This document shows, one piece after another, positions 1 through 64,000 of a stretch of 64,000 bases of DNA (the first letter of the stretch is position 1; the number at the start of each line of letters is the position of its first letter). Both the position numbers and the translations under genes were made by a program. Source of the stretch: Lingula anatina (lineage: Eukaryota > Animalia > Brachiopoda); NCBI GenBank assembly GCA_051362555.1, contig CM120640.1, positions 32,197,967 to 32,261,966 of the forward strand. The letters are read 5' to 3'. Under the pieces are notes generated by a model that saw nothing but the letters and a program-made list of their open reading frames with translations, ran no database searches and had not been told where the DNA came from.

Positions 1-1355
1 AAAAAGAAAGCCAGCAGCAGTATTCTGAGTCCCCAGACTATAATTCTACAAAATGATCATAGAACAGGCACAAAACTGTATGCTATAGTAAGTTCTATCT
101 ATTCTGTTGTTCATTAGTACTCTCTTATGAAAACAAAGAACCTCGAGCTGAATTGACATAAGCATAAAGATCAATATTTAGCCACAGACCACTACACTCC
201 TTCAACATATCACAATATACGCCATCACATATAATAATACTGGACTGTTTCTATCTAGGAAATGGAATGGGAGCTGGCAAAATAATGACACATTGTTATT
301 ACTGTTGTCAAAATAAAGAAATCCTAGTTGTTCATATCTGTCATATGTGGAGAGTATGGTCATTGTCAATGAAAATGAGGTATTGGATATTTCTATATGG
401 TTTTTCTTTTTCCTTACTTCTTAAAATATTGATTACCCTTTTCTTTTTTTCTTCTGAATTTATCTACACAGACTTGTTGTTTTTACACAATTAAGATGGA
501 GTGCCTAATTTTCATTTCTACATTAACAAAAATATTTCCAGAGAGCATGCCTATATCAATCAATCATTCTGGCTGATCACGTCAGCTTAGAAGCCATTAC
601 GGTCATCAATTTTTCCACAAGAATTCCCGGGAGATACATTTGTCATCAACGCTTCCACTGGCACTACAGTGCAGTCAAGGGCAATTACAACGTAAGTAGA
701 GTATTCAAATGCAGTAAAGAATATTTCTAGGCACAGAGTATTTCTATGCAATATTTATATCCAAATGAATACAATTTTCAATAAAAATAAAATGAGGTAA
801 AGAAATAAAAGAGAGCCAGTCTCATTCTTTTCCTAAAAATAATGCAAGTTGAATGCAAGTAACACGTGATCCTGAATTCTGTTCAAAAAACAGACAAAAC
901 CTTATCACTTAACTGCATTTGTTTAAGAGCAAAAATCAGGCAGATGACCAATAAGCTACTTATAATTGACGTCAATTGGTCATTTGCTAGATGCATTTTC
1001 TGCGAGTTAGGTTTCGCAGGAGAACTATTGATTTGTTTTCCGCATTGGGGTAGCCCTGGTAGACAAACCGAGAAAAATGGTGTATTGAGCACAATAGGGA
1101 GGGTATAAAGCTCGCAATAATCCGATAGAGTCTTAATACTTTTTCCATGTTTCCCATTATGCCACTTCCTGTGGGATCATTTAATTCACACTTAATTCTT
1201 TTACAGCATAAAACTTGTTGCCACCATATTCCCTCCAAGCACCTGTAGAGATATGAGCAACTTATGATTACTTTTTTTTAATGATTTTCGTAGAAGAAGT
1301 TGCAGCTGTGCCATACTTATAAAAAAGAAGTCGATGGATTATACACTACAGTTAT

Positions 1356-1522
1356 CAGGGGCGGATCCAGAGATATTTTCTGACAGTCTTCCAAATTATC
1401 TTTGTTGATCCATCCTCATTTTTGACCGTCTTCCGACAGAAAAAGTTAGATACCCGTCAATGTAAACTTGAAAATCTGACCGTCTTCCGGAAGACCCAGA
1501 AGACGGCCTAAATCCGCCCCTG
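1356..1522 (+). mobile_element. 167-bp MITE, hAT-like with 5-bp TSD (hAT5-type), copy 1
   Basis: 11-bp TIR CAGGGGCGGAT...ATCCGCCCCTG, flanked by direct repeat GTTAT (1351-1355 / 1523-1527). A near-identical inverted copy lies at 13260-13414. Confidence 0.85.
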
Positions 1523-4500
1523 GTTATGCAGGCCTCAACATAAACACCTGTGTGATTGTACAGGACAACCCCCCATGTGTTATGAAACAGCCTTTACACT
1601 CATCTCATTGTCTGACAGAACAACCAATATCCTGTTCTGTCTTTGACTGATAAATGTTCCCTTGAATATAGAGAAAAGCAATTTAACTTGCAGCTTTCAC
1701 AAACAATTAAGCTCCTTTTCCCAATTTTGACCAAAGATATCATCTCAGATCCAAATTTATACCTCTTGAACAAATCCTTAGATTGTCATAACACCTTTAA
1801 ATCTATTTAAGTATCATTTTCATGTGACCATATCTCTTGATTTGATTTTTCCCCAAAACAGACTTGATTATATATATTTTTTTATCTTTTGTCTATTCCC
1901 TTAAAAAAACATAGTTGTGCTTGTCTTAACATTACCTTTAATTTAAAAAATCAAATCTAAAATCAAGAATGCATGGAAATTTTGCACCATTATTATTGAT
2001 TCTCTCAGACAATTCTTAAATTTAACGCACATCTCAAACCTTTTTTGAATAAAACAGCACTGACAGATAATTACTCCATCTTCCAAAAGTCAAATTGAGA
2101 GAGTGACAACCAAACAGAGCTGAAAGCTCAGCTGACTCATTGAATCAAACTTCTCCATCATTCCTGCTAATGCTGTAGTTGAGGAATTGGATGCAACATG
2201 AGATTTAAATTTCATACCCTGGCTCATGAATGATTCTCTTTTAAATGATTAATGAAAAGACTATACTGAGTTACAACGTTTTAGCCAGGGTAATGTAAAA
2301 AAGTGAGTCTGGTCAGGAAAAGGAAAGAGCACAATAACTTCAGCTGGCAAATTCTGGTGGACAAGATATTTTGTTCTGAATCAGTACATAAATTTCAAAA
2401 CAATTAACATACAGATTCTGTCAAAACCCCAGTTTACAAAACACATATTGCTTATTTTAGCCCAATTCTTTTTTTAGATTGGCTCTAAAGTTGAGACAGC
2501 TTAAATGAAAAATGTTTTCAGCATTGCTTGAAAGGTTTTCTATTTTAGACCATCTACTAATGGAACATAAAGGAACCATTACCTTACAAATAAGATTGTA
2601 GGCTGGCAATCTGGCTTACCCTCAGTAGGGCATATTTCTACTAAATTATATTTAATGGTGCTCTATAATAAATGTATAGCACTGGTAAAAAGATCTGGCT
2701 GTCAGCAAGAATCTCGTTCATTGATATGTTTCTTCCATGGCACTTTGCTCTAGATAATGCCTGAAGATATATTATCCATTTTAACTTAATTACTAGAACA
2801 ATTGTACATTGAAACCATCCAAACAAGAGTCTTTGGCCAGAGTTATAACCCTTCAAAAGATATCAGATGAAAGACAAAGTGGCCAACTTAAAACCATCAT
2901 GCCATGCAGGTAAAAATTCAACAACTGATTGTTTTTACTCAATAGTTTCACTTCACTTTTAATTGGTTGAAATCTCCAGAACCCATTGGATGTCATCTAC
3001 AAAATACTACACAGCAATGTTTGAAAAAAAAAAAATCAAATTATGTGGCTCACAATGCGCTTTTGGTTTCACCGATCCCTCAGCAAAATAATTGTCTGCT
3101 ACAATCTGTTGCTGCAAATTAAAAAAATTATATTCATATTTTGCTATGCAAATGTGGCATATTGCAGGAACCAGTTTATGTAAACCTGCAACAAGAGTTT
3201 GGATAAACATATAAAATCATCAAATTTATACAGCTTTACATCATTTTTATTTATATATCACATACACAATGTATGCATTATCTTTGGAATTCCAAATAAG
3301 TTCCAAAATGCGGTTCTCTGCTACTAATACAAAATGTATACAGCTAAAGTGAATTAAGAACACTTAAAAGCCATTTGGCAAAGAATATATAAGACATCCA
3401 TAATCATTACAGTTAGTACACACCAACCATTATAAAACTGTTGACTTTCACTCAGTGGTAATGGAATCTTGACACAAAATTACAATAACTGTAGCCTAGG
3501 ACCAGAAAAACAATGTACGTGAATCCTGGGAGACTGCTGAACACTCAGCTCACAACTGAGGAAAGTACCCTACTGAATTTTCTGACAGTTGTGCAAATAA
3601 AAACTACAAAGTTGATCATGGATGTTTGAACATCAGAATGCGTCATTCAGCAAAATCATTGAGAGTTGGCTAACATTAAATATTTGTCTCCAAAAGCAGG
3701 AATCAGACCATCACTAGAAAAGAGCACATCAACTGAAATGTGAAATCACAAAACAGACAACCTCTGACTTTTACTTTCAATGAAGAAAAAATATTTTCAA
3801 AGAAAAAATCACTTAAAAAGAATAAGAGGCTGGCCAGTCCCTGGTAGCATAGGGATATTGTACTGAGTAGATACAGGGTGTTTCTTGTGACAATTGATGC
3901 TCAAAATTGCCACTTCCGCTGACAAGTAATTCAATCTTCTCTCCACCTAATTGGAGGAAATGCATTTGCTTTACACGGACATAGCACATCTCATCTATCA
4001 CTAGGTCCATACACTGGAAAGCTTCGAATAATCTAATATCCTTCGCTCCCATAGTATCCAGCTTCCTAGTAATACCACCATCAATAGGAAAAATCTATGT
4101 TTTATTCAAAAACACCTTTTCATGTTTTGGTTACAATCTTGTTTCATAAAGCTAACAAAAAAGATTTGATTGAATGTGTTTTAACATTTTTTTTTACTGT
4201 GAGGTTTTGTTTTAACAACAATTCTTCTTAATAATTCAGATCTTCACGTACTAAGTTGACAATGAGGTACCAGAGAAACTTACTGTCACACAAAAGCAAT
4301 TTACATGACATTTGCATCAAATTTGATGTACAATCAATAAAAGTGACAAGGCAATGTCTGTAAAAAGAAATGAAAATAATACACGATATACTGACAACCC
4401 CACTTTCCAACACAATGATGTTCAAGTCATGCCCCCTTTTTTAAACCACAAGATTAAATTATTTTCCCTCACTGAACAACCTAAGCTTAACATTAATCTT

Positions 4501-4544
4501 ATTAGTAATTACAGCACCTATACAAATGAATAATACATAATTAC

Positions 4545-4599
4545 CCTCTTTTTCTGGGATTAACCGGGCAGTCATCCATGCTCTCAGATTGGTATACAT
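4545..4599 (-). CDS. candidate alternative first coding exon MYTNLRAWMTARLIPEKE(+1 nt)
   Basis: aggATG with an upstream in-frame stop, then 18 codons + G, then donor GAGG|GTAATT (phase 1). The phase matches the other candidates. Confidence 0.45.
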
Positions 4600-5641
4600 C
4601 CTTAAGATCTCCTCTTGTTAGACAATACGGTTCTCCTTCAGTTTGGGCACCAATGGAATCACTCAGCAACTAATGTAATAAGTTGACCACCATACACAAT
4701 ATTCCCTGTTCTTACTGTGTGGCCACAATCTTTTTTAAACCTCAAATGCCAGTTTCACATTTCAGTGTAATAAACTTATTGAACAAACCAGAGCTAGTAA
4801 TCAAACTAGGTTCTAGGATTGAAGTTCACAGCCAATGAGAACCTTGCTATGTTCATCAAAGGCAGCTTGGGGCCTGGAGGGAATAACAATGATCTTCCAA
4901 ATTAGCAAACTGACCTATTGATTATGTCAGCAGTCTTTGGCTATCTTCAAGCCTCTAAAGCACATGGGCCCCCGAACTTCAGCATGGAACGATGCCCTCT
5001 TCGCCAGGAGAGGTACTTGGGGAGAAAAAAGATCAACAGGATAATCTCATCTGCTCCCCAGTATGAAGAGTACCAACAGTGCTTGCTTGCTCTGGCTGAT
5101 CAACTGCTCTAACACACTATTTTCTCATAATATCGTTTAGATCAATTTTCCATGAATGCACTCTCTATCTTTTTTTAAAGATCAAATGAAACCCTTGACC
5201 TCTTCACAATGTTATCTCTATCTCAATCAGCCTCAGCGCAACAAAGTCCACTTAGAACTAATGTTGGTTTCTTGCAATGCTTAATTTTTATTAATCCCAC
5301 ATCTGACCAATTTGGTCTACCAGGCACTGTGATAATTACAAAAGAAGTCATTAATATATTTACCACCTGTACAACATGCAAAAAGATTGCAACCTCTCAA
5401 TTTCACGTGTAACTGAATGCCTGCGTCCTCTTCACAGCCTGAACTACCACTGTTTTAGCAAATCAATACACTTGATAAACGAGCAACATTTCAAACAGAG
5501 CACAATTTCTTTTAAAAGCATGAATGGTCTGTGATGTCTACACATAAACATGCTCTTCTGAGATTAAAATAGAAACCTTTAGATGCACGCTGCAATATCT
5601 TTATTGACCTAATGCATTGCTGATTAAACACTTCTCTTAGA

Positions 5642-5809
5642 GTAAATAATTGACTCTTAGAATTTTAAATTTTAAATGGATGTGTCCAGTATAACCATTT
5701 TGAGATCATCTAAAGAAAGGGAGCTGTAAATAATTGATTCTTAGAATTTTCAATTTAAAATGGATGTGTCCAGTATAACAATTCTGAGATCATCTAAGAA
5801 AAGGGAGTT
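5642..5809. repeat. tandem duplication, 2 x 84 bp
   Basis: gtaaataattga(c/t)tcttagaatttt...gagatcatctaa..aagggag repeated at 5642 and 5726 with few mismatches. Confidence 0.85.
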
Positions 5810-6153
5810 GTGGAGGTCCATGCCAGTCAACGTCCTGCAAGGACAAGATACTTAAAGAGAGATTCAATGTGATCCACAGATGTTTTCTACTCCATAATAT
5901 GTGCAAAATACACAATAAAACAAGAAAATTATATAGGCACTTTGTTAACAATGTAGGAGATTAGGAAACCAACCAATATGACTTTGTTCCAAGATACATA
6001 TTATATGTCTGTGAATGTACTGTGTTTGCTGTTTCTTTTCTTCAAATGTGTTTGGGTGTTCACACAGTCTCAACAAATGCAGTCACAGCAACACAGGTTA
6101 CTTCTACTTTTAACACTACCACAATCACAACTGCTTTATTCTAACACACAGTA

Positions 6154-6155
<2 letters not shown>

Positions 6156-6199
<44 letters not shown>
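6156..6199. repeat. (GT)n microsatellite
   Basis: About 22 perfect GT units. Confidence 0.95.
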
Positions 6200-6201
<2 letters not shown>

Positions 6202-8268
6202 GGGGGGGTGTTGCATGTATGTTTGCGTATGTGTTATACAAGTAAGGGTGAAATACCAATAAGATTAATAACAAAAATATAAGATTTTAGGTTAGGGGTT
6301 TAAATAAAAAAAGGGCAATAAAGAACAATGAGTTCACTGCACTCATGTATGAAATATCCCCTGAAGTGCTTTAGGGACAATGTTTCTGAGCAATACACAA
6401 ATGGCTTCTATAAATCACCACATTTTTCAAATTCAATTAGAGAAAGTGCACTTTTGTAATGGCTATAAATTGATAAATATATTTCCCCATTTTGCTGCAT
6501 GCGGTGATGTAAGATGTAAGTGAACTGTTGAAATGATTAGAGCCACTTATGTAAAAAAAAAAGGCCTTTTTTGTTGAAATGGGAAAATAAAACATATTCA
6601 CAGATTAAAGATCTCTCACAAAATATAATTATGTGCTTCTTTACCAAAGACAGAAAGAATAAAAAAAGAAGCTTAATCAAAAGCATAACTGTTTATGTTT
6701 CACTGTGCTATAAACACAATTGTTTTTGCTCCACCTCAATAAATTTTTGTCTTATCAAGTCTTATATCTAGATTTTAAATTACACCACAAAAACACTACA
6801 AGTAACTTGATAAACTTCTAGAACTGCCCTTTTGGCCAGAAATGTTCTATTTCATTTTTCAAGTTGGGTCGATCATAAGGAGGTAAAGGGTCCACTTTTC
6901 CACAAAAAAGACCCACCCCTTTTAAAACTGCTGGCCACAGACTTGCACAGTGCTAGGAATTAGCTCTGAATAGACAGCTGGGATGGTTGTGATGGGTAGT
7001 TTTTACTTAGAACCCATCCAGAATAGAAGATCCGAGGATCTTCTGATCCACGGATCAAATATGGCAGACCCTACATGAAAGATGAGCCGACTAATATGCT
7101 GATGGTCTCCCCGCCTTTACAATGTTTTGAATGGGCACTTAGTCAACATTCAACAATAAGCTACCATCCAGAAAGTGGTCCATCACTGATTGCGGTGTAA
7201 AGCTTAATTCAAGAATTTTGCTTCCGTTTTCCCCTCATCTTTCTGTACAATAACCTATTCCATCCCCGAGTTATTTTGGTGATTTTTGAGGGAACACATG
7301 CATGCAGCTTCTTCCTTATCTAATTACCAGCTATTCACCAAATAGTATACTATTTGTTGCCATTATTGTCAAAGTGGTGACTTCATGGCCAAATTACATT
7401 TTAGAAAATTGCTATTTGTAATTGGATTGAGTCAAAGTTTAGTTACGATTGTTAAGATGTCTCAGTTATAATGATATTACCTGAATGTGTAATTAATGTA
7501 CGTTATTCACTAGAAAGCACTATAATCAAGTTTTACAGGAAGTTTTCAGCTAAAAAAGGATTGAGTAACTTCATTTAATAGCTTCAGCTCCTAGTTAAAG
7601 TTAAAATTAGTCTGTTTAATTGTGTTTAAAGTCTCTATTAGTACATGCGTCTTGCTTGAGTTCAGTATCTCTGTCTGTAGGAATGGTTTTGATATATTTT
7701 TCTGTACTTCATCTCACGCATGATACATATATAAAGGGGAAAATGGTTTGTAGTGTTATCAGAGAAAGTTTGTCACACTGATAGCTGGCTTGTCCATGTT
7801 GTCTTAGGAGACACCACCCCTCCCAACCAGACAAACAAATATAGAGATAAGTCAGACAGTAGCTGTTGATCTCTGCAAACGTACAGTAACTACGCTGTTG
7901 TGTTACCATAATCAAATTCATGACCATGCTTCTTTTTTCAAAACAGCATTCAAATTGGAATTACACAAGTTTTCACTTTGCTTAAAAGCTTTACACATTA
8001 CCATATTGTCTATAGACCTTTTTCCACTTCCAGTGGCATACTTTAGCCATACAGTGAGTACTGGTACACTTTGAAAGGTCCTACCACCCAATTACTTAAT
8101 GGTAGGGGGTGAGGAGGTGTCTCCCTTTCACAACTTAACTTCTTGCATTTTGCTGTTTATCCAAGTTAATGTATTGGCCATGTCAAGAATACATAGACTC
8201 ATGATGGCTATTTCTTGGTAAATAGAATAAAAGAATACCCTTCATACATATGTATATATTACCACTTT

Positions 8269-8423
8269 CTGGGGTGGATCCAGATATTTTTCAGACAATC
8301 TTCCAAATTATCTTTGTTGATCCACTTCCATTTCTGGCCGTCTTCTTACAGAAAAAATAACATGCCCGCTACTGTAAACTTAAAGATACTAACCCTCTTC
8401 CGGAAGACCCAGAAGACCCTTAA
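8269..8423 (+). mobile_element. diverged, 3'-truncated copy of the 1356-1522 MITE
   Basis: Shares tcttccaaattatctttgttgatcca and tcttccggaagacccagaagac with copy 1. The left TIR is degenerate (ctggggtggat) and the right TIR is missing. Confidence 0.75.
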
Positions 8424-8489
8424 CCGGGTGGTTGGCACCAAAGTATCCCATCTAAAAGACGATACTGACAGCCAGAAAGTATCACCCCC

Positions 8490-8738
8490 CAGTGTTTTAT
8501 TTACAATTTGGAACTAGAGAGTCAGATGACTCGCTGACACTACAGAATACGAGTCATTTTTTATTTTCAGGAGTCAAAATTTTCCCGCCTTTTTTGAATG
8601 GGTAATTTTAACTAGTAATGATGCGTACAACCATATATGTAAATAGATTGTATATGAATTGATGTTGTTTATTTGTAATTGTTGTATTCCAGACTAAAAG
8701 TATATAATTCTATCTACAGGAACTGAAGAATACAAAAA

Positions 8739-8770
<32 letters not shown>

Positions 8771-9628
8771 AAAAAAAAAAAAAACAGCTTTTGTATAAGT
8801 AACCAAAGTGTATTCAACATATGACAACAAACACACTAACAGTCATACAACTTCAAAATGATATGGACAAAAGTATGCATTTTGATTCTTTTTCTAACAA
8901 AAACTGATTAAACAAAAGATTATTAACATGATTAAACCTAAAGGTAGTGTATAAACAAAAAATCATCAAGATAAACAATAAATTAAAATTGATATGGATA
9001 AACTTTGTGTTGACTAGTATGTAAAAAAATTGTCAAAAATTATATGGACATAAATGGAAAACAAATTATATAGGAGGGAATAAGATTGTCAAACACAAAA
9101 AAGTAGATAAATGAAGACAAGAAATTTCAATAGATAATTGCTATGGCAAATACAAATTATATTCCAATCTGGAAAAATTATGTTTTGACTATTAAACATA
9201 AAAACACAATACTAGACAAATTTACCTGTGATTTTATACATGTAGTGTAACATATTTTAACCATTTAGAGTAATCTCTGTCACCAGTTTGCGGACTAAAC
9301 TGTTTTTTAGGTCATACCATTTTCATTTGGGTCTTAAAACACAATAAAATATTTAAATTGAATTTAAAAACCCGTATTGTGCCTATAGCAGCATATTGTA
9401 CTAGTAGTGTACTATCGGTGGCAAGTTGACATACTTTTTTCAACACAACAACGATCGGAAATAGGCCTACTAGTGGGTTTTTAACCGGCAATATTACAAC
9501 ACTTTTGAAAGTAATTAGTTGTGGCTGTCATACATTAGGGTCAAATGACGCACAGGATCATATTTTTTTGCGTCAATTTTAGGATTTATGCGTATTTTAC
9601 GCATGACGCAGAGGTAAATAAAACACTG
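8490..9628. mobile_element. 1.14-kb non-autonomous DNA transposon, hAT-like
   Basis: Perfect 15-bp TIR CAGTGTTTTATTTAC...GTAAATAAAACACTG. Apparent 6-bp TSD ACCCCC (8484-8489 / 9629-9634). Repeated GAGTCA/TGACGCA subterminal motifs, an AT-rich interior with poly-A at 8734-8784, and no ORF. Confidence 0.8.
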
Positions 9629-12600
9629 ACCCCCCCCCCCCCCCCCCTTTTTGTTCACAACTTAATTGGGTAGCTCTCGGTGCCCCATAGTATTATTCTA
9701 ACACCTTTTAGCCATTACAGCCTGGAATGAATTTTAGCAGCTCCAAAATGCACCATTAAACCAAACTGCCAAAAAGCTCACACTGGCTAATCAGATCAAT
9801 TGTTGGAAGACTATAAGAATAAAAGCTTTTAAATCAACGTGGCTAAAAAGTTGAACCAACGTTCTGTGTTTGATGTAACAGTCTGCAGAAAAAATTAAGT
9901 AATTTTTTATATATTTATTTATGTATTACTAAACTTGGTATGAGCTTTTCCCTGAAAGACTGATTTTTAATTAATCCGCGAAAAAAATAAAATTTGTGCA
10001 AAAAAGATAACTAATACACCAACCAAAATGAGAGAGGGAGAGAGAGAGCATTCTAGCTTTAGAAGTAATAGGGTACATGCATACTACTGACATAAGGGTT
10101 TGTTTATATAAAAATTACAGAAGAAACAAAAAAACAATCCCTGTAAGCACTACAACCATAAATCATGTATCACCATGATGGGTATACAGGTGGGATAAAG
10201 TAATATAAGGGAACTGTGCATACTTTTGCCACAAGTCTTTAAGTGAGCATATTGCCCAATAATAGGCGTGATCTCACTGAGCTGAACAGATTATAAGTTA
10301 TTCTTCACCCAAAATCTTCAAAATGACATGCATATGTGTGCACAGTATGACTAAGCTCATTTTTTTTTTCTTTTTAATCCTGTATTTCAAACATGATGAA
10401 TCATACATATCAATTTCTTCGCTGCTCCTAATAGTTTAACCTTTTTCCTCTTTTATTGAATTATTCTATCTGCATTATTTATCTATTTACTTTTCTGAAT
10501 TAGAGTATCCATTTCTGTTAGAAGTCAAGCTGTGACTTTTTGGTCAGATTTGAAATAATCTCTATCTGAATGCAACTCCTAGTGTACTTGAATATTGCCA
10601 CATGCCATGGAAGATGGATGACTTTCTTCCCACTGGCAATTTCGATTTTTACACCAGAGCATAGACGTCACATGGTCATAAATGTAAATTCATATAAAAG
10701 GTGATCACCTGCTCCTGTTGAATACAATTAATCTTTTACTTTCTCAGTCTTTAAGAGGCAAAATGCAAGCAGCCATATATCCTCAACTTTTTATTACAAG
10801 TTTTTTATTTTTATTACAAATAAAAACTAAATATTTGAAAAAGATAATAACTCCTTCAACTTGCTAACTTGCTTCTTTGCAACTAATTCAAAACAGCATC
10901 TGAATAAAGAAAACAGGATATACAACTACCAAGCAATTAATTTGTTGTTCATAATTTAAAGAAGACCTGAGCAATCTGGATATGATCGCAACTATTTGTC
11001 TGGTCTATTCACCATGCTATTCCCTCTAATATTTATATCTACATGGCATTAATCTTTTATGACTAATGATGGATCTCTCTGAGAATAAATGTGTATTATT
11101 CCAGTCTAGTGATCGCACAACATCAGGTCTGAAGTCATTATCTCCTTGATTAATCATGTTCTTGCTGATACCAAAACACCCATATACAGTCATTTCTGCA
11201 TGTTCCTATGTGCTATGAATTTAATACTTATTCCCATCAAAAATAAAACTATAGGCATCTTGTGCCATAAAAATTGGTCTCTGCTTAAATATTTCAGGTG
11301 ACACATGCATAAAAGAACTTTTTTTCTAGAATTCTGGAGCATCTTCATATAAAATCAATACTTTCCATTTTGCATGCTCCAAAATGATGGTATAAAACAC
11401 AATAACATCCTGTTATTCAATAAACCAAACTTCAAATTGCAAGAGCAATAAGTGAAGTAATGACTATTCATTGGGGGTTTCTGTCAACTGAAAGAAATTT
11501 AATTGGATCTCCAAATAATGTGAGATATATATCGTGGACATACCCTGGGCTATGTAGGTAATAGCTCATCTCAAACACACCATGAGGGTGATGAGAAAGT
11601 TCTCAGCATGGTTCCAATTTGCCATTACAATTTGTTTCCCCACTTGTGTATCGAAGTTACTCCAGAGATAAATATTAGAGCCACATGCTTGTAAACGATG
11701 TAAAAGTGTCATAGTTTAATTTACTCGGACTGTTTTATTCTTACAGGGTGTGGATTGCTGCCACTACCGATGTTTTCATCTAGAACACACACTGCTTCAT
11801 AATATACCAGGCCTATGAGCAAGTACAAGCACACTTGAAATCCTAACTTTCATGTAGCTTATTTTTAATACCTATATCAATAATGTAGATGTATAATGGC
11901 TCCACTGGGTGGAGCTGCAGAGTGTTTCTCAGGTTGCATCTGAAAAGAGTTGTAGCTAAAAGAAGGCCAAGACCTAAGAAAGTTTTTCATGTGATGTAAA
12001 TGTTGTGAACTTTAATCAACAACTTAGCTTTACATACAAGTAATGTCAAAAGTTAAAGAATAAACTGTAACAAAGTCTATTAAACTGTTGACTAGAGCCT
12101 CTTTTAAATGAAAACAAAAAGAAGTTTTTTAGTGGATTTTTTTCGTTATGTTTTGACTACTGATAGAGCTAGATATTACAATTTCCCCATTTATCAGGAC
12201 AAATAAATAGAATAGAGATAAAGGCCACATCTACATATTCTCTCCATAAAGTGTATCTAGATTTTAAGGGAAGTTAATCCCATATTCAACCATACCCAGT
12301 CTTCTGCAATTTGCAAGCCATTATGCCAATTGATATTTGTGTATCTTAAATTTCCTTTTCCAATTAGGATGATGGATAAAAGTAATACCTCACATAAATA
12401 GATCACCAATTTCAAATTTCCCTTTCATTTGGGATTTCTTCATTACCTCACTGAGGCACTTTTCATCAATTTTGATATTTTGATAGTATTTTTTCCTACA
12501 TATTAAGTATCAACATCTGGATGCTGACAAAAAAATGCAGCCTCTGGCTCCCTAACTGCCCAAAACACCAACTCACACTTCATTCAGAAATATGTTAAGA

Positions 12601-13259
12601 TTCATTTAAACTGTAATAATTTTAAGACATAAGGCAGAGAATAAGTCAAATGACAGTTTAAACAGTAATTGAAAATATAACTGATAATTCAGAATAAGTG
12701 ACATGAAGTATGATTTAATTTTATGGAAGACATGATGGATGGCCCATCCACGCACACATTGATTTTTCCCTCTTCTCAAAAGAAAAATTTTAGCACATGT
12801 AAATTGTCGCCTTGCAAACATGGCATCCATGACGTTGTCTTTAAATAACTTTAGCATTAAAGTTCACATGAAGGGGAGAAAACAAGAACACTTAAAAAGA
12901 CATCCTATCCAGAGGGGCTCACACACGTTTCTTTTTCTCAATAACAAGAAAAATGGTAGAGTTGAGGTATATGGTGGCCTTAAAGTGGCTCTTTAGTTTT
13001 CTTAGTTATTTGTACAATACAGGGATGACGCAGACGAGAGCTAATTCTTTAATATCCTCAGCGAGAAGAAAGACTTGGTTTGATACACTGAGATAAAGCA
13101 GATGATCATGACTGCTCACTCTTTAGTGTTCTCAGAGCTGTTGTTTGTTTGATACACTGTGTTCTTTGGCTCAATTTGCTTTTCCGACTTCTTTTACTTC
13201 CGCAGCATTTTATTTTCCACCCTCTTGTACTGTTTTCAGGGTCTCCTGAGGATGCCATA

Positions 13260-13414
13260 CAGGGGCGGATTTAGGGCGTCTTCTGGGTCTTCCGGAAGAC
13301 GGTCAGATTTTCAAGTTTACATTGACGGGTATCTAATTTTTTATGTCGGAAGACGGATGGATCAACAAAGATAAATTGGAAGACTGTCAGAAAATAACTC
13401 TGGATCCGCCCCTG
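13260..13414 (-). mobile_element. 155-bp MITE, hAT5-type, copy 2
   Basis: Reverse complement of 1356-1522 with a small internal deletion. TIR CAGGGGCGGAT; TSD CCATA (13255-13259 / 13415-13419). Confidence 0.85.
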
Positions 13415-14342
13415 CCATACATAAAATTAATTCAGTGTGGCCTAACCTAAAGTATCTTTTAATCATGACATACACATAAAATCCTTAAAAAAACAATTCA
13501 CATAGGAACTAACTCAAAGAGCCAAGTTAAAAGCATCACCAACTGATTTCCATGACTTATTGGAGAGGTGGGGATGTGAGTGGTTATAGGGGAAAGGGGT
13601 TATCAAGACTGAGGAGGGTCAGTATTTTGGGGAGTTTTATGTCAGATACTCCATTGGTAGATGATTGATAAAAAATGACCAAATTTGAATTCAACCCCAT
13701 TTCAGCATCCCAATTTCAGGGAAAAAAACAAGAACATAATACTTATTGTCAGTTAAGCTTTTCCAACCTAAGAGTTGAAACAGATACTTAAAATACAAGA
13801 AAAATGCAGTCAGCTAAACTTTTGAAGGTTTCTGTATGACAGATGTCCCCATTTCATTAATGTTTGTTTACACAAAATCTAAAATGACAGTTTTCATTCG
13901 TACATTTAAAATTTTACCACAAAAATGTTTCTAATAAATTCAATATAAATTCATTTGCCATTTGAACTGAAATTCAAATAAACCCAATTAGAATTCAAAT
14001 AAAAAAAAAAAAATAGAAATTTTCATGAATCTAAATGTTCAGTCCATTGGTGTGTTTAATTCCAGATAAAGTTGCCTTAAACAGCTTAGCCACTGTAAAT
14101 AACATGCTATCTGTAATCAATCACTCTGATATCTAACATGGACAACAGTATCCCTACTGTCAACAACACTTCCCACATAAATGTCACATAAAACAAAAAC
14201 TTTACATAAACCACTATAAATAGAAAAAATCTGGCAGAAAAGCCGATCAATATGAACAATTGAGCTGTTCCTGTTTACCTGCATAATCATACTTTGTATA
14301 GTTTTTATACATACTTGTTATATCCAAATCAATGTATCTTAC

Positions 14343-14388
14343 CTGAGCCATGCCTGGAAGGAATTTTTATCCAAGTGGGGCACAGCAT
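14343..14388 (-). CDS. candidate alternative first coding exon MLCPTWIKIPSRHGS(+1 nt)
   Basis: Good start context caaaATG with an upstream in-frame stop, 15 codons + G, and strong donor CAG|GTAAGA (phase 1). Confidence 0.45.
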
Positions 14389-17300
14389 TTTGAATATCCC
14401 CCTATTTCTTCTGAAGAACCTTACAAAACTAAATCAGTAACTGCAAGTTGCAAATCTCTCAAAGTGTCTCAAAACCCTGAAAAAAAATCTCTACCGTGAT
14501 GACAAGAGTTATCAGCTGTGTGCTAAACCTCTATGAAGCTTTACCACTAGAGCCGTCTGTTTTGCATAAATCATTATTTGTCACAAAACTAATGAACTTT
14601 CCAGGTTAATATAACATGCGCATGTAATTTCCTCAAGCAGCAGAACTGAGCGAGGGACTTGTCTCCTAACGCTTCCTTATGAAAGCATCTGTTAAGCTGT
14701 AAGGCTCTGGAACAAAATGCCACCTAGACAGTTGATTCCTTTAGTAAGCTCATAATCAAAGTGAAAGATGATGCGTCTATCAAAGGAATGAATAATAAAA
14801 CATTCTTCCGAGTGAAGGCATCTTTCCTGCAGTCTTCTGTTACATGCAAACACATCATCTAAATGTGGTGCAGAGGCCATCAGTCAATGACATAAATTCC
14901 ATTCTTTTGAAGTCACCATATGTTCGTGAAAATCTATTATGTCTGGAACACAGCTACATCAATAATTGAAACACAAATTAGCTTTTAAAATCACGATACA
15001 GACAACGTGAGCAAAGCTACGGCGTCATGCCTGTCACATCACAGAATGAGGAATCTCTTGGACCTGGCTCTGTCACCCAAGAGAGGCTTCTCGAGGCTGA
15101 TATTATATACTCGCCACCTTATAAGGTGCACCTGCATGATTCCCAGCAATGTAATTATTTACCTCCATGGAAATGCAATGCAATGGTGAGGAAAAATCTC
15201 ATTGTCGCCTCAGGTAAATATGATGCCATGATCAAGAACTTGAGTATATTTTTGGTTCATTGCAATATTTTTTTCCTACCTTAAAGATTCAGTCCAATTT
15301 ATTGTTTACTGGCCAAATTAGTGATAAAATTTGTAATAGAATTAAAACAATTAAGCAATGGGTGAAAATGCAATATAGTTTCAGAAGAAAATGGCAGAAA
15401 GAAGTTTTATTGCTTCAAATTAAAGGCATTTGATTTTTTTTTAAGCTTTTATAGCATCATTTGCCAAAATGTAAAATTCATTAGCTACAGAAAAAGAAAT
15501 GAAGTGAGATGGCACATGGAGACCCTTACTAGCAATGAAATATAGCTGATGCAATGAATGAATTGTCTAATTGGTAACATACAATACGGATGATATCTAT
15601 CCTACACAAACATATATCAATCAATAATTCCTCCAAATTGTTATGCCTCACAAATAAATCAAAAACATCCAAATGAAGAGTGTTCCACATAAGATGCTTG
15701 TAGCTTTAGGTAGATCAAAACACCAATCAACTATTGAGTACATCTTTTAATTACATCCATTTTTTTTTAATTTAAAGCCACATAATTCAGAATCCTCTAC
15801 AATCTGCCTATGTGGGCACTCCCCCCTTTTTGATCAATCAAAGGTTCCCCAGTGTAAACACTGCCTTCAATTCCAACAATAAAGTGCTGATTGCAAATGG
15901 ATGTTATCAAACCCCTAAAGCACCAGAAAATATACATTAGCATCTTCAGTATCACTATTATTATTATCATTTTTGATGACTGTTTGTATAGTTCAGTTTT
16001 GTCAGAAACTAGTTGTGTAAACTGATTATTCACTGCTCAGAGAATCCATAGAAATGCCTTGAGAAATGTTTTACACTGAAAAAAAAAGCTTTCTAAATTC
16101 TAAATGAATTATTATCATTCAATTTTTTATCTTTTGCTATTTTTTTTTTAATTTTTTTTATTTATTGTGGAAAAATACTTCATCTGGGTACTCTGTTGAA
16201 ATATGGTACAAGTTCATTCCATTAAAAGGTCTGTCAATAATTCAATTATACGATGAAGCGTCCATGATAAACTGAAATACATCACATTAAGTGAGTGCCC
16301 TTGCTTTCATTTCCTTTTTGCTTTGAATATCTGGTCTAGATGAACACAAAGAAGTACACTAATTACCTACTCTAGAAATAGAAATACCAAGGGAACTTCA
16401 GTTTTGAGAAACAAGTTTGTTAGGTCAACAAAAAATCTAGTTTGGTGTTAAGACCATAAAGTCAGACCAAATTCGATTCATCAGCCAGACAAGATAATGA
16501 AATTAAGGTCTTTTGTTGACCAAGTGTCTGGTTCATTCCAATTGAATGTGTCAGTAGAGCTTCTTGATTGCAGTACGCATATGTTGCTCAACAATCACAA
16601 TCCAGAAAATCCATATTTGCAGTTGTCCAAGTACCATGTTTTACATAACAGAAGTGTGCATTTCTGTCTAGAATATAAACACTGACTAGGATATTCTAAG
16701 AAAGAAATCTTCATTTACACAAACATGTGTCAGGTCATCTTTATTCCTGGGGCATGTGGCTCTACCTCAATGTTGTATTAAGAAGCATTTTGTTGAATCA
16801 AACTTGAAAATGAATTATGTTCAAAGATATTCAGCTAAGGAAACATTATATACCTAAACAATCCAATAAAAAGTGGAGCATCCTATCTACAATCACTCAC
16901 TCCTCAAACCTATGTGTCCTAGCGTTAAAACAAAATTTACAGCATAAGCGATTCCATCATTTATTATCTCTCTAGGGCGTTTTAGAATTTTCCACATTTT
17001 CAGTAATTGAATTTAAGATGCAGAAAATAAATTTTGTCTGCTACAAATACCATCAATTTCACTCCATTATCAAGGCGAGTTTAGTCATAGGATTCACACA
17101 CGCGCTCTCAAGTGTCCTCTTGACAAATTAAATTAGATGCATCACTAAGCTGGCTTCATACTAGCCATTCCCAGAGGCCAGGGCACTAACTGAAAGGGGT
17201 GTGTTTGTGTGTGATCAATTTCTGACAGATAAACAGACTCTTTTTTTTTTTGTCAATTTCACAGGTAATTTGTTACTACAGGTACAAAATAGTTAAATAT

Positions 17301-18432
17301 GTGAAATATGGAAATAGACAGAGCCACACACTTATTCAAACAGGATCACCATCATAAATCAATGGGGACATTTATAAATGAAGTTGCAATACATCATTAT
17401 AGGGTGAAAAGTGATACAAACTGCACCTACTTCCAGTAATAAGAAATGTATTTCTAGAAAACTGGCATGTGGTAATTTTTCAGAAAAGTTGATCGATCTT
17501 TTCTGCAGAAACCAGAGGTATTGATGTGAAAGTAACAGAAGAAACAAAAGTTAACCTTAAAATGAAAAAAAAATCCTAAATCACATCAGACAGTATAACT
17601 GTCTGCATATTGTCAGCCATATTGTGACATAGAAAAACTGAAACAAATCTCTTTAATACTTCAACATCCATCTCTTTTAAAAGCTGATGAAATGGAAATA
17701 TCTTTTAATGGGACAAGACTGATTTATAAATGTACATCAACCATTTTCAGCAAATAAATAACACAGACACCAGCACTATAAAAATTGACACTCATTGTAT
17801 GCTGAACCCATCCAATATCACATACATTAATCAAATTACACCAGACCATCTAAGATACTACTGCATGTACATGGGGTAAGCTGTTTAACCTTTGCAAATG
17901 CACTTAACATTAATAAAAATATTGGGGGGAAAAAAATCACAAAAATAGGCAAATGTCTAAGCAGAAAAAGTCCATGGACTGGTGCCCTATTGTGTACACT
18001 ACACAGGTGAGCCAAACTGACCAAATGTCAGGCTATATAGGTACATGTTTACAGGAGGGCCTGCTTAATGACTTCAGCTCCTCGTTATCTAGGCACCAAC
18101 ATTACACTACCCTCAAACGTGCACTGACAGTGGTCATGAGGTGATGAAGGTCTTTTCAGCACTTTAAGTTGATAAAACTGTCCATTTTACAGACCTAAAA
18201 ACATGTTTAAAATCGTTCGGAGAGAAAATTGATACTAAAGGCACAGACCCCTAGATATTCATTTTACAAACCAAATTTTGTTTGAACATTTCTTTATGCT
18301 CTAGTGTGTTGATTGGTGTTTTAACTTACTCCCTAGACTCCCATTAATTTTCTGGGGATTTTGTGGATGGTAACCACTAACACTGCACTTTTTTTTTTGT
18401 CAAAGCCAGCAGCAAATCACTTGGGACATGCA

Positions 18433-18486
18433 TCAGTCAGTCTTCATACTTCAGTCAGTTCATATGTTTCAGTCAGTCTTCATACT
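18433..18486. repeat. minisatellite, 3 x 18 bp
   Basis: tcagtcagtcttcatact / tcagtcagttcatatgtt / tcagtcagtcttcatact. Confidence 0.8.
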
Positions 18487-20361
18487 TCAACTTAGAACAC
18501 TAACTACTAAGGGGAAAGAATACTCAAACCATAATCTTTAACAGCATCGTTTATGGTGGTATCATAACATACTGAAAGTGAAATATCAGATCAGAGATAA
18601 AAGTAAAACAATTCTTCATTGATGTAAAGTGAAGCATGTTGTAAAGGGAATATTTTTATATTTTAAAATTGTACAATATAGATGTATAACAGACTTCTTT
18701 TCTATATAATCTTAGAGTTCTACTATCTAAGAAAGCTATCAATTTTCAAAGAAACCCATCATGTTTACTAAATGAACAAACCAAATGCTGATATTTTCTT
18801 TCCCTTTCAAATAGAATTCACCCTGTCACATTTCTAAGAAAAAAAAAACAGTTCACATCAGATACTGCCGAGAAAAAAAATATGACAAACATAATGAGAA
18901 AGAATCCAAACAAAGTACATTTTCTGTGATTTACACTTCCATTCTTATTCATCATATTCCTACTGTTCTGTCATAGCTAAAAGGTCAGCTACTGCAAAAT
19001 AAAAGAAATGCTCTGCATTCCACATTGCAGTTGACAAAGAATTCTATTAATTTGAAACACCATGACATTACATTTTCTAACTGAGGGTTTGTAGACTTTG
19101 ATACAATTTTTAATGAGTTATCTGATGATGTCAATATCTTTTTACCAAACAAAGCCACTATGCAAATGTGAATAAAAACAAAAATACAATTTGGCAACAT
19201 ACGTGTCAGACAGCAACAGCGATTACACAGACAGACACAGTGATCATAAACATATACAGACATATACGTCAAATGTTTTTTTCCACTCTGCAAAATAGTA
19301 CGATTATCCCAACAATTTTTCCACTCCACTGTTCCACAGCTTCTGGCTAAGTGTCTTCAAAGTGTGTCTGTCCATTATCAATTGACTGTTATTTCAGTCT
19401 CACTGCTATAATTCCATTCCTCCCAGGCAAAGCCTGATGATACCATATATCTATATTAACTCAATGAAAAATTTTCCTGACACTGCCTGACTTATGCAAT
19501 AACAGCCCCTATTGAAAGTAGCTAAAAAGCCTATCAAATACTCCATCCTATTGCTAACTTACTAAACAGGAAGAAGCATTTTATCTTCTTTTACTCCCAA
19601 CTGCCAATAACAGTATAGTTTTAGTAGCCAAAGGATTCCAATTTGAATACTTGCCATTAGTTTGAAAGCTGAAGTCATCTTTCAACAAAATAAATAATTA
19701 CATTATTACTTTCATCTTCTCCATCAATTTACTCTTTATCTTCTCCATCAATGCAGTTTTAATTTTCAAACAAAACTGTTTATTTAAAAAAAATTTATAC
19801 ATGTACATTAAAAAATTCCCATTAAAGAAATTTAATTTGACATCAAGGATAAAATATTTCAATACATTAACAATTTACCATAGCCCAGTTAAAATGAAGT
19901 CCAGATAGAAAAACAGGTACCATATAATATTCACTACATACAGAAATTTAGGTTATTCATCACCAGCTCAGAGGACCAACTGCTGTGGCCAGTTATATAT
20001 ACCAACCTAACTTTATTGGAAATCCTACTTAACCCCCCCTCCCCTCCTCTGGCACCCCTTGTTATTAAGAAGAATGGAATCCATTCACCAACTCATCCAA
20101 AAGTTGGTCCTATAACTCCTTTTGCTTATCAATGATTACTACAGGGACAGAGAAGACAGACCAACAAAAACCTTTCCCTAAACTCCTGAATACCAAAGTG
20201 CATATAACCAGGTATTTGTTTCATTAAATACAACAAATTAATTTATAAAACAAGGGATGATATGTTAAAACTCATTGAAGAGTACAGGAGTAAGCAGTCC
20301 AAGAAGATTTCTCCCACAACATGTAGCATGTTAGTATGTATGGTAAAAAGTCAGTGTCTTA

Positions 20362-20568
20362 GGGTGCATTCCCAGAGATTTAGATTTAGATCGACCTAAC
20401 TCCCTGGGGGTTCATGCTAAATTGCAGTCAGCCGAGTGCGCACGGTAGTCAATTACCCCCTTACAGCTTTTAGTAGGCGGGACAGACGTTTAAACCGGCA
20501 AAGCTGACAGTAATCTAGTGAGACTCCCCACAGGGATAGATCGATCTAAAATCTATGGGAATGGGGTC
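20362..20568 (+). mobile_element. 207-bp PIF/Harbinger (Tourist-like) MITE, copy 1
   Basis: Imperfect TIR (gggtgcattcccagagatttagat...atctaaaatctatgggaatggggtc) and 3-bp TSD TTA. Homologous to 32834-33051. Confidence 0.75.
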
Positions 20569-20689
20569 TTATAGACAGCACTCCCCTGTGTCTCAGTGAT
20601 GTATAATTACCTAAGATGACAACATGTCTGGCAAATGTTTTGGTCTCGATTCAGACTGGGTGAAGACATTTTCCCCTCCCTGGGGAGGA

Positions 20690-20860
20690 TACAGCCCAGC
20701 TGACCTGTAGGGCACTAAAACTTTGCATACAAATAATGCCTTTCAATGCCAGGCCAAGAGCAAAGAGCCAAGCCAGGAGACAGCAGGTACCTTAAGCTTT
20801 AAGAAGGACTTTCGTGTTCAACTTTCATCCCAGAAAGGGATTTAACCCATTCTAACCACA
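20690..20860 (-). mobile_element. possible degraded SINE fragment
   Basis: ttcaatgccagg...gccaagccaggagacagcaggtacc resembles, from memory, the antisense central domain of common mollusc tRNA-derived SINEs. No intact A/B boxes are visible. Confidence 0.3.
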
Positions 20861-22122
20861 AGGCCATTCATTCAGTCTGCACAGACATATATATCCATGT
20901 CTGACTTTGATTCAACAAGACTGTATGACCTAGCACGTGTCAGACTGATCTCTCCAGGGAAAAAGGCCCATTATTGGTAAACTTGTCCCTTCAATCAAAT
21001 TTCAGCCTGAACATAACCCACAATTCAATGGAGGTAATTTAAAAGAAGCAATTTAACTGATAAAAAAGTAAAATAGTATTATTAGGTCCCTAATGCATTC
21101 TTGTTGTCAAGCTGTTCATGCTTTTACTGTTCAGAACTGATTGGTACTTTTTTAATACAAAATCATAAGAGGTAAACTTTATTACTTTTATTTTTCTTAC
21201 ATCAGAATATTATGGACCTGTACTGAAACTTTTCCCACAAAATTATATCAAAAATACAAAAATATATAAAAAATCATTGGCCCATTTTAGGATCTACTAT
21301 AATAAGATCAAGTCTAAGATGAACCACACTTCCATTTGGGAACTACACTATAACTACAAGGCCATATTCAATAACTTTGCTGAAAATGTGACAAAAATCG
21401 AACCTGATCAGAGGATCTCCAATACATAATTGATACATTCCAGGTTCAATCTAAAACAGATTTACACTCAATGCCAAAGCATCCAGAAGCTGACAAAAGT
21501 ACTTTTTTCATAATAAGTTTAAGTAAAAAAACTGCATCTGCATAGATATGACATGATTAAGCTGAAGATCACAGTTAGAAATGACAGTCAGTGCAGATAT
21601 GAAATGTAAGGTACAAACTCAATTCCTCAAAAGGATATGAAACCTTTAGAATATGTCACTCCTACTGAGAAAATTCAAAGTGTTAGGGCACTAGATAGTT
21701 CAGATCTGATTAAGCGTATCACATGTCAAGCTGTTCGTCTCCCAGGAGTAAAGAACGTATAAGCAATAGTCAGTATAAATGCCAAGATTTTCAAAGATTG
21801 CTCTCAAAAATGAACAATTATTACATCTGCTGGCTAAAACAGTTAAACAGGTTAAAATCTATAATACTGATTAACATTACATAACCCCCACACACAATAA
21901 TAATCAAAGGATCTGGGTTGCATAAAAAAAGATGTTGGCAGGCTTCACTTATTACCAAATTGTACCAATCATTCAAAGTAAAGAAATGCAAATGAAACAA
22001 TCACATTCACTATTCATATGGGAGTTTCCCAGGGGTTCCCCCATCATCCCCCAACCCATTAGTAAAAATAATTGAGAACTTGAGATGCCATTATACCAGT
22101 AGATTGACATTTTGTGATTATT

Positions 22123-22156
<34 letters not shown>

Positions 22157-23813
22157 TTGTCAAACCACCTCAATTTCATTCACATAGTTTCTTTTAATTT
22201 ATTTTTTTCAAATCATATTTGTAAATTAAACCGCATACAATGTTGGAACTGTTATGCATTACTGAAGAGTGCACACATTTAGTACAATGTCACAGCTAGC
22301 TTGCTTAAAATCTATTCCTATAGACCCTCTTTTTTCCTTTAGTTCATGCAGTCCAAAAGGGCACCTCAAGACTAAAAAAAAAAGATTATATACTAACCGA
22401 TAATTTTAAAACAATAAAAAATGAGAGAATTTCATAAAAATGTCTACAATAAAAATTGCCACAAATAGTTTTCAGCATGTTAAATGGGAGTGGATATGGT
22501 TTTACCATAATTATCATTCCTTTAGAAAACCCATTCCCATAAGACACGCATGCACAGCAACAAGACAGACAAACACAGACAAAAAACTTCCTTGGCAGAG
22601 GTAACAATAATGAATTGCAAAGCTCAGTGCATAGCCTGGGCAGTGGTATAAACTAATTGGTGGACAGCAGTGCATCACTGTCCATCAACACACTTGTAGA
22701 AATATATTTGGTCCTGACATTCATAATCTGTTCCTGTGCATCAAATGAAACATGTAGGTGGAAATGAACAGTCTGTCTATTAGATAATTTCTCTTCTCAA
22801 CATCATGGAGCCTCTTGAACTGCAATTTCTAACATATGTACATAGATTATACACCTCTGCATTTGCTCGCTGTTCTTTCACTTTCCCATTAAGATTTTTC
22901 TGAAGCATACCCATCTGGGCACTGACACTATGGCTAATATCAAAATACTGAGATTATTTTTTCTTTTTATATTATCCCACTTTGTTGTCAAAACTGATAT
23001 AAACACTTAGAACTGCCCTTTCTCCAAAGAGCTACACACATGCTTACTCTAAGAAAACTACTTTATTCCGACTGCTTCAAATGTATTTATATTAATCGAC
23101 TAAAAACTGTCTGTAACTTAAGTGGTAATGGCACTTTGTGTAACCTTATTCGTGGTGCCACCAAGCAACATAAAAACCCATAAACTGTTTTGAACAAAAT
23201 CCAACAAATGGCTATCTTGGTCTTTACTTCTAAATCAAGTAGCTGTGTTCTTATCAAGTTAGTGTCTAGTTGCACAGTAATTGTTTGCTTTAATATTGCA
23301 TTGGTCATTAGGATTATTCACCCAAAGACTTTAAGGTCAAACAGCAAACTAAATTAGTGTCCTTACCCATGTCACTTCTCTGTTTAACTTGCATTGCAAT
23401 CATCAAAATACAACACAATTATAATTAGGTCTCTTTTCATTCATTTCCTACATTGAATATTATTATTTTATTTTAAATCAAAAATACATTTATACCAAAA
23501 ATCACTGTTGAATATCAAAACACAAATGTTTAATCATTTATGCAAAAAAATAGGATTATCAAAATATCCTAACAGTATATATACTTAACGATCACTGTCA
23601 ATCATCTTTAATTACATTCTAAATAATTGAAATTTTACCTATTAAATCCTAACAGCAAAAGCACAATCTTAATGTGAGTGTAATAAAAGCAATATGCTAT
23701 ACATGTCACCATTGCCCTCGAGAAGCATTTTCTGTTTTCTCTCTGCAATATCTAATTAGATAAAAAAATCCTTAATTCACAGTAATGATCATGAAGCTTT
23801 AGGTTTTACCTAC

Positions 23814-23862
23814 CCACATTAAATACAACCCGGTCCACCAATCTAGCAACTTGATTGCCCAT
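23814..23862 (-). CDS. candidate alternative first coding exon MGNQVARLVDRVVFNV(+1 nt), N-myristoylation-type start
   Basis: ccATGG, 16 codons + G, donor TGG|GTAGGT (phase 1). GNQVA resembles GNVA of the 44369 and 38995 exons. Confidence 0.55.
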
Positions 23863-26800
23863 GGAATAAAATGTTCAGTTTACATCCACAGTTTGGTCCT
23901 TGGTAATGAAGGCCTATGTATGTGTAAATATATATACATATATCTACTACTCTTTTATGTTGGGTGATAAGGATTCCTACTAAAAATATCTAGATAAATC
24001 AGATGATGATGTTGTTGTCTACGACTGAGGGACTTGTCAGTGACCTGTTCTACCTCCACTGCCTTGTCAACCTGATGCTTCTACTGTGGCAATTCTAATA
24101 TCAAAGCAGTCATTCAGAGAGTTCTTCAGGATCGCTAAGAAACCAATGCAAGTAGTTGGCTGGTCGTCTGGCTCTCTATATACAGCTTCATGTATCACAG
24201 TATTCATTCCTAGCTAGGAGCAAGCAAGGCAAACCAGTTTACTGTGGAAGTATTGCATGTCATTCAGCGTGCTGTGTTGCTGTCCTATACCACAATAATG
24301 AAGACAGCTAATAGCTTTTCAGGTAACAGAGTATGAACTGCTAACAAATTTCCTTTCTAATCAGTGAAAAGACTTTCCTCAAGGAAGCCTCAGCCTACGG
24401 TATGTTTAACCAAACATTGACTCTGTGTACAAGCTGGTTAATATGTCCTTTACAGCATGTATTATGCAAGAATACAAAGGGGTTTATATAAAATGCAAAG
24501 CCTTGGGACTTGCCAGAAAACGGTATTTATGATCATTCAATTCCTTTGCAAACAAACTATAATACTTAATGCTTTCCTGGTATTTTTGCCACATAGAAGA
24601 ATTTACATGAAATCTTGGGAGACAAAAATTCCTAAAACTGCCTTGAGCCACCTTGGTGGAGTTGAGTATACTAATTGATGTTCATGACTGCAATAAATGT
24701 CACACCCAGATAAACCATGTTTTAACTGTCACCTAAGCTGCAAGCTCAATAAGAAGCCTGTGGAGCCCAGTGTGACTTGTGCTTCATAAATGCAATAGGG
24801 CTCGGCCTGGGGGAGTTTTATCATACTGAATCATGCGCTGATGCCAACAGTGTAACTTGCTGTTGAAAATGTAAGCCATTACAAGTACGTAGGAGGGATT
24901 TTGAGTGATGAAAAGCTTCAATTAGTAAAATGTCACACAAGTTTTCTGGCGTTACAACACCAGCCCCTTCAAAGAAGAAAACCACTTCTGTGTCTAATAG
25001 CAGTTAATTTTAGATTCCTCTTTCCAAGAAATGCCATAGGAGAAATGAATTTTTTTTTTTTTTTTTTTTTTTTCCTGAAACAGACGTCACACAAATAATG
25101 GTTTTAGGATTGCTATTCCTCTCTGACAAAAGAAGCTTAGATATGTTCACATATTCATAGTTACCAAATCATTCTGTCTATCATTATCAAATTGTATACA
25201 CTATTCATGGAGATAAATGGTCAAAAAAATAAAAGGTGGATAAATACTTAGATTTTCTTTCATTCCTGTTGTATATTAAGATAGCATTTAGCAACAGTTA
25301 AGGTTAATTAATGCCTTAACATATGTCATGGCAACCATGTTAAGATTGAGAATTAGACAAATTTTGACAACCACAAACCAATGAAATAAATGGCAAAACT
25401 AGCAAATAAGAAAGAAAGATGTTCATATTTCAAAGAACAACACTGTATAGTGATAAAAGGCGACTGAAAGCAAGCCTATAAAATCAGACGACAATCAGCA
25501 ATTTCATAAGCCATATACACCTGGATGACAATCATCATAATTGTATTTATTTATTTATTTACGAAATTTGACTTATTTAATCATAAAAATCACAAATAAA
25601 GTGTTTTTTGAAATGGTACACAATGAAGTCAACTTCAGCAGCAACACATGAAAGTAAACACACCAGGCAAGATATCTTGTCCAAGATAATGATATAATGG
25701 GAGAATTCATTCACTGGTCAAACTGCATCATTTTGCAGCTAAATATGGTTGTTAGATTAGCCAACGTAAAAAAGCAGTTCCAGTATCTTTTTTTTTTTTT
25801 TTTTTGCCATCCTCATCAACAGCTAAACCCCAAATGTGCCTTTATAAGTGATTGCATTCAAAATTGTCTGTGAAAGTCTCAGGGATGAAACTAGCAGGGC
25901 TGATGGATATAGCTTTTTGAGAAAATAAATGAATGTCATAACATTTTCCATAAATGAGAGAACATCTTTCAAAATGCTTTCTCTGTAAAACAATTTTCAA
26001 CAAGTGAACATTTCAGTACTTATATAAATATCATGCACCATAAATGAGGTTATAGATAAAGATAGTAAATAATCTCAAATGTGTTCTCCACCACTTTTTA
26101 AAAAACTCAATTGCAGCAAGTTATAACACTGAAGTCAAAATATTGTTAAATATCAAATAAACTTGTATGAGTAACAGAGAACTAATTAATCTAATTTTCT
26201 GCTTTCCAGGGCAGCATAAATTCAATGAAAATGCATCCATTTGATTACACCCTCCAGTAGTATCTATAGTCTGACAGTATATTGTACTTAAATTTTTACT
26301 CTGTTTTAAATCTACATTACCAAAGACATTAATTACTTTTACACTCTTACATCTTGTGTCAAATGAAGGATAAAATGATCCATAACTACTAACTCGAAGA
26401 GAAGACATAACAGAAAAAAAACATAATAATACTGGATATAGGCCAATGAAGAGTGAAAAAAATCAATAGCAGCAACATGGAGACCAACTGTGTTACATGA
26501 TCAGTCTTTCGACTTGTCTGCAATCTTGAAACATGAACTTTAACACAGCTCTAAAATAATTCCCATATATGAGGAAAGAATGAGCATATCAAGTAACTAA
26601 AAAAAGATTACTTCTTGCGTAGTTAATAAGACTAAATTGGATGGTTTAAGAAAGCACTGACTTATGTGGCTCCAAACACCATAGTCTTTCAGTGTTTCAG
26701 AAATTGCCTAGAATTTATAGGTATCTTTTCCATTTTCTGAAGTCCTATCTTTTTTTACCAGGCTAGAAGCCAAATAACTGGAGAAGACATTTTAATGTAC

Positions 26801-29800
26801 ATAATACCTTATACATAAAAAGAAATTGATTCCTAAATGTATAATATTTGTCAACAATGTTCATTTAGGAAAAAAATTAATTGTCATGACAGCAAATATA
26901 CAAAGCCAAAAAATAACAAAACACAAGTGGTTAAATATTTCATCATTTACTGATAATATTTGACTGTATCACAAGTGCAGTGTTCTATTCTGAAGATAGA
27001 AATGATATTTAAGCATGTGAAACACACTTGATGAAGGTGGGAAGCTTACATCATTTGTAACATATGGATTTATTTACAAGGCTTCCAAACCTACAGCAAA
27101 ATAATACTATGTCCTTTCATGAGAAATCCTCAACTGCTTTCTGCATGTATCATTAAGGTTTTGCACTATATAAAAATTTGACAGCTGTAAAAATTATATG
27201 AAATCATACAAGTATAATGGCATCATCAATGGCAAACTGATTGCAGCGAAGAAACACCACCATGGTAAAAAATGAATGGTAAAAAAAAAAAAAAAATGGC
27301 AATGTCGATAAAAACTGTAAATCTGTGAAGGAGAGACTGGGCTGACTTTACAATTTGTAAACAGAAAACACAACCTGAATCTATACCAATCCTTCTCCAA
27401 ACATCATTACTTACAAATACGTCCTTGATGTTAATTCTTTCTTTTTTACCTTCAAGAGGTGGGGATAATATTGACACATGGAGAAAAAAACAAATCAGTT
27501 TTTGTTTAATAGCTGAAATGTATTAATTCTCTTCCAGGCACTTCAGATGAGATTATACATATCAAGCATACATATTTAGCCAGTTTGATTAATCTATTCC
27601 TCTATCACTTTGGAGGAAGCCGGGAGATTATTTGGTTGGCTGGTGATGCGGTAAATTTGAAAGACTGAAAACAATCTTTCACAGAGTCAGCTCCTCATCC
27701 CTCGAAAACTGAAGACAATTTTTTCATAGGTTAAAAAATATAACAAAACCTGGACACCACTTCATCATAATGGATATTACTTGCCATACATCAATTACGT
27801 TAGCAAAATCTATTCAAAATCTATTTATTAACTTACGCATCTTTGTCCTTATGCTAAAAAAAGAAAGAAAATAAATACACCACAAACTAGTTTTGAAAAA
27901 TTCAGTCCTTACTTGTGTCATACGTGAATGTATTATTTCAATTTATGTTAAATATACTCCACTGAACAATATATAAAACAACTTACAGCAATTAATCATT
28001 TGCTAAATTTTCTAAGGCATTATTAATTCAAAAGGACATCTGAATGCCTTCCACAAATATTTAAAGTGGAGTTATATAAATATAACTTACTTTAGATGAC
28101 TCTATTTACAAATGCAGGATTGAATTTTGGATAACCCGCACACAGGTAAATTGCAGCTATGCAATAATTATACCATGTTTGTTTAATGTATAAAAATACA
28201 ACAGGTACAAACACATCAAAGGAATGTACTCATGAACAGTTGCATGCTGCACGGAGGGTCATCACGCGGTAAAGAGTCGTCACCGGCTAGCATGATCATC
28301 AAACAAACCTGGTAAACACGTCTCACACTGCTGATCGCTTTTCACTACACATGATTCCCACTGACATTTCTTAGAAAAAAGATTCCCTTGATTCAATATT
28401 TCAGGTTCAACAAAGGTGAAAAAAATGTTGTTTAGAGAATCAGATCCTTGATTGTATGGGCATTGCCTGCCAAATTACCTTCACAGATTGTCATTACAGA
28501 AAACGCAGGTTAAGCCATAACATATCATCTGTCATATTGACCAAGCAATAGATCAAATAGCTTTGATGTGAAATGTTTCTTATAACGCATACACAACAAT
28601 GCCATTTAACCTGTACTTATCCCAGTTTTATCTGTATTTCTGGATTGATTTTCTAAGTATTCAAGGGGTTTAATGCTTCTGTTATCCCCAATGCTATAAA
28701 CACCTACAGCACATAGCTGCAAAGCTTAGTGTGTTATTGTCTATCACAATTTCCCTAATTTGTCTATTGCTTCCCTGAAGATGACAGACAAAAATATCAA
28801 TCAATCCATTTATTAGACTTTTTTACCAGATGAGTTTCCTTCTGTCTTATTCCTTACAATTCTTTAGAAAATGCTGAAAATTAAATGCCTTACTTCATTT
28901 TCTTTTCAAACAATACAGACTTTCCAAAAATAAACAAAATGGACAAAATGTTGTGAATGTAAGCCTACATAAAGCATGTTCGTAATTGTGTTGGCTGATT
29001 AAATTTTGTTTTTCCTTCATAAACTCCCAACACTCGTCCAATATTGAGAATTTTTACATATTAAGATTGGCCTTTTGATGTAAGTTCTGCTTTCTATTGT
29101 ACAACCCCCATGTAAATCATACTTCCATTTGAAAAAAAGGGACAGACTTTCATCAAAAATGCAAAAAAAAAGTTATAAAGAAAACTTGCATGTGAACAAA
29201 CTTTGTTAAAGACATATAAAGGGCAATTCTATCTTAAAGACAAATGTATTCAATTTGTTTAATGCAAGCCATTTCTGTATACACTTATGCTTATTACAGG
29301 TTTCACAGACTCTCTTTGCAGTATCAGTTACATATTCATAAATGGTGTGTGTGTGACACATCTAGGACACAGCAAGAAAACCCTTAATGAATGTGTTAGC
29401 AGGTACGAGAAACTTGATGTGATAGGTGTGACAACATAAGCAATCCAGTGTCACCAAGCACAACCACTTCAGATAGCCCAAGTACATACCACTGAAAATG
29501 TGGAAAATGGTTAACTACCATTTCTTTCAATGGAAACTGATATAAAACAGGGTAAAAAAATTTACTTGAAATACATGAAAAAAAATTGTTAAGAACTTGT
29601 TGAGGGCTTTTCATTGGATACAGTTCACCTAAAATACTGACATAAAAGTTATAATAAATAAGAGAGAAAATTCATCTGCAAACCCTCCCCAACCAACTGA
29701 AGAACAAATTTTGGATACTTGCAGCTTCCTGTACTTGCGAATCAGACATGTTTGCTCCAATGCTTTTAAATCATATATGATAAACGCTGGTATAAACACA

Positions 29801-32350
29801 TTTCTCTTCTCCTACTGTGCTGTGAGTGAGAAGACACCTGTGTATCAATCATGCAACCAGGCATATTTCATTTCTTGTACCTGCATGCAGTATTTTATTT
29901 ATGGCTACAAAAAAAAAAAAAAAAGAAAAAAAAATTGTGAGGTTAAATACTCATTTATCATTTTGAAAAAGATTAAACAATGTAGTAAAAATAAAAATCC
30001 TAAGCCTGTGGCCTAACATTTTGGTAATTTGTAGATTGAATATAGTTATTCATCAATTGATAAGGATGAGTATTTCTTAACCAAATTTTTTGTTCATTTT
30101 ATGATTTACTGTTTTTTTTTTTTTTTTTTTTTTTTTTACTACATAATGTGCATGCCTGTCCTCGGTTTGCGAACTGCCACTACTGAAAATTATGTTCAGG
30201 TTAAAGCAATGCAGAAAATCAATTACTTAAATCATAAAAGGTGGGGATAATTTACCACCACCTTACAATCTGAAGACAGATTTTCACCGATAGGGTTTAG
30301 AGATGGGTGGGACAATTTACTCAAACAGAATCATAGCTTACCCTTATGTGGTACTGTGCTGTAGACTAGTCAAATCTGTATAAGTATTGCATATTCGTCT
30401 GTTCAGCATCGTAGCAGGCTGGCAAGTAATTTTCAGCATTCCTACTTTGATTAGACCTCGCCATCTCCAGTCACATGGTACGAAACTGGTGACGCAATTA
30501 GTTGAAACACTGGTAGTTTTTACTTATGATACACACACACTTTCACTTCAAGCTTTTACAGTTGATGAGGAATATACTTTCAAACAATTAAGGTCTTGAG
30601 CTTGGTCCTTTATTATCTAAATCGTAAACACATTAAATGCATATTTTCTCTTTTCCTGAACAGCCAAAATTAATAATTCATTTTCATTTCAAAGTAACCA
30701 ATAATTTACCTTCCTTGCATTGAGTAACATACAGAATAACTGCTAATTATAACATATGTTGGGAACAATATGAGGCGTGTTTATCTTTTAATTTGATTGC
30801 ATTCAGGAAGAGTCCCTGCAGAGTTGGAGCGATCTACACAGTCTGATAGTAATACATTGGGAATGAGCCCTATGAATACCAACCATCTCTTAGGGACCAC
30901 AAAACATCTCCTCTCCCCATTCAACTTCAACCAATTCTAATAGCCCCTGGCAGTTGAATTGTGAAATATGCATACATCATTAGGTTTTGTGAGCCTAATT
31001 AAATTGCCCACAAAGCATGGATTTCCCAAGTTAATTAATCACTGGGAAATGATAGCACTCCATGCAATAACAGACACCAGAGGCTTGTAAACTGCCATGT
31101 TCAATATGGTCCGCCTGTTAAACGATTGGGCATCCTATACCGCAGATTGGAGATCAGCGTTTTGACATGGCTGGAGCACTAATTGGAAAAATCATGGATT
31201 TTATTTACATCTGTGAGTGACCGGATTCAAGATTTGTGTTGAGAAATCTCCTTGCATGCAAGATGGTTATCCTACTACATTTTTAGACATGACCTGCTAA
31301 TGATGATGACGTTGAGACATTGTAGCTTACACTTATGATGTGGGTGCACATCATTATCATGTGTATCAGCTAGCTTCCCTATCATGGTAACTATAATAAC
31401 TGCACTGCACCCTTAATTCAGAGCAACATCAACTTAATGCCATGGTGAGAATTCTTTTAACTCCTGGTTTAACCTATCACATCTCTCTTCAATGCCAGCT
31501 ATGGTTTACTGTTCTATTGACCAATTAAAATCACAAATAAGTATATATTTAGTCATAGACTGGCCTGCATCAATATGCTTCTTTTTTGTTGTTTTTTGAT
31601 AAACAGAAAGCCATAATTATCATTATTTTTATCTGTTTTAAAAGAAATATGCCTATCAAAAACAATAACTTGTACAAACACAAGCTCAGACTGACTTTAC
31701 AGATAACCTTCCACCTGCAGTTCACGCCCTCCTGATGTTGGTACATCAGTGCACGACATCCAGTGTTGCCTGTCCTTACCAACAAGGTAGCACAGGTAGG
31801 AACTATCATGTAAAATATACTGGATGTTAATTGGTGTATAGAAGCTTATTGAAACACTATTCACTAAGTAAAAGTCAGTTAGGAATAAAACCACTTGAAG
31901 ATACTTAACACTGTTACAGAAGCAAACCATCTACACTGCTTACATTAAAGTTCAAACTAAGGCATAAATGTCTCATAGATAAAATCTTCTAAATCACTAT
32001 CCTTTGCAGTCTTAAATGTTATCTGAGAGCGCTTTCAGAAACAGTTAACTCTTATTCATCCATTTCCTGAGTATGACAAGTTTCACATAGAGGCATATAT
32101 TGGCAGGAACCACTGGAACCAATGTCTTAGGGTGGGTTCACAATGAAAATATTGTATTAGGCACTTTAAACCTACTCTCTGGGTCTCTCTCTGGCGTGGA
32201 GATGTGTTATTTTGATTACATTCAGCGAGAGTCCCCACCCAGTTACTACCAACTACCGAGTATGATAATTTAACTGTGAACACACCATAAAACCCCATGT
32301 CTACAGGATGATGACTTAATTATTTAAGCAACATCTGTATAATGGGTTCC

Positions 32351-32570
32351 CAGTGGTATATGTATGTATATTTATAAAGAGCATATTGTAAATGGCACCA
32401 AGCAGTGTCTTCCTGGTGTTTTTGCACATAAACACACGTTTGATGTTACTAACAAACAGTGGTATAATATGTATATATATATTTATAAAGAACATATTGT
32501 AAATGACACCAAGGAGTGACTTTCTGTTGTTTTTATATACATGATTATTTGACATTATTAGTAACAGTGG
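32351..32570. repeat. tandem duplication, 2 x ~107 bp
   Basis: cagtggtata...atatttataaaga.catattgtaaatg.caccaag starts at 32351 and 32457. A third cagtgg sits at 32565. Confidence 0.8.
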
Positions 32571-32833
32571 GATGAAATTATCTACTAGTATTCAGCCATA
32601 TTTTCGAAATCGCACCTCTAGAACTGTACTTCGATCCCATCTAATTTCATGCTACCCTAGTACCTGGCAAACCATTTGCAGAAATAATCCACCCTTCAAA
32701 CATTTTGATGGATTGCCCAATAAATATAAAATTATCTGAAGGCAAATCAAATATTATTGAGACTATAGCCATTCCAGTGTTTCATCTGCAGTTTAGATCA
32801 TTTTCAGTGCAGGAGCTGTTGAGCTGTACGATA

Positions 32834-33051
32834 GACTGCATTCCCACATATTTAGATCGATCCATCTGGATCGACCTAACTCCCTGGGGGTTCACACTAA
32901 ATTGCTGTCAGCCGAACGTGCACTATAGTTAATTATCCCCTTACAGCTTTTAGTAGGCGGGACAGACATTTAAGCATGCAGTTAAGCTGACACCAATCTA
33001 GTGAGACTCCCCACGGGGATAGATCGATCTAAAATCTGTGGGAATGCAGTT
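32834..33051 (+). mobile_element. 218-bp PIF/Harbinger (Tourist-like) MITE, copy 2
   Basis: TIR actgcattcccacatatttagatcgatc...gatcgatctaaaatctgtgggaatgcagt and 3-bp TSD ATA. Shares ttacagcttttagtaggcgggacagac and other blocks with 20362-20568. Confidence 0.8.
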
Positions 33052-36000
33052 ATAGACATCATTTATCCAAAATAAGGAATGAGAAAGCCTTTTTTATTGG
33101 TCACATTAGTACAGTAAGGTGAAGTACAGTGAAGGGTAGAGGTTTGAAATGGACAAGGATTAGTTTCAGTGTTGACGAGATTGTCTGTGGAAATCTAAAG
33201 CTGATCTAGTACGCCATTCTAATCATCTATGACATATTATATCTATGAACATCTTTTGCATGCACAATGTTCTTTTTTGAATGAGCAGATGTACGGCCTT
33301 ATCAATATAGTTTCCTGCTTACAGACACAATAATTCATTACCTATCGGCAAACTTTGATAGAAAACAATGAAACAGGTGTGATGTGTATGTATATGTCTC
33401 ATATATCAAAATAGGGAATTAGGTAAGCAAAAATTAAACATGTAATGGAAGTTATCTGCTGGAAAAGAAATTGCATCTCAATTGCAGTATGTACAGAAAG
33501 TGGCAACCATAATAAAAATGCTTAATAAAAATGTTTTTCTTTATTCATAGATGAATACTACATGTATATGGTGACTAAATTGCAATAGACATTAAGATAA
33601 CTACAGGCAGTGAATTTGGTTCTGAAAAATAGTTTTTGTTATATACAGCTAAAACAGAAAGTCCCTTGACAGTCCCATAACCATGGCCTAGCTAGGCCTT
33701 GCGAGGCCTGATCACGTAGCATCACCATCCGCACCCTTTCTGTACAATAGAAGAGGGAGGATTGCAAAAAATGCAGGCAAAACTGGAAGCGACATTTGGA
33801 GGATTATATTATTTGGATTGTGTGTTGATTACAGCCTGGGTCATCATTAGTCACTTTAATAATCAGTCATAATAAGAGATCAATAGCTGTTAGACCGTTA
33901 CCATTATAGCACAGTTGGTGTTACCTATACAGAATAAGGATTTCTGTACCAACTTATATCTTACTCCCATTCATTACTTGGAACTATTTGCTTAAATAAA
34001 ATTCAGGGCACAGGCCGTGATCACAAGATACCGACAATAGATTTTTGATTTTTAGAAAATAGATTTTTCATGTGAACGGTTCCCCTAGTGTAAAGGGACT
34101 TTCGGTTTTAGTTGTACGTACATTACTGTTTTTGTTATATGTTTAACTCCTTTTTTGCACTGTTTTCCCTCTAAAAAAAAAATTTAAGTGAAAGCAACTA
34201 ACAGGTGACCTTGAACACCAACTCACAACCACATATTTGTCTTTTTATCCATCTCCCATGCAGAGTGCCACTTCCAATGATACATCTCAGCCTTAGACTT
34301 ATCAAGTGGTCTCTGGAGGAGTTCAAGGTATTTATAAACGTTACAAATAAAGTGACCAGGTGTGTTAAGCATCATATTGCAACCACATCCGTAAAAATAT
34401 AATCAGACTCCTGTATGTGTACATTTTCTTGTGTGTCTCTGGCACATGGTGATCCTTAATATTTTTCAAATCTATGTAAAAACCGCTTTGATTTTATTTC
34501 TACTTGAAGTTAATGCACCTCATCTTCTTTGCCTACATTTTTCTTGTCCTCTTTCTGAATTATAAATATATCTTTGAAAGTAAATAAACTTCAATCTCAC
34601 ATCCCCTTCTGCCAGAAAATCTTCATGGTCCTTGTATTTTACAGTTTTTATCAATGAATCATGTGAGTGCATGAGATTTAGAATAGATACCTTTTAAATA
34701 ATAGATAACAAATATAAAAGCCAATAGTGCCAATATAAATAGACACTTAAACTTCTAGGGTAGAGATGTAACTTATGCCATTGACACACGTATACTCAAT
34801 CTACGTGACATTTAACTTGCTTTTAATGAAATGCAATCAACATGATTTAAGAATCCCTTCACTGAAAATATTTCTTTTTTATCACAGGAATAAGGCTAAA
34901 AATGGACGATTTCAATTTCATCAATGCTGTTCTAGTACCTTTAAGTATATACTTATATACTTATATTTTAATTCTTATCTATATTTGGTACTTCCTCTCA
35001 GTGTCCCCTCCCCATATTTTGAAAGAAAACAATTTTTTTTCATATTTTCATATATATGTAGCTCTTCCATTCCCTTATCTTCCATGGGCTGGTCAGAGGA
35101 TGAAATGCACAGAAATTTTATTCAAATACTGCATCATAGTTGCCTGTTGGTCCTTCTCAGCCCTCGTCCTTATGTTTTCCTACTTCATGATATCAGGTGA
35201 AAATTGTGAAATTTGCCTTAAATCTCACCACACCTTTGACTTCATTTTCCACTCTTTCTTAAGACCATCAGCCTATCAAAGGTAATAAAATCTCCATGCA
35301 TCAATAAACAATGCCATGGGTTCAAAAATAATTTCATATCAATAAAACCATAACCGGCAATTTCTCTACTACAAAATGGCCAATTTAGTCATTTGCATCA
35401 AGGCACCTTGCCTTACTAATCCACTGGGATCACAGAACCATGTACTACAGCACAAAAATGACTAAAACATGGGCAATTATCTCTACACAAATTACATCAA
35501 TTAGTAATCAGTTTCTTCTCATAATCAACTTTGCTTGAGCAGACTAGATATTAGATGCATGTTGTTATAACTCCTTGGTTAAATCAAGTGCAGATAGAGA
35601 GACTGTCTAAATTTTGTAAGTCATTATCACATTCACATAAAAAAGAAAAAGAGTGAAAACTGATACGCAGAAATAAGTGAAAGTTTTAATTCATTTTTAC
35701 GAAAAAACAATTAAGTTGTGTGCTTCACTTTTACAAGGTAATGATCAATGAAACTTGGGGTCAATTTTAAGTAAACACTATCCCTTCTATTGAGCAATGA
35801 AGTGGCAGAGATCATATAGCTTTGGTGAGATCAAATAGTCACTTTTCTCTCCAGGGATGCTTTGTACAACTTGGCAGGAGAGCACAGAACAGAAAATAGC
35901 TCATCTAAAAAGAATTACCATCACATTACGTGAATCTCCATAGGTTTGGTCCTCTACCCTACCTAAAACTTCAGTGTTTTACACTTAAAAAATTGAGTTA

Positions 36001-36530
36001 TAATGAAAGTAATGCAACTGTATTTGATACAGTTGTATAACCTGATAATGATAACTTCAATGCGGGTTCAAATTTTGTCTCCTGTAAGCATCTATCTCTG
36101 TATGCAATCAAAAACCACTTAGCATGCAATGAGGGTAAACATGGGTTTATTTTTATGGCTGCAATGTAGAATCAGAACTATCACAGAAGTGCTTGCTGAA
36201 GGACATTCTACAATAAAATGGGAGGTTTGAATCTCTCTGGAAAATACTTATTAGTCAATATTCTATAATGTGCTCGTACCTATGACATAATACATATTTA
36301 ATCAAGTCTCTATCAAAATACCTTACTGTACATTCAAAAAATATATTAACAAGGCATAGTCCCAAAAGGCAATGACAGGTTGCATAAAGTAAGCAAAACA
36401 AAATAAATTGACCATTATAGCTGCATGTATGGGCCTTACCAAAGAGTTCCACAATATATATTTCCTGTCTTAACAGTTCCATAACAGACATCTAAGGATT
36501 GTCAAGCATTACGTAAAAAGCAGCAATTAA

Positions 36531-38244
36531 ACTAGAGGATCAGAGAGGCGATACCGCCTCTGGATATTGTACCACCAGCTGGAGTAAGCGCATTCGTATG
36601 GAAAACCCCCAAAAAAAGGGACACCACCTCCAGTCTTGTGCTTAACAAGCTCTATAAAATGCAATCAACAATAGTTCTCAAAATATGTAAAAAAGGCAAA
36701 AAAAAAAAACAACTAAAAATGGTCCAATGATGCAGATTTTTTCCTAACATTGATCACTCCTGTGATTTTTTAGACAATAGACCTATTGTTTTTCCTTGAA
36801 ATGTGTTATCATTGTTGCATTTGCAGTATGGGAGCAACACTATAGGCATATCTCTGCTAGTTTTTAAAGATATGAGGGGCAACAAAATATGCAAAGTTCA
36901 GTTCTTGGTGAAAAAGTAGGTCAAAAGTCAATTTCAAGATCACAGTATATGACTTCCTATTCAAGTTCAATAGTAACCATGGGAATTTCTTTGCCAATTT
37001 TGGAGATATAAATGCCAGCTAGAAAACATGCAAGGTGCAGTTCATCATAAAAAGTAGGTCAAAGCTCAATTTCAAGGTCATAGATAGATTGCCAGTATAT
37101 GACTTTTTATTCAAGTTCAACAGTAACTTTGGGTGTATCTCTGCCAGTTTTCGAGATATAAAGGATGGAAAATTTGAAAAGTTCAGTTCTTGGTGAAAAA
37201 GTAGGTCAAAGGTCAATTTCAGTGTCACAGTTAGATTGCAATTATGACTTCCTATTCAAGTTCAATAGTAACTATGGTTGTATCTTTGCCAGTTTTGGAG
37301 ATATAAGGGACTTAAATGTTGCAAAGTTCAGTTCATGGTGAAAAGTAGGCCAAAGGTCAATTTCAAGGTCACAGTTACATTGCCAGTATATGAAGTCCTA
37401 TTCAAGTTCAATAGGAACTATGGGCGTATCTCTGCTAATTTTGGAGTAATTCAAAATTTATTTTCACCACTGAATAATGCATTGTACTTTTTTATATAGC
37501 GCAACACCTAAACCGTATCGAAAACAAAAACATGGACACCACCTCCAGTATTGTGCTTCACAAGTTCTACCAATTGCAAAATTCAAAAGGTCTCTGGCAT
37601 TTATGGTTCCAGAATTTGAGAGGGTTTTCAGTTTCATATGTAATGGCTGCTTCTCCCATGAAAATGCACCAATTGACCCCAAACTCTCAAAGATGAAAGG
37701 AGTCCCTGATTGTAATCCCTTACCATAATATGAGAGCTTAAGTATGTGTAATTTCTGAAATTGGTACAAACAAATATATTTTTGCAGAAAAGTCCCATTT
37801 TTAGAAAATTTTGGCCCGTTTGACCTTGAAATAAAGGTCAAAAGTCAAATCTCAGGGCATATTTGGAATCTCCACATATGACTTTCGGTCAGACTTCTGT
37901 AGTAATTTTTCCCATAATTCCTTCAGTTTGGGAGATATTTAGCATTGAATTTTCCAAAATTTTGACAAGTGTGCGTTTCAACGAGTGTCACGCCCAGGCC
38001 AAAGCACCGACTGAGACAAAAATATCAGGGGGTTCAAGTTGAGATTATATGTGATCTAAATCCAAGAGATGGGGACACAGGTCCTTGCGGTCTAGGAGGA
38101 GAAGCGGTAACGGTGACTTGTATCCCACGACACCCTGCGGAGCCAACGGAGCCAACGGAGCCGGCGGAGCCGGCGGAGCCGTACGAGACGGGTCGGGACT
38201 AAAACCATGAGTACCGCCAGCGTACACGCTGGTGGTACTAATAA
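36531..38244 (-). mobile_element. 1.7-kb non-autonomous Helentron-associated element (HINE / DINE-1-like)
   Basis: Read on the minus strand: TTATTAG start; palindromic subTIR AGTACC(G/A)CCAGCG (38210-38239); a 9-bp repeat tract (38137-38180); an internal tandem array; the partner subTIR GTACCACCAGC (36569-36579); a hairpin AGAGGCG-atac-CGCCTCT (36544-36561); and a CTAGT end in a T-rich site. Confidence 0.85.
36835..37450. repeat. ~140-146-bp tandem array (~4.3 units) inside the HINE
   Basis: Units start near 36893, 37032, 37178 and 37323: aaagttcagttc...aaagtaggtcaaaggtcaatttcaaggtca...tatgacttcctattcaagttcaatagtaactatgg...gagatata. Confidence 0.9.
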
Positions 38245-38886
38245 TCAAATGTATCCTCACACTATAAATGTACAGTGGTTTTTGCCAACTTCAACTCAGT
38301 TGCCTCACAATTAATGACAACAGCAGCTTAATTAGGCTCTGTAACAACTCTGTTCAATACTCATCCAGGGCATCATTTTCTAAGCTCAAGGGTGTCATCT
38401 TTAAAAGTACCTTACTGTATATGTTTTTAAAGCTGCTTACAAGGCAAATGTTCATAAAATGATTTAATCATTCAGAAGTATCTGCATGGAATCTGTTCTG
38501 TCAATACATTTCCTATTTACATTGTATTCAGTAAAATCTGAACATGCGATTTGACCTCAGAGTTCATTTCAGACATCATCAAAATTTAAGATAAGAGCTC
38601 AAATGTCAAATTGATTTTTTTTTTCTTTTCATGCAAACAAACACTATTTTACAAATAAAAGGGGCAAAGTAGATGTAACATAAACGGATTGGATCAATAT
38701 GTTGAAAGATTCAAAATCAAATGATGCACTAGGTGCTCACAACAATTAATTAAACATCATCTACCACCAGATTATTTACATTTCTCTGTCAAAAGGTTAA
38801 TATAGTATGTGCTACCTACTGCAACATATGTTTCTAATGTGCAACAACATCTAATGACGCCTAAGGGATCCCACCTTCTTTTTTAC

Positions 38887-38995
38887 CTTCTTCCTTCTGG
38901 GGGTCAACTGGCACCAGGTTCCTACGGGACATCCGACGCGACATCCTACGCCCCCATCTGTAGGCCATGCTCGCCACATTCCCAATCATCGCCAT
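38887..38995 (-). CDS. alternative first coding exon MAMIGNVASMAYRWGRRMSRRMSRRNLVPVDPQKEE(+1 nt)
   Basis: aagATGG with an upstream in-frame TAG, in a GC/CpG-rich island within AT-rich DNA. 36 codons + G, donor AAG|GTAAAA (phase 1). The first 8 aa match the 44369 exon at 7/8 positions. Confidence 0.7.
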
Positions 38996-40782
38996 CTTTC
39001 CTGATTTGTTGTGTTCCCAAGTTGTTTTCTGGTTTCTATTTAGAGCCTGACCCTACAAGCCCAGTAATGACTGAGGAGATCACTTTTTCCTGTCCGTCCA
39101 ACACTAAATCAGCTAACTTTCCGTCTTACTTTACACTGAATGAACGGAGGCCTAGTAAAAAGTACATTCTATTGACATATTTAGTGAGTTTTTTTGTACA
39201 TCACCCAACCCAACTCTCTGTCATCTCCGATCTGTTTCTTGCCTGATCTGTAGTCTGCTGGTGCACTTGCATCGATGTTCTAAAAAAATCAGCAACACAA
39301 TCCTAGCTGTGAAGAAGTTGACTAGCACAGTCTGGGACCAAAACTCTCAGTACATTTATGCCAGTTGTCTAGAGAGAAAGAATGTAGGTTATGCCATATA
39401 TAATTGAAGTTCTTTCTCCACTTTCCAGGTAACTGCTACATTTAGTGAGATCTTAGGTAGATGATGCTGGTATCATAGTGTTAATGTGAAGTCAGATAGC
39501 CTGGTCCAGCTGATGCCTGTTGAGTTGTGTCCATCAAAAATAGCTATGGCCAGCAATTGGCCCGGTAATACACTTAATTCCACAAAAACACAAACCAACC
39601 AGCAGTTTTCTCTACTCATCCAGATTAACCATTTTCATGCAGAAAGATCAGTCTACCAGCACTGTGCCTGCCTGTACTAGTAGACTGGTATAAAAATATA
39701 TCATCAGTGGTTACCAAGTTGACTTTGATTGGAGATTTCAGTTGGTAGTAACTGATAAGTCAATCCAATTAACCAGAAGAACTTCAGTAAATACCAGGGA
39801 TTTGGTGTCACACTGTACACAGCTGAAATCAGTATATGAAGATTCAGCAAGTCGGGACACTTCACCATTCCTTAATCTAGGAGAGTTCAATTGAAGCCAT
39901 GCATTAAAGCATGTATCCTTAGTATGTGTATTCTTCGATCTTTCACTTAATGACTTCCATTCAAGCACCAGAAAACTCCTCTATCTACAAACCCTATAGC
40001 TGTGGTTTCAGACAACACAAGCAAGCTTCTGAGCAAGCATGAGGCACCCAGCTAATGCATCACCAAGTCCAAAACCTCCAGCAAAGTTTGATCAAAACTC
40101 AATCATTCAGTATACTGCCTTCTGGGCCGACAACAATGATGTTTAGAAATTTCACCACAATGACCACACAAATATTGACCCTTAATATAAACTCTGTAAA
40201 TAATCACTCTGGGCAGTGATAGTGAATTATATAACTCTTCATTCAGATACACGCTGGTACACTAACAAACATAAATCCTGGGCTGAAAGAACTTTGAACA
40301 CCTTTGCATTGCAAAACTATAGAAAAGCATAGTGCACTGCTCCTGCAAGCAGATCCCACATGGGTCCACGCACTAATACCTTTATTCCAGGCACTATGAA
40401 TAATGCACATGTCCAAGAGTTAAAGAGGTAAACAAGGGTCACATTTAAACCATTGTAACTTTGCCTGATCAGTCACCCAGGAGGAAAGGTCACATTTCAG
40501 CCACAATTAAGAGTTTCAGGATGAGATACATAAGGTGAACTACAATCAACTACATATACACTGATCAATAATAATGGGTTCGTGTAGTGAGAATTGTAAT
40601 ACAGATTATTAAGTGTGACACTAACAGTTGTCTTCTGCAAAACTGCATCCCCACAGGTCTTGGGGCATGACTTTAGGATGAACTTGTAACAGTTAGTTTA
40701 ATAAAGGAGAAATAAATAGCAGCCTATGAATTTCCTTGCACATATACCACTGATCTAATACTTGTACTTCACTTATCAAAAA

Positions 40783-40850
40783 AATAATAATAATAAATAA
40801 ATAAATAAAAAGATTAATGATTAGCTTTAATATTATTATTATTATTATTA
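40783..40850. repeat. (TAA)n/(TAAA)n/(TAT)n simple repeats
   Basis: Directly visible. Confidence 0.8.
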
Positions 40851-43800
40851 CTATAAAGCATCAATCTAAAAATCATCATTTCTTCAGTTTCTTGCCAAGC
40901 TATCTCAGGTATTATTTGAGCCAAATTTCAAAAGTCAAAACACTATTCATTAGACAAATTAAGTTTTATGAAGCAAATCTGACATTTACTTAAAACAATG
41001 GTATATTGATCCTTTTGTGTCTTTTATAATACCTTTGTGAGGGAAAATAAAAGAAGCATTGGAGATCCCAGAAAAAATCTTGAGTCAAAGTCAAAAATAT
41101 TTACAAAGTGAAATCTTTGATTTTAATTCTAAACAAACCACTGGCTACTGTTCTAGGAATTTTTGTTTTGTGAAGAAAATACCTTTTACACTTAATCAAT
41201 ACACTTAAACAAAAAAAATGCCTTAAACAAAACATTTTTTCTGTCAATCTTTCTTTAGCATTAGGCTAAAATACTATATTCTAGTGTAGGCCCAATTAGG
41301 AATCTACACTGCCTAAACTAATGACTGAAAAAGTACATTTTTCATGAGAGCCGCATCAACTTTACAATAAGACCGCCCAGCTGTGCTCAAGGAGACAACC
41401 TCAGCATCAATAATTCAAAAATAACTAATCACCAAAGTTAGCATTTGATGCACTTGATCAATTCTTTAAGTTTACCTACCAAAATTGTTCTTAAAAGAAT
41501 GTAAATCAATGTAACAAGAAGGGTTTGCTTCAAGTATACACTACGTGCTGAGACTGGTTGTCCATTCACAATATCATGAGATATTAATGAACTATGTTAG
41601 TTTTATTATAGATGAATGCCATGAATAGATTAGAATGAAGAGATACATTTTCTTTACATATACCTGCTTCCGTATGTCATATTGTGGCATTTAGAAACTA
41701 ATAACAGTTGATCAACTAAAACAGTTGATTTGCATCTGTGTTCTATGTAACAAAATATTGCATAAAACAGATTAAATAAATAAATAAAATTTTAAAGGTT
41801 CCAGATCCCATTACCAACTAAAATGATCCTGATTCAGGCCTTCACTATTTACCAAATTTTTGAATAACTAAAATAGTGACATGTTTTCAATGTCAAGTAG
41901 AAGAAAAACTACAAACTAGAACCAAGCAGTTGATCTACACAGAATCTGAACTCGAAGGCTGAAAAACAGGCAGTGCTGCTCCCTAGTGGAGAATTAAAGA
42001 ATCAGAAAAAAAATGTGGATCATTTCTTGTTTCTCATCAAAATCATAGACAACAGGTCTTTTTTTTTTGTTGTATGTGTGGTAAACTACACTATGTAAAG
42101 AATTTCAATATATTCATCCATAATCATTAAAATAACACTCATATCATATTGGAGTAAAGCTGAAGTACATTGAAAAGCTTCAATAAGTGATTTTCTCAAT
42201 CACATCCGACAAACTTCCTTTACTGATGACTTTTAAACTGCATAAAGACAAACACCAATAGAATTTGCATCTGTACAAATAGATAAAAAAACTGTGAATG
42301 GCATTCAACTGCTTATTGTGCAAAACAAATGCTGCTACACAGTTATATTGAATATTCATATATTCCATCAAGTTTTGCTCTCAAGATCAACACTGACATT
42401 GATAACACTGACATTGATTGGTTCGCCTCTTACATACATAAGTTGAAGCATACATCAGTCTCAATGGTCTAAAAGAACAGACGCAACAGTCGAATATGTA
42501 ATATTTGAAATATCATTTGTGGAGCAATTTTTGCTCTTGTGAAAAGAGCGAAATGTAGGCAATTACTATATCCTTAAAATATCAGTAAATACATTTCCTT
42601 GGAACCATTAACAATGTTATTGATTAATTTGTATAATGTGTTTATCACAAAAAATCAAAAGATGTTTAGCACTGAAGGAAGGAATGTACTTAAGTGGAAA
42701 GAGGAGAAGGGAACAATTATAGGCTACTTATGAATCACAACAAATATGTATTGCATGTGTTAAAAGTAACATTAACAGAAATTATCTTCCACTGATCTCC
42801 TGATCTCTGACCTAAGAAACTGATATTAAAAAGGTGCAATGCCCCAGTGAAGGTAAGAAATCAAGATCAAATATAGATCTTGATCATTTCCAACCACCAG
42901 TGAGGAGTGTCTGCTTGATTGGAAAACATATAATTGAACCATTTATCTGGCTCCCCAAATCTTCCACATTATATAATTGCATATTAACGTAAGTAATGGC
43001 AAAGGCCAAGTGACTAAGTTGGTAATGGCAGCTGGGTTAATAAGTTTGTATAGGTGGACTTGATTTAGAAATAGTACATCTACTTGAAACTCTATGATCA
43101 AGACTTTTTACTTTATGGAGTATGACTGGTGAAACATATTCTGATTGTATGTAATCAGTTTTTCTGATAAAATACTTTCAAAAAATAGTAAAATTTAAAG
43201 CAAACATTGCATTTTCTTCACTTTAACTGTGTGCTCATCATCTACTGACAGCCCGTAATGACGTAGAACAGCTCATTAAATAATGAAGTGAATGCCACAA
43301 GAAAGAAACAATGTTATCAATTTTGATATTTACAGGAAATTAAGTTTTTGTGGGTTTTTTTTTCTCTTCTTTTGACATAAAAAATATAAGGGTGCCGTAT
43401 CTAATTGTATTGTAGAAATTCACCCAGCAAAATAAGACTGTTCAATTCGGTGAAGAATCCTTGTCTCAAATTATATTATATACTATGTTTCTTGTTGCAC
43501 ATTGGAACAAAGGCAGGTTGTTGGTGATTTCCCATGGTATTCTCCAATCATGTTTCTCTGATCTTTAGGTATCAGCTCACAGATGGACCAAACTAGACTA
43601 TCATAGTTAAGACATTTCAAAAGTGTTGAATACAGCTATGCCAATTGATCTGTATGTATTCAATATAGCCAAATTGATATGTAAGATAAAAACATATGAC
43701 ATTTAATAATAAAAATTTAGGCCTCCAGGTACAGTTGAAATATCTCTATATTATACATGTAACAAGCAATCACCCCTGAGTGATTTAATAGACAACCAAA

Positions 43801-43998
43801 AAGCATGCATACATGATATTTAGAACCATGCTCATATTGAAAGGCATAGAGAACTGGGAGCTTCATATTCCATAAGGTTAAACTGTTCACCTGTACGACT
43901 GACACAACCAAAACAAGCAGCTGCTCATCTACAAAAATAGAATCATCTTTTTTTTAGGTAAAACAAAACAAAAATATAGCAATATAACAATAACTCAC

Positions 43999-44026
43999 CC
44001 GAATAAACAGAAGATTCTGAATCCAT
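43999..44026 (-). CDS. candidate alternative first coding exon MDSESSVYS(+1 nt)
   Basis: ATGG with an upstream in-frame stop, 9 codons + G, and consensus donor CGG|GTGAGT (phase 1). Lies about 260 bp from the MSMIGNVA exon. Confidence 0.55.
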
Positions 44027-44284
44027 GAGTACAGAACTTATCAATTGTTACAAAGCAGGCATGTACCTGTTCTGCAAGGTGAAGTAACCGAGTCTCTCAC
44101 ACAATGGGGATAAAAAATATGCCCCACGAGTTTGCCAAAAAAAGAACAGGTGGGAAAGGTGTTCTTCAAGGAGAAAAGAACTGCTTCGAGGGGAAGTAAT
44201 GATTTTCATTTAAGTTCAAAGAAAGTTAGTTGGCGCTGCAGCATGCCTTATCACATCAGCACCACTGGAAAACTTTAAACTCAC

Positions 44285-44369
44285 CTTTTTTCATAATTTT
44301 CCTGGACACATTACTAGTTAATTGTGCCACCTTTGTAGTTAGAACCGCAACATTCCCGATCATTGACAT
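44285..44369 (-). CDS. alternative first coding exon MSMIGNVAVLTTKVAQLTSNVSRKIMKK(+1 nt)
   Basis: acgATG, 28 codons + G, and near-perfect donor AAG|GTGAGT (phase 1). The N-terminus is homologous to the 38995 exon, with synonymous codon differences. Confidence 0.72.
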
Positions 44370-45574
44370 CGTGAGTAATTTTTAGTCAGGCTCCGCCTCT
44401 TTAACTTGAGTCCAAAAATTAATATCAGTGAACAAGAAAGTCTCATTCACCTCTGTCCAGGGGCTGACCCTAGCTTAAGTAGATAGCTGATGGCAAGTAA
44501 AAATCAATTAGTGCAAATCACTCAAAACTCCCTGCATCCACTTTCAATTTCTCTGCATCTCTAAATTCCTGACTGACCTCTGGTTGGTTGAAACTTCCAC
44601 AATCAGTGGCATTAAAAAAAAAAGAGTAACACAAAGATCAGTATTCAACCAAAACTGTAGCAGCCAGATACTATTCAGAGATACACATGTAAGTTCCTGT
44701 ACTCTTTAGTGATCTCTCTGAATTTCCACATCATTTCAGTCAGGCCGTGACATTAACAGGTGCCAAAGGAACAGTTTTTTGTACAGATAACCTTGTCAAT
44801 CTACATTACGTAAGTATGCATAACAATGTCCAAACTAGCACATAAACTAATATGTTCTCTGGCTTTCTGTGTCCAGGTTAACACATGTGCTCAGTTTTTT
44901 TTGAAACTCTAGTTCGTAAAACGTGTCCTTAATGAATATTCCTGGAAATACATCCCCATTGCTCTGCTGGTTAAGCTAAAGGATTTCGACATAAGATACA
45001 TGAACACAATTACTAAGATTAATCAGAAAATCCATGCCTATAAATCTAGGAATTACAGCAAATTTATGGGTTTGTTATTCTCCGTTGGCCATGCAATGAT
45101 TAGAAGCGAAAACAATAAAATACTTGTTCCAAGGTCAACATGATTTATCAGATCTTCATCTCTCAAAAAAAATTTTTGAAAATTTCTCAGAGATCAGACT
45201 TCCCCACCAAGGTGAGTAAACAGCCAGGGTTCCTAACTATGCCAAAAAATAACTAGATGATGAGAGGCAATTTCTATATCATAACTGAGCCTTCCTTCTA
45301 AAATGTATTGCCACATGGCATACCAACAAGAACATGGTCAGTATTACTACCTATAGTGTACTCTTCACCCCAAGAAATATCACACGGTCTTTATTTTTTC
45401 TCAATGCAATATAACATAACTATCAAGAGTTCTGAGAAAAGACGTTTAGGATAAACTCACATGATTCACAACATTGTCACGACTCCAATTAATTCTGCAA
45501 CAAGGAAAAGGTATAACCGATGCAAAAAGCTGTCGAACAAAAAAAAATGTAATAAGAAAAATTATTTCCAATAC

Positions 45575-45638
45575 CTTTTTTCTTGGACCTTTTTGAAAGT
45601 CTTGATGTTATGCTGGATACCACGTTCACCACTGACAT
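45575..45638 (-). CDS. candidate alternative first coding exon MSVVNVVSSITSRLSKRSKKK(+1 nt)
   Basis: gaaATG with an upstream in-frame TGA, 21 codons + G, donor AAG|GTATTG (phase 1). Same hydrophobic-then-polybasic pattern and KK|G end as the 44369 exon. Confidence 0.55.
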
Positions 45639-48600
45639 TTCTGCTGCTGTAGGTCTTCAGACACTGTTCTGCATAAGTTTGTACAACTGATCCGAGCTAA
45701 ATGCTGCTTTTACATTCCTCTGTCCATCCACTGCCCTTTTTTTAACTCTCAGTATTGCTTCTTCTGGTGAATAAATTTGCCGCAATATGCTTCTGATAAC
45801 AAAAGTTATTCTTGGGGTGCCTTTCTACTCTTAATCAACAACTTGCTTCTAAAAATTGGTCAGCTTTGGTTACTGCCCAATCCCCGCTAAAAAGGCTCCT
45901 GGCTCCCAATCAATAAACAACAGATCCCACTTTGAACCATTAGATGATTCAATATACCAGTTTGTTCGACATGAAGATAAGATCAACTAGTAACTTGGCC
46001 CAACAGTGAGCAAGAAGAAGGGCAGTGTGAGGAGCTGGAGTCCACTTGCCTTGGCTCAATTTGGGGGGAATTCCTGTTGTGTCACTGTCCTGAGACTAAA
46101 GTATTGTACATTGTACATCTGGGTGATTTAAACTAATCTGGCACCTCTGGCCACTGCTAGTGAGTCTGCAGATTTCCCATGGGGCACCCTGCCACTTAAA
46201 TAATGTATTTTTATTTGTCTTCGATGGACATAATTGCCAAAGGTGGGGGGACTAATTAATCAGTAATTAAATTGTACATGGTGTGCTATCATCAGCCTTA
46301 AGCCTATGTACTGGAATACCTCTTTTTATATTTTCATCACACAAGTATTTTCCTTGGGCAAATAAAGTCAATCAGTACCATTGTCTCAGTTATTGAAAAC
46401 GAGTGTGGATACTTCACTAGTTCAGATGGTCACCATCACAAAGGCAGCTTCTGCGCCAGTGAACACCATTGCTTAAAATTCTGCAAACAAGAATCAACTG
46501 GACTTAATAATGCAAGAAAACATGCATGCTTTGTTTGAAAGATTCAAAAGTTTATTGGCCCTTTGTCAAATAATCCTCACTTTTTCTTGATAACAAAAAA
46601 GTTGAAAAGGCTAAAATGGTTTAAATTACAATAGAGAGCCTGTTTTCCCATCTGAGATCCTGTGGAACCGACTATCTAGGAAATGGATTTTTGTGTTTCT
46701 TTGAAAATTAATCCCTAGAATGCAAATAAGCTACATCCTCGCTCAATCAGTACCATTGCTATCACATTCAGTGAAAGGCAAGTAGTTGTAACTGACTTAT
46801 CCCACAGCTGGTGCTTCTAACAATAGGATGAATGCACCAAACATATGAAAATACAGGCAAGCATGTAAGTGAAATACAAGTGCAATTATCCTATAGTTTA
46901 AAGTGTCAGCCTTGGGATCTATTACAACCAACAACTAGCTGATGTTACGCCCTTTATTTCATCAATAAAAATACATACACCTTAATTTGGGACATTAGAC
47001 AGCCTGGCAAATTACTAAATACTTCAAGGCATGATTGTTGTAGCACTAAAGATTATCACATAACTTTGCCACAAATTACGTCAAGCATGCAACCAGGTAT
47101 TGTTTTATATGCATATTGTAATTGAAAAAAAGCCTTCCAACTAAAATAAAATCAGATATAAATTTACTTAAGTATTCAGCTTTTCTCAAATGAGCTTCAA
47201 TGTGTATTCTATACACTCCTCATCCTATTCATTGCTTGCACAAACATTCTAAACTATTTCTAAAAAGCAATATTATTTAGGGACCAAAATATATATATAC
47301 TTGCAACTTGGGCAATGTTTATCATTTTCATTAGAAAAAGGTGGTTGCACTTCTTGTAAGATCAGTCCTTCAGGACTCTTTTCATCAGCAAATATCAGCA
47401 TGGCACTCTTTGGGGATGACAAGTAATTTCTTCAGCACCTGATATCTCAATTAACTTTCCAACAGCAATGCCAGCACCAATTTTAGAAATGCTCTTTCAT
47501 GATACACAATTAAACTTGGAATTTGTGAGGAAAAAAAATGGAAGTGAAAATATTTGCTAATTTTACCTCCACAGACACATGCAGTAAGGGTTTCCTAAAC
47601 ATGATTATTACAAAGTTAGCAAATAAAGTGCAAGGCAGAATCAGTTATCATTTCCTGTGTGTACGTTGGTACGGTTCTGAACCAGTATCACTGTTCTTTG
47701 TTCGCATAACACGCTCCTGTAAGATGGAAAGGGGCACCTATGTATCATGACTATGAAAGATGGATAAATTCACACAGATTGGTGATATTCTGGAATAAAG
47801 CCATATATCAAAGTCAAAGGAGAAGGGAAAAAACTGAATAATTATATTTTATCTATATTTTTGGGGCATGAAACATACAGTACAGACATGCACTTTATGC
47901 CATATTATTTCAATTATTTAACATTAATCCTCAGTCACAACTAAATATAATATAAACTCAATTGTGACAAAACAACTTCTCCTTCCTTTTTGGATTAAGA
48001 CATATCTGTGATGAAATAATAATTCATTATAAAAAATTTATTACCCTCATTTTGCTTTCCATTGCCCTCAAGATAGCTATAAAATCTATAATGTCCTGAC
48101 AGAGTCTGATGGTCTGATCAAACATAATTAGTGTTACAGATGGGCAGCTGTGTCAAGTAAATTGCTTAGATGGCACTTAAAGCAACGTCTGTACAACTTT
48201 AAGTGATGTAAACAAATCACTTATTTGATTGTGCTACCAGCCAAAATTATGTTTTCTGCAATGTTCAGCTACATAAACTGCCTGCTTCTGTCTCATATTA
48301 TAATTATGTTTTAAAAAGTGCTTGGCAGACTAAAAGAGCATGCTACAAACATGATCACCAGAAATGGATAAAATACAATTTCCTGTGTATATGCCATGCA
48401 TGAAATTTTTTCATTATCCAAATGAATACCTACCTGATAAGGATATAATAAATTAGCCGTACCTACAGTTACTTGGTCATGACTATTTGATGACCAGATA
48501 AGCGACAAATAATAAGTTAACCCACACATGAAACTCAGTAAAAAATGAATGACTGGAAAACAACATTGACACATCTTTCCTTTTCCAAATCCACTGACCT

Positions 48601-51600
48601 TTATAAAACAACGTGCCAATTTTTTTCTAAATCACATTTCAGGACTGACTCATATTTGTGCATGTACGTGTGATTATTCTAATTTCAGTGTTTCAACATG
48701 GTAACATTTTTGACTAATGGTTGCATTTCATGTATGGTTTCACTTCAAGACTCAACAACAGTGCGTCTATACAGCTATGCCTACAGGCACTGGTGTTATT
48801 GGATTGCACTAGAGATTGCAGTATTTGTCCAACTGGAAATGCAGGATCTCTGCCCAGTTATTAATAACTTGCACTTGAACAAAAACTACAGCATAAGTAC
48901 TTCAGTTTACATATTCCTCCTAGTTCAAAATCTCTAAATTTACGTCCACTAATTAGATCATATAGCACCTGATTAAAAATATCAAACAAATATTGTAATC
49001 GAAATAAATTGTTCAAAAAATATCCAAAAATCCACTTGTAAATGCATTTTATAAACAAGATATTCAGCAAATTACCAGAGTAACTCAAAAAACAGTTAAC
49101 ATTAGCAGCACATACAATGGAAACACAATGGAAAGACAATCAAAACAACCAGCTACCACTGACTTCACAACCAAATAAATTCCACGTGTGCAGCAGAACA
49201 CAATGCTGAGAACGCAGTGCACACCCCAGCACAATCTGTAGGTTGCTCCCAGCAGCCAGGCACTCGTGCACAACAACAGCAATACACAAGACTTAAACTT
49301 TCAAGTTTTATCATAGTTTGATGTCATCTTTCTGAAAGTCATAAAACATAAAACATGCCAAAACTTGTACCATACAACTGCTTGATGTATCAATGCAAAA
49401 AAAGTTACAAACGTATCCATCAGACCTAATCAATTTAAATTGTGGAAAAATTCTCTCTGTGTTATAGTGTTATCTCAAATTTCCATCACACATTCAGACA
49501 GAACATTGGATAGAGCATTGATTTATAGCAGAAACTTTGAAGAGTGTATATTCCAGTTGTGAAGTCTGGACTCTGCTTATGTATTTTATAGCAAAAGATG
49601 CTATCCAAGAAAACTCTTGATCAGTCACTATTAAAGAACATAAAAATGAAAATCACTGTTTATTGCAGTCTTTGGTTTAGAAAATAAAGTTGAAATTGCG
49701 AAATGCATTTTATATCCATTTCTCTTTGTTTCTTTTTGTTTCTTACTGATTGATTGAGCACATATTAATTAATGTCCTTATTTTATTTGTTCATGTACCA
49801 TTATTATATTCATAGAAGGAAATGCCATGGTTTGTTGACATTTAAGATATAAATATATATACATGTATATACATATGTATGTATAGAACTGAGACAGAGT
49901 AAAGGATTAAGCCATGTCCTTTGACTATAACTTTGCAAAAATTCAATTTTCTGTTTCTGTAATTTAGGCAGGCCACAGGTGTCCTACCACAACAAAATCA
50001 AATCATTTCATTTCCTGTTAGCATTTATATTCCTACTGTAACCAAGTTATCAATCTATTCAATAAAATTTGGTATTTCAAAAAGAATTCAGTATAGCCAA
50101 ATGGATAGGTAAAGAACCATCTAGTTTACATGATTCTGATAAGTTTAAAACGACATTTAAATTAAAACAACACCAACTCATTACACCATTACAAGTCCAT
50201 TTTGTCCTAATAAATAACCACAAACTCAAAAATAAATCAAATCAGTGGCCTGACCTTGAGAAGGAACTTGGGGTAAATTACATCATTATAACACATCTTA
50301 AGTAAAGAGACTCAGCAAAAACATCTGTGCCCAGTTCCCACAGAGCTCACGAGTACAGTTTAAAGAAGTAAAAAATCTCCAGATCAATCCTCCGAACATA
50401 TTTACTCACACCTTGTACCCTCCAAACACTACATATCATTCTTTTAATGGCACATCAGAAGTACGCCATTTGTACTTAACCTTTCATCTTTCTTTTGCTT
50501 GTATTTCACAATTACAGGAAATCCCTACATGAAAGCAGAGTATGGCTGTTAACACTTACTCCTCACAGAAACATTATGCCAGGGGCTCACTTTTCAATAG
50601 CTTGCAGGTAAACAATGAGGACCAGACTCTTTTTCCATCAAATTCCATATCTCTTGTAACTTTTTTTTTTTTTAGAAAAAAAATGTACATATTTTCCTGA
50701 AAATAATACTGACTACTTGCAACAATTTAAATTCATTAAGGATTGGAACTTCAGACTAGTCCACTGATCTTAAAATAATGTTTTTTTTTTTTTTTTTTTT
50801 TTTTACCTCTTCTCAGGTTTTAGATGTGTATTCATTCCGGTATGTATTCATTCAGTATGGTACTTACAATATAACAATTGCCATGCTGCAGAGATATGAT
50901 CTATAACCATATAACTTTGAAATAATCCATATAATTTAGCCAAATAAATGATGATGAGCACAGAACAGAACAGAATAAATCTTAAAAGCAATTCCACAAT
51001 AATCATTATCCCTAAACCAGACCACTGTAATGTATGTTCTGTTTCCTGTCCATGGTGCTCAAAGTAATTAGTTTATTGAGGTATTATTTTTTTTCTAGGG
51101 CAACACAACATCAGTAATTACAATTTGGAGGGTGAAACCCTGCTCTTCTGACATTGATACTGACTGTGCTGAAACACTGCATTCCATTCAATAATATTCC
51201 ACATGAAATAGATTTTTTTATACTTTATGTAGAAAGACATCCAATTGCGTTTTGAATTAACTCTAGTTGCTTCCATAGACCCAAAGAGAAAAATGTTTAT
51301 TAATTATATTAATTAGCATTGTATCCATATTACCTAATGTCTTCAACAAGGTAACCCACTGTAATTAAGCTTCAGAAACCAAAGATTTGAACAGGATGTC
51401 TGTTTTTCTTAATTCTCTTATTCAGTTCAAATATTCCTCCCCTAATATTAATTCTGAGATCTTTTAAATTCTACACAAAAGTTAACAAAATCAAACTTCA
51501 AAGAAAATATTGATTTTTTGTACTGTCATATATTGCTTTGAAGAATGACAATAAATCTATTCCTATAGTACAGGCAAAAATATAAATCAGAAGACGTAAC

Positions 51601-52219
51601 TTCTAGTAATCATCACATGGCAACCTCCAAACCACTAAATGATTCAGAGACTTCTCTATTCAAAAAAAAAACAGCAACCCATTAGTATGTTCTAATCACC
51701 ATGCACTTATTAACCTCCAATACCATTAGAGTCTGATTCCAGGCAAATTATATAAGCTGTGTCATAATAATCTTTCAAATATCAATCATATACAAGTTCA
51801 TCATGGATCACACTATGGTCAAGAAGAGCAGAAATGCTGTCTTACTTATATGTATGCGCTAATAACACGATGTTCAATTTAAAAGCTGACAGTCTGATGA
51901 GATAAAATCCTCATAAGTGTGCATGAACTATCAACAAACAGGTTTAATCAAGATATTCATATCTCACAGATTCCTCTAGAGGCAATAAGACTATCTGACT
52001 TAGTGCACTTGCTAATTTGAGCTCAAGCCCAAATAATGGTTCACTAGTCTGAGGTTGTCTCTGGTCAATCTTGCTGACAAACATTTTGAAGCCTGTTTTC
52101 ACGTGTCTGGGATGGGGATCAAGGTAGGTCCCACAGGAAGATAATTTCATTTGTTAATAGATCATAGCACAGGTTAAAGTATACCTTTCAAGTGAGAAGT
52201 CTTGCTGTGAAACTCAACC

Positions 52220-52280
52220 CCACACACACCCTATACCCACACACACGCACGCACGCACACACACACACGCACGCACACAC
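52220..52280. repeat. (CA)/(CACG) compound microsatellite
   Basis: Directly visible. A (TAA)n tract also lies at 52422-52447. Confidence 0.85.
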
Positions 52281-54369
52281 GGATGTTCGGTACTGTAGCC
52301 AATGCAATGGAGTTGCTTGGTGATGTTTTATTATGTAACTGTGGCCTAATGGTATATATATATGCGACAGGCATGTAACTGTACATAGTGGCATGCAACA
52401 GGTATAACCATGGTATAGTGGTAATAATAATAATAATAATAATAATATTTATTCAGCTAATGATATAAGATACAGGCTTTGGTTGGTTCTAATACAGCAA
52501 AATCAAAATGCTACAAACTGACACTGATAGCTTCCAACCCCACCTCTTTTTACTTATATATTTCACACTGAGTTAATATGCTGGTGCATGAACATGTTTT
52601 TTTTCCCCTTTGTGGCCAATGTCTCATTTACTTAAAGCGAGTCTTGCTGATTTAGTTATACAGCAGTTTTTGTCCCCGAAACTTGGTCCATTTTCTAATG
52701 AATGCTATGGCATAACTTGCATGAATCACTTGAGACAATAAATATCAAGTGGTAGATTTTCGAGAATGACACTGAAAAAAAAATGCATTGTCTCAATTTT
52801 AGCCATTTCTGTGCTACAAGTGGTACTCATTCCACAAATGCTGATCGGCTGCAAGGGTAGGGACAACTGTTCCCCACATTCTCTTTATTTTGGGTAGGAG
52901 GGGTTCATAAGGACGACTATTGTTTGTGGTATTTTTCTTTTTTATTTGCCATTTGCCTTAAAGGGCAATGTCTCACTGAAAAATATTTCCCTTAGATCTA
53001 ATATAGATAATCTTTTGTATTTTTCAAAATCTACCAAAATACGCAGATGAAAAGATAACACACTACTGTCTTCTTCACAAATAGCCTCACCTAGTAGTGG
53101 TGCGTAAATATTCACCTTGACATTTTCTTATGAAGCTATAAATTGTCAGGGCACTGAGGACTGCAATGGTTAAATGTTATCCTAATGTTGTTTATGGACC
53201 TATGTCAACTTCAAACAATTTATAGGAAGTGCTGATCCTGGAACAATCTCGTAAATACATTCTCTGAATCTTTCCGTCATATCCAGAGCATCTCAGCAGT
53301 GTTAACTCACTAGTTCTGGATAAACAAAAATCATTACTTAGTTATCATCATTTTGCTTTTTCAATCAAAGTTCTTCCACTTTGCATCATTCTCACACTTG
53401 CAGGCCTATTGCAAATGATTGTCTTTGAGCATCAAACAGCATTACATGGCATGAGAGATCAATTTCCATTAGTGGGTCTTGTTCAAGGATAATGATTAGA
53501 CAAATTGACATTCTGCATGATTAGAGATGCAGCAGAATAAGACTTCAACATCTAGATTACAATGTTTGTGTTAGTCTGATCACAATAGCACTAATGGTGC
53601 ATGTTAAAATATGAAAACTTTTTATAAGGCAGGCAGATAGGTAACTAGGCCAAGATAGGTGAGAGCCAATTTGCTTGAATAAATACTAAAAAAGACTGCT
53701 GAAACCCATGAAAGAATCTCTTAGTTCAGCTTAAACATATCAAGTTCTGCAAGATGCCTTAAAATTAATAACTATTAAATTCAAAAAGGCATATAATATA
53801 TTTTTTATTTATTTATTATGCTTTGTTTTCAAATGTCTTGTATCTATACTAAGTCTTGCATTTCTTTTTGAGTGTGCAAAGGTCATCAAATTGGCATCTT
53901 ATCATTTGTACAAAATGTTACAAAAACTACTGGAATGGCTACACTTAAATTCAAAGTACTTAAAGTTGGCATAATACACCCTGAAAAAATAGCATCGCAT
54001 TGCCTGATCCCTCCCACTACAAATTGCTAACAAAGCTCTTTGCACTTTATACAAGCAACTCGAACTGCCAATAAAGATAACCCAATGTCTGATAAATCAA
54101 GTTCTATCAAAAGTCATGAATCTTATTCTGTAAAAGTAATTGTAAATCACACTGACTGCATGGGGAAATCAACTTAAATTGCATATGAATATTTCATTTA
54201 GTTAACAGTTTACACCTAGGAGCAAAATATATCTTCACTTTCAGGCCTTTACAACACAACACACACACACACACACACACATAGACATGCTGATCACTGT
54301 AGAATCACGTGCATCAACCAAAAACGTATGTCAAAAATTAAGGCAATGCTGAAGTATCACAATACCTAC

Positions 54370-54526
54370 CTTGTTTACAGAAGCAGGAAACTACGCAATC
54401 TATGATACAGTGTTGGCAAAACTTGATGAGCATCCCTCTAAAAGTCCACGGCTCCTGGAAGTGGGCATACTGAGTCTCCAGTGGGAGAGCTTCTTCTGAG
54501 GTGTGGTTTGCACCATGGGTATACAT
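54370..54526 (-). CDS. candidate first (or cassette) coding exon MYTHGANHTSEEALPLETQYAHFQEPWTFRGMLIKFCQHCIIDCVVSCFCKQ(+1 nt), Cys-rich
   Basis: aatATG, 52 codons + G, strong donor AAG|GTAGGT (phase 1), and raised GC. A phase-1 acceptor (ttctttgaatag|) near 54552 would also keep this frame open. Confidence 0.55.
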
Positions 54527-55831
54527 ATTCTCAGTACTATAATGTTGTACTTCTATTCAAAGAATGTACACTTGAACAATTTGTCACATTCTGCCTACAT
54601 ACCAAAAAGTGTTATAGTACTTTGTGTACAACAGATATCTACACGTAGGAGGAGAGATGTTTAGTAGCATGATACGCTACGTACACCGGTAAACTTGTCA
54701 AGGTATGTAATAACTGAAAACAAAACTTATACATCTGACCATATCCCAGTAGTGTTTAGAAAGATGTATGATCACCGTGTTGGGCCAGTCCACCCACTTC
54801 CATCCAGTACTGTCACTGCTGCCTTGTTGCCTCAATTAAGTAAATGGATAAAGTGTTCTATTCCTGTTTCAGGTATTACAAGCCCAAGACGAGATGTTGA
54901 TGCAGCACAGCAGTGAATGACAGGCATTAAAATCTCACCAATCATGTTGATTAATTCAGCTTCATCCTTAGTGGGTGCTAATGATACCATCCGAAAAAAC
55001 AGTCCAGACAACTAGTCCATTGCATTTTACGCCTTTTCAATATGCATTAAATTCTTACCAGTTACAGAACGAAGTCCAGGTGCTGAGAATTTTCAGGAAA
55101 AAAAAACAGGACTGTGTGTAGATATTAAAAAGCTATGCTGGACGATGAAAAGCTTCCTAATGAATAGATTTCTGGTTCATTACCGAAGGCAGCTGAAAAG
55201 TACCAATTTGCGAAGGAAACATGAAATACGTGTTTAATTCATACCGGCTGACATCCACTGAATATTTTTCCAAATATCATACAAAACTTACAGTATTTGC
55301 TTCCCCTCCAGGTTAGAAAACTATGAAATACTCCATTAAATGTTATTTAACCAAAAAATAATATTGATTGTTCTGCACTATGAATGAAAACAAACTCAAT
55401 CTATCTTATTTCAACCAATGGATTAAATTCATTATGCAAAATCTACTATTTTCTTTATCTTTTTCCACCTGACATTTAACTGTTTATTAAAAGCCTAAAG
55501 GTGTGAATGTATACATTCAACATGTTAAAGGAACTATTTTCATTACCTTCTGTGTAGTCAATAAGGTCAGACGTTGTTTCAAATTTCTTTACTACAGGTT
55601 ACTTCATAAACAAATAACTTCATATTGCTGACAATTAATACCTGTTGGTTTTCTTAATGTACAGCCAAATAGAATGAAAACCAATCTCTATTCAACTCTA
55701 AATTGGTACCTTGCCTGTTGAAAGGACCTCCTTATAGCGACAAAGCCTGTTTACCCCTTAGAGCCATGCCCCTGCAGCTTACACATCTACGCTACTTCTT
55801 TCTGCTTGCATCTTTTGAAGTCAATACATAC

Positions 55832-55924
55832 CCCGCTTCCAATTGGGGATAGCTCAATTTGAGCTGTGCTTCTAGCCTCCCTAGACGCACAACACTTTAA
55901 CACACTCTTACATCCTGCCAGCAT
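55832..55924 (-). CDS. weak candidate first exon MLAGCKSVLKCCASREARSTAQIELSPIGSG
   Basis: GC-raised open frame with a CC motif and donor GGG|GTATGT. It is phase 0, unlike the other candidates. Confidence 0.28.
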
Positions 55925-56197
55925 GAGATACAAGATTTTGTCATACATATTTATTTTTATCGAATTATATGTTCGAGTCGAAAATAGGATGTCAAAAACA
56001 TCTAAATGTCTTCTGCTGACACTGCTGTAATTGAGTATTGCAGTATCAATTTTTCATAACCTTGAGTCTCAAAGTCCAAATGAAATATTATTCAATTTTC
56101 ACCAAAGTCTGTGGCAAAAAAAAAAAAATGTGCCACTTAGTATACAGCATTAAGGCAACAAAATGTCATTTTGCACACACTCTGTGGTGAGACTTAA

Positions 56198-58645
56198 AGG
56201 ACAATGTTCATGTAAAAATCCATTTCTCGAATTTTGAAGATACAGCACTCAATCTATACACTAGATGTATGTTTTAATCGATCCCCGCCATTTAAAAATT
56301 ATAAAAACAATCTATTAGTAGAAAAAAAGCGTTTTTGTAAACCTCACCTCAATATGCAAAAATGAAGCAACAGATCTGGGTCACGTGGTACTGTGACGAC
56401 AATCACGATAAAGGTCTATGAGACCCAACTGAGCTGCATGGTGCTTACAGACGGAGAAGTTAAGGAAAGTTGTGTTGAACGGAGTTGAGGAATTTGCGTT
56501 ATGCCTCGGTGTGTTGCCGTGGGATTCACCAAAATTGCAGCTCTCGTTGACAATCTTTCTTTGTCTGTGAAGGTCTTCTGTGACTTACTTATTAACTTTG
56601 GTGACAATAGTTGCGATGCTCTAGATCATGGTCACCTCAGGTGGTTTAGATCATATCAAGAGCTGGTAGTCTTTCAGATTAACTGTCATCAGTTGGCAAA
56701 CTTACTGATTGCTGATGCATTTTAAATGCATTGTAGTTGACCAAAAGCTCATTTACAACAAACCTGTTAATTATGCACCGCTGCAATTCCCAAGCCAGGT
56801 AATAACAGGTATGAAACTCGTCTTGGTGGGCTTTCATATTTTTCAATATATCTCATTTATTTCATGGGGTTATTTTATTGGTATTTGTAAATGACGTTAA
56901 ATATCAATACTTAAACAATTAAGTTCAAACACGGTCGCGAACATTAATAAAAGAAATTGCTCTCAGGGTATCTTGAAGCTTCCGTGGAAGAAAACGTGTT
57001 GAGGAAAAACAGGAAAAAGAGCGTTATATTAAAGAAAAAATGGGAACTGCTATAATAAAATGGTTCGTTATCCTAATTCGTTTATGCTTTGAAGATTTGT
57101 TTCTGAAGATTATTTCATCTGAAATATTAAATAATTTAAAAGATTGATTATTTTATAACTTGAAACGCAAATTCTGCGTCAGTACGCAAATTTTTTTTTG
57201 CAAATTTGTAAGCTTATAACACCGTGCTATAAAGATCTACTCAAGAAAAAAATTTGCTTGGGTAAAATTGAGTACGGAATGAACTGGAGACACTTGGCTT
57301 GTCATTAAGTTTACACGAAAATATGTCAGGTAACTTTATACTGTCTTTGAAAGAGTAAAGATTGAAAGATAATTTTAGACAAACTTTGACGGGGGAAATA
57401 CCTACAAAGAGTAATGGGCTATTTCGCCAACATCTTGTTGAAAATTTTACACTGCAATTCTATTCAAATAAGCTAAGGAACTAATTGCCAAATTAATACT
57501 CTCATCACATAACAGGGGGGTAACCAGACCTGCAAAAATTGTACGCACATATTTAAAAAGATTACAAGCACATACAGCAAAATGTAGACTTACGCAAAAC
57601 ATGAAGGACAGCGTAATCACAGCAAATGTACCTCATATAGTAGCTTAATTTCCATTAATAATAAAATCATCATTTAAGTCAAAAATATTCTTGCAATTTA
57701 ATAACTATTTTAATTTACCCAGAACGGTATATTTATTTTAAAGGCGGTTAACTGAAATATAGTTTTATGATTTGTTTGTGAAAATTGCCCATGTCACCCT
57801 GTTAGTTTGGAGGTCTAAGCTGGATCAAGTCCGTGTTAAAATTCCTATGAAGTTGTGCAGGAAAAATTCTTCCTTTCTTTCTCTAGCTCCTCGATAAACC
57901 TGGTGTACAGATTTTATCTAGTACCCCCAGGTCTACGGGAGCTGCGCTTTGTAACTAAAGCACAGGTAGATTTTTACCTGAGATAACTGGAGTAAAGCTT
58001 AGATAGAGAGTGCGTTCGATACAAGCAAGACAAATTGAATGCCATTTAACCCTCTAATTAAGAGGTAAAGGAAGTTCCAGTTAGATGGATGATTAAGATA
58101 GGACTTGTAAAGGTAACGGGCATTGTTTACCTCAGTTTAATAAAAGTATGCAAGACGGAGTGTCAGCGGTTTAATAAAATTAATTGAATTTCACAAATAA
58201 CATGGACCTCATATGCAATAATCAACATTTCCCTTAACTCATTCAAATGGAGTGTTTTATACAACTTGGGATAACATAATGAAATGCTTGTTAAAGAAAT
58301 GACTAGACGGGAAATGGTTCACGAGGATTTAGACCCCTCGGGTAAGAGATTTGAATGAGTATAAACTTTTATCAGAAGCCAGAGAAGTCATCTTACAGGT
58401 AGACAATGCAGCTCAGTTTGACAGCTAAGCACGCTCTGTTCTCCAGTGGCTCGATTGTCGTCATTGGACCACGTGACCACGTAGCTCATTAACTCCCAGG
58501 CCGAGCAAATAGGACGTTTTTTAAAGCCAAAAATTTACAAAATGAGCTTTTAATTTGTGTATTTGGATAAAGATATCGTTAGTTGGGCATGTTTTCTGAA
58601 GAATATGTTCCGTTCAGGCCATTCTGACGGCATGAAGCAAACCCT
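56198..58645 (+). mobile_element. 2.45-kb internally deleted Kolobok-type DNA transposon
   Basis: TTAA TSD (56194-56197 / 58646-58649) and imperfect TIR AGGacaatgTTCATG...CATGAAgcaaaCCCT. Subterminal inverted blocks 56379-56404 vs 58453-58478 and 56427-56439 vs 58406-58418. CpG-richer than the flanks. Confidence 0.75.
56501..56530 (+). pseudogene. relic of a THAP-domain N-terminus (MPRCVAVG...)
   Basis: Matches the THAP start pattern M-P-x-C-x-A-x-G-C, with the second Cys lost, about 300 bp inside the left TIR. The rest of the 74-aa ORF is not THAP-like. Confidence 0.5.
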
Positions 58646-59329
58646 TTAATACTTTAATGTCTGCATTATCTACACCTGCTTCTAACAAATTCCTCAATGC
58701 CTTAGTTCTATTAACAATCATTCCCATCAGTTTTTTAAATCTGATAATATTGATAAAAGATTTAGGTTGTTAATTTCTAGCCTGATGTTTGCATTCCCCT
58801 GACAAGCCACCTCTGTGTTAGTTTGACCAATCACTCAAATTACTGATCAATATTGCATGGGTTAGGTAAATATGCCAGGTAAACACCAGTCGCATGCACT
58901 TACTGTTTTAATTACGGCAATCCTTTAAATGTTTTCAAATTTGGTTTAGATTGGTCAATAAATGTTTTTTGCAATACTATAATACAGCAACTGACATCAG
59001 CTGGCTTCCATTTCAACACTTGTAAAATTCATTGATTTTGTCAGTTTTTAATCGCATACAAGCTCTTTCAAGATGTTTTAACACAGCAAAGGCTCTAAAA
59101 AAGGCAAGTTAATCCCAAGCAAAGGGCATTAGCTGCACAGCTAGGCAACACAATCTGGAACTCACTGTAATTGCTGAGCTATACAATACATATCATTTAC
59201 AAAAAAAAAAACTTTTTTTGGAATTACAGTTGAATTAAATTGATAAGTTCAAATACATGCATTTCACTTTAAGAAAATTAATAAAAATTTTGTACCTAGT
59301 AAAAGTCAAAACACCTGATAGGAAGCAAC

Positions 59330-59360
<31 letters not shown>

Positions 59361-61837
59361 AAAAAAAAAATCAGAATTCAGGTATTTTGGGTTTTCCCAA
59401 AGTTAGACAGTTCCCTTTTATGACAAAGCAATGAATTGTACTATTTCCAAATTTACTGTTATCCTTATACTATAATACATTATCCTGCTTTGTTTAAAGT
59501 GAACCAATAGAGAACTTAAATAAATATGATAAGGTCAAGTGCTATGTTTGCATTGAATCTGGTTAATATATTCATTATTTATCAAATGTGTATTTATTGA
59601 GGGTAAAAGCATGGTAAATATAAAATTCATCTTCCCTATGGCCCTCATGTTGTGGAACCAGCACTCTATGCAAATATAAGTTAATAAAAAAAAATTACTA
59701 GAAATAGTCTGTACTGTACCAGTAGAGCCAAGTGCACAAAAGATGCCTCAGATGAGAAACACGCACATCTCAGCACAATGGATGTGCACCAACCTAAAAT
59801 ACCCCTGCCTGCACATGAGCAGCATTTACTGCATTTGTCAACACAAGGTAACAACAGAATTCCACAACTAAAATCTACATACAACAATAGATTTGTTTAA
59901 TGTGAACTGAACTATTATTATTACTGTTATTGTTACATTATCACAATAGTATGGTTCCTTGGTGTTTTCGGTTTGGAAGGTAGATTTGCTAAGGAACATT
60001 CGTGTGAATATTGTTATTCATTCCTTCTTTAAGGAGAGGTTTCCATGCCCTATATGCACCTTAAAGGATCCCCTGTTCTCAAAATAATCAGTATACTAGT
60101 AAATAAATATGCTGTTCACATAAACATTTTACATCCCATCTTGTAGAATAGTAATTAATCTAAGTCATCAGGAGTTTCTATATCTGAAAATTCCCTGATC
60201 TTATTAAAAAGCCATTAACCATCCTTGGTGTGTTGAAATAATCAAACTTTTGTAAGGGGAATTAACTATATATAAACTGCATGAAAAAAGATCACCAGAC
60301 ATCAAAGATGGCAAATATAGAGACAAATCAAAGATATTAAAAAAAAGAATGATGTCTAGACAGACTGGATGGTGAAATAAATTTAAATACTTTGTAAGTC
60401 TAGAAATTTTCACCTCAACAACAGGCAAATTTGACATAAAAGAGTGGTACAGTTTAACTGACTAAAAAATGCCTTCAAATACGACAAAATGACAAGTAAA
60501 ATTTGAAAAATTTAATCGAATCAGCAAGAACCCTAACAGACTTTAATTAAACCCATGTATGATTTAATATTTAGTACTTACCAGCAAATAATCAAAAAAC
60601 ACTTATGCTGCTCCTTTCTAATAAAATGAAATGGCCTGCTGCTTTGCAAATTACCTCAAAATATTGACTCAAATGTCTGAATATAAAAAGTTATAAGGAC
60701 AAAGGAAATGTGCACTAAAAGTAAAGGTTGAGAAAATCTACTTATGGTTTTCTGATCTATTTTAAAAACACAACACCACAAATACCACACTAAATTCTCA
60801 TTCATTTTTCACAGAACGGAACCACAAAATAACCTAGTAGGAATTCCCAAGAAAAAAAGCTTTTATTAACCTTTCCATGCCCCCTTTACCCCCACAAGTC
60901 CCCAGTATCTTTAAAGCCTTTATCTTGGCTCTGTCCTCCGTCAAATGAAAAAAATCTTCCACAATGTTGAATTCTCAGTAGAAGTGTTGTCTATATGCCA
61001 AAGAAACTGCCTACACAGATGATGCAGTAATGGAGTCTCAAGGGAGGTTGGAACCTCCTTGGGCTTTCTTGATTATATATCTTTTTTACATAATATCAAT
61101 ATTCCAAGAGCTGCTTTACTGAACATACTCAAGAAAACACAGATCTCATGATTCAGTGGAAACCAACAAAATTCAAAAAATCTCTTTAAACATGTTTGCA
61201 TACTAGTACATTGTTTTGAATGAATAAGATGAAAGTTGACATTCAAGTGGCAGTAGAAAAATATATGGGAAGTATAAATAAAATCCATTTCATGGATTAT
61301 TTTGCAGCTCTATCTAGCACCTTATACCTTTAAACTCAATTTACAATTTCTAAAAAACGACTTCTAGATGAGTTTATATGACATCCATCTATTTCAGTGC
61401 ATAAAGGTGCAAAGTAAAAATTTACTGGCTCATTATTTCTGGCTATTTACTCACAAATAAATCTTACTCAAATATCCTGGACAACATAATGCACTTAGAA
61501 CCATGACACCAAGAAACATGTTTATTGACTGAAATTGGCAAGAAATAAATATAAAGTAGAAGGGATTGCCTTTCACCAATCTCAGGATTTCTTTCTTTTT
61601 ATAGTCAAATGGACGTTGAAATATTGTGTGTCCATCAATTCCACAATTCAATATTGGTGCTATTTAAAGAAAAAACCCGTACTGATCAAGTGGGTTTGCA
61701 GTGATGTCTTGACAGACATAGCAGAAAATTAAAATAGTAGTCATGACAACTGCCATTTATAGATGAGGTTTTATACTAAAGCAAGCTAAGAACACAGTCG
61801 GGAGTCTAGCCAGGTAGTGCTAATTGCCACCACTGAC

Positions 61838-61997
61838 CAGCACTGGACACAGGTGAGGATGGATGGAAGCTTTTAATAGTAACAAAACTGGAGATGGTCA
61901 GGCTTCTGAAGCTCATGGTTGAATGCATGCTCTTAGCCTGGTGCTCATTAACTCTTTTTTTTTCCAGGTGATAACTGTGAAACATTTCTAAATACAT
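61838..61997 (-). CDS. weak candidate first exon MYLEMF...MSFRSLTISSFVTIKSFHPSSPVSSA(+1 nt)
   Basis: 53 codons + G, donor CTG|GTCAGT (phase 1). No similarity to the other exons. Confidence 0.25.
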
Positions 61998-62821
61998 TTA
62001 TTTTAATTGCATAAATCTACACTGTTTGAAATAGCTATTGTAGGTATTCACTGGGGCATTCAGTTCAGTGCTCACCAACAGCCCTTTGCACACACTGTCC
62101 AAATAATTATCCTAGACTAAAAATGTTTAAAACAGTAACAGAGCTCTAAAAAGGCAAGTCCAATTTTCAGCAATTCTGGACATAAACATCAAGTATACAC
62201 ACAGTCCCTAGCAATCTTTTAAAAACATTTATAGCGAACCGTAATAGGTGTTCCTCAGAAAATGCCATCAAAATATACACAACTGGTTGTGGATAAAAGC
62301 TGTACTTACATGAAAGCCAACTGTTTGTGCATATACAGGTGCCATGCAAACATAAACAGAAAGGAGTATGAAAACTATGAGCATGATTCTAGGTGTGATA
62401 CTAACACTGCCTTGCAATAATCAGAATACATGTTAAGAATTCATTACATTCAATCATATGTCCAGCTTGCAATATGGTAGACACTGGTCTGTATATAATT
62501 CCTTGTGGTCATGGGATGTCCTTCATAATCATATCCTACAACAATGTCGATGACCCTTACATGAAAAGTTACTGCTTTTCTTTTTTTGTACAAGTCAAGG
62601 CCTAACTGATTTTTGAGCCTAGAAAGTGACAAGTCCCTCAATCTTTGACTCAACTCTATGATGAATTTTCCAACTACTTAACACGTTGCAACTCATAATT
62701 ACCATTGCACCTCTCATATAGACAAAAAAACCAGTAGGAACAGGAAGGTATGATAATGAGTCCATCTTTTCAATGGTGAAAAATGATTAATCATTCAGAT
62801 ACATTACTTTGGAATCATTAA

Positions 62822-63157
62822 AGGGATAATAACTCTTCGTTTGGCCAAAAAATGAATTTTCCTGGAGTAAACAACAATTTTCCCATACTAACCAATGGTC
62901 AATGAATCCATTTTTACATTCAAAGTTAGTCCCTGGTTTTTTTCTAAAAAGTTTGGTTTTTTGTTAAAATCTCTTAAGAGATTTTAACAGAGTACAGCCA
63001 TCAATGGAAGTCACGTGATCTGAAGACACGCTCAGATCTCAGAATAATAGCTATAACTGCTGTTTTTGTGGTAAAACAGAATATATTATATTTCTATGAG
63101 TTGTTCACAATGTTTTTATTGTGAAATAAAGATATCATATGAAGAGTTATTATCCCT
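62822..63157. mobile_element. 336-bp Kolobok-type MITE
   Basis: Perfect 17-bp TIR AGGGATAATAACTCTTC...GAAGAGTTATTATCCCT with TTAA TSD on both sides and an internal GTCACGTGA motif. The AG terminus favours Kolobok over piggyBac. Confidence 0.85.
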
Positions 63158-63798
63158 TTAAAATTATATTCTGTATTGCACTTTTGATGCTTTTATTATA
63201 TAAAAACGGACTAAAGGGTATCCTGCTTTTCAATTTTGTTGCTCCAACTCAATAGCAATGTTCCAATCTTAAGAAATGATGACTTAAAAATAGTATTTGT
63301 AAAAATCAGAATTTCCCCCCACTGAAAAGATAGAGACATTACTGTATTTATGCATGAAATTCAGTGTGTGCCAATCACCACTGTAAGAAGACAATTATCT
63401 TTGTAACTAGCTTTCTTACATCTAAACCCAATATTCATCTTCTGGATTTCAGTGGGAAGACTCATGTCAGAACAACCTTCCTTATCAGATCTTAACCCAT
63501 TTCTGTACAATCCAATTTTAATCTTGAACGACAAAACCAAGATAAATTTTCCAGGAAAAAAAAGGAATAAAGGTCACATAACAAACATGCATAAAGCTTA
63601 ACCACAACTCACTTCAGGTTAAATATTACCACCAGGGCAGGTGGCCAGAAGCAATACCAAAGCACGTTATAATGATTAAGCAGTCAGTCTTCCATACTGC
63701 AGTTCACAGAATTTTATCTCATAACCATTTAAAATCAATGTACACACAGCCATGCCCCCAACATATGCACCTCAACACATGTACTTGAATGCACCCCA

Positions 63799-63846
63799 TG
63801 CACGCACACACACACATGCACATACACACATGCGCACACACACACA
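63799..63846. repeat. imperfect (CA)n microsatellite
   Basis: Directly visible. Another (CA)n tract lies at 54259-54281. Confidence 0.85.
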
Positions 63847-64000
63847 AAATGATGCACTGCAAATCTAATGTGCTGCAACTGAAAAATGAAACTATCTTTC
63901 TTTTCTCTATCTTATTCCAGCAATTTTGCAGAATATTTAGGTGGGACTCGTAAAACACTTTAGAGATGGGGGAGGGCAGTTATTAGGAAACATTCCAAAA

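What the first reader, a model, noticed from the sequence alone, without database searches (positions are those of the whole stretch)
4545..54526. Array of same-phase alternative first exons: a swap-in library of N-terminal targeting peptides for one minus-strand gene
Seen: eight short ATG-initiated minus-strand exons (54526, 45638, 44369, 44026, 38995, 23862, 14388, 4599). Each ends codon+G|GT (phase 1), and most have an upstream in-frame stop. Seven are too short for the ORF track. No run of internal coding exons is visible, so the shared exons should lie left of the window. Inference: many promoters splice to one constant acceptor, as in variable-first-exon loci (UGT1A, clustered protocadherins, plectin, KCNIP). 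Each would give the same protein core a different myristoyl, palmitoyl, polybasic or acidic leader. Caveat: ATG+donor pairs also arise by chance, so the weaker members need transcript evidence.
Basis: partly seen in the sequence, partly recalled or inferred. Interest (0 to 1): 0.85.

Follow-up and report, generated by a model that had tools for sequence, protein, structure and literature searches.

The report
Brachiopod KChIP gene's alternative first exons
These short exons are alternative starts of one brachiopod gene for a calcium-sensing helper of potassium channels (KChIP); five are already in database gene models, two more are likely real, and each is predicted to give the same protein a different front end that changes where it sits in the cell, a layout already known from vertebrates.

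Summary
All eight ATG…G|GT phase-1 segments are real, though the pattern alone is no more frequent than chance. They are the 5' end of a KChIP (KCNIP) gene; database labels say Lingula anatina. Five of eight (54526, 44026, 38995, 14388, 4599) already begin NCBI-labelled isoforms joined to one EF-hand core outside the window. Four RNA reads show the 43999 donor spliced to that core. Of the three unannotated exons, 23862 is strongly supported by mollusc and nemertean homologues; 44369 is moderately supported (paralogue of 38995, reads, two synonymous differences); 45638 rests on paralogy only and had no reads in 8 of 8 runs. Multi-promoter KCNIP genes with myristoylated or palmitoylated leaders are known in vertebrates (PMC3973911), and molluscs show the same layout. 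The new point is age: the cysteine-rich 54526 leader has matches in molluscs, a sea cucumber, crustaceans and, more weakly, the palmitoylated Cys45/46 segment of vertebrate KChIP3. Targeting functions are untested.

The parts
54370..54526 (-). Coding part of alternative first exon; 52-aa leader with five cysteines, predicted palmitoylation type; family found across bilaterians
   Evidence: Starts 7 of 16 database isoforms; top conservation score, 0 of 1681 controls reach it; aligns into calsenilin leader; low read depth in 2 of 4 runs in the bin 54200-54863
45575..45638 (-). Candidate first exon, 21-aa basic leader; likely duplicate of 38995/44369; may be rarely used or decayed
   Evidence: Not in the 16 isoforms; peptide like 38995 (p=0.003) and 44369 (p=0.016) against shuffles; weak donor; depth 0 in its bin in 8 of 8 runs
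44285..44369 (-). Probable unannotated first exon, 28-aa basic leader, paralogue of 38995
   Evidence: Peptide like 38995, p=0.001; strongest donor listed, 7.9 bits; 8 reads from 2 runs cover 44349; 2 of 2 read differences synonymous; no junction read
43999..44026 (-). Alternative first exon, 9-aa acidic/serine leader, predicted soluble form
   Evidence: Isoform P0011; 4 reads in run X5 leave the window at 43999 and continue into the core exon
38875..38995 (-). Alternative first exon with two phase-1 donors (38887 and 38875); 36- or 40-aa arginine-rich leader with two RRxS sites
   Evidence: Isoforms P0015 and P0012; minus-strand reads over exon and upstream in 3 of 4 runs; 3 of 3 read differences synonymous; motif scan
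23814..23862 (-). Unannotated but conserved first exon, 16-aa leader beginning Met-Gly, predicted myristoylation
14343..14388 (-). Alternative first exon, 15-aa leader with one cysteine
4545..4599 (-). Alternative first exon, 18-aa leader
39090..45725 (-). Three copies of the hexamer GGACAG starting at 45725, 44458 and 39095, i.e. 87, 89 and 100 nt upstream of the three paralogous ATGs
   Evidence: only 9 of 1515 minus-strand ATGs have it 80-105 nt upstream (window chosen after seeing the motif)

Best explanation
The segments are alternative first coding exons of one minus-strand KChIP gene, spliced in phase 1 onto a shared EF-hand core that lies outside the window (shown for 44026 by reads, annotated for four more, likely for 23862 and 44369, uncertain for 45638), and each is likely driven by its own promoter and predicted to set where the protein is anchored. 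The last G of each exon completes the first Asp codon of the core, so any leader fits. By analogy with vertebrate KChIPs (inferred, not tested): the 54526 leader would be S-palmitoylated, 23862 N-myristoylated, 38995/44369/45638 would bind acidic membranes through basic residues (38995 with two RRxS sites that a kinase could switch), and the short 44026 leader would leave the protein soluble. Cell types would thereby tune trafficking and gating of Kv4/Shal channels by promoter choice. The set is a mix of old exons (54526, 23862) and a local triplication (38995, 44369, 45638).
For: Database isoforms: 12 of 16 start with a window-encoded leader and share one core. Junction reads at 43999 (4 reads, run X5). 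Stranded runs X5 and X6 show only minus-strand RNA in 38300-46200. 5 of 5 listed read differences inside coding parts are synonymous third-position changes, where about 0.22-0.23 of random changes would be. Core is a KChIP: best solved-structure matches are KChIP4, calsenilin, KChIP1 and KChIP2 (E 3e-80 to 1e-69), other neuronal calcium sensors E 5e-53 or weaker. Related species carry many leaders on the same core start. Vertebrate precedent: PMC3973911, section 5 part 1 read.
Against: ATG-donor pairs are not enriched over controls. 45638 had no reads in 8 of 8 runs and a weak donor. Six of 8 leaders have no significant homologue among 294 foreign leaders (9 to 92 of 100 shuffles score as high). 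The database isoforms are automatic predictions. No transcription start was mapped, and no lipid modification, localisation or channel effect was tested.
Confidence: 0.88

Rival explanations
1. Only the five annotated exons plus 23862 are functional; 45638, and perhaps 44369, are decayed duplicates or chance pairs. Reads over 44369 come from the 5' UTR of the 44026 transcript (its ATG is 259 nt past the 44285 donor) or from nascent RNA of upstream promoters.
For: No junction for either; 45638 depth 0 in 8 of 8 runs; run X6 has thin minus-strand cover in 22 of 30 bins, i.e. intronic background; no significant foreign homologue.
Against: Both frames are intact and in phase; 44369 has the strongest listed donor and two synonymous differences; both resemble annotated 38995 and share its upstream hexamer; coverage was very low (1 to 47 reads laid per run).
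Confidence: 0.3
2. The exons matter as promoters, and most leader peptides are tolerated by-products with no targeting role.
For: Six of 8 leaders are not detectably conserved; 2 of 16 isoforms start at a Met inside the core with no leader; many relatives have very short unrelated leaders.
Against: Two leaders are conserved across phyla at the protein level; read differences in 38995 and 44369 are all synonymous; vertebrate leaders do control localisation (PMC3973911).
Confidence: 0.25
3. The exons are mutually exclusive second exons behind one or a few non-coding first exons, so the choice is made by splicing, not by promoters.
For: Protein records do not show transcript starts; no start site was mapped (table 6 empty).
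Against: Reads run on for some 300 nt upstream of the 38995 ATG with no joint or loose end listed there; all eight have upstream in-frame stops; vertebrate KCNIP genes use alternative promoters.
Confidence: 0.08

Closest known systems
Vertebrate KCNIP1-4 (KChIP1-4) genes with alternative promoters and 17 N-terminal variants (PMC3973911; section 5 part 1 and passages read)
   Same: Variable 5' exons on a constant EF-hand core; leader classes described as cytoplasmic, myristoylated and palmitoylated have predicted counterparts here; the leader-core boundary falls at the same place in the protein.
   Different: Here one gene carries at least seven annotated coding first exons (five in the window, two outside) and up to ten with the candidates, whereas mammals spread 17 variants over four genes (six listed for KChIP4). 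No leader in the window looks transmembrane like KChIP4a/2x/3x (highest 19-residue hydropathy 1.62, in the cysteine leader). Three basic leaders form a local triplication.
KChIP3/calsenilin leader with palmitoylated Cys45 and Cys46 (PDB 2JUL; PMC10377897, passages read)
   Same: A profile of the 54526-type isoforms aligns its Cys-Cys-Leu-Ile-x-Trp consensus on residues 45-50 of calsenilin, two residues further from the core.
   Different: The brachiopod leader itself has His for the first Cys and Cys for the Trp; a leader-only profile does not find calsenilin in the PDB at E<=10; palmitoylation is untested here.
Mollusc, nemertean and annelid KChIP genes in automatic database annotation
   Same: Many leaders on one core: e.g. 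7 leader strings each for Argopecten and Liolophura, 9 for Octopus, 6 for Lineus among the sequences fetched (includes cassette variants, and lists were capped at 15 members per cluster). Families of 54526 and 23862 are shared.
   Different: 23862 starts Met-Gly here and in Lineus, while mollusc members mostly have a longer start, often with a cysteine; 14388, 4599 and 44026 have no significant match.
Variable-first-exon arrays such as UGT1A and clustered protocadherins (recalled, not checked by a call)
   Same: Alternative first exons joined to constant exons.
   Different: Those arrays are tandem copies of one large domain-coding exon; here the exons are short and mostly unrelated to each other (only three are paralogous).

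Membership tests
KChIP (KCNIP) subfamily of neuronal calcium sensors | EF-hand core closer to KChIPs than to other neuronal calcium sensors | tested here: met
   Pfam EF-hand hits; the 12 best of 25 PDB matches are KChIP1-4/calsenilin, E<=1e-69, next hippocalcin E 5e-53
KChIP (KCNIP) subfamily of neuronal calcium sensors | Variable N-termini from alternative 5' exons joined to a constant core | tested here: met
   8 distinct leaders on one core among 16 isoforms; junction reads at 43999
KChIP (KCNIP) subfamily of neuronal calcium sensors | Binds and modulates Kv4/Shal channels | not testable with these tools
   No Kv4 sequence of this organism was held (no genome); needs co-expression
Alternative-promoter (multiple first exon) gene | All variable exons end in the same phase and use one acceptor | tested here: met
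   All phase 1; five annotated to the same core start; one shown by reads; not shown for 45638, 44369, 23862
Alternative-promoter (multiple first exon) gene | Each exon has its own transcription start | tested here: inconclusive
   Read depth too low to map starts (table 6 empty); no shared upstream k-mer enrichment
S-palmitoylated KChIP leader (KChIP3a type) | Cysteine pair in a hydrophobic segment shortly before the core | tested here: inconclusive
   Family consensus aligns on calsenilin Cys45/46, but this species keeps only the second of the pair among five cysteines and the leader-only PDB search was blank
N-myristoylated KChIP leader (KChIP1a type) | Gly at position 2 in a myristoylation pattern, and the modification itself | tested here: inconclusive
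   23862 is the only one of 8 matching the pattern (pattern recalled from PROSITE, not from a call); modification untested
Transmembrane KChIP (KISD type) | Hydrophobic membrane-spanning leader | tested here: not met
   Seven leaders have highest hydropathy <=0.90; the cysteine leader reaches 1.62 but holds charged residues
Tandem variable-exon cluster (protocadherin/UGT1A type) | Variable exons are paralogous copies of one domain | tested here: not met
   Only 38995, 44369 and 45638 are clearly alike; DNA-level likeness not significant

The most novel reading that the evidence does not exclude
The KChIP leader repertoire is older than the protostome-deuterostome split: the cysteine-rich 54526 exon is the homologue of the palmitoylated vertebrate KChIP3 segment, and a single invertebrate KCNIP gene with about ten promoters, grown further by recent exon triplication, does the job that four paralogues share in mammals. 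[quoted passage not shown]
Probability: 0.65. Interest if true: 0.5.

Novelty: new member of a known kind. Interest (0 to 1): 0.36.

Why it matters
It fixes the identity of the locus, adds one well-supported (23862) and one or two probable (44369, 45638) leaders missing from the 16 database isoforms, and suggests that tuning of A-type potassium currents by swapping KChIP leaders is an ancient bilaterian device, not a vertebrate one. Two invertebrate leader families conserved across phyla are ready candidates for localisation and Kv4 assays in molluscan neurons. It does not reveal a new mechanism.

Tried and rejected
No genome was held, so the constant exons and the two outside leaders could not be placed. 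Counting ATG-donor pairs by strand and phase gave no enrichment. The run search listed no indexed RNA holder; nine raw-read runs of the same species label were offered, eight were laid. The first lay (37600-57500) was dominated by expressed repeats and showed no exon junction among the rows displayed. A leader-only profile found nothing in the PDB. DNA-level alignment of upstream regions was not significant (best p=0.051) and shared upstream k-mers were not above random sets, so a shared 12-mer upstream of 23862 and 14388 is not claimed. Scans for further conserved phase-1 exons in the window found none above the control range. A motif shared by 38995/44369/45638 and four annelid or unnamed leaders was seen by eye but these leaders did not beat shuffles (9, 17, 21 of 100), so cross-phylum homology is not claimed. 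No complex prediction was run. The primary KCNIP gene-structure paper (Pruunsild and Timmusk 2005) could not be read; it is cited only through the review.

Full report
Observation. The window is AT-rich eukaryotic DNA (about 35% GC). All eight segments run open from ATG to a G|GT donor on the minus strand with lengths of 1 mod 3, and each has an in-frame stop in the 60 nt before the ATG. The longest stop-free frames in the window are under 150 codons and show no coding gene. On its own the pattern is not special: with a generic donor matrix (recalled) at 3 bits there are 17 minus-strand phase-1 pairs against 14 and 20 in plus-strand phases 1 and 2.

Identity. The 52-residue peptide of the 54526 exon matched two clusters at 100% identity, labelled Kv channel-interacting protein of Lingula anatina. 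The clusters hold 16 sequences, isoforms X1 to X16. Seven start with the 54526 leader, two with 38995 (donors 38887 and 38875), one each with 44026, 14388 and 4599; two have leaders not found in the window and two start at a Met inside the core. Every leader is followed by the same core start, D-N-D-L-D-D-L-E-M-Q, whose first codon takes the exon's last G. No core exon is in the window, and since the gene runs on the minus strand the core lies to the left; no genome was held to confirm the distance. The core has EF-hands, and its 12 best of 25 PDB matches are vertebrate KChIPs, well ahead of other neuronal calcium sensors.

Transcripts. Nine raw-read RNA runs of the same species label were listed, none indexed as holding the stretch; eight were laid, 6 to 30% of each run read. 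The first lay (37600-57500) was dominated by expressed repeats, with thin depth in the bins of 38995, 44026 and 54526 in 2, 1 and 2 of 4 runs and truncated tables. The second (38300-46200) laid 14, 47, 12 and 1 reads. In run X5 four reads leave the window exactly at 43999, and their loose part, read by hand on the minus strand in phase with the exon, gives the core start. This shows one junction directly. The stranded runs show minus-strand RNA only. Reads cover the 38995 exon and some 300 nt upstream, and the 44369 exon (6 reads in X6, 2 in X5), but X6 also has intronic background in 22 of 30 bins. All five listed read-versus-window differences inside coding parts (three in 38995, two in 44369) are synonymous third-position changes, against a random share of 0.22-0.23. 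The bin of 45638 had depth 0 in all eight runs.

Relatives. A search with the first 75 residues of isoform P0015 gave 87 proteins, and ten clusters were opened, up to 15 members each. Molluscs and a nemertean carry many different leaders on the same core start. Scoring 403 minus-strand phase-1 candidates of the window against 181 foreign leaders, anchored at the donor, put 54526 and 23862 on top (49 and 39); of 1681 control candidates none reached 49 and one reached 39, and that one is the 54526 exon read to a neighbouring GT. Against 294 of 315 leaders (those up to 130 residues) and 100 composition shuffles each, 54526 and 23862 were reached by 0 shuffles, the other six by 9 to 92. So 23862, absent from the 16 isoforms, is very likely a real exon. 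38995, 44369 and 45638 resemble each other (p=0.001, 0.003 and 0.016 among 28 pairs, uncorrected) and each has GGACAG 87-100 nt upstream of the ATG, a position shared by 9 of 1515 minus-strand ATGs (post hoc). I read them as a local triplication; whether 45638 is still used is open. No further conserved exon stood out.

Age of the cysteine leader. The alignment of the 54526 isoform with calsenilin extends into the leader. A profile of ten such isoforms sets its Cys-Cys-Leu-Ile-x-Trp consensus on calsenilin residues 45-50, and Cys45/Cys46 are the reported palmitoylation sites of KChIP3 (PMC10377897, passages). Wider searches added deuterostome and arthropod KChIPs. A leader matrix built from this species and eight molluscs, run on 315 leaders, ranked after the mollusc members a sea cucumber (37.8 bits), three crustaceans (24.5-26.6), and eight teleost, KChIP3-like or unnamed leaders (19.0-22.8), each reached by 0 or 1 of 200 shuffles; the next leader scored 17.8. 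The echinoderm link is strong, the vertebrate link modest: the gap to background is small, the leader-only profile missed calsenilin in the PDB, and cysteine-hydrophobic motifs can converge.

Mechanism. Shown: same-phase exons, one core, one junction, conservation of two leaders. Inferred: separate promoters, and leader functions. By motif, 23862 fits a myristoylation pattern (recalled), 54526 has five cysteines, 38995, 44369 and 45638 carry net charge +5 to +6 with two RRxS sites in 38995, 44026 is short and acidic, and none is a clear transmembrane segment. In mammals KChIP leaders made from alternative promoters set membrane anchoring, trafficking and gating of Kv4 channels (PMC3973911, section 5 part 1 and passages). 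The same use is the most likely one here.

Novelty. The architecture is known for KCNIP genes and five of the eight exons are in automatic annotation. Paper searches for KChIP with Lingula (0 papers) and with bilaterian, palmitoylation and conserved exon (0 papers with 3 of 4 terms), and listings for mollusc, cnidarian, crustacean and nematode terms (listings and abstract starts only) showed no study of invertebrate KChIP first exons; subscription journals, the primary 2005 gene-structure paper and supplements were not seen, so this does not prove absence. The scan's own notes held nothing on this place or on KChIP. Verdict: real feature, correctly guessed, new member of a known kind; interest 0.36.

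Noticed in passing
proteins P0001-P0016 (exons outside the window): The core itself is alternatively spliced in the database models: a 16-residue insert and a 9-residue insert in the N-terminal lobe, and three different C-terminal ends, two of which replace the conserved last helix.
   Followed up: no
proteins P0013 and P0016 (not in window): Two further leaders lie outside the window; by eye one resembles short Met-Gly leaders of molluscs and Lineus, the other a basic Met-Gly-Gln leader family seen in molluscs, Lineus and a hemichordate.
   Followed up: partly
window 37600-38263, about 46800-46895, 56192-57500: Repeat-like stretches with high RNA depth and many loose ends and differences; probably dispersed repeats expressed from other loci.
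   Followed up: no
window 36884-37446: Tandem array of about 145-nt units, 3.4 copies.
   Followed up: no
window 1356-1522, 8288-8387, 13260-13414; 20384-20563 and 32864-33046: Two small dispersed repeat families, one with an inverted copy at 97% identity.
   Followed up: no
window 54366/54370 and 23810/23814: Both conserved exons end in G|GTAG|GTA, a second GT four bases on; use of the second would shift the frame.
   Followed up: no
   Followed up: partly
window about 24037 and 14663 (minus strand): A 12-nt word shared upstream of the 23862 and 14388 ATGs; not above random expectation.
   Followed up: yes

What the first reader, a model, noticed from the sequence alone, without database searches (positions are those of the whole stretch)
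38887..45638. Paralogous first exons sharing an M[AS]MIGNVA start followed by a basic helix
Seen: MSMIGNVAVLTTKVAQLTSNVSRKIMKK and MAMIGNVASMAYRWGRRMSRRMSRR... lie 5.4 kb apart. They agree at 7 of the first 8 residues while differing at synonymous sites (ATC/ATT, GTT/GTG). MSVVNVVSSITSRLSKRSKKK looks like a third, more diverged member. Inference: an ancient exon-plus-promoter duplication under protein-level selection. The motif may be an undescribed amphipathic membrane-binding or channel-modulating leader. This is the strongest internal evidence that the exons are real.
Basis: partly seen in the sequence, partly recalled or inferred. Interest (0 to 1): 0.8.

Follow-up and report, generated by a model that had tools for sequence, protein, structure and literature searches.

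The report
Duplicated start exons of brachiopod KChIP
A lamp-shell gene for a potassium-channel helper protein (KChIP) has a long row of alternative start exons, three of which likely arose by duplication (one is in the public gene models, two are not) and encode a short positively charged, predicted helix that would tether the protein to membranes without the usual fatty-acid anchor.

Summary
The three minus-strand cassettes are there as described. They lie in the first-exon array of the Lingula anatina KChIP (Kv4 channel-interacting protein) gene; the shared core is outside the window. Exon A (38995) starts RefSeq isoforms X5 and X7. B (44369) and C (45638) are in none of the 16 listed isoforms, and RNA reads were too few to test them. 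The A/B match alone is weak (7 of 60 simulated strands give such a pair), but strong once A is known to be an annotated start and B ends at the window's best phase-1 donor. C resembles A beyond the eight-residue motif (p=0.0001), and a short upstream DNA word is shared (p 0.01-0.03), so duplication is likely. All three are basic and amphipathic, with no Gly2, Cys or membrane-spanning stretch: likely lipid-free membrane tethers, untested. The literal motif was found in no other fetched KChIP; a likeness to vertebrate KChIP1a is not significant after correction. Variable KChIP start exons are textbook, so this is a new variant of a known kind. The scan's notes showed no earlier KChIP finding.

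The parts
38887..38995 (-). Exon A, coding part with short donor (36 codons + 1 base); start of KChIP isoform X7
   Evidence: Identical to residues 1-36 of P0015 = XP_013392495.1; donor AAG|GTAAAA
38875..38995 (-). Exon A with long donor (40 codons + 1 base); start of KChIP isoform X5
   Evidence: Identical to residues 1-40 of P0012 = XP_013392494.1; donor AAG|GTGGGA
44285..44369 (-). Exon B (28 codons + 1 base), likely unannotated first exon, paralogue of A
   Evidence: 7 of 8 first residues as A; highest-scoring minus-strand donor of the window, phase 1; in 0 of 16 RefSeq isoforms
45575..45638 (-). Exon C (21 codons + 1 base), candidate unannotated first exon, diverged paralogue
   Evidence: In-register likeness to A at residues 9-17, p=0.0001, and to B, p=0.036; weak donor AAG|GTATTG, score 0.9; in 0 of 16 isoforms
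43999..44026 (-). Unrelated short acidic first exon F inside the span; start of isoform X13
   Evidence: Identical to residues 1-9 of P0011; donor score 7.5
44450..44459 (-). 10-base word 90 bases upstream of B's ATG, shared with C
   Evidence: Occurs twice in the window, both strands counted; banded p=0.013
45717..45726 (-). Same 10-base word 88 bases upstream of C's ATG
39090..39095 (-). Hexamer core of that word 100 bases upstream of A's ATG
   Evidence: Shared by A, B and C within 13 bases of register; random triples 0.030, GC-matched 0.011
54370..54526 (-). First exon E, cysteine-rich; start of 7 of 16 isoforms
   Evidence: 100% match to P0001/P0002; related to snail and chiton KChIP starts
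23814..23862 (-). First exon D, unannotated, Gly2, member of a class conserved in molluscs and nemerteans
   Evidence: z 6.8-9.5, 0 of 300 shuffles, against seven mollusc/nemertean/unnamed KChIP starts; in 0 of 16 isoforms
14343..14388 (-). First exon G; start of isoform X11
   Evidence: Identical to residues 1-15 of P0008
4545..4599 (-). First exon H; start of isoform X10
   Evidence: Identical to residues 1-18 of P0014

Best explanation
A, B and C lie in the row of alternative first exons of the Lingula KChIP gene; A is an annotated start, B and C are likely further starts, all three likely come from local duplication of one exon with its upstream DNA, and their basic, predicted amphipathic helices would hold the calcium sensor on acidic membranes without a fatty-acid anchor. 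Mechanism, step by step: (1, annotated for A, inferred for B and C) each exon has its own promoter and is spliced in phase 1 to the common core downstream of the window; (2, computed) residues 1-12 are uncharged, residue 13 is Arg or Lys in all three, and positions 3, 4, 7, 10/11 and 14 form one apolar face; (3, inferred) that face dips into the bilayer while the +5 to +6 tail binds acidic lipids, as the Cav-beta2e start does; (4, inferred from recalled kinase consensus) two RRxS sites in A and 2-3 [ST]x[RK] sites in each exon would let phosphorylation release the protein; (5, inferred) the result is cell-type-specific placement of KChIP and tuning of Kv4/Shal traffic and gating.
For: Gene identity: exon E and exon A match Lingula KChIP isoforms letter for letter; P0015 hits solved KChIP4a/3/1 at E 1e-67 to 1e-56, hippocalcin and NCS-1 only at 1e-42 or weaker. 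B: expected partners of the five annotated starts 0.00045; best donor in the window, right phase. C: likeness to A outside the motif p=0.0001, to B p=0.036; residues 2-8 p=0.02 and 0.011. Upstream word shared. Annotation is known to be incomplete here, since the conserved exon D is also missing from all 16 isoforms. 18-residue hydrophobic moment 0.52/0.46/0.48, shuffle p 0.029/0.040/0.018, net charge +5/+5/+6, no Gly2, no Cys. Single-sequence fold of A gives a helix at 8-24. KChIP starts are known to set membrane association (PMC3973911 section 6); an electrostatic tether from a variable start is known for Cav-beta2e (PMC12034931 passages).
Against: No read or transcript shows B or C spliced; both are absent from 16 of 16 isoforms. 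C's donor (0.9) scores below all six annotated donors in the window (2.5-7.5, home-made matrix). A and B do not resemble each other at residues 9-17 (p=0.21), and their DNA likeness is confined to 25 bases at the ATG; free local alignment of 250 upstream bases gives p 0.27-0.86 for the three pairs, and one control triple of 56 also shares a hexamer. The helix model is low-confidence (mean pLDDT 62, residues 1-7 not helical), and in the full-length model residues 1-52 are unstructured and almost all under pLDDT 50. 11-residue moments are not above shuffles (p 0.15-0.26). No binding or localisation was tested.
Confidence: 0.58

Rival explanations
1. Same exons, but the helices are protein-binding, not lipid-binding: they would occupy KChIP's own hydrophobic groove, bind calmodulin, or touch the channel, and so tune Kv4 gating directly.
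For: The conserved part is the uncharged first 8-12 residues, and A and B keep exact residues (Gly5, Asn6), which suits a protein pocket better than a bilayer. KChIP's groove binds an N-terminal hydrophobic helix of Kv4 and some KChIP starts alter gating (PMC10377897 passages).
Against: The variable tails keep charge and moment rather than sequence. The full-length model does not dock the start on the core (low confidence). The aromatic anchors of the Kv4 helix (recalled) are missing from the motif.
Confidence: 0.2
2. The basic amphipathic starts are organelle signals (mitochondrial presequence or nuclear import), sending KChIP away from the channel.
For: No acidic residue in B, C or residues 1-30 of A; rich in Arg/Lys/Ser/Thr, as presequences are (recalled). 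The Cav-beta2e basic start doubles as a nuclear signal; KChIP2/3 enter nuclei.
Against: No targeting predictor was available; composition alone does not separate these from membrane tethers.
Confidence: 0.1
3. A is real, but B and/or C are dead copies or chance, and the 25-base A/B match is kept, if at all, as DNA (for example a transcription-factor site next to the start).
For: Absent from all 16 isoforms; three third-codon positions are identical within the motif and both copies hold GGAATG at +13, a recalled TEAD-type core; blind chance of such a pair is about 0.12; C's donor is weak.
Against: B keeps an open frame, ATG and the window's best donor in the right phase although its flanks no longer align with A; GGAATG occurs 27 times on this strand; C matches A in register at the protein level beyond the motif.
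Confidence: 0.12

Closest known systems
Lingula anatina KChIP RefSeq isoforms X1-X16 (e.g. XP_013392494.1 X5, XP_013392495.1 X7)
   Same: Same gene; exon A, both donors, and exons E, F, G, H are already in these predicted models.
   Different: B, C and D are in none of them; the models say nothing on paralogy or function.
Mammalian KCNIP1-4 N-terminal variants (PMC3973911, section 6 read)
   Same: Several promoters and first exons before a common EF-hand core; the start sets membrane association.
   Different: Four classes are listed there (cytoplasmic, myristoylated, palmitoylated, transmembrane). A/B/C have no Gly2, Cys or long apolar stretch; a basic amphipathic tether is not among the listed classes. 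Related starts described there sit in different genes, not in tandem in one gene.
Vertebrate KChIP1a-type start (P0310, bat KChIP1, XP_016015654.2)
   Same: Best match of the A/B/C profile among 261 Met-anchored KChIP starts, shifted by one residue; short, ends in basic residues at the same core junction.
   Different: Has the myristoyl Gly2 that A/B/C lack; score 13-14 against 26-42 for the three exons; family-wide p 0.06-0.16 anchored, 0.61-0.75 unanchored.
Cav-beta2e N-terminus (PMC12034931, passages read)
   Same: Short variable basic start of a channel auxiliary subunit that binds acidic lipids without acylation.
   Different: Unrelated protein; shown by experiment there, only computed here; no sequence relationship tested.
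Other lophotrochozoan KChIP start classes (Owenia P0068/P0387, Dreissena P0071, P0090/P0091)
   Same: Short, basic, often amphipathic starts; 11 of 90 short non-Lingula starts are basic, amphipathic and free of Gly2 and Cys. C aligns best with the two Owenia starts (z 4.6, 3.8 of 105), B's second half with Dreissena (z 3.7 of 178).
   Different: None has the A/B motif; these z values are uncorrected for the number of comparisons.

Membership tests
KChIP (KCNIP) family | EF-hand NCS core closer to KChIP1-4 than to NCS-1/hippocalcin | tested here: met
   P0015 (exon A + core): KChIP chains E 4.5e-67 to 1.4e-56, other NCS chains 2.4e-42 or weaker, 25 sequences listed
KChIP (KCNIP) family | Alternative first exons before a common core | tested here: met
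   16 isoforms carry 7 distinct first exons, five of them in the window, all joined to the same core start
KChIP (KCNIP) family | Binds and modulates Kv4/Shal channels | not testable with these tools
   No Lingula Shal sequence was fetched; no functional assay
KChIP first exons (B and C) | Transcribed and spliced to the core | tested here: inconclusive
   4 RNA runs laid on 44005-46000: 0 reads in three runs, 3 reads in one, none on B or C; phase and donor fit
N-myristoylated KChIP starts (KChIP1a/1b class) | Gly at position 2 | tested here: not met
   Ala, Ser, Ser
N-myristoylated KChIP starts (KChIP1a/1b class) | Sequence homology to the KChIP1a start | tested here: inconclusive
   Rank 1 of 261 and 1 of 240 when anchored at Met1, own-shuffle 1 of 1000, family-wide p 0.06-0.16; rank 1 of 269 and 3 of 245 unanchored, family-wide p 0.61-0.75
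S-palmitoylated KChIP starts | Cysteine(s) in the N-terminal segment | tested here: not met
   0 Cys in A, B, C; 5 in exon E
Transmembrane KChIP starts (KChIP4a/2x/3x) | Membrane-spanning apolar segment | tested here: not met
   Longest uncharged run is residues 1-12 in each exon (sequence)
Cav-beta2e-type electrostatic tether (works-like) | Short basic amphipathic start without acylation site | tested here: met
   Net +5/+5/+6, moment 0.46-0.52 over 18 residues, shuffle p 0.02-0.04
Cav-beta2e-type electrostatic tether (works-like) | Binds acidic membranes on its own | not testable with these tools
   Needs liposome or cell assay
Dispersed repeat family | DNA likeness extending beyond the codons, copies elsewhere in the genome | tested here: inconclusive
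   Likeness limited to 25 bases; the exons are not among the 20 of 49 direct and 25 of 312 inverted repeats shown; no genome held to search

The most novel reading that the evidence does not exclude
A, B and C descend from the same ancestral bilaterian exon as the vertebrate KChIP1a start; in the brachiopod line it lost the myristoyl glycine, triplicated with its promoter, and became a fifth class of KChIP anchor, a lipid-free basic helix with a kinase switch (two RRxS sites in A) that moves the calcium sensor on and off Kv4-bearing membranes.
Probability: 0.15. Interest if true: 0.62.

Novelty: new variant of a known kind. Interest (0 to 1): 0.38.

Why it matters
KChIP starts decide where the subunit sits and how A-type potassium currents are tuned, and the review read here lists four anchor classes, all from mammals. 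A basic amphipathic start without acylation would be a further class, testable with three short peptides. The locus also shows how such arrays grow, by tandem copying of a start exon inside one gene, and that public models miss real starts (D certainly, B probably). It does not overturn anything: the architecture is textbook and exon A is already annotated.

Tried and rejected
RNA: no RNA holder listed for 36001-45900. One usable lay, 44005-46000 with 4 runs of 3 studies, 6-30% of each read: nothing laid in three runs (no test), 3 reads in X15 over 44005-44138 next to exon F, none on B or C; too shallow to count for or against. Homologue search with exon A alone among longer proteins: 0 of 48 candidates at E<=10, although the exon is in two cluster members, which shows the limit of representative-only search. 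Pfam: 0 families for 4 of 4 exon peptides. Solved structures with exon B: 0 hits at E<=10. Protein atlas: no answer. Full-length fold uninformative for the start. No whole genome held, so genome-wide repeat search, exon 2 position and dN/dS were not possible. PKA catalytic subunit and Cav-beta were considered from recall as host genes and dropped. A shared 9-base word upstream of A and B at unlike distances was not counted. No complex was predicted. Literature: eight searches (20 of 433, 20 of 37, 20 of 1420, 20 of 36, 20 of 252, 10 of 191, 12 of 14, 10 of 10 listed) showed no title or abstract on brachiopod or lophotrochozoan KChIP starts; subscription papers are not covered and no supplements were read, where invertebrate KChIP alignments could stand. 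O'Callaghan 2003 was not held.

Full report
Observation. The three frames are on the minus strand at 38995 (A), 44369 (B) and 45638 (C). Each runs from an ATG to an AAG|GT donor one base after a full codon: A at 38887 or 38875, B at 44285, C at 45575. A and B share 7 of 8 first residues and 20 of 24 bases; two differences are silent, two fall in codon 2. The window is 35% G+C animal DNA with microsatellites and no long reading frame; no genome is held.

What the gene is. A scan for ATG-to-donor cassettes found more phase-1 candidates on the same strand. One of them, 54526-54370, matched two proteins at 100%, both named Lingula anatina Kv channel-interacting protein. Their clusters hold 16 RefSeq isoforms, X1-X16. 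Mapping them back shows five annotated first exons in the window (54526, 44026, 38995, 14388, 4599), two more starts outside it, and two isoforms that begin within the core; no part of the core is in the window. Exon A begins X5 and X7, which use its two donors. B and C begin none of the 16. The protein is a KChIP by comparison with solved structures. These are predicted models; that such alternative models rest on transcript alignments is my recall, and I did not see that evidence.

Is the A/B likeness more than chance? Blind, not clearly: 7 of 60 simulated strands hold such a pair. Conditioned on what is now known, yes: the five annotated starts together expect 0.00045 partners at 7 of 8, and B ends at the top-scoring of 13 strong minus-strand donors, in the right phase; 4 of 910 ATG frames reach a donor of that grade (the matrix is home-made from recalled frequencies). 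For C the test that avoids the eye-picked motif is residues 9-17 in register from Met1: A-C p=0.0001, B-C p=0.036, A-B p=0.21. So C bridges A and B. Against C stands its weak donor, 0.9 against 2.5-7.5 for the six annotated donors. Among the eight exons, the A-B, A-C and B-C pairs gave the three lowest shuffle counts (1, 12 and 23 of 2000; next 48; 28 pairs).

Promoter duplication. Flanks do not align: blastn finds only the 25 bases at the ATG between A and B, and 60 upstream bases agree at 15-21 positions; free local alignment of 250 upstream bases gives p 0.27-0.86. But a 10-base word found only twice in the window lies 90 and 88 bases before B and C (banded p=0.013), and its hexamer core lies 100 bases before A. 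Random triples share a hexamer in such register in 3.0% of cases, 1.1% when GC-matched; 2 of 56 exon triples do, one being A/B/C. I saw the word by eye before testing it, so this is weak to moderate support.

Expression. No RNA holder was listed. One lay on 44005-46000 gave 3 reads in one of four runs, near exon F, and none on B or C: no test. That the annotation is incomplete is shown by exon D (23862-23814), absent from all 16 isoforms yet clearly of a class found in abalone, oyster, mussel, scallop, clam and a nemertean (z up to 9.5, 0 of 300 shuffles).

Relatives. 87 proteins from a search on residues 1-80 of X7, members of 20 chosen clusters (at most 15 listed a cluster) and the best 150 of 12,824 representatives gave 281 distinct non-Lingula KChIP starts. 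Several start classes recur across molluscs, nemerteans and Lingula. No named brachiopod other than Lingula and no named phoronid was in the set, so the age of the duplication is open. An ungapped A/B/C profile scores no foreign start above 14, against 26-42 for the three exons (245 or 269 starts long enough to score). The best Met-anchored match is a bat KChIP1 start (P0310), one residue out of register and with Gly2; a second start of that type ranks 2-3 with the shorter profile and ninth with the longer. I expected this match from recall before fetching it. Its own-shuffle count is 1 of 1000, but the family-wide p is 0.06-0.16 anchored and 0.61-0.75 unanchored: a lead, not a result. C aligns best end to end with two Owenia starts (z 4.6, 3.8 among 105), B's second half with a Dreissena start (z 3.7 among 178), all uncorrected; shared helix periodicity and charge can give such scores.

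How it most likely works. All three peptides have 12 uncharged residues, a basic residue at 13, net charge +5 to +6 and an 18-residue hydrophobic moment of 0.46-0.52 (shuffle p 0.02-0.04; 11-residue windows not significant), with one apolar face at positions 3, 4, 7, 10/11 and 14; none has Gly2 or Cys. A folded alone gives a low-confidence helix at 8-24; in the full-length model the start is unstructured. Mammalian KChIP starts control membrane association through myristoyl, palmitoyl or transmembrane anchors (PMC3973911, section 6 and passages), and residues 1-11 of KChIP1 suffice for vesicle targeting (PMC2171252, passages). One paper notes that KChIP1's N-terminal segment lacks basic residues and shows no lipid preference (PMC7072451, passage), which weakens the KChIP1a parallel in function. 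A/B/C fit none of those anchors but resemble in kind the Cav-beta2e start, which binds acidic lipids electrostatically and also carries a nuclear signal (PMC12034931, passages). In the snail Cav-beta, alternative starts changed tissue pattern, not gating (PMC3972191, passages), a caution against assuming channel modulation. I therefore commit to a lipid-free membrane tether, possibly aided by N-terminal acetylation of Ala2/Ser2 and released by phosphorylation (both from recalled rules, untested). The physical type is not unique: 11 of 90 short foreign starts meet the same criteria.

Verdict. Real feature; known architecture; one exon already annotated, two probably missed, likely a local triplication, function inferred. 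New variant of a known kind, interest 0.38. The scan's own notes held nothing for this place, sequence or gene.

Noticed in passing
window 23862-23814 (-): Unannotated first exon D with Gly2, clearly of a KChIP start class shared with molluscs and a nemertean; most relatives lack Gly2 and are about six residues longer.
   Followed up: yes
window 54526-54370 (-): Cysteine-rich exon E matches the palmitoylation-type starts of snails, chiton and oyster, and a similar start is seen in Ptychodera (P0381), suggesting that this class predates vertebrates, whereas the review read calls S-palmitoylation more recent.
   Followed up: partly
P0068 and P0387 (Owenia fusiformis): Two KChIP starts with consecutive accessions that resemble each other by eye, a possible independent first-exon duplication; exon H (4599-4545) also looks like this class.
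   Followed up: no
window 56348, 60582, 55059 (-): Strong minus-strand donors without a long ATG frame upstream of exon E, near G+C-rich patches at 56361-56530 and 58371-58530; possible non-coding leader exons or promoters.
   Followed up: no
window 38031-38260: A 70% G+C island with short 9-base tandem units 0.7 kb downstream of exon A; open frames rich in Pro/Ala or Arg on the minus strand, no fitting donor found.
   Followed up: no
window 36839-37490: Tandem repeat of about 146 bases, four to five copies, 60-90% alike.
   Followed up: no
window 1356-1522, 8288-8387, 13260-13414; 20384-20500 and 32864-32980: Two small dispersed repeat families; one has near-identical copies in opposite orientation 11.7 kb apart.
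   Followed up: no
window 33795-33735 and 49314-49225 (-): Further ATG-to-donor candidates (an apolar 20-residue frame in phase 1; a frame with four Cys in a row, no phase-1 donor found); no match sought in relatives.
   Followed up: no
P0002, P0015 and other Lingula isoforms: The core also varies by internal inserts and two or three alternative C-termini not seen in the solved vertebrate KChIPs.
   Followed up: no
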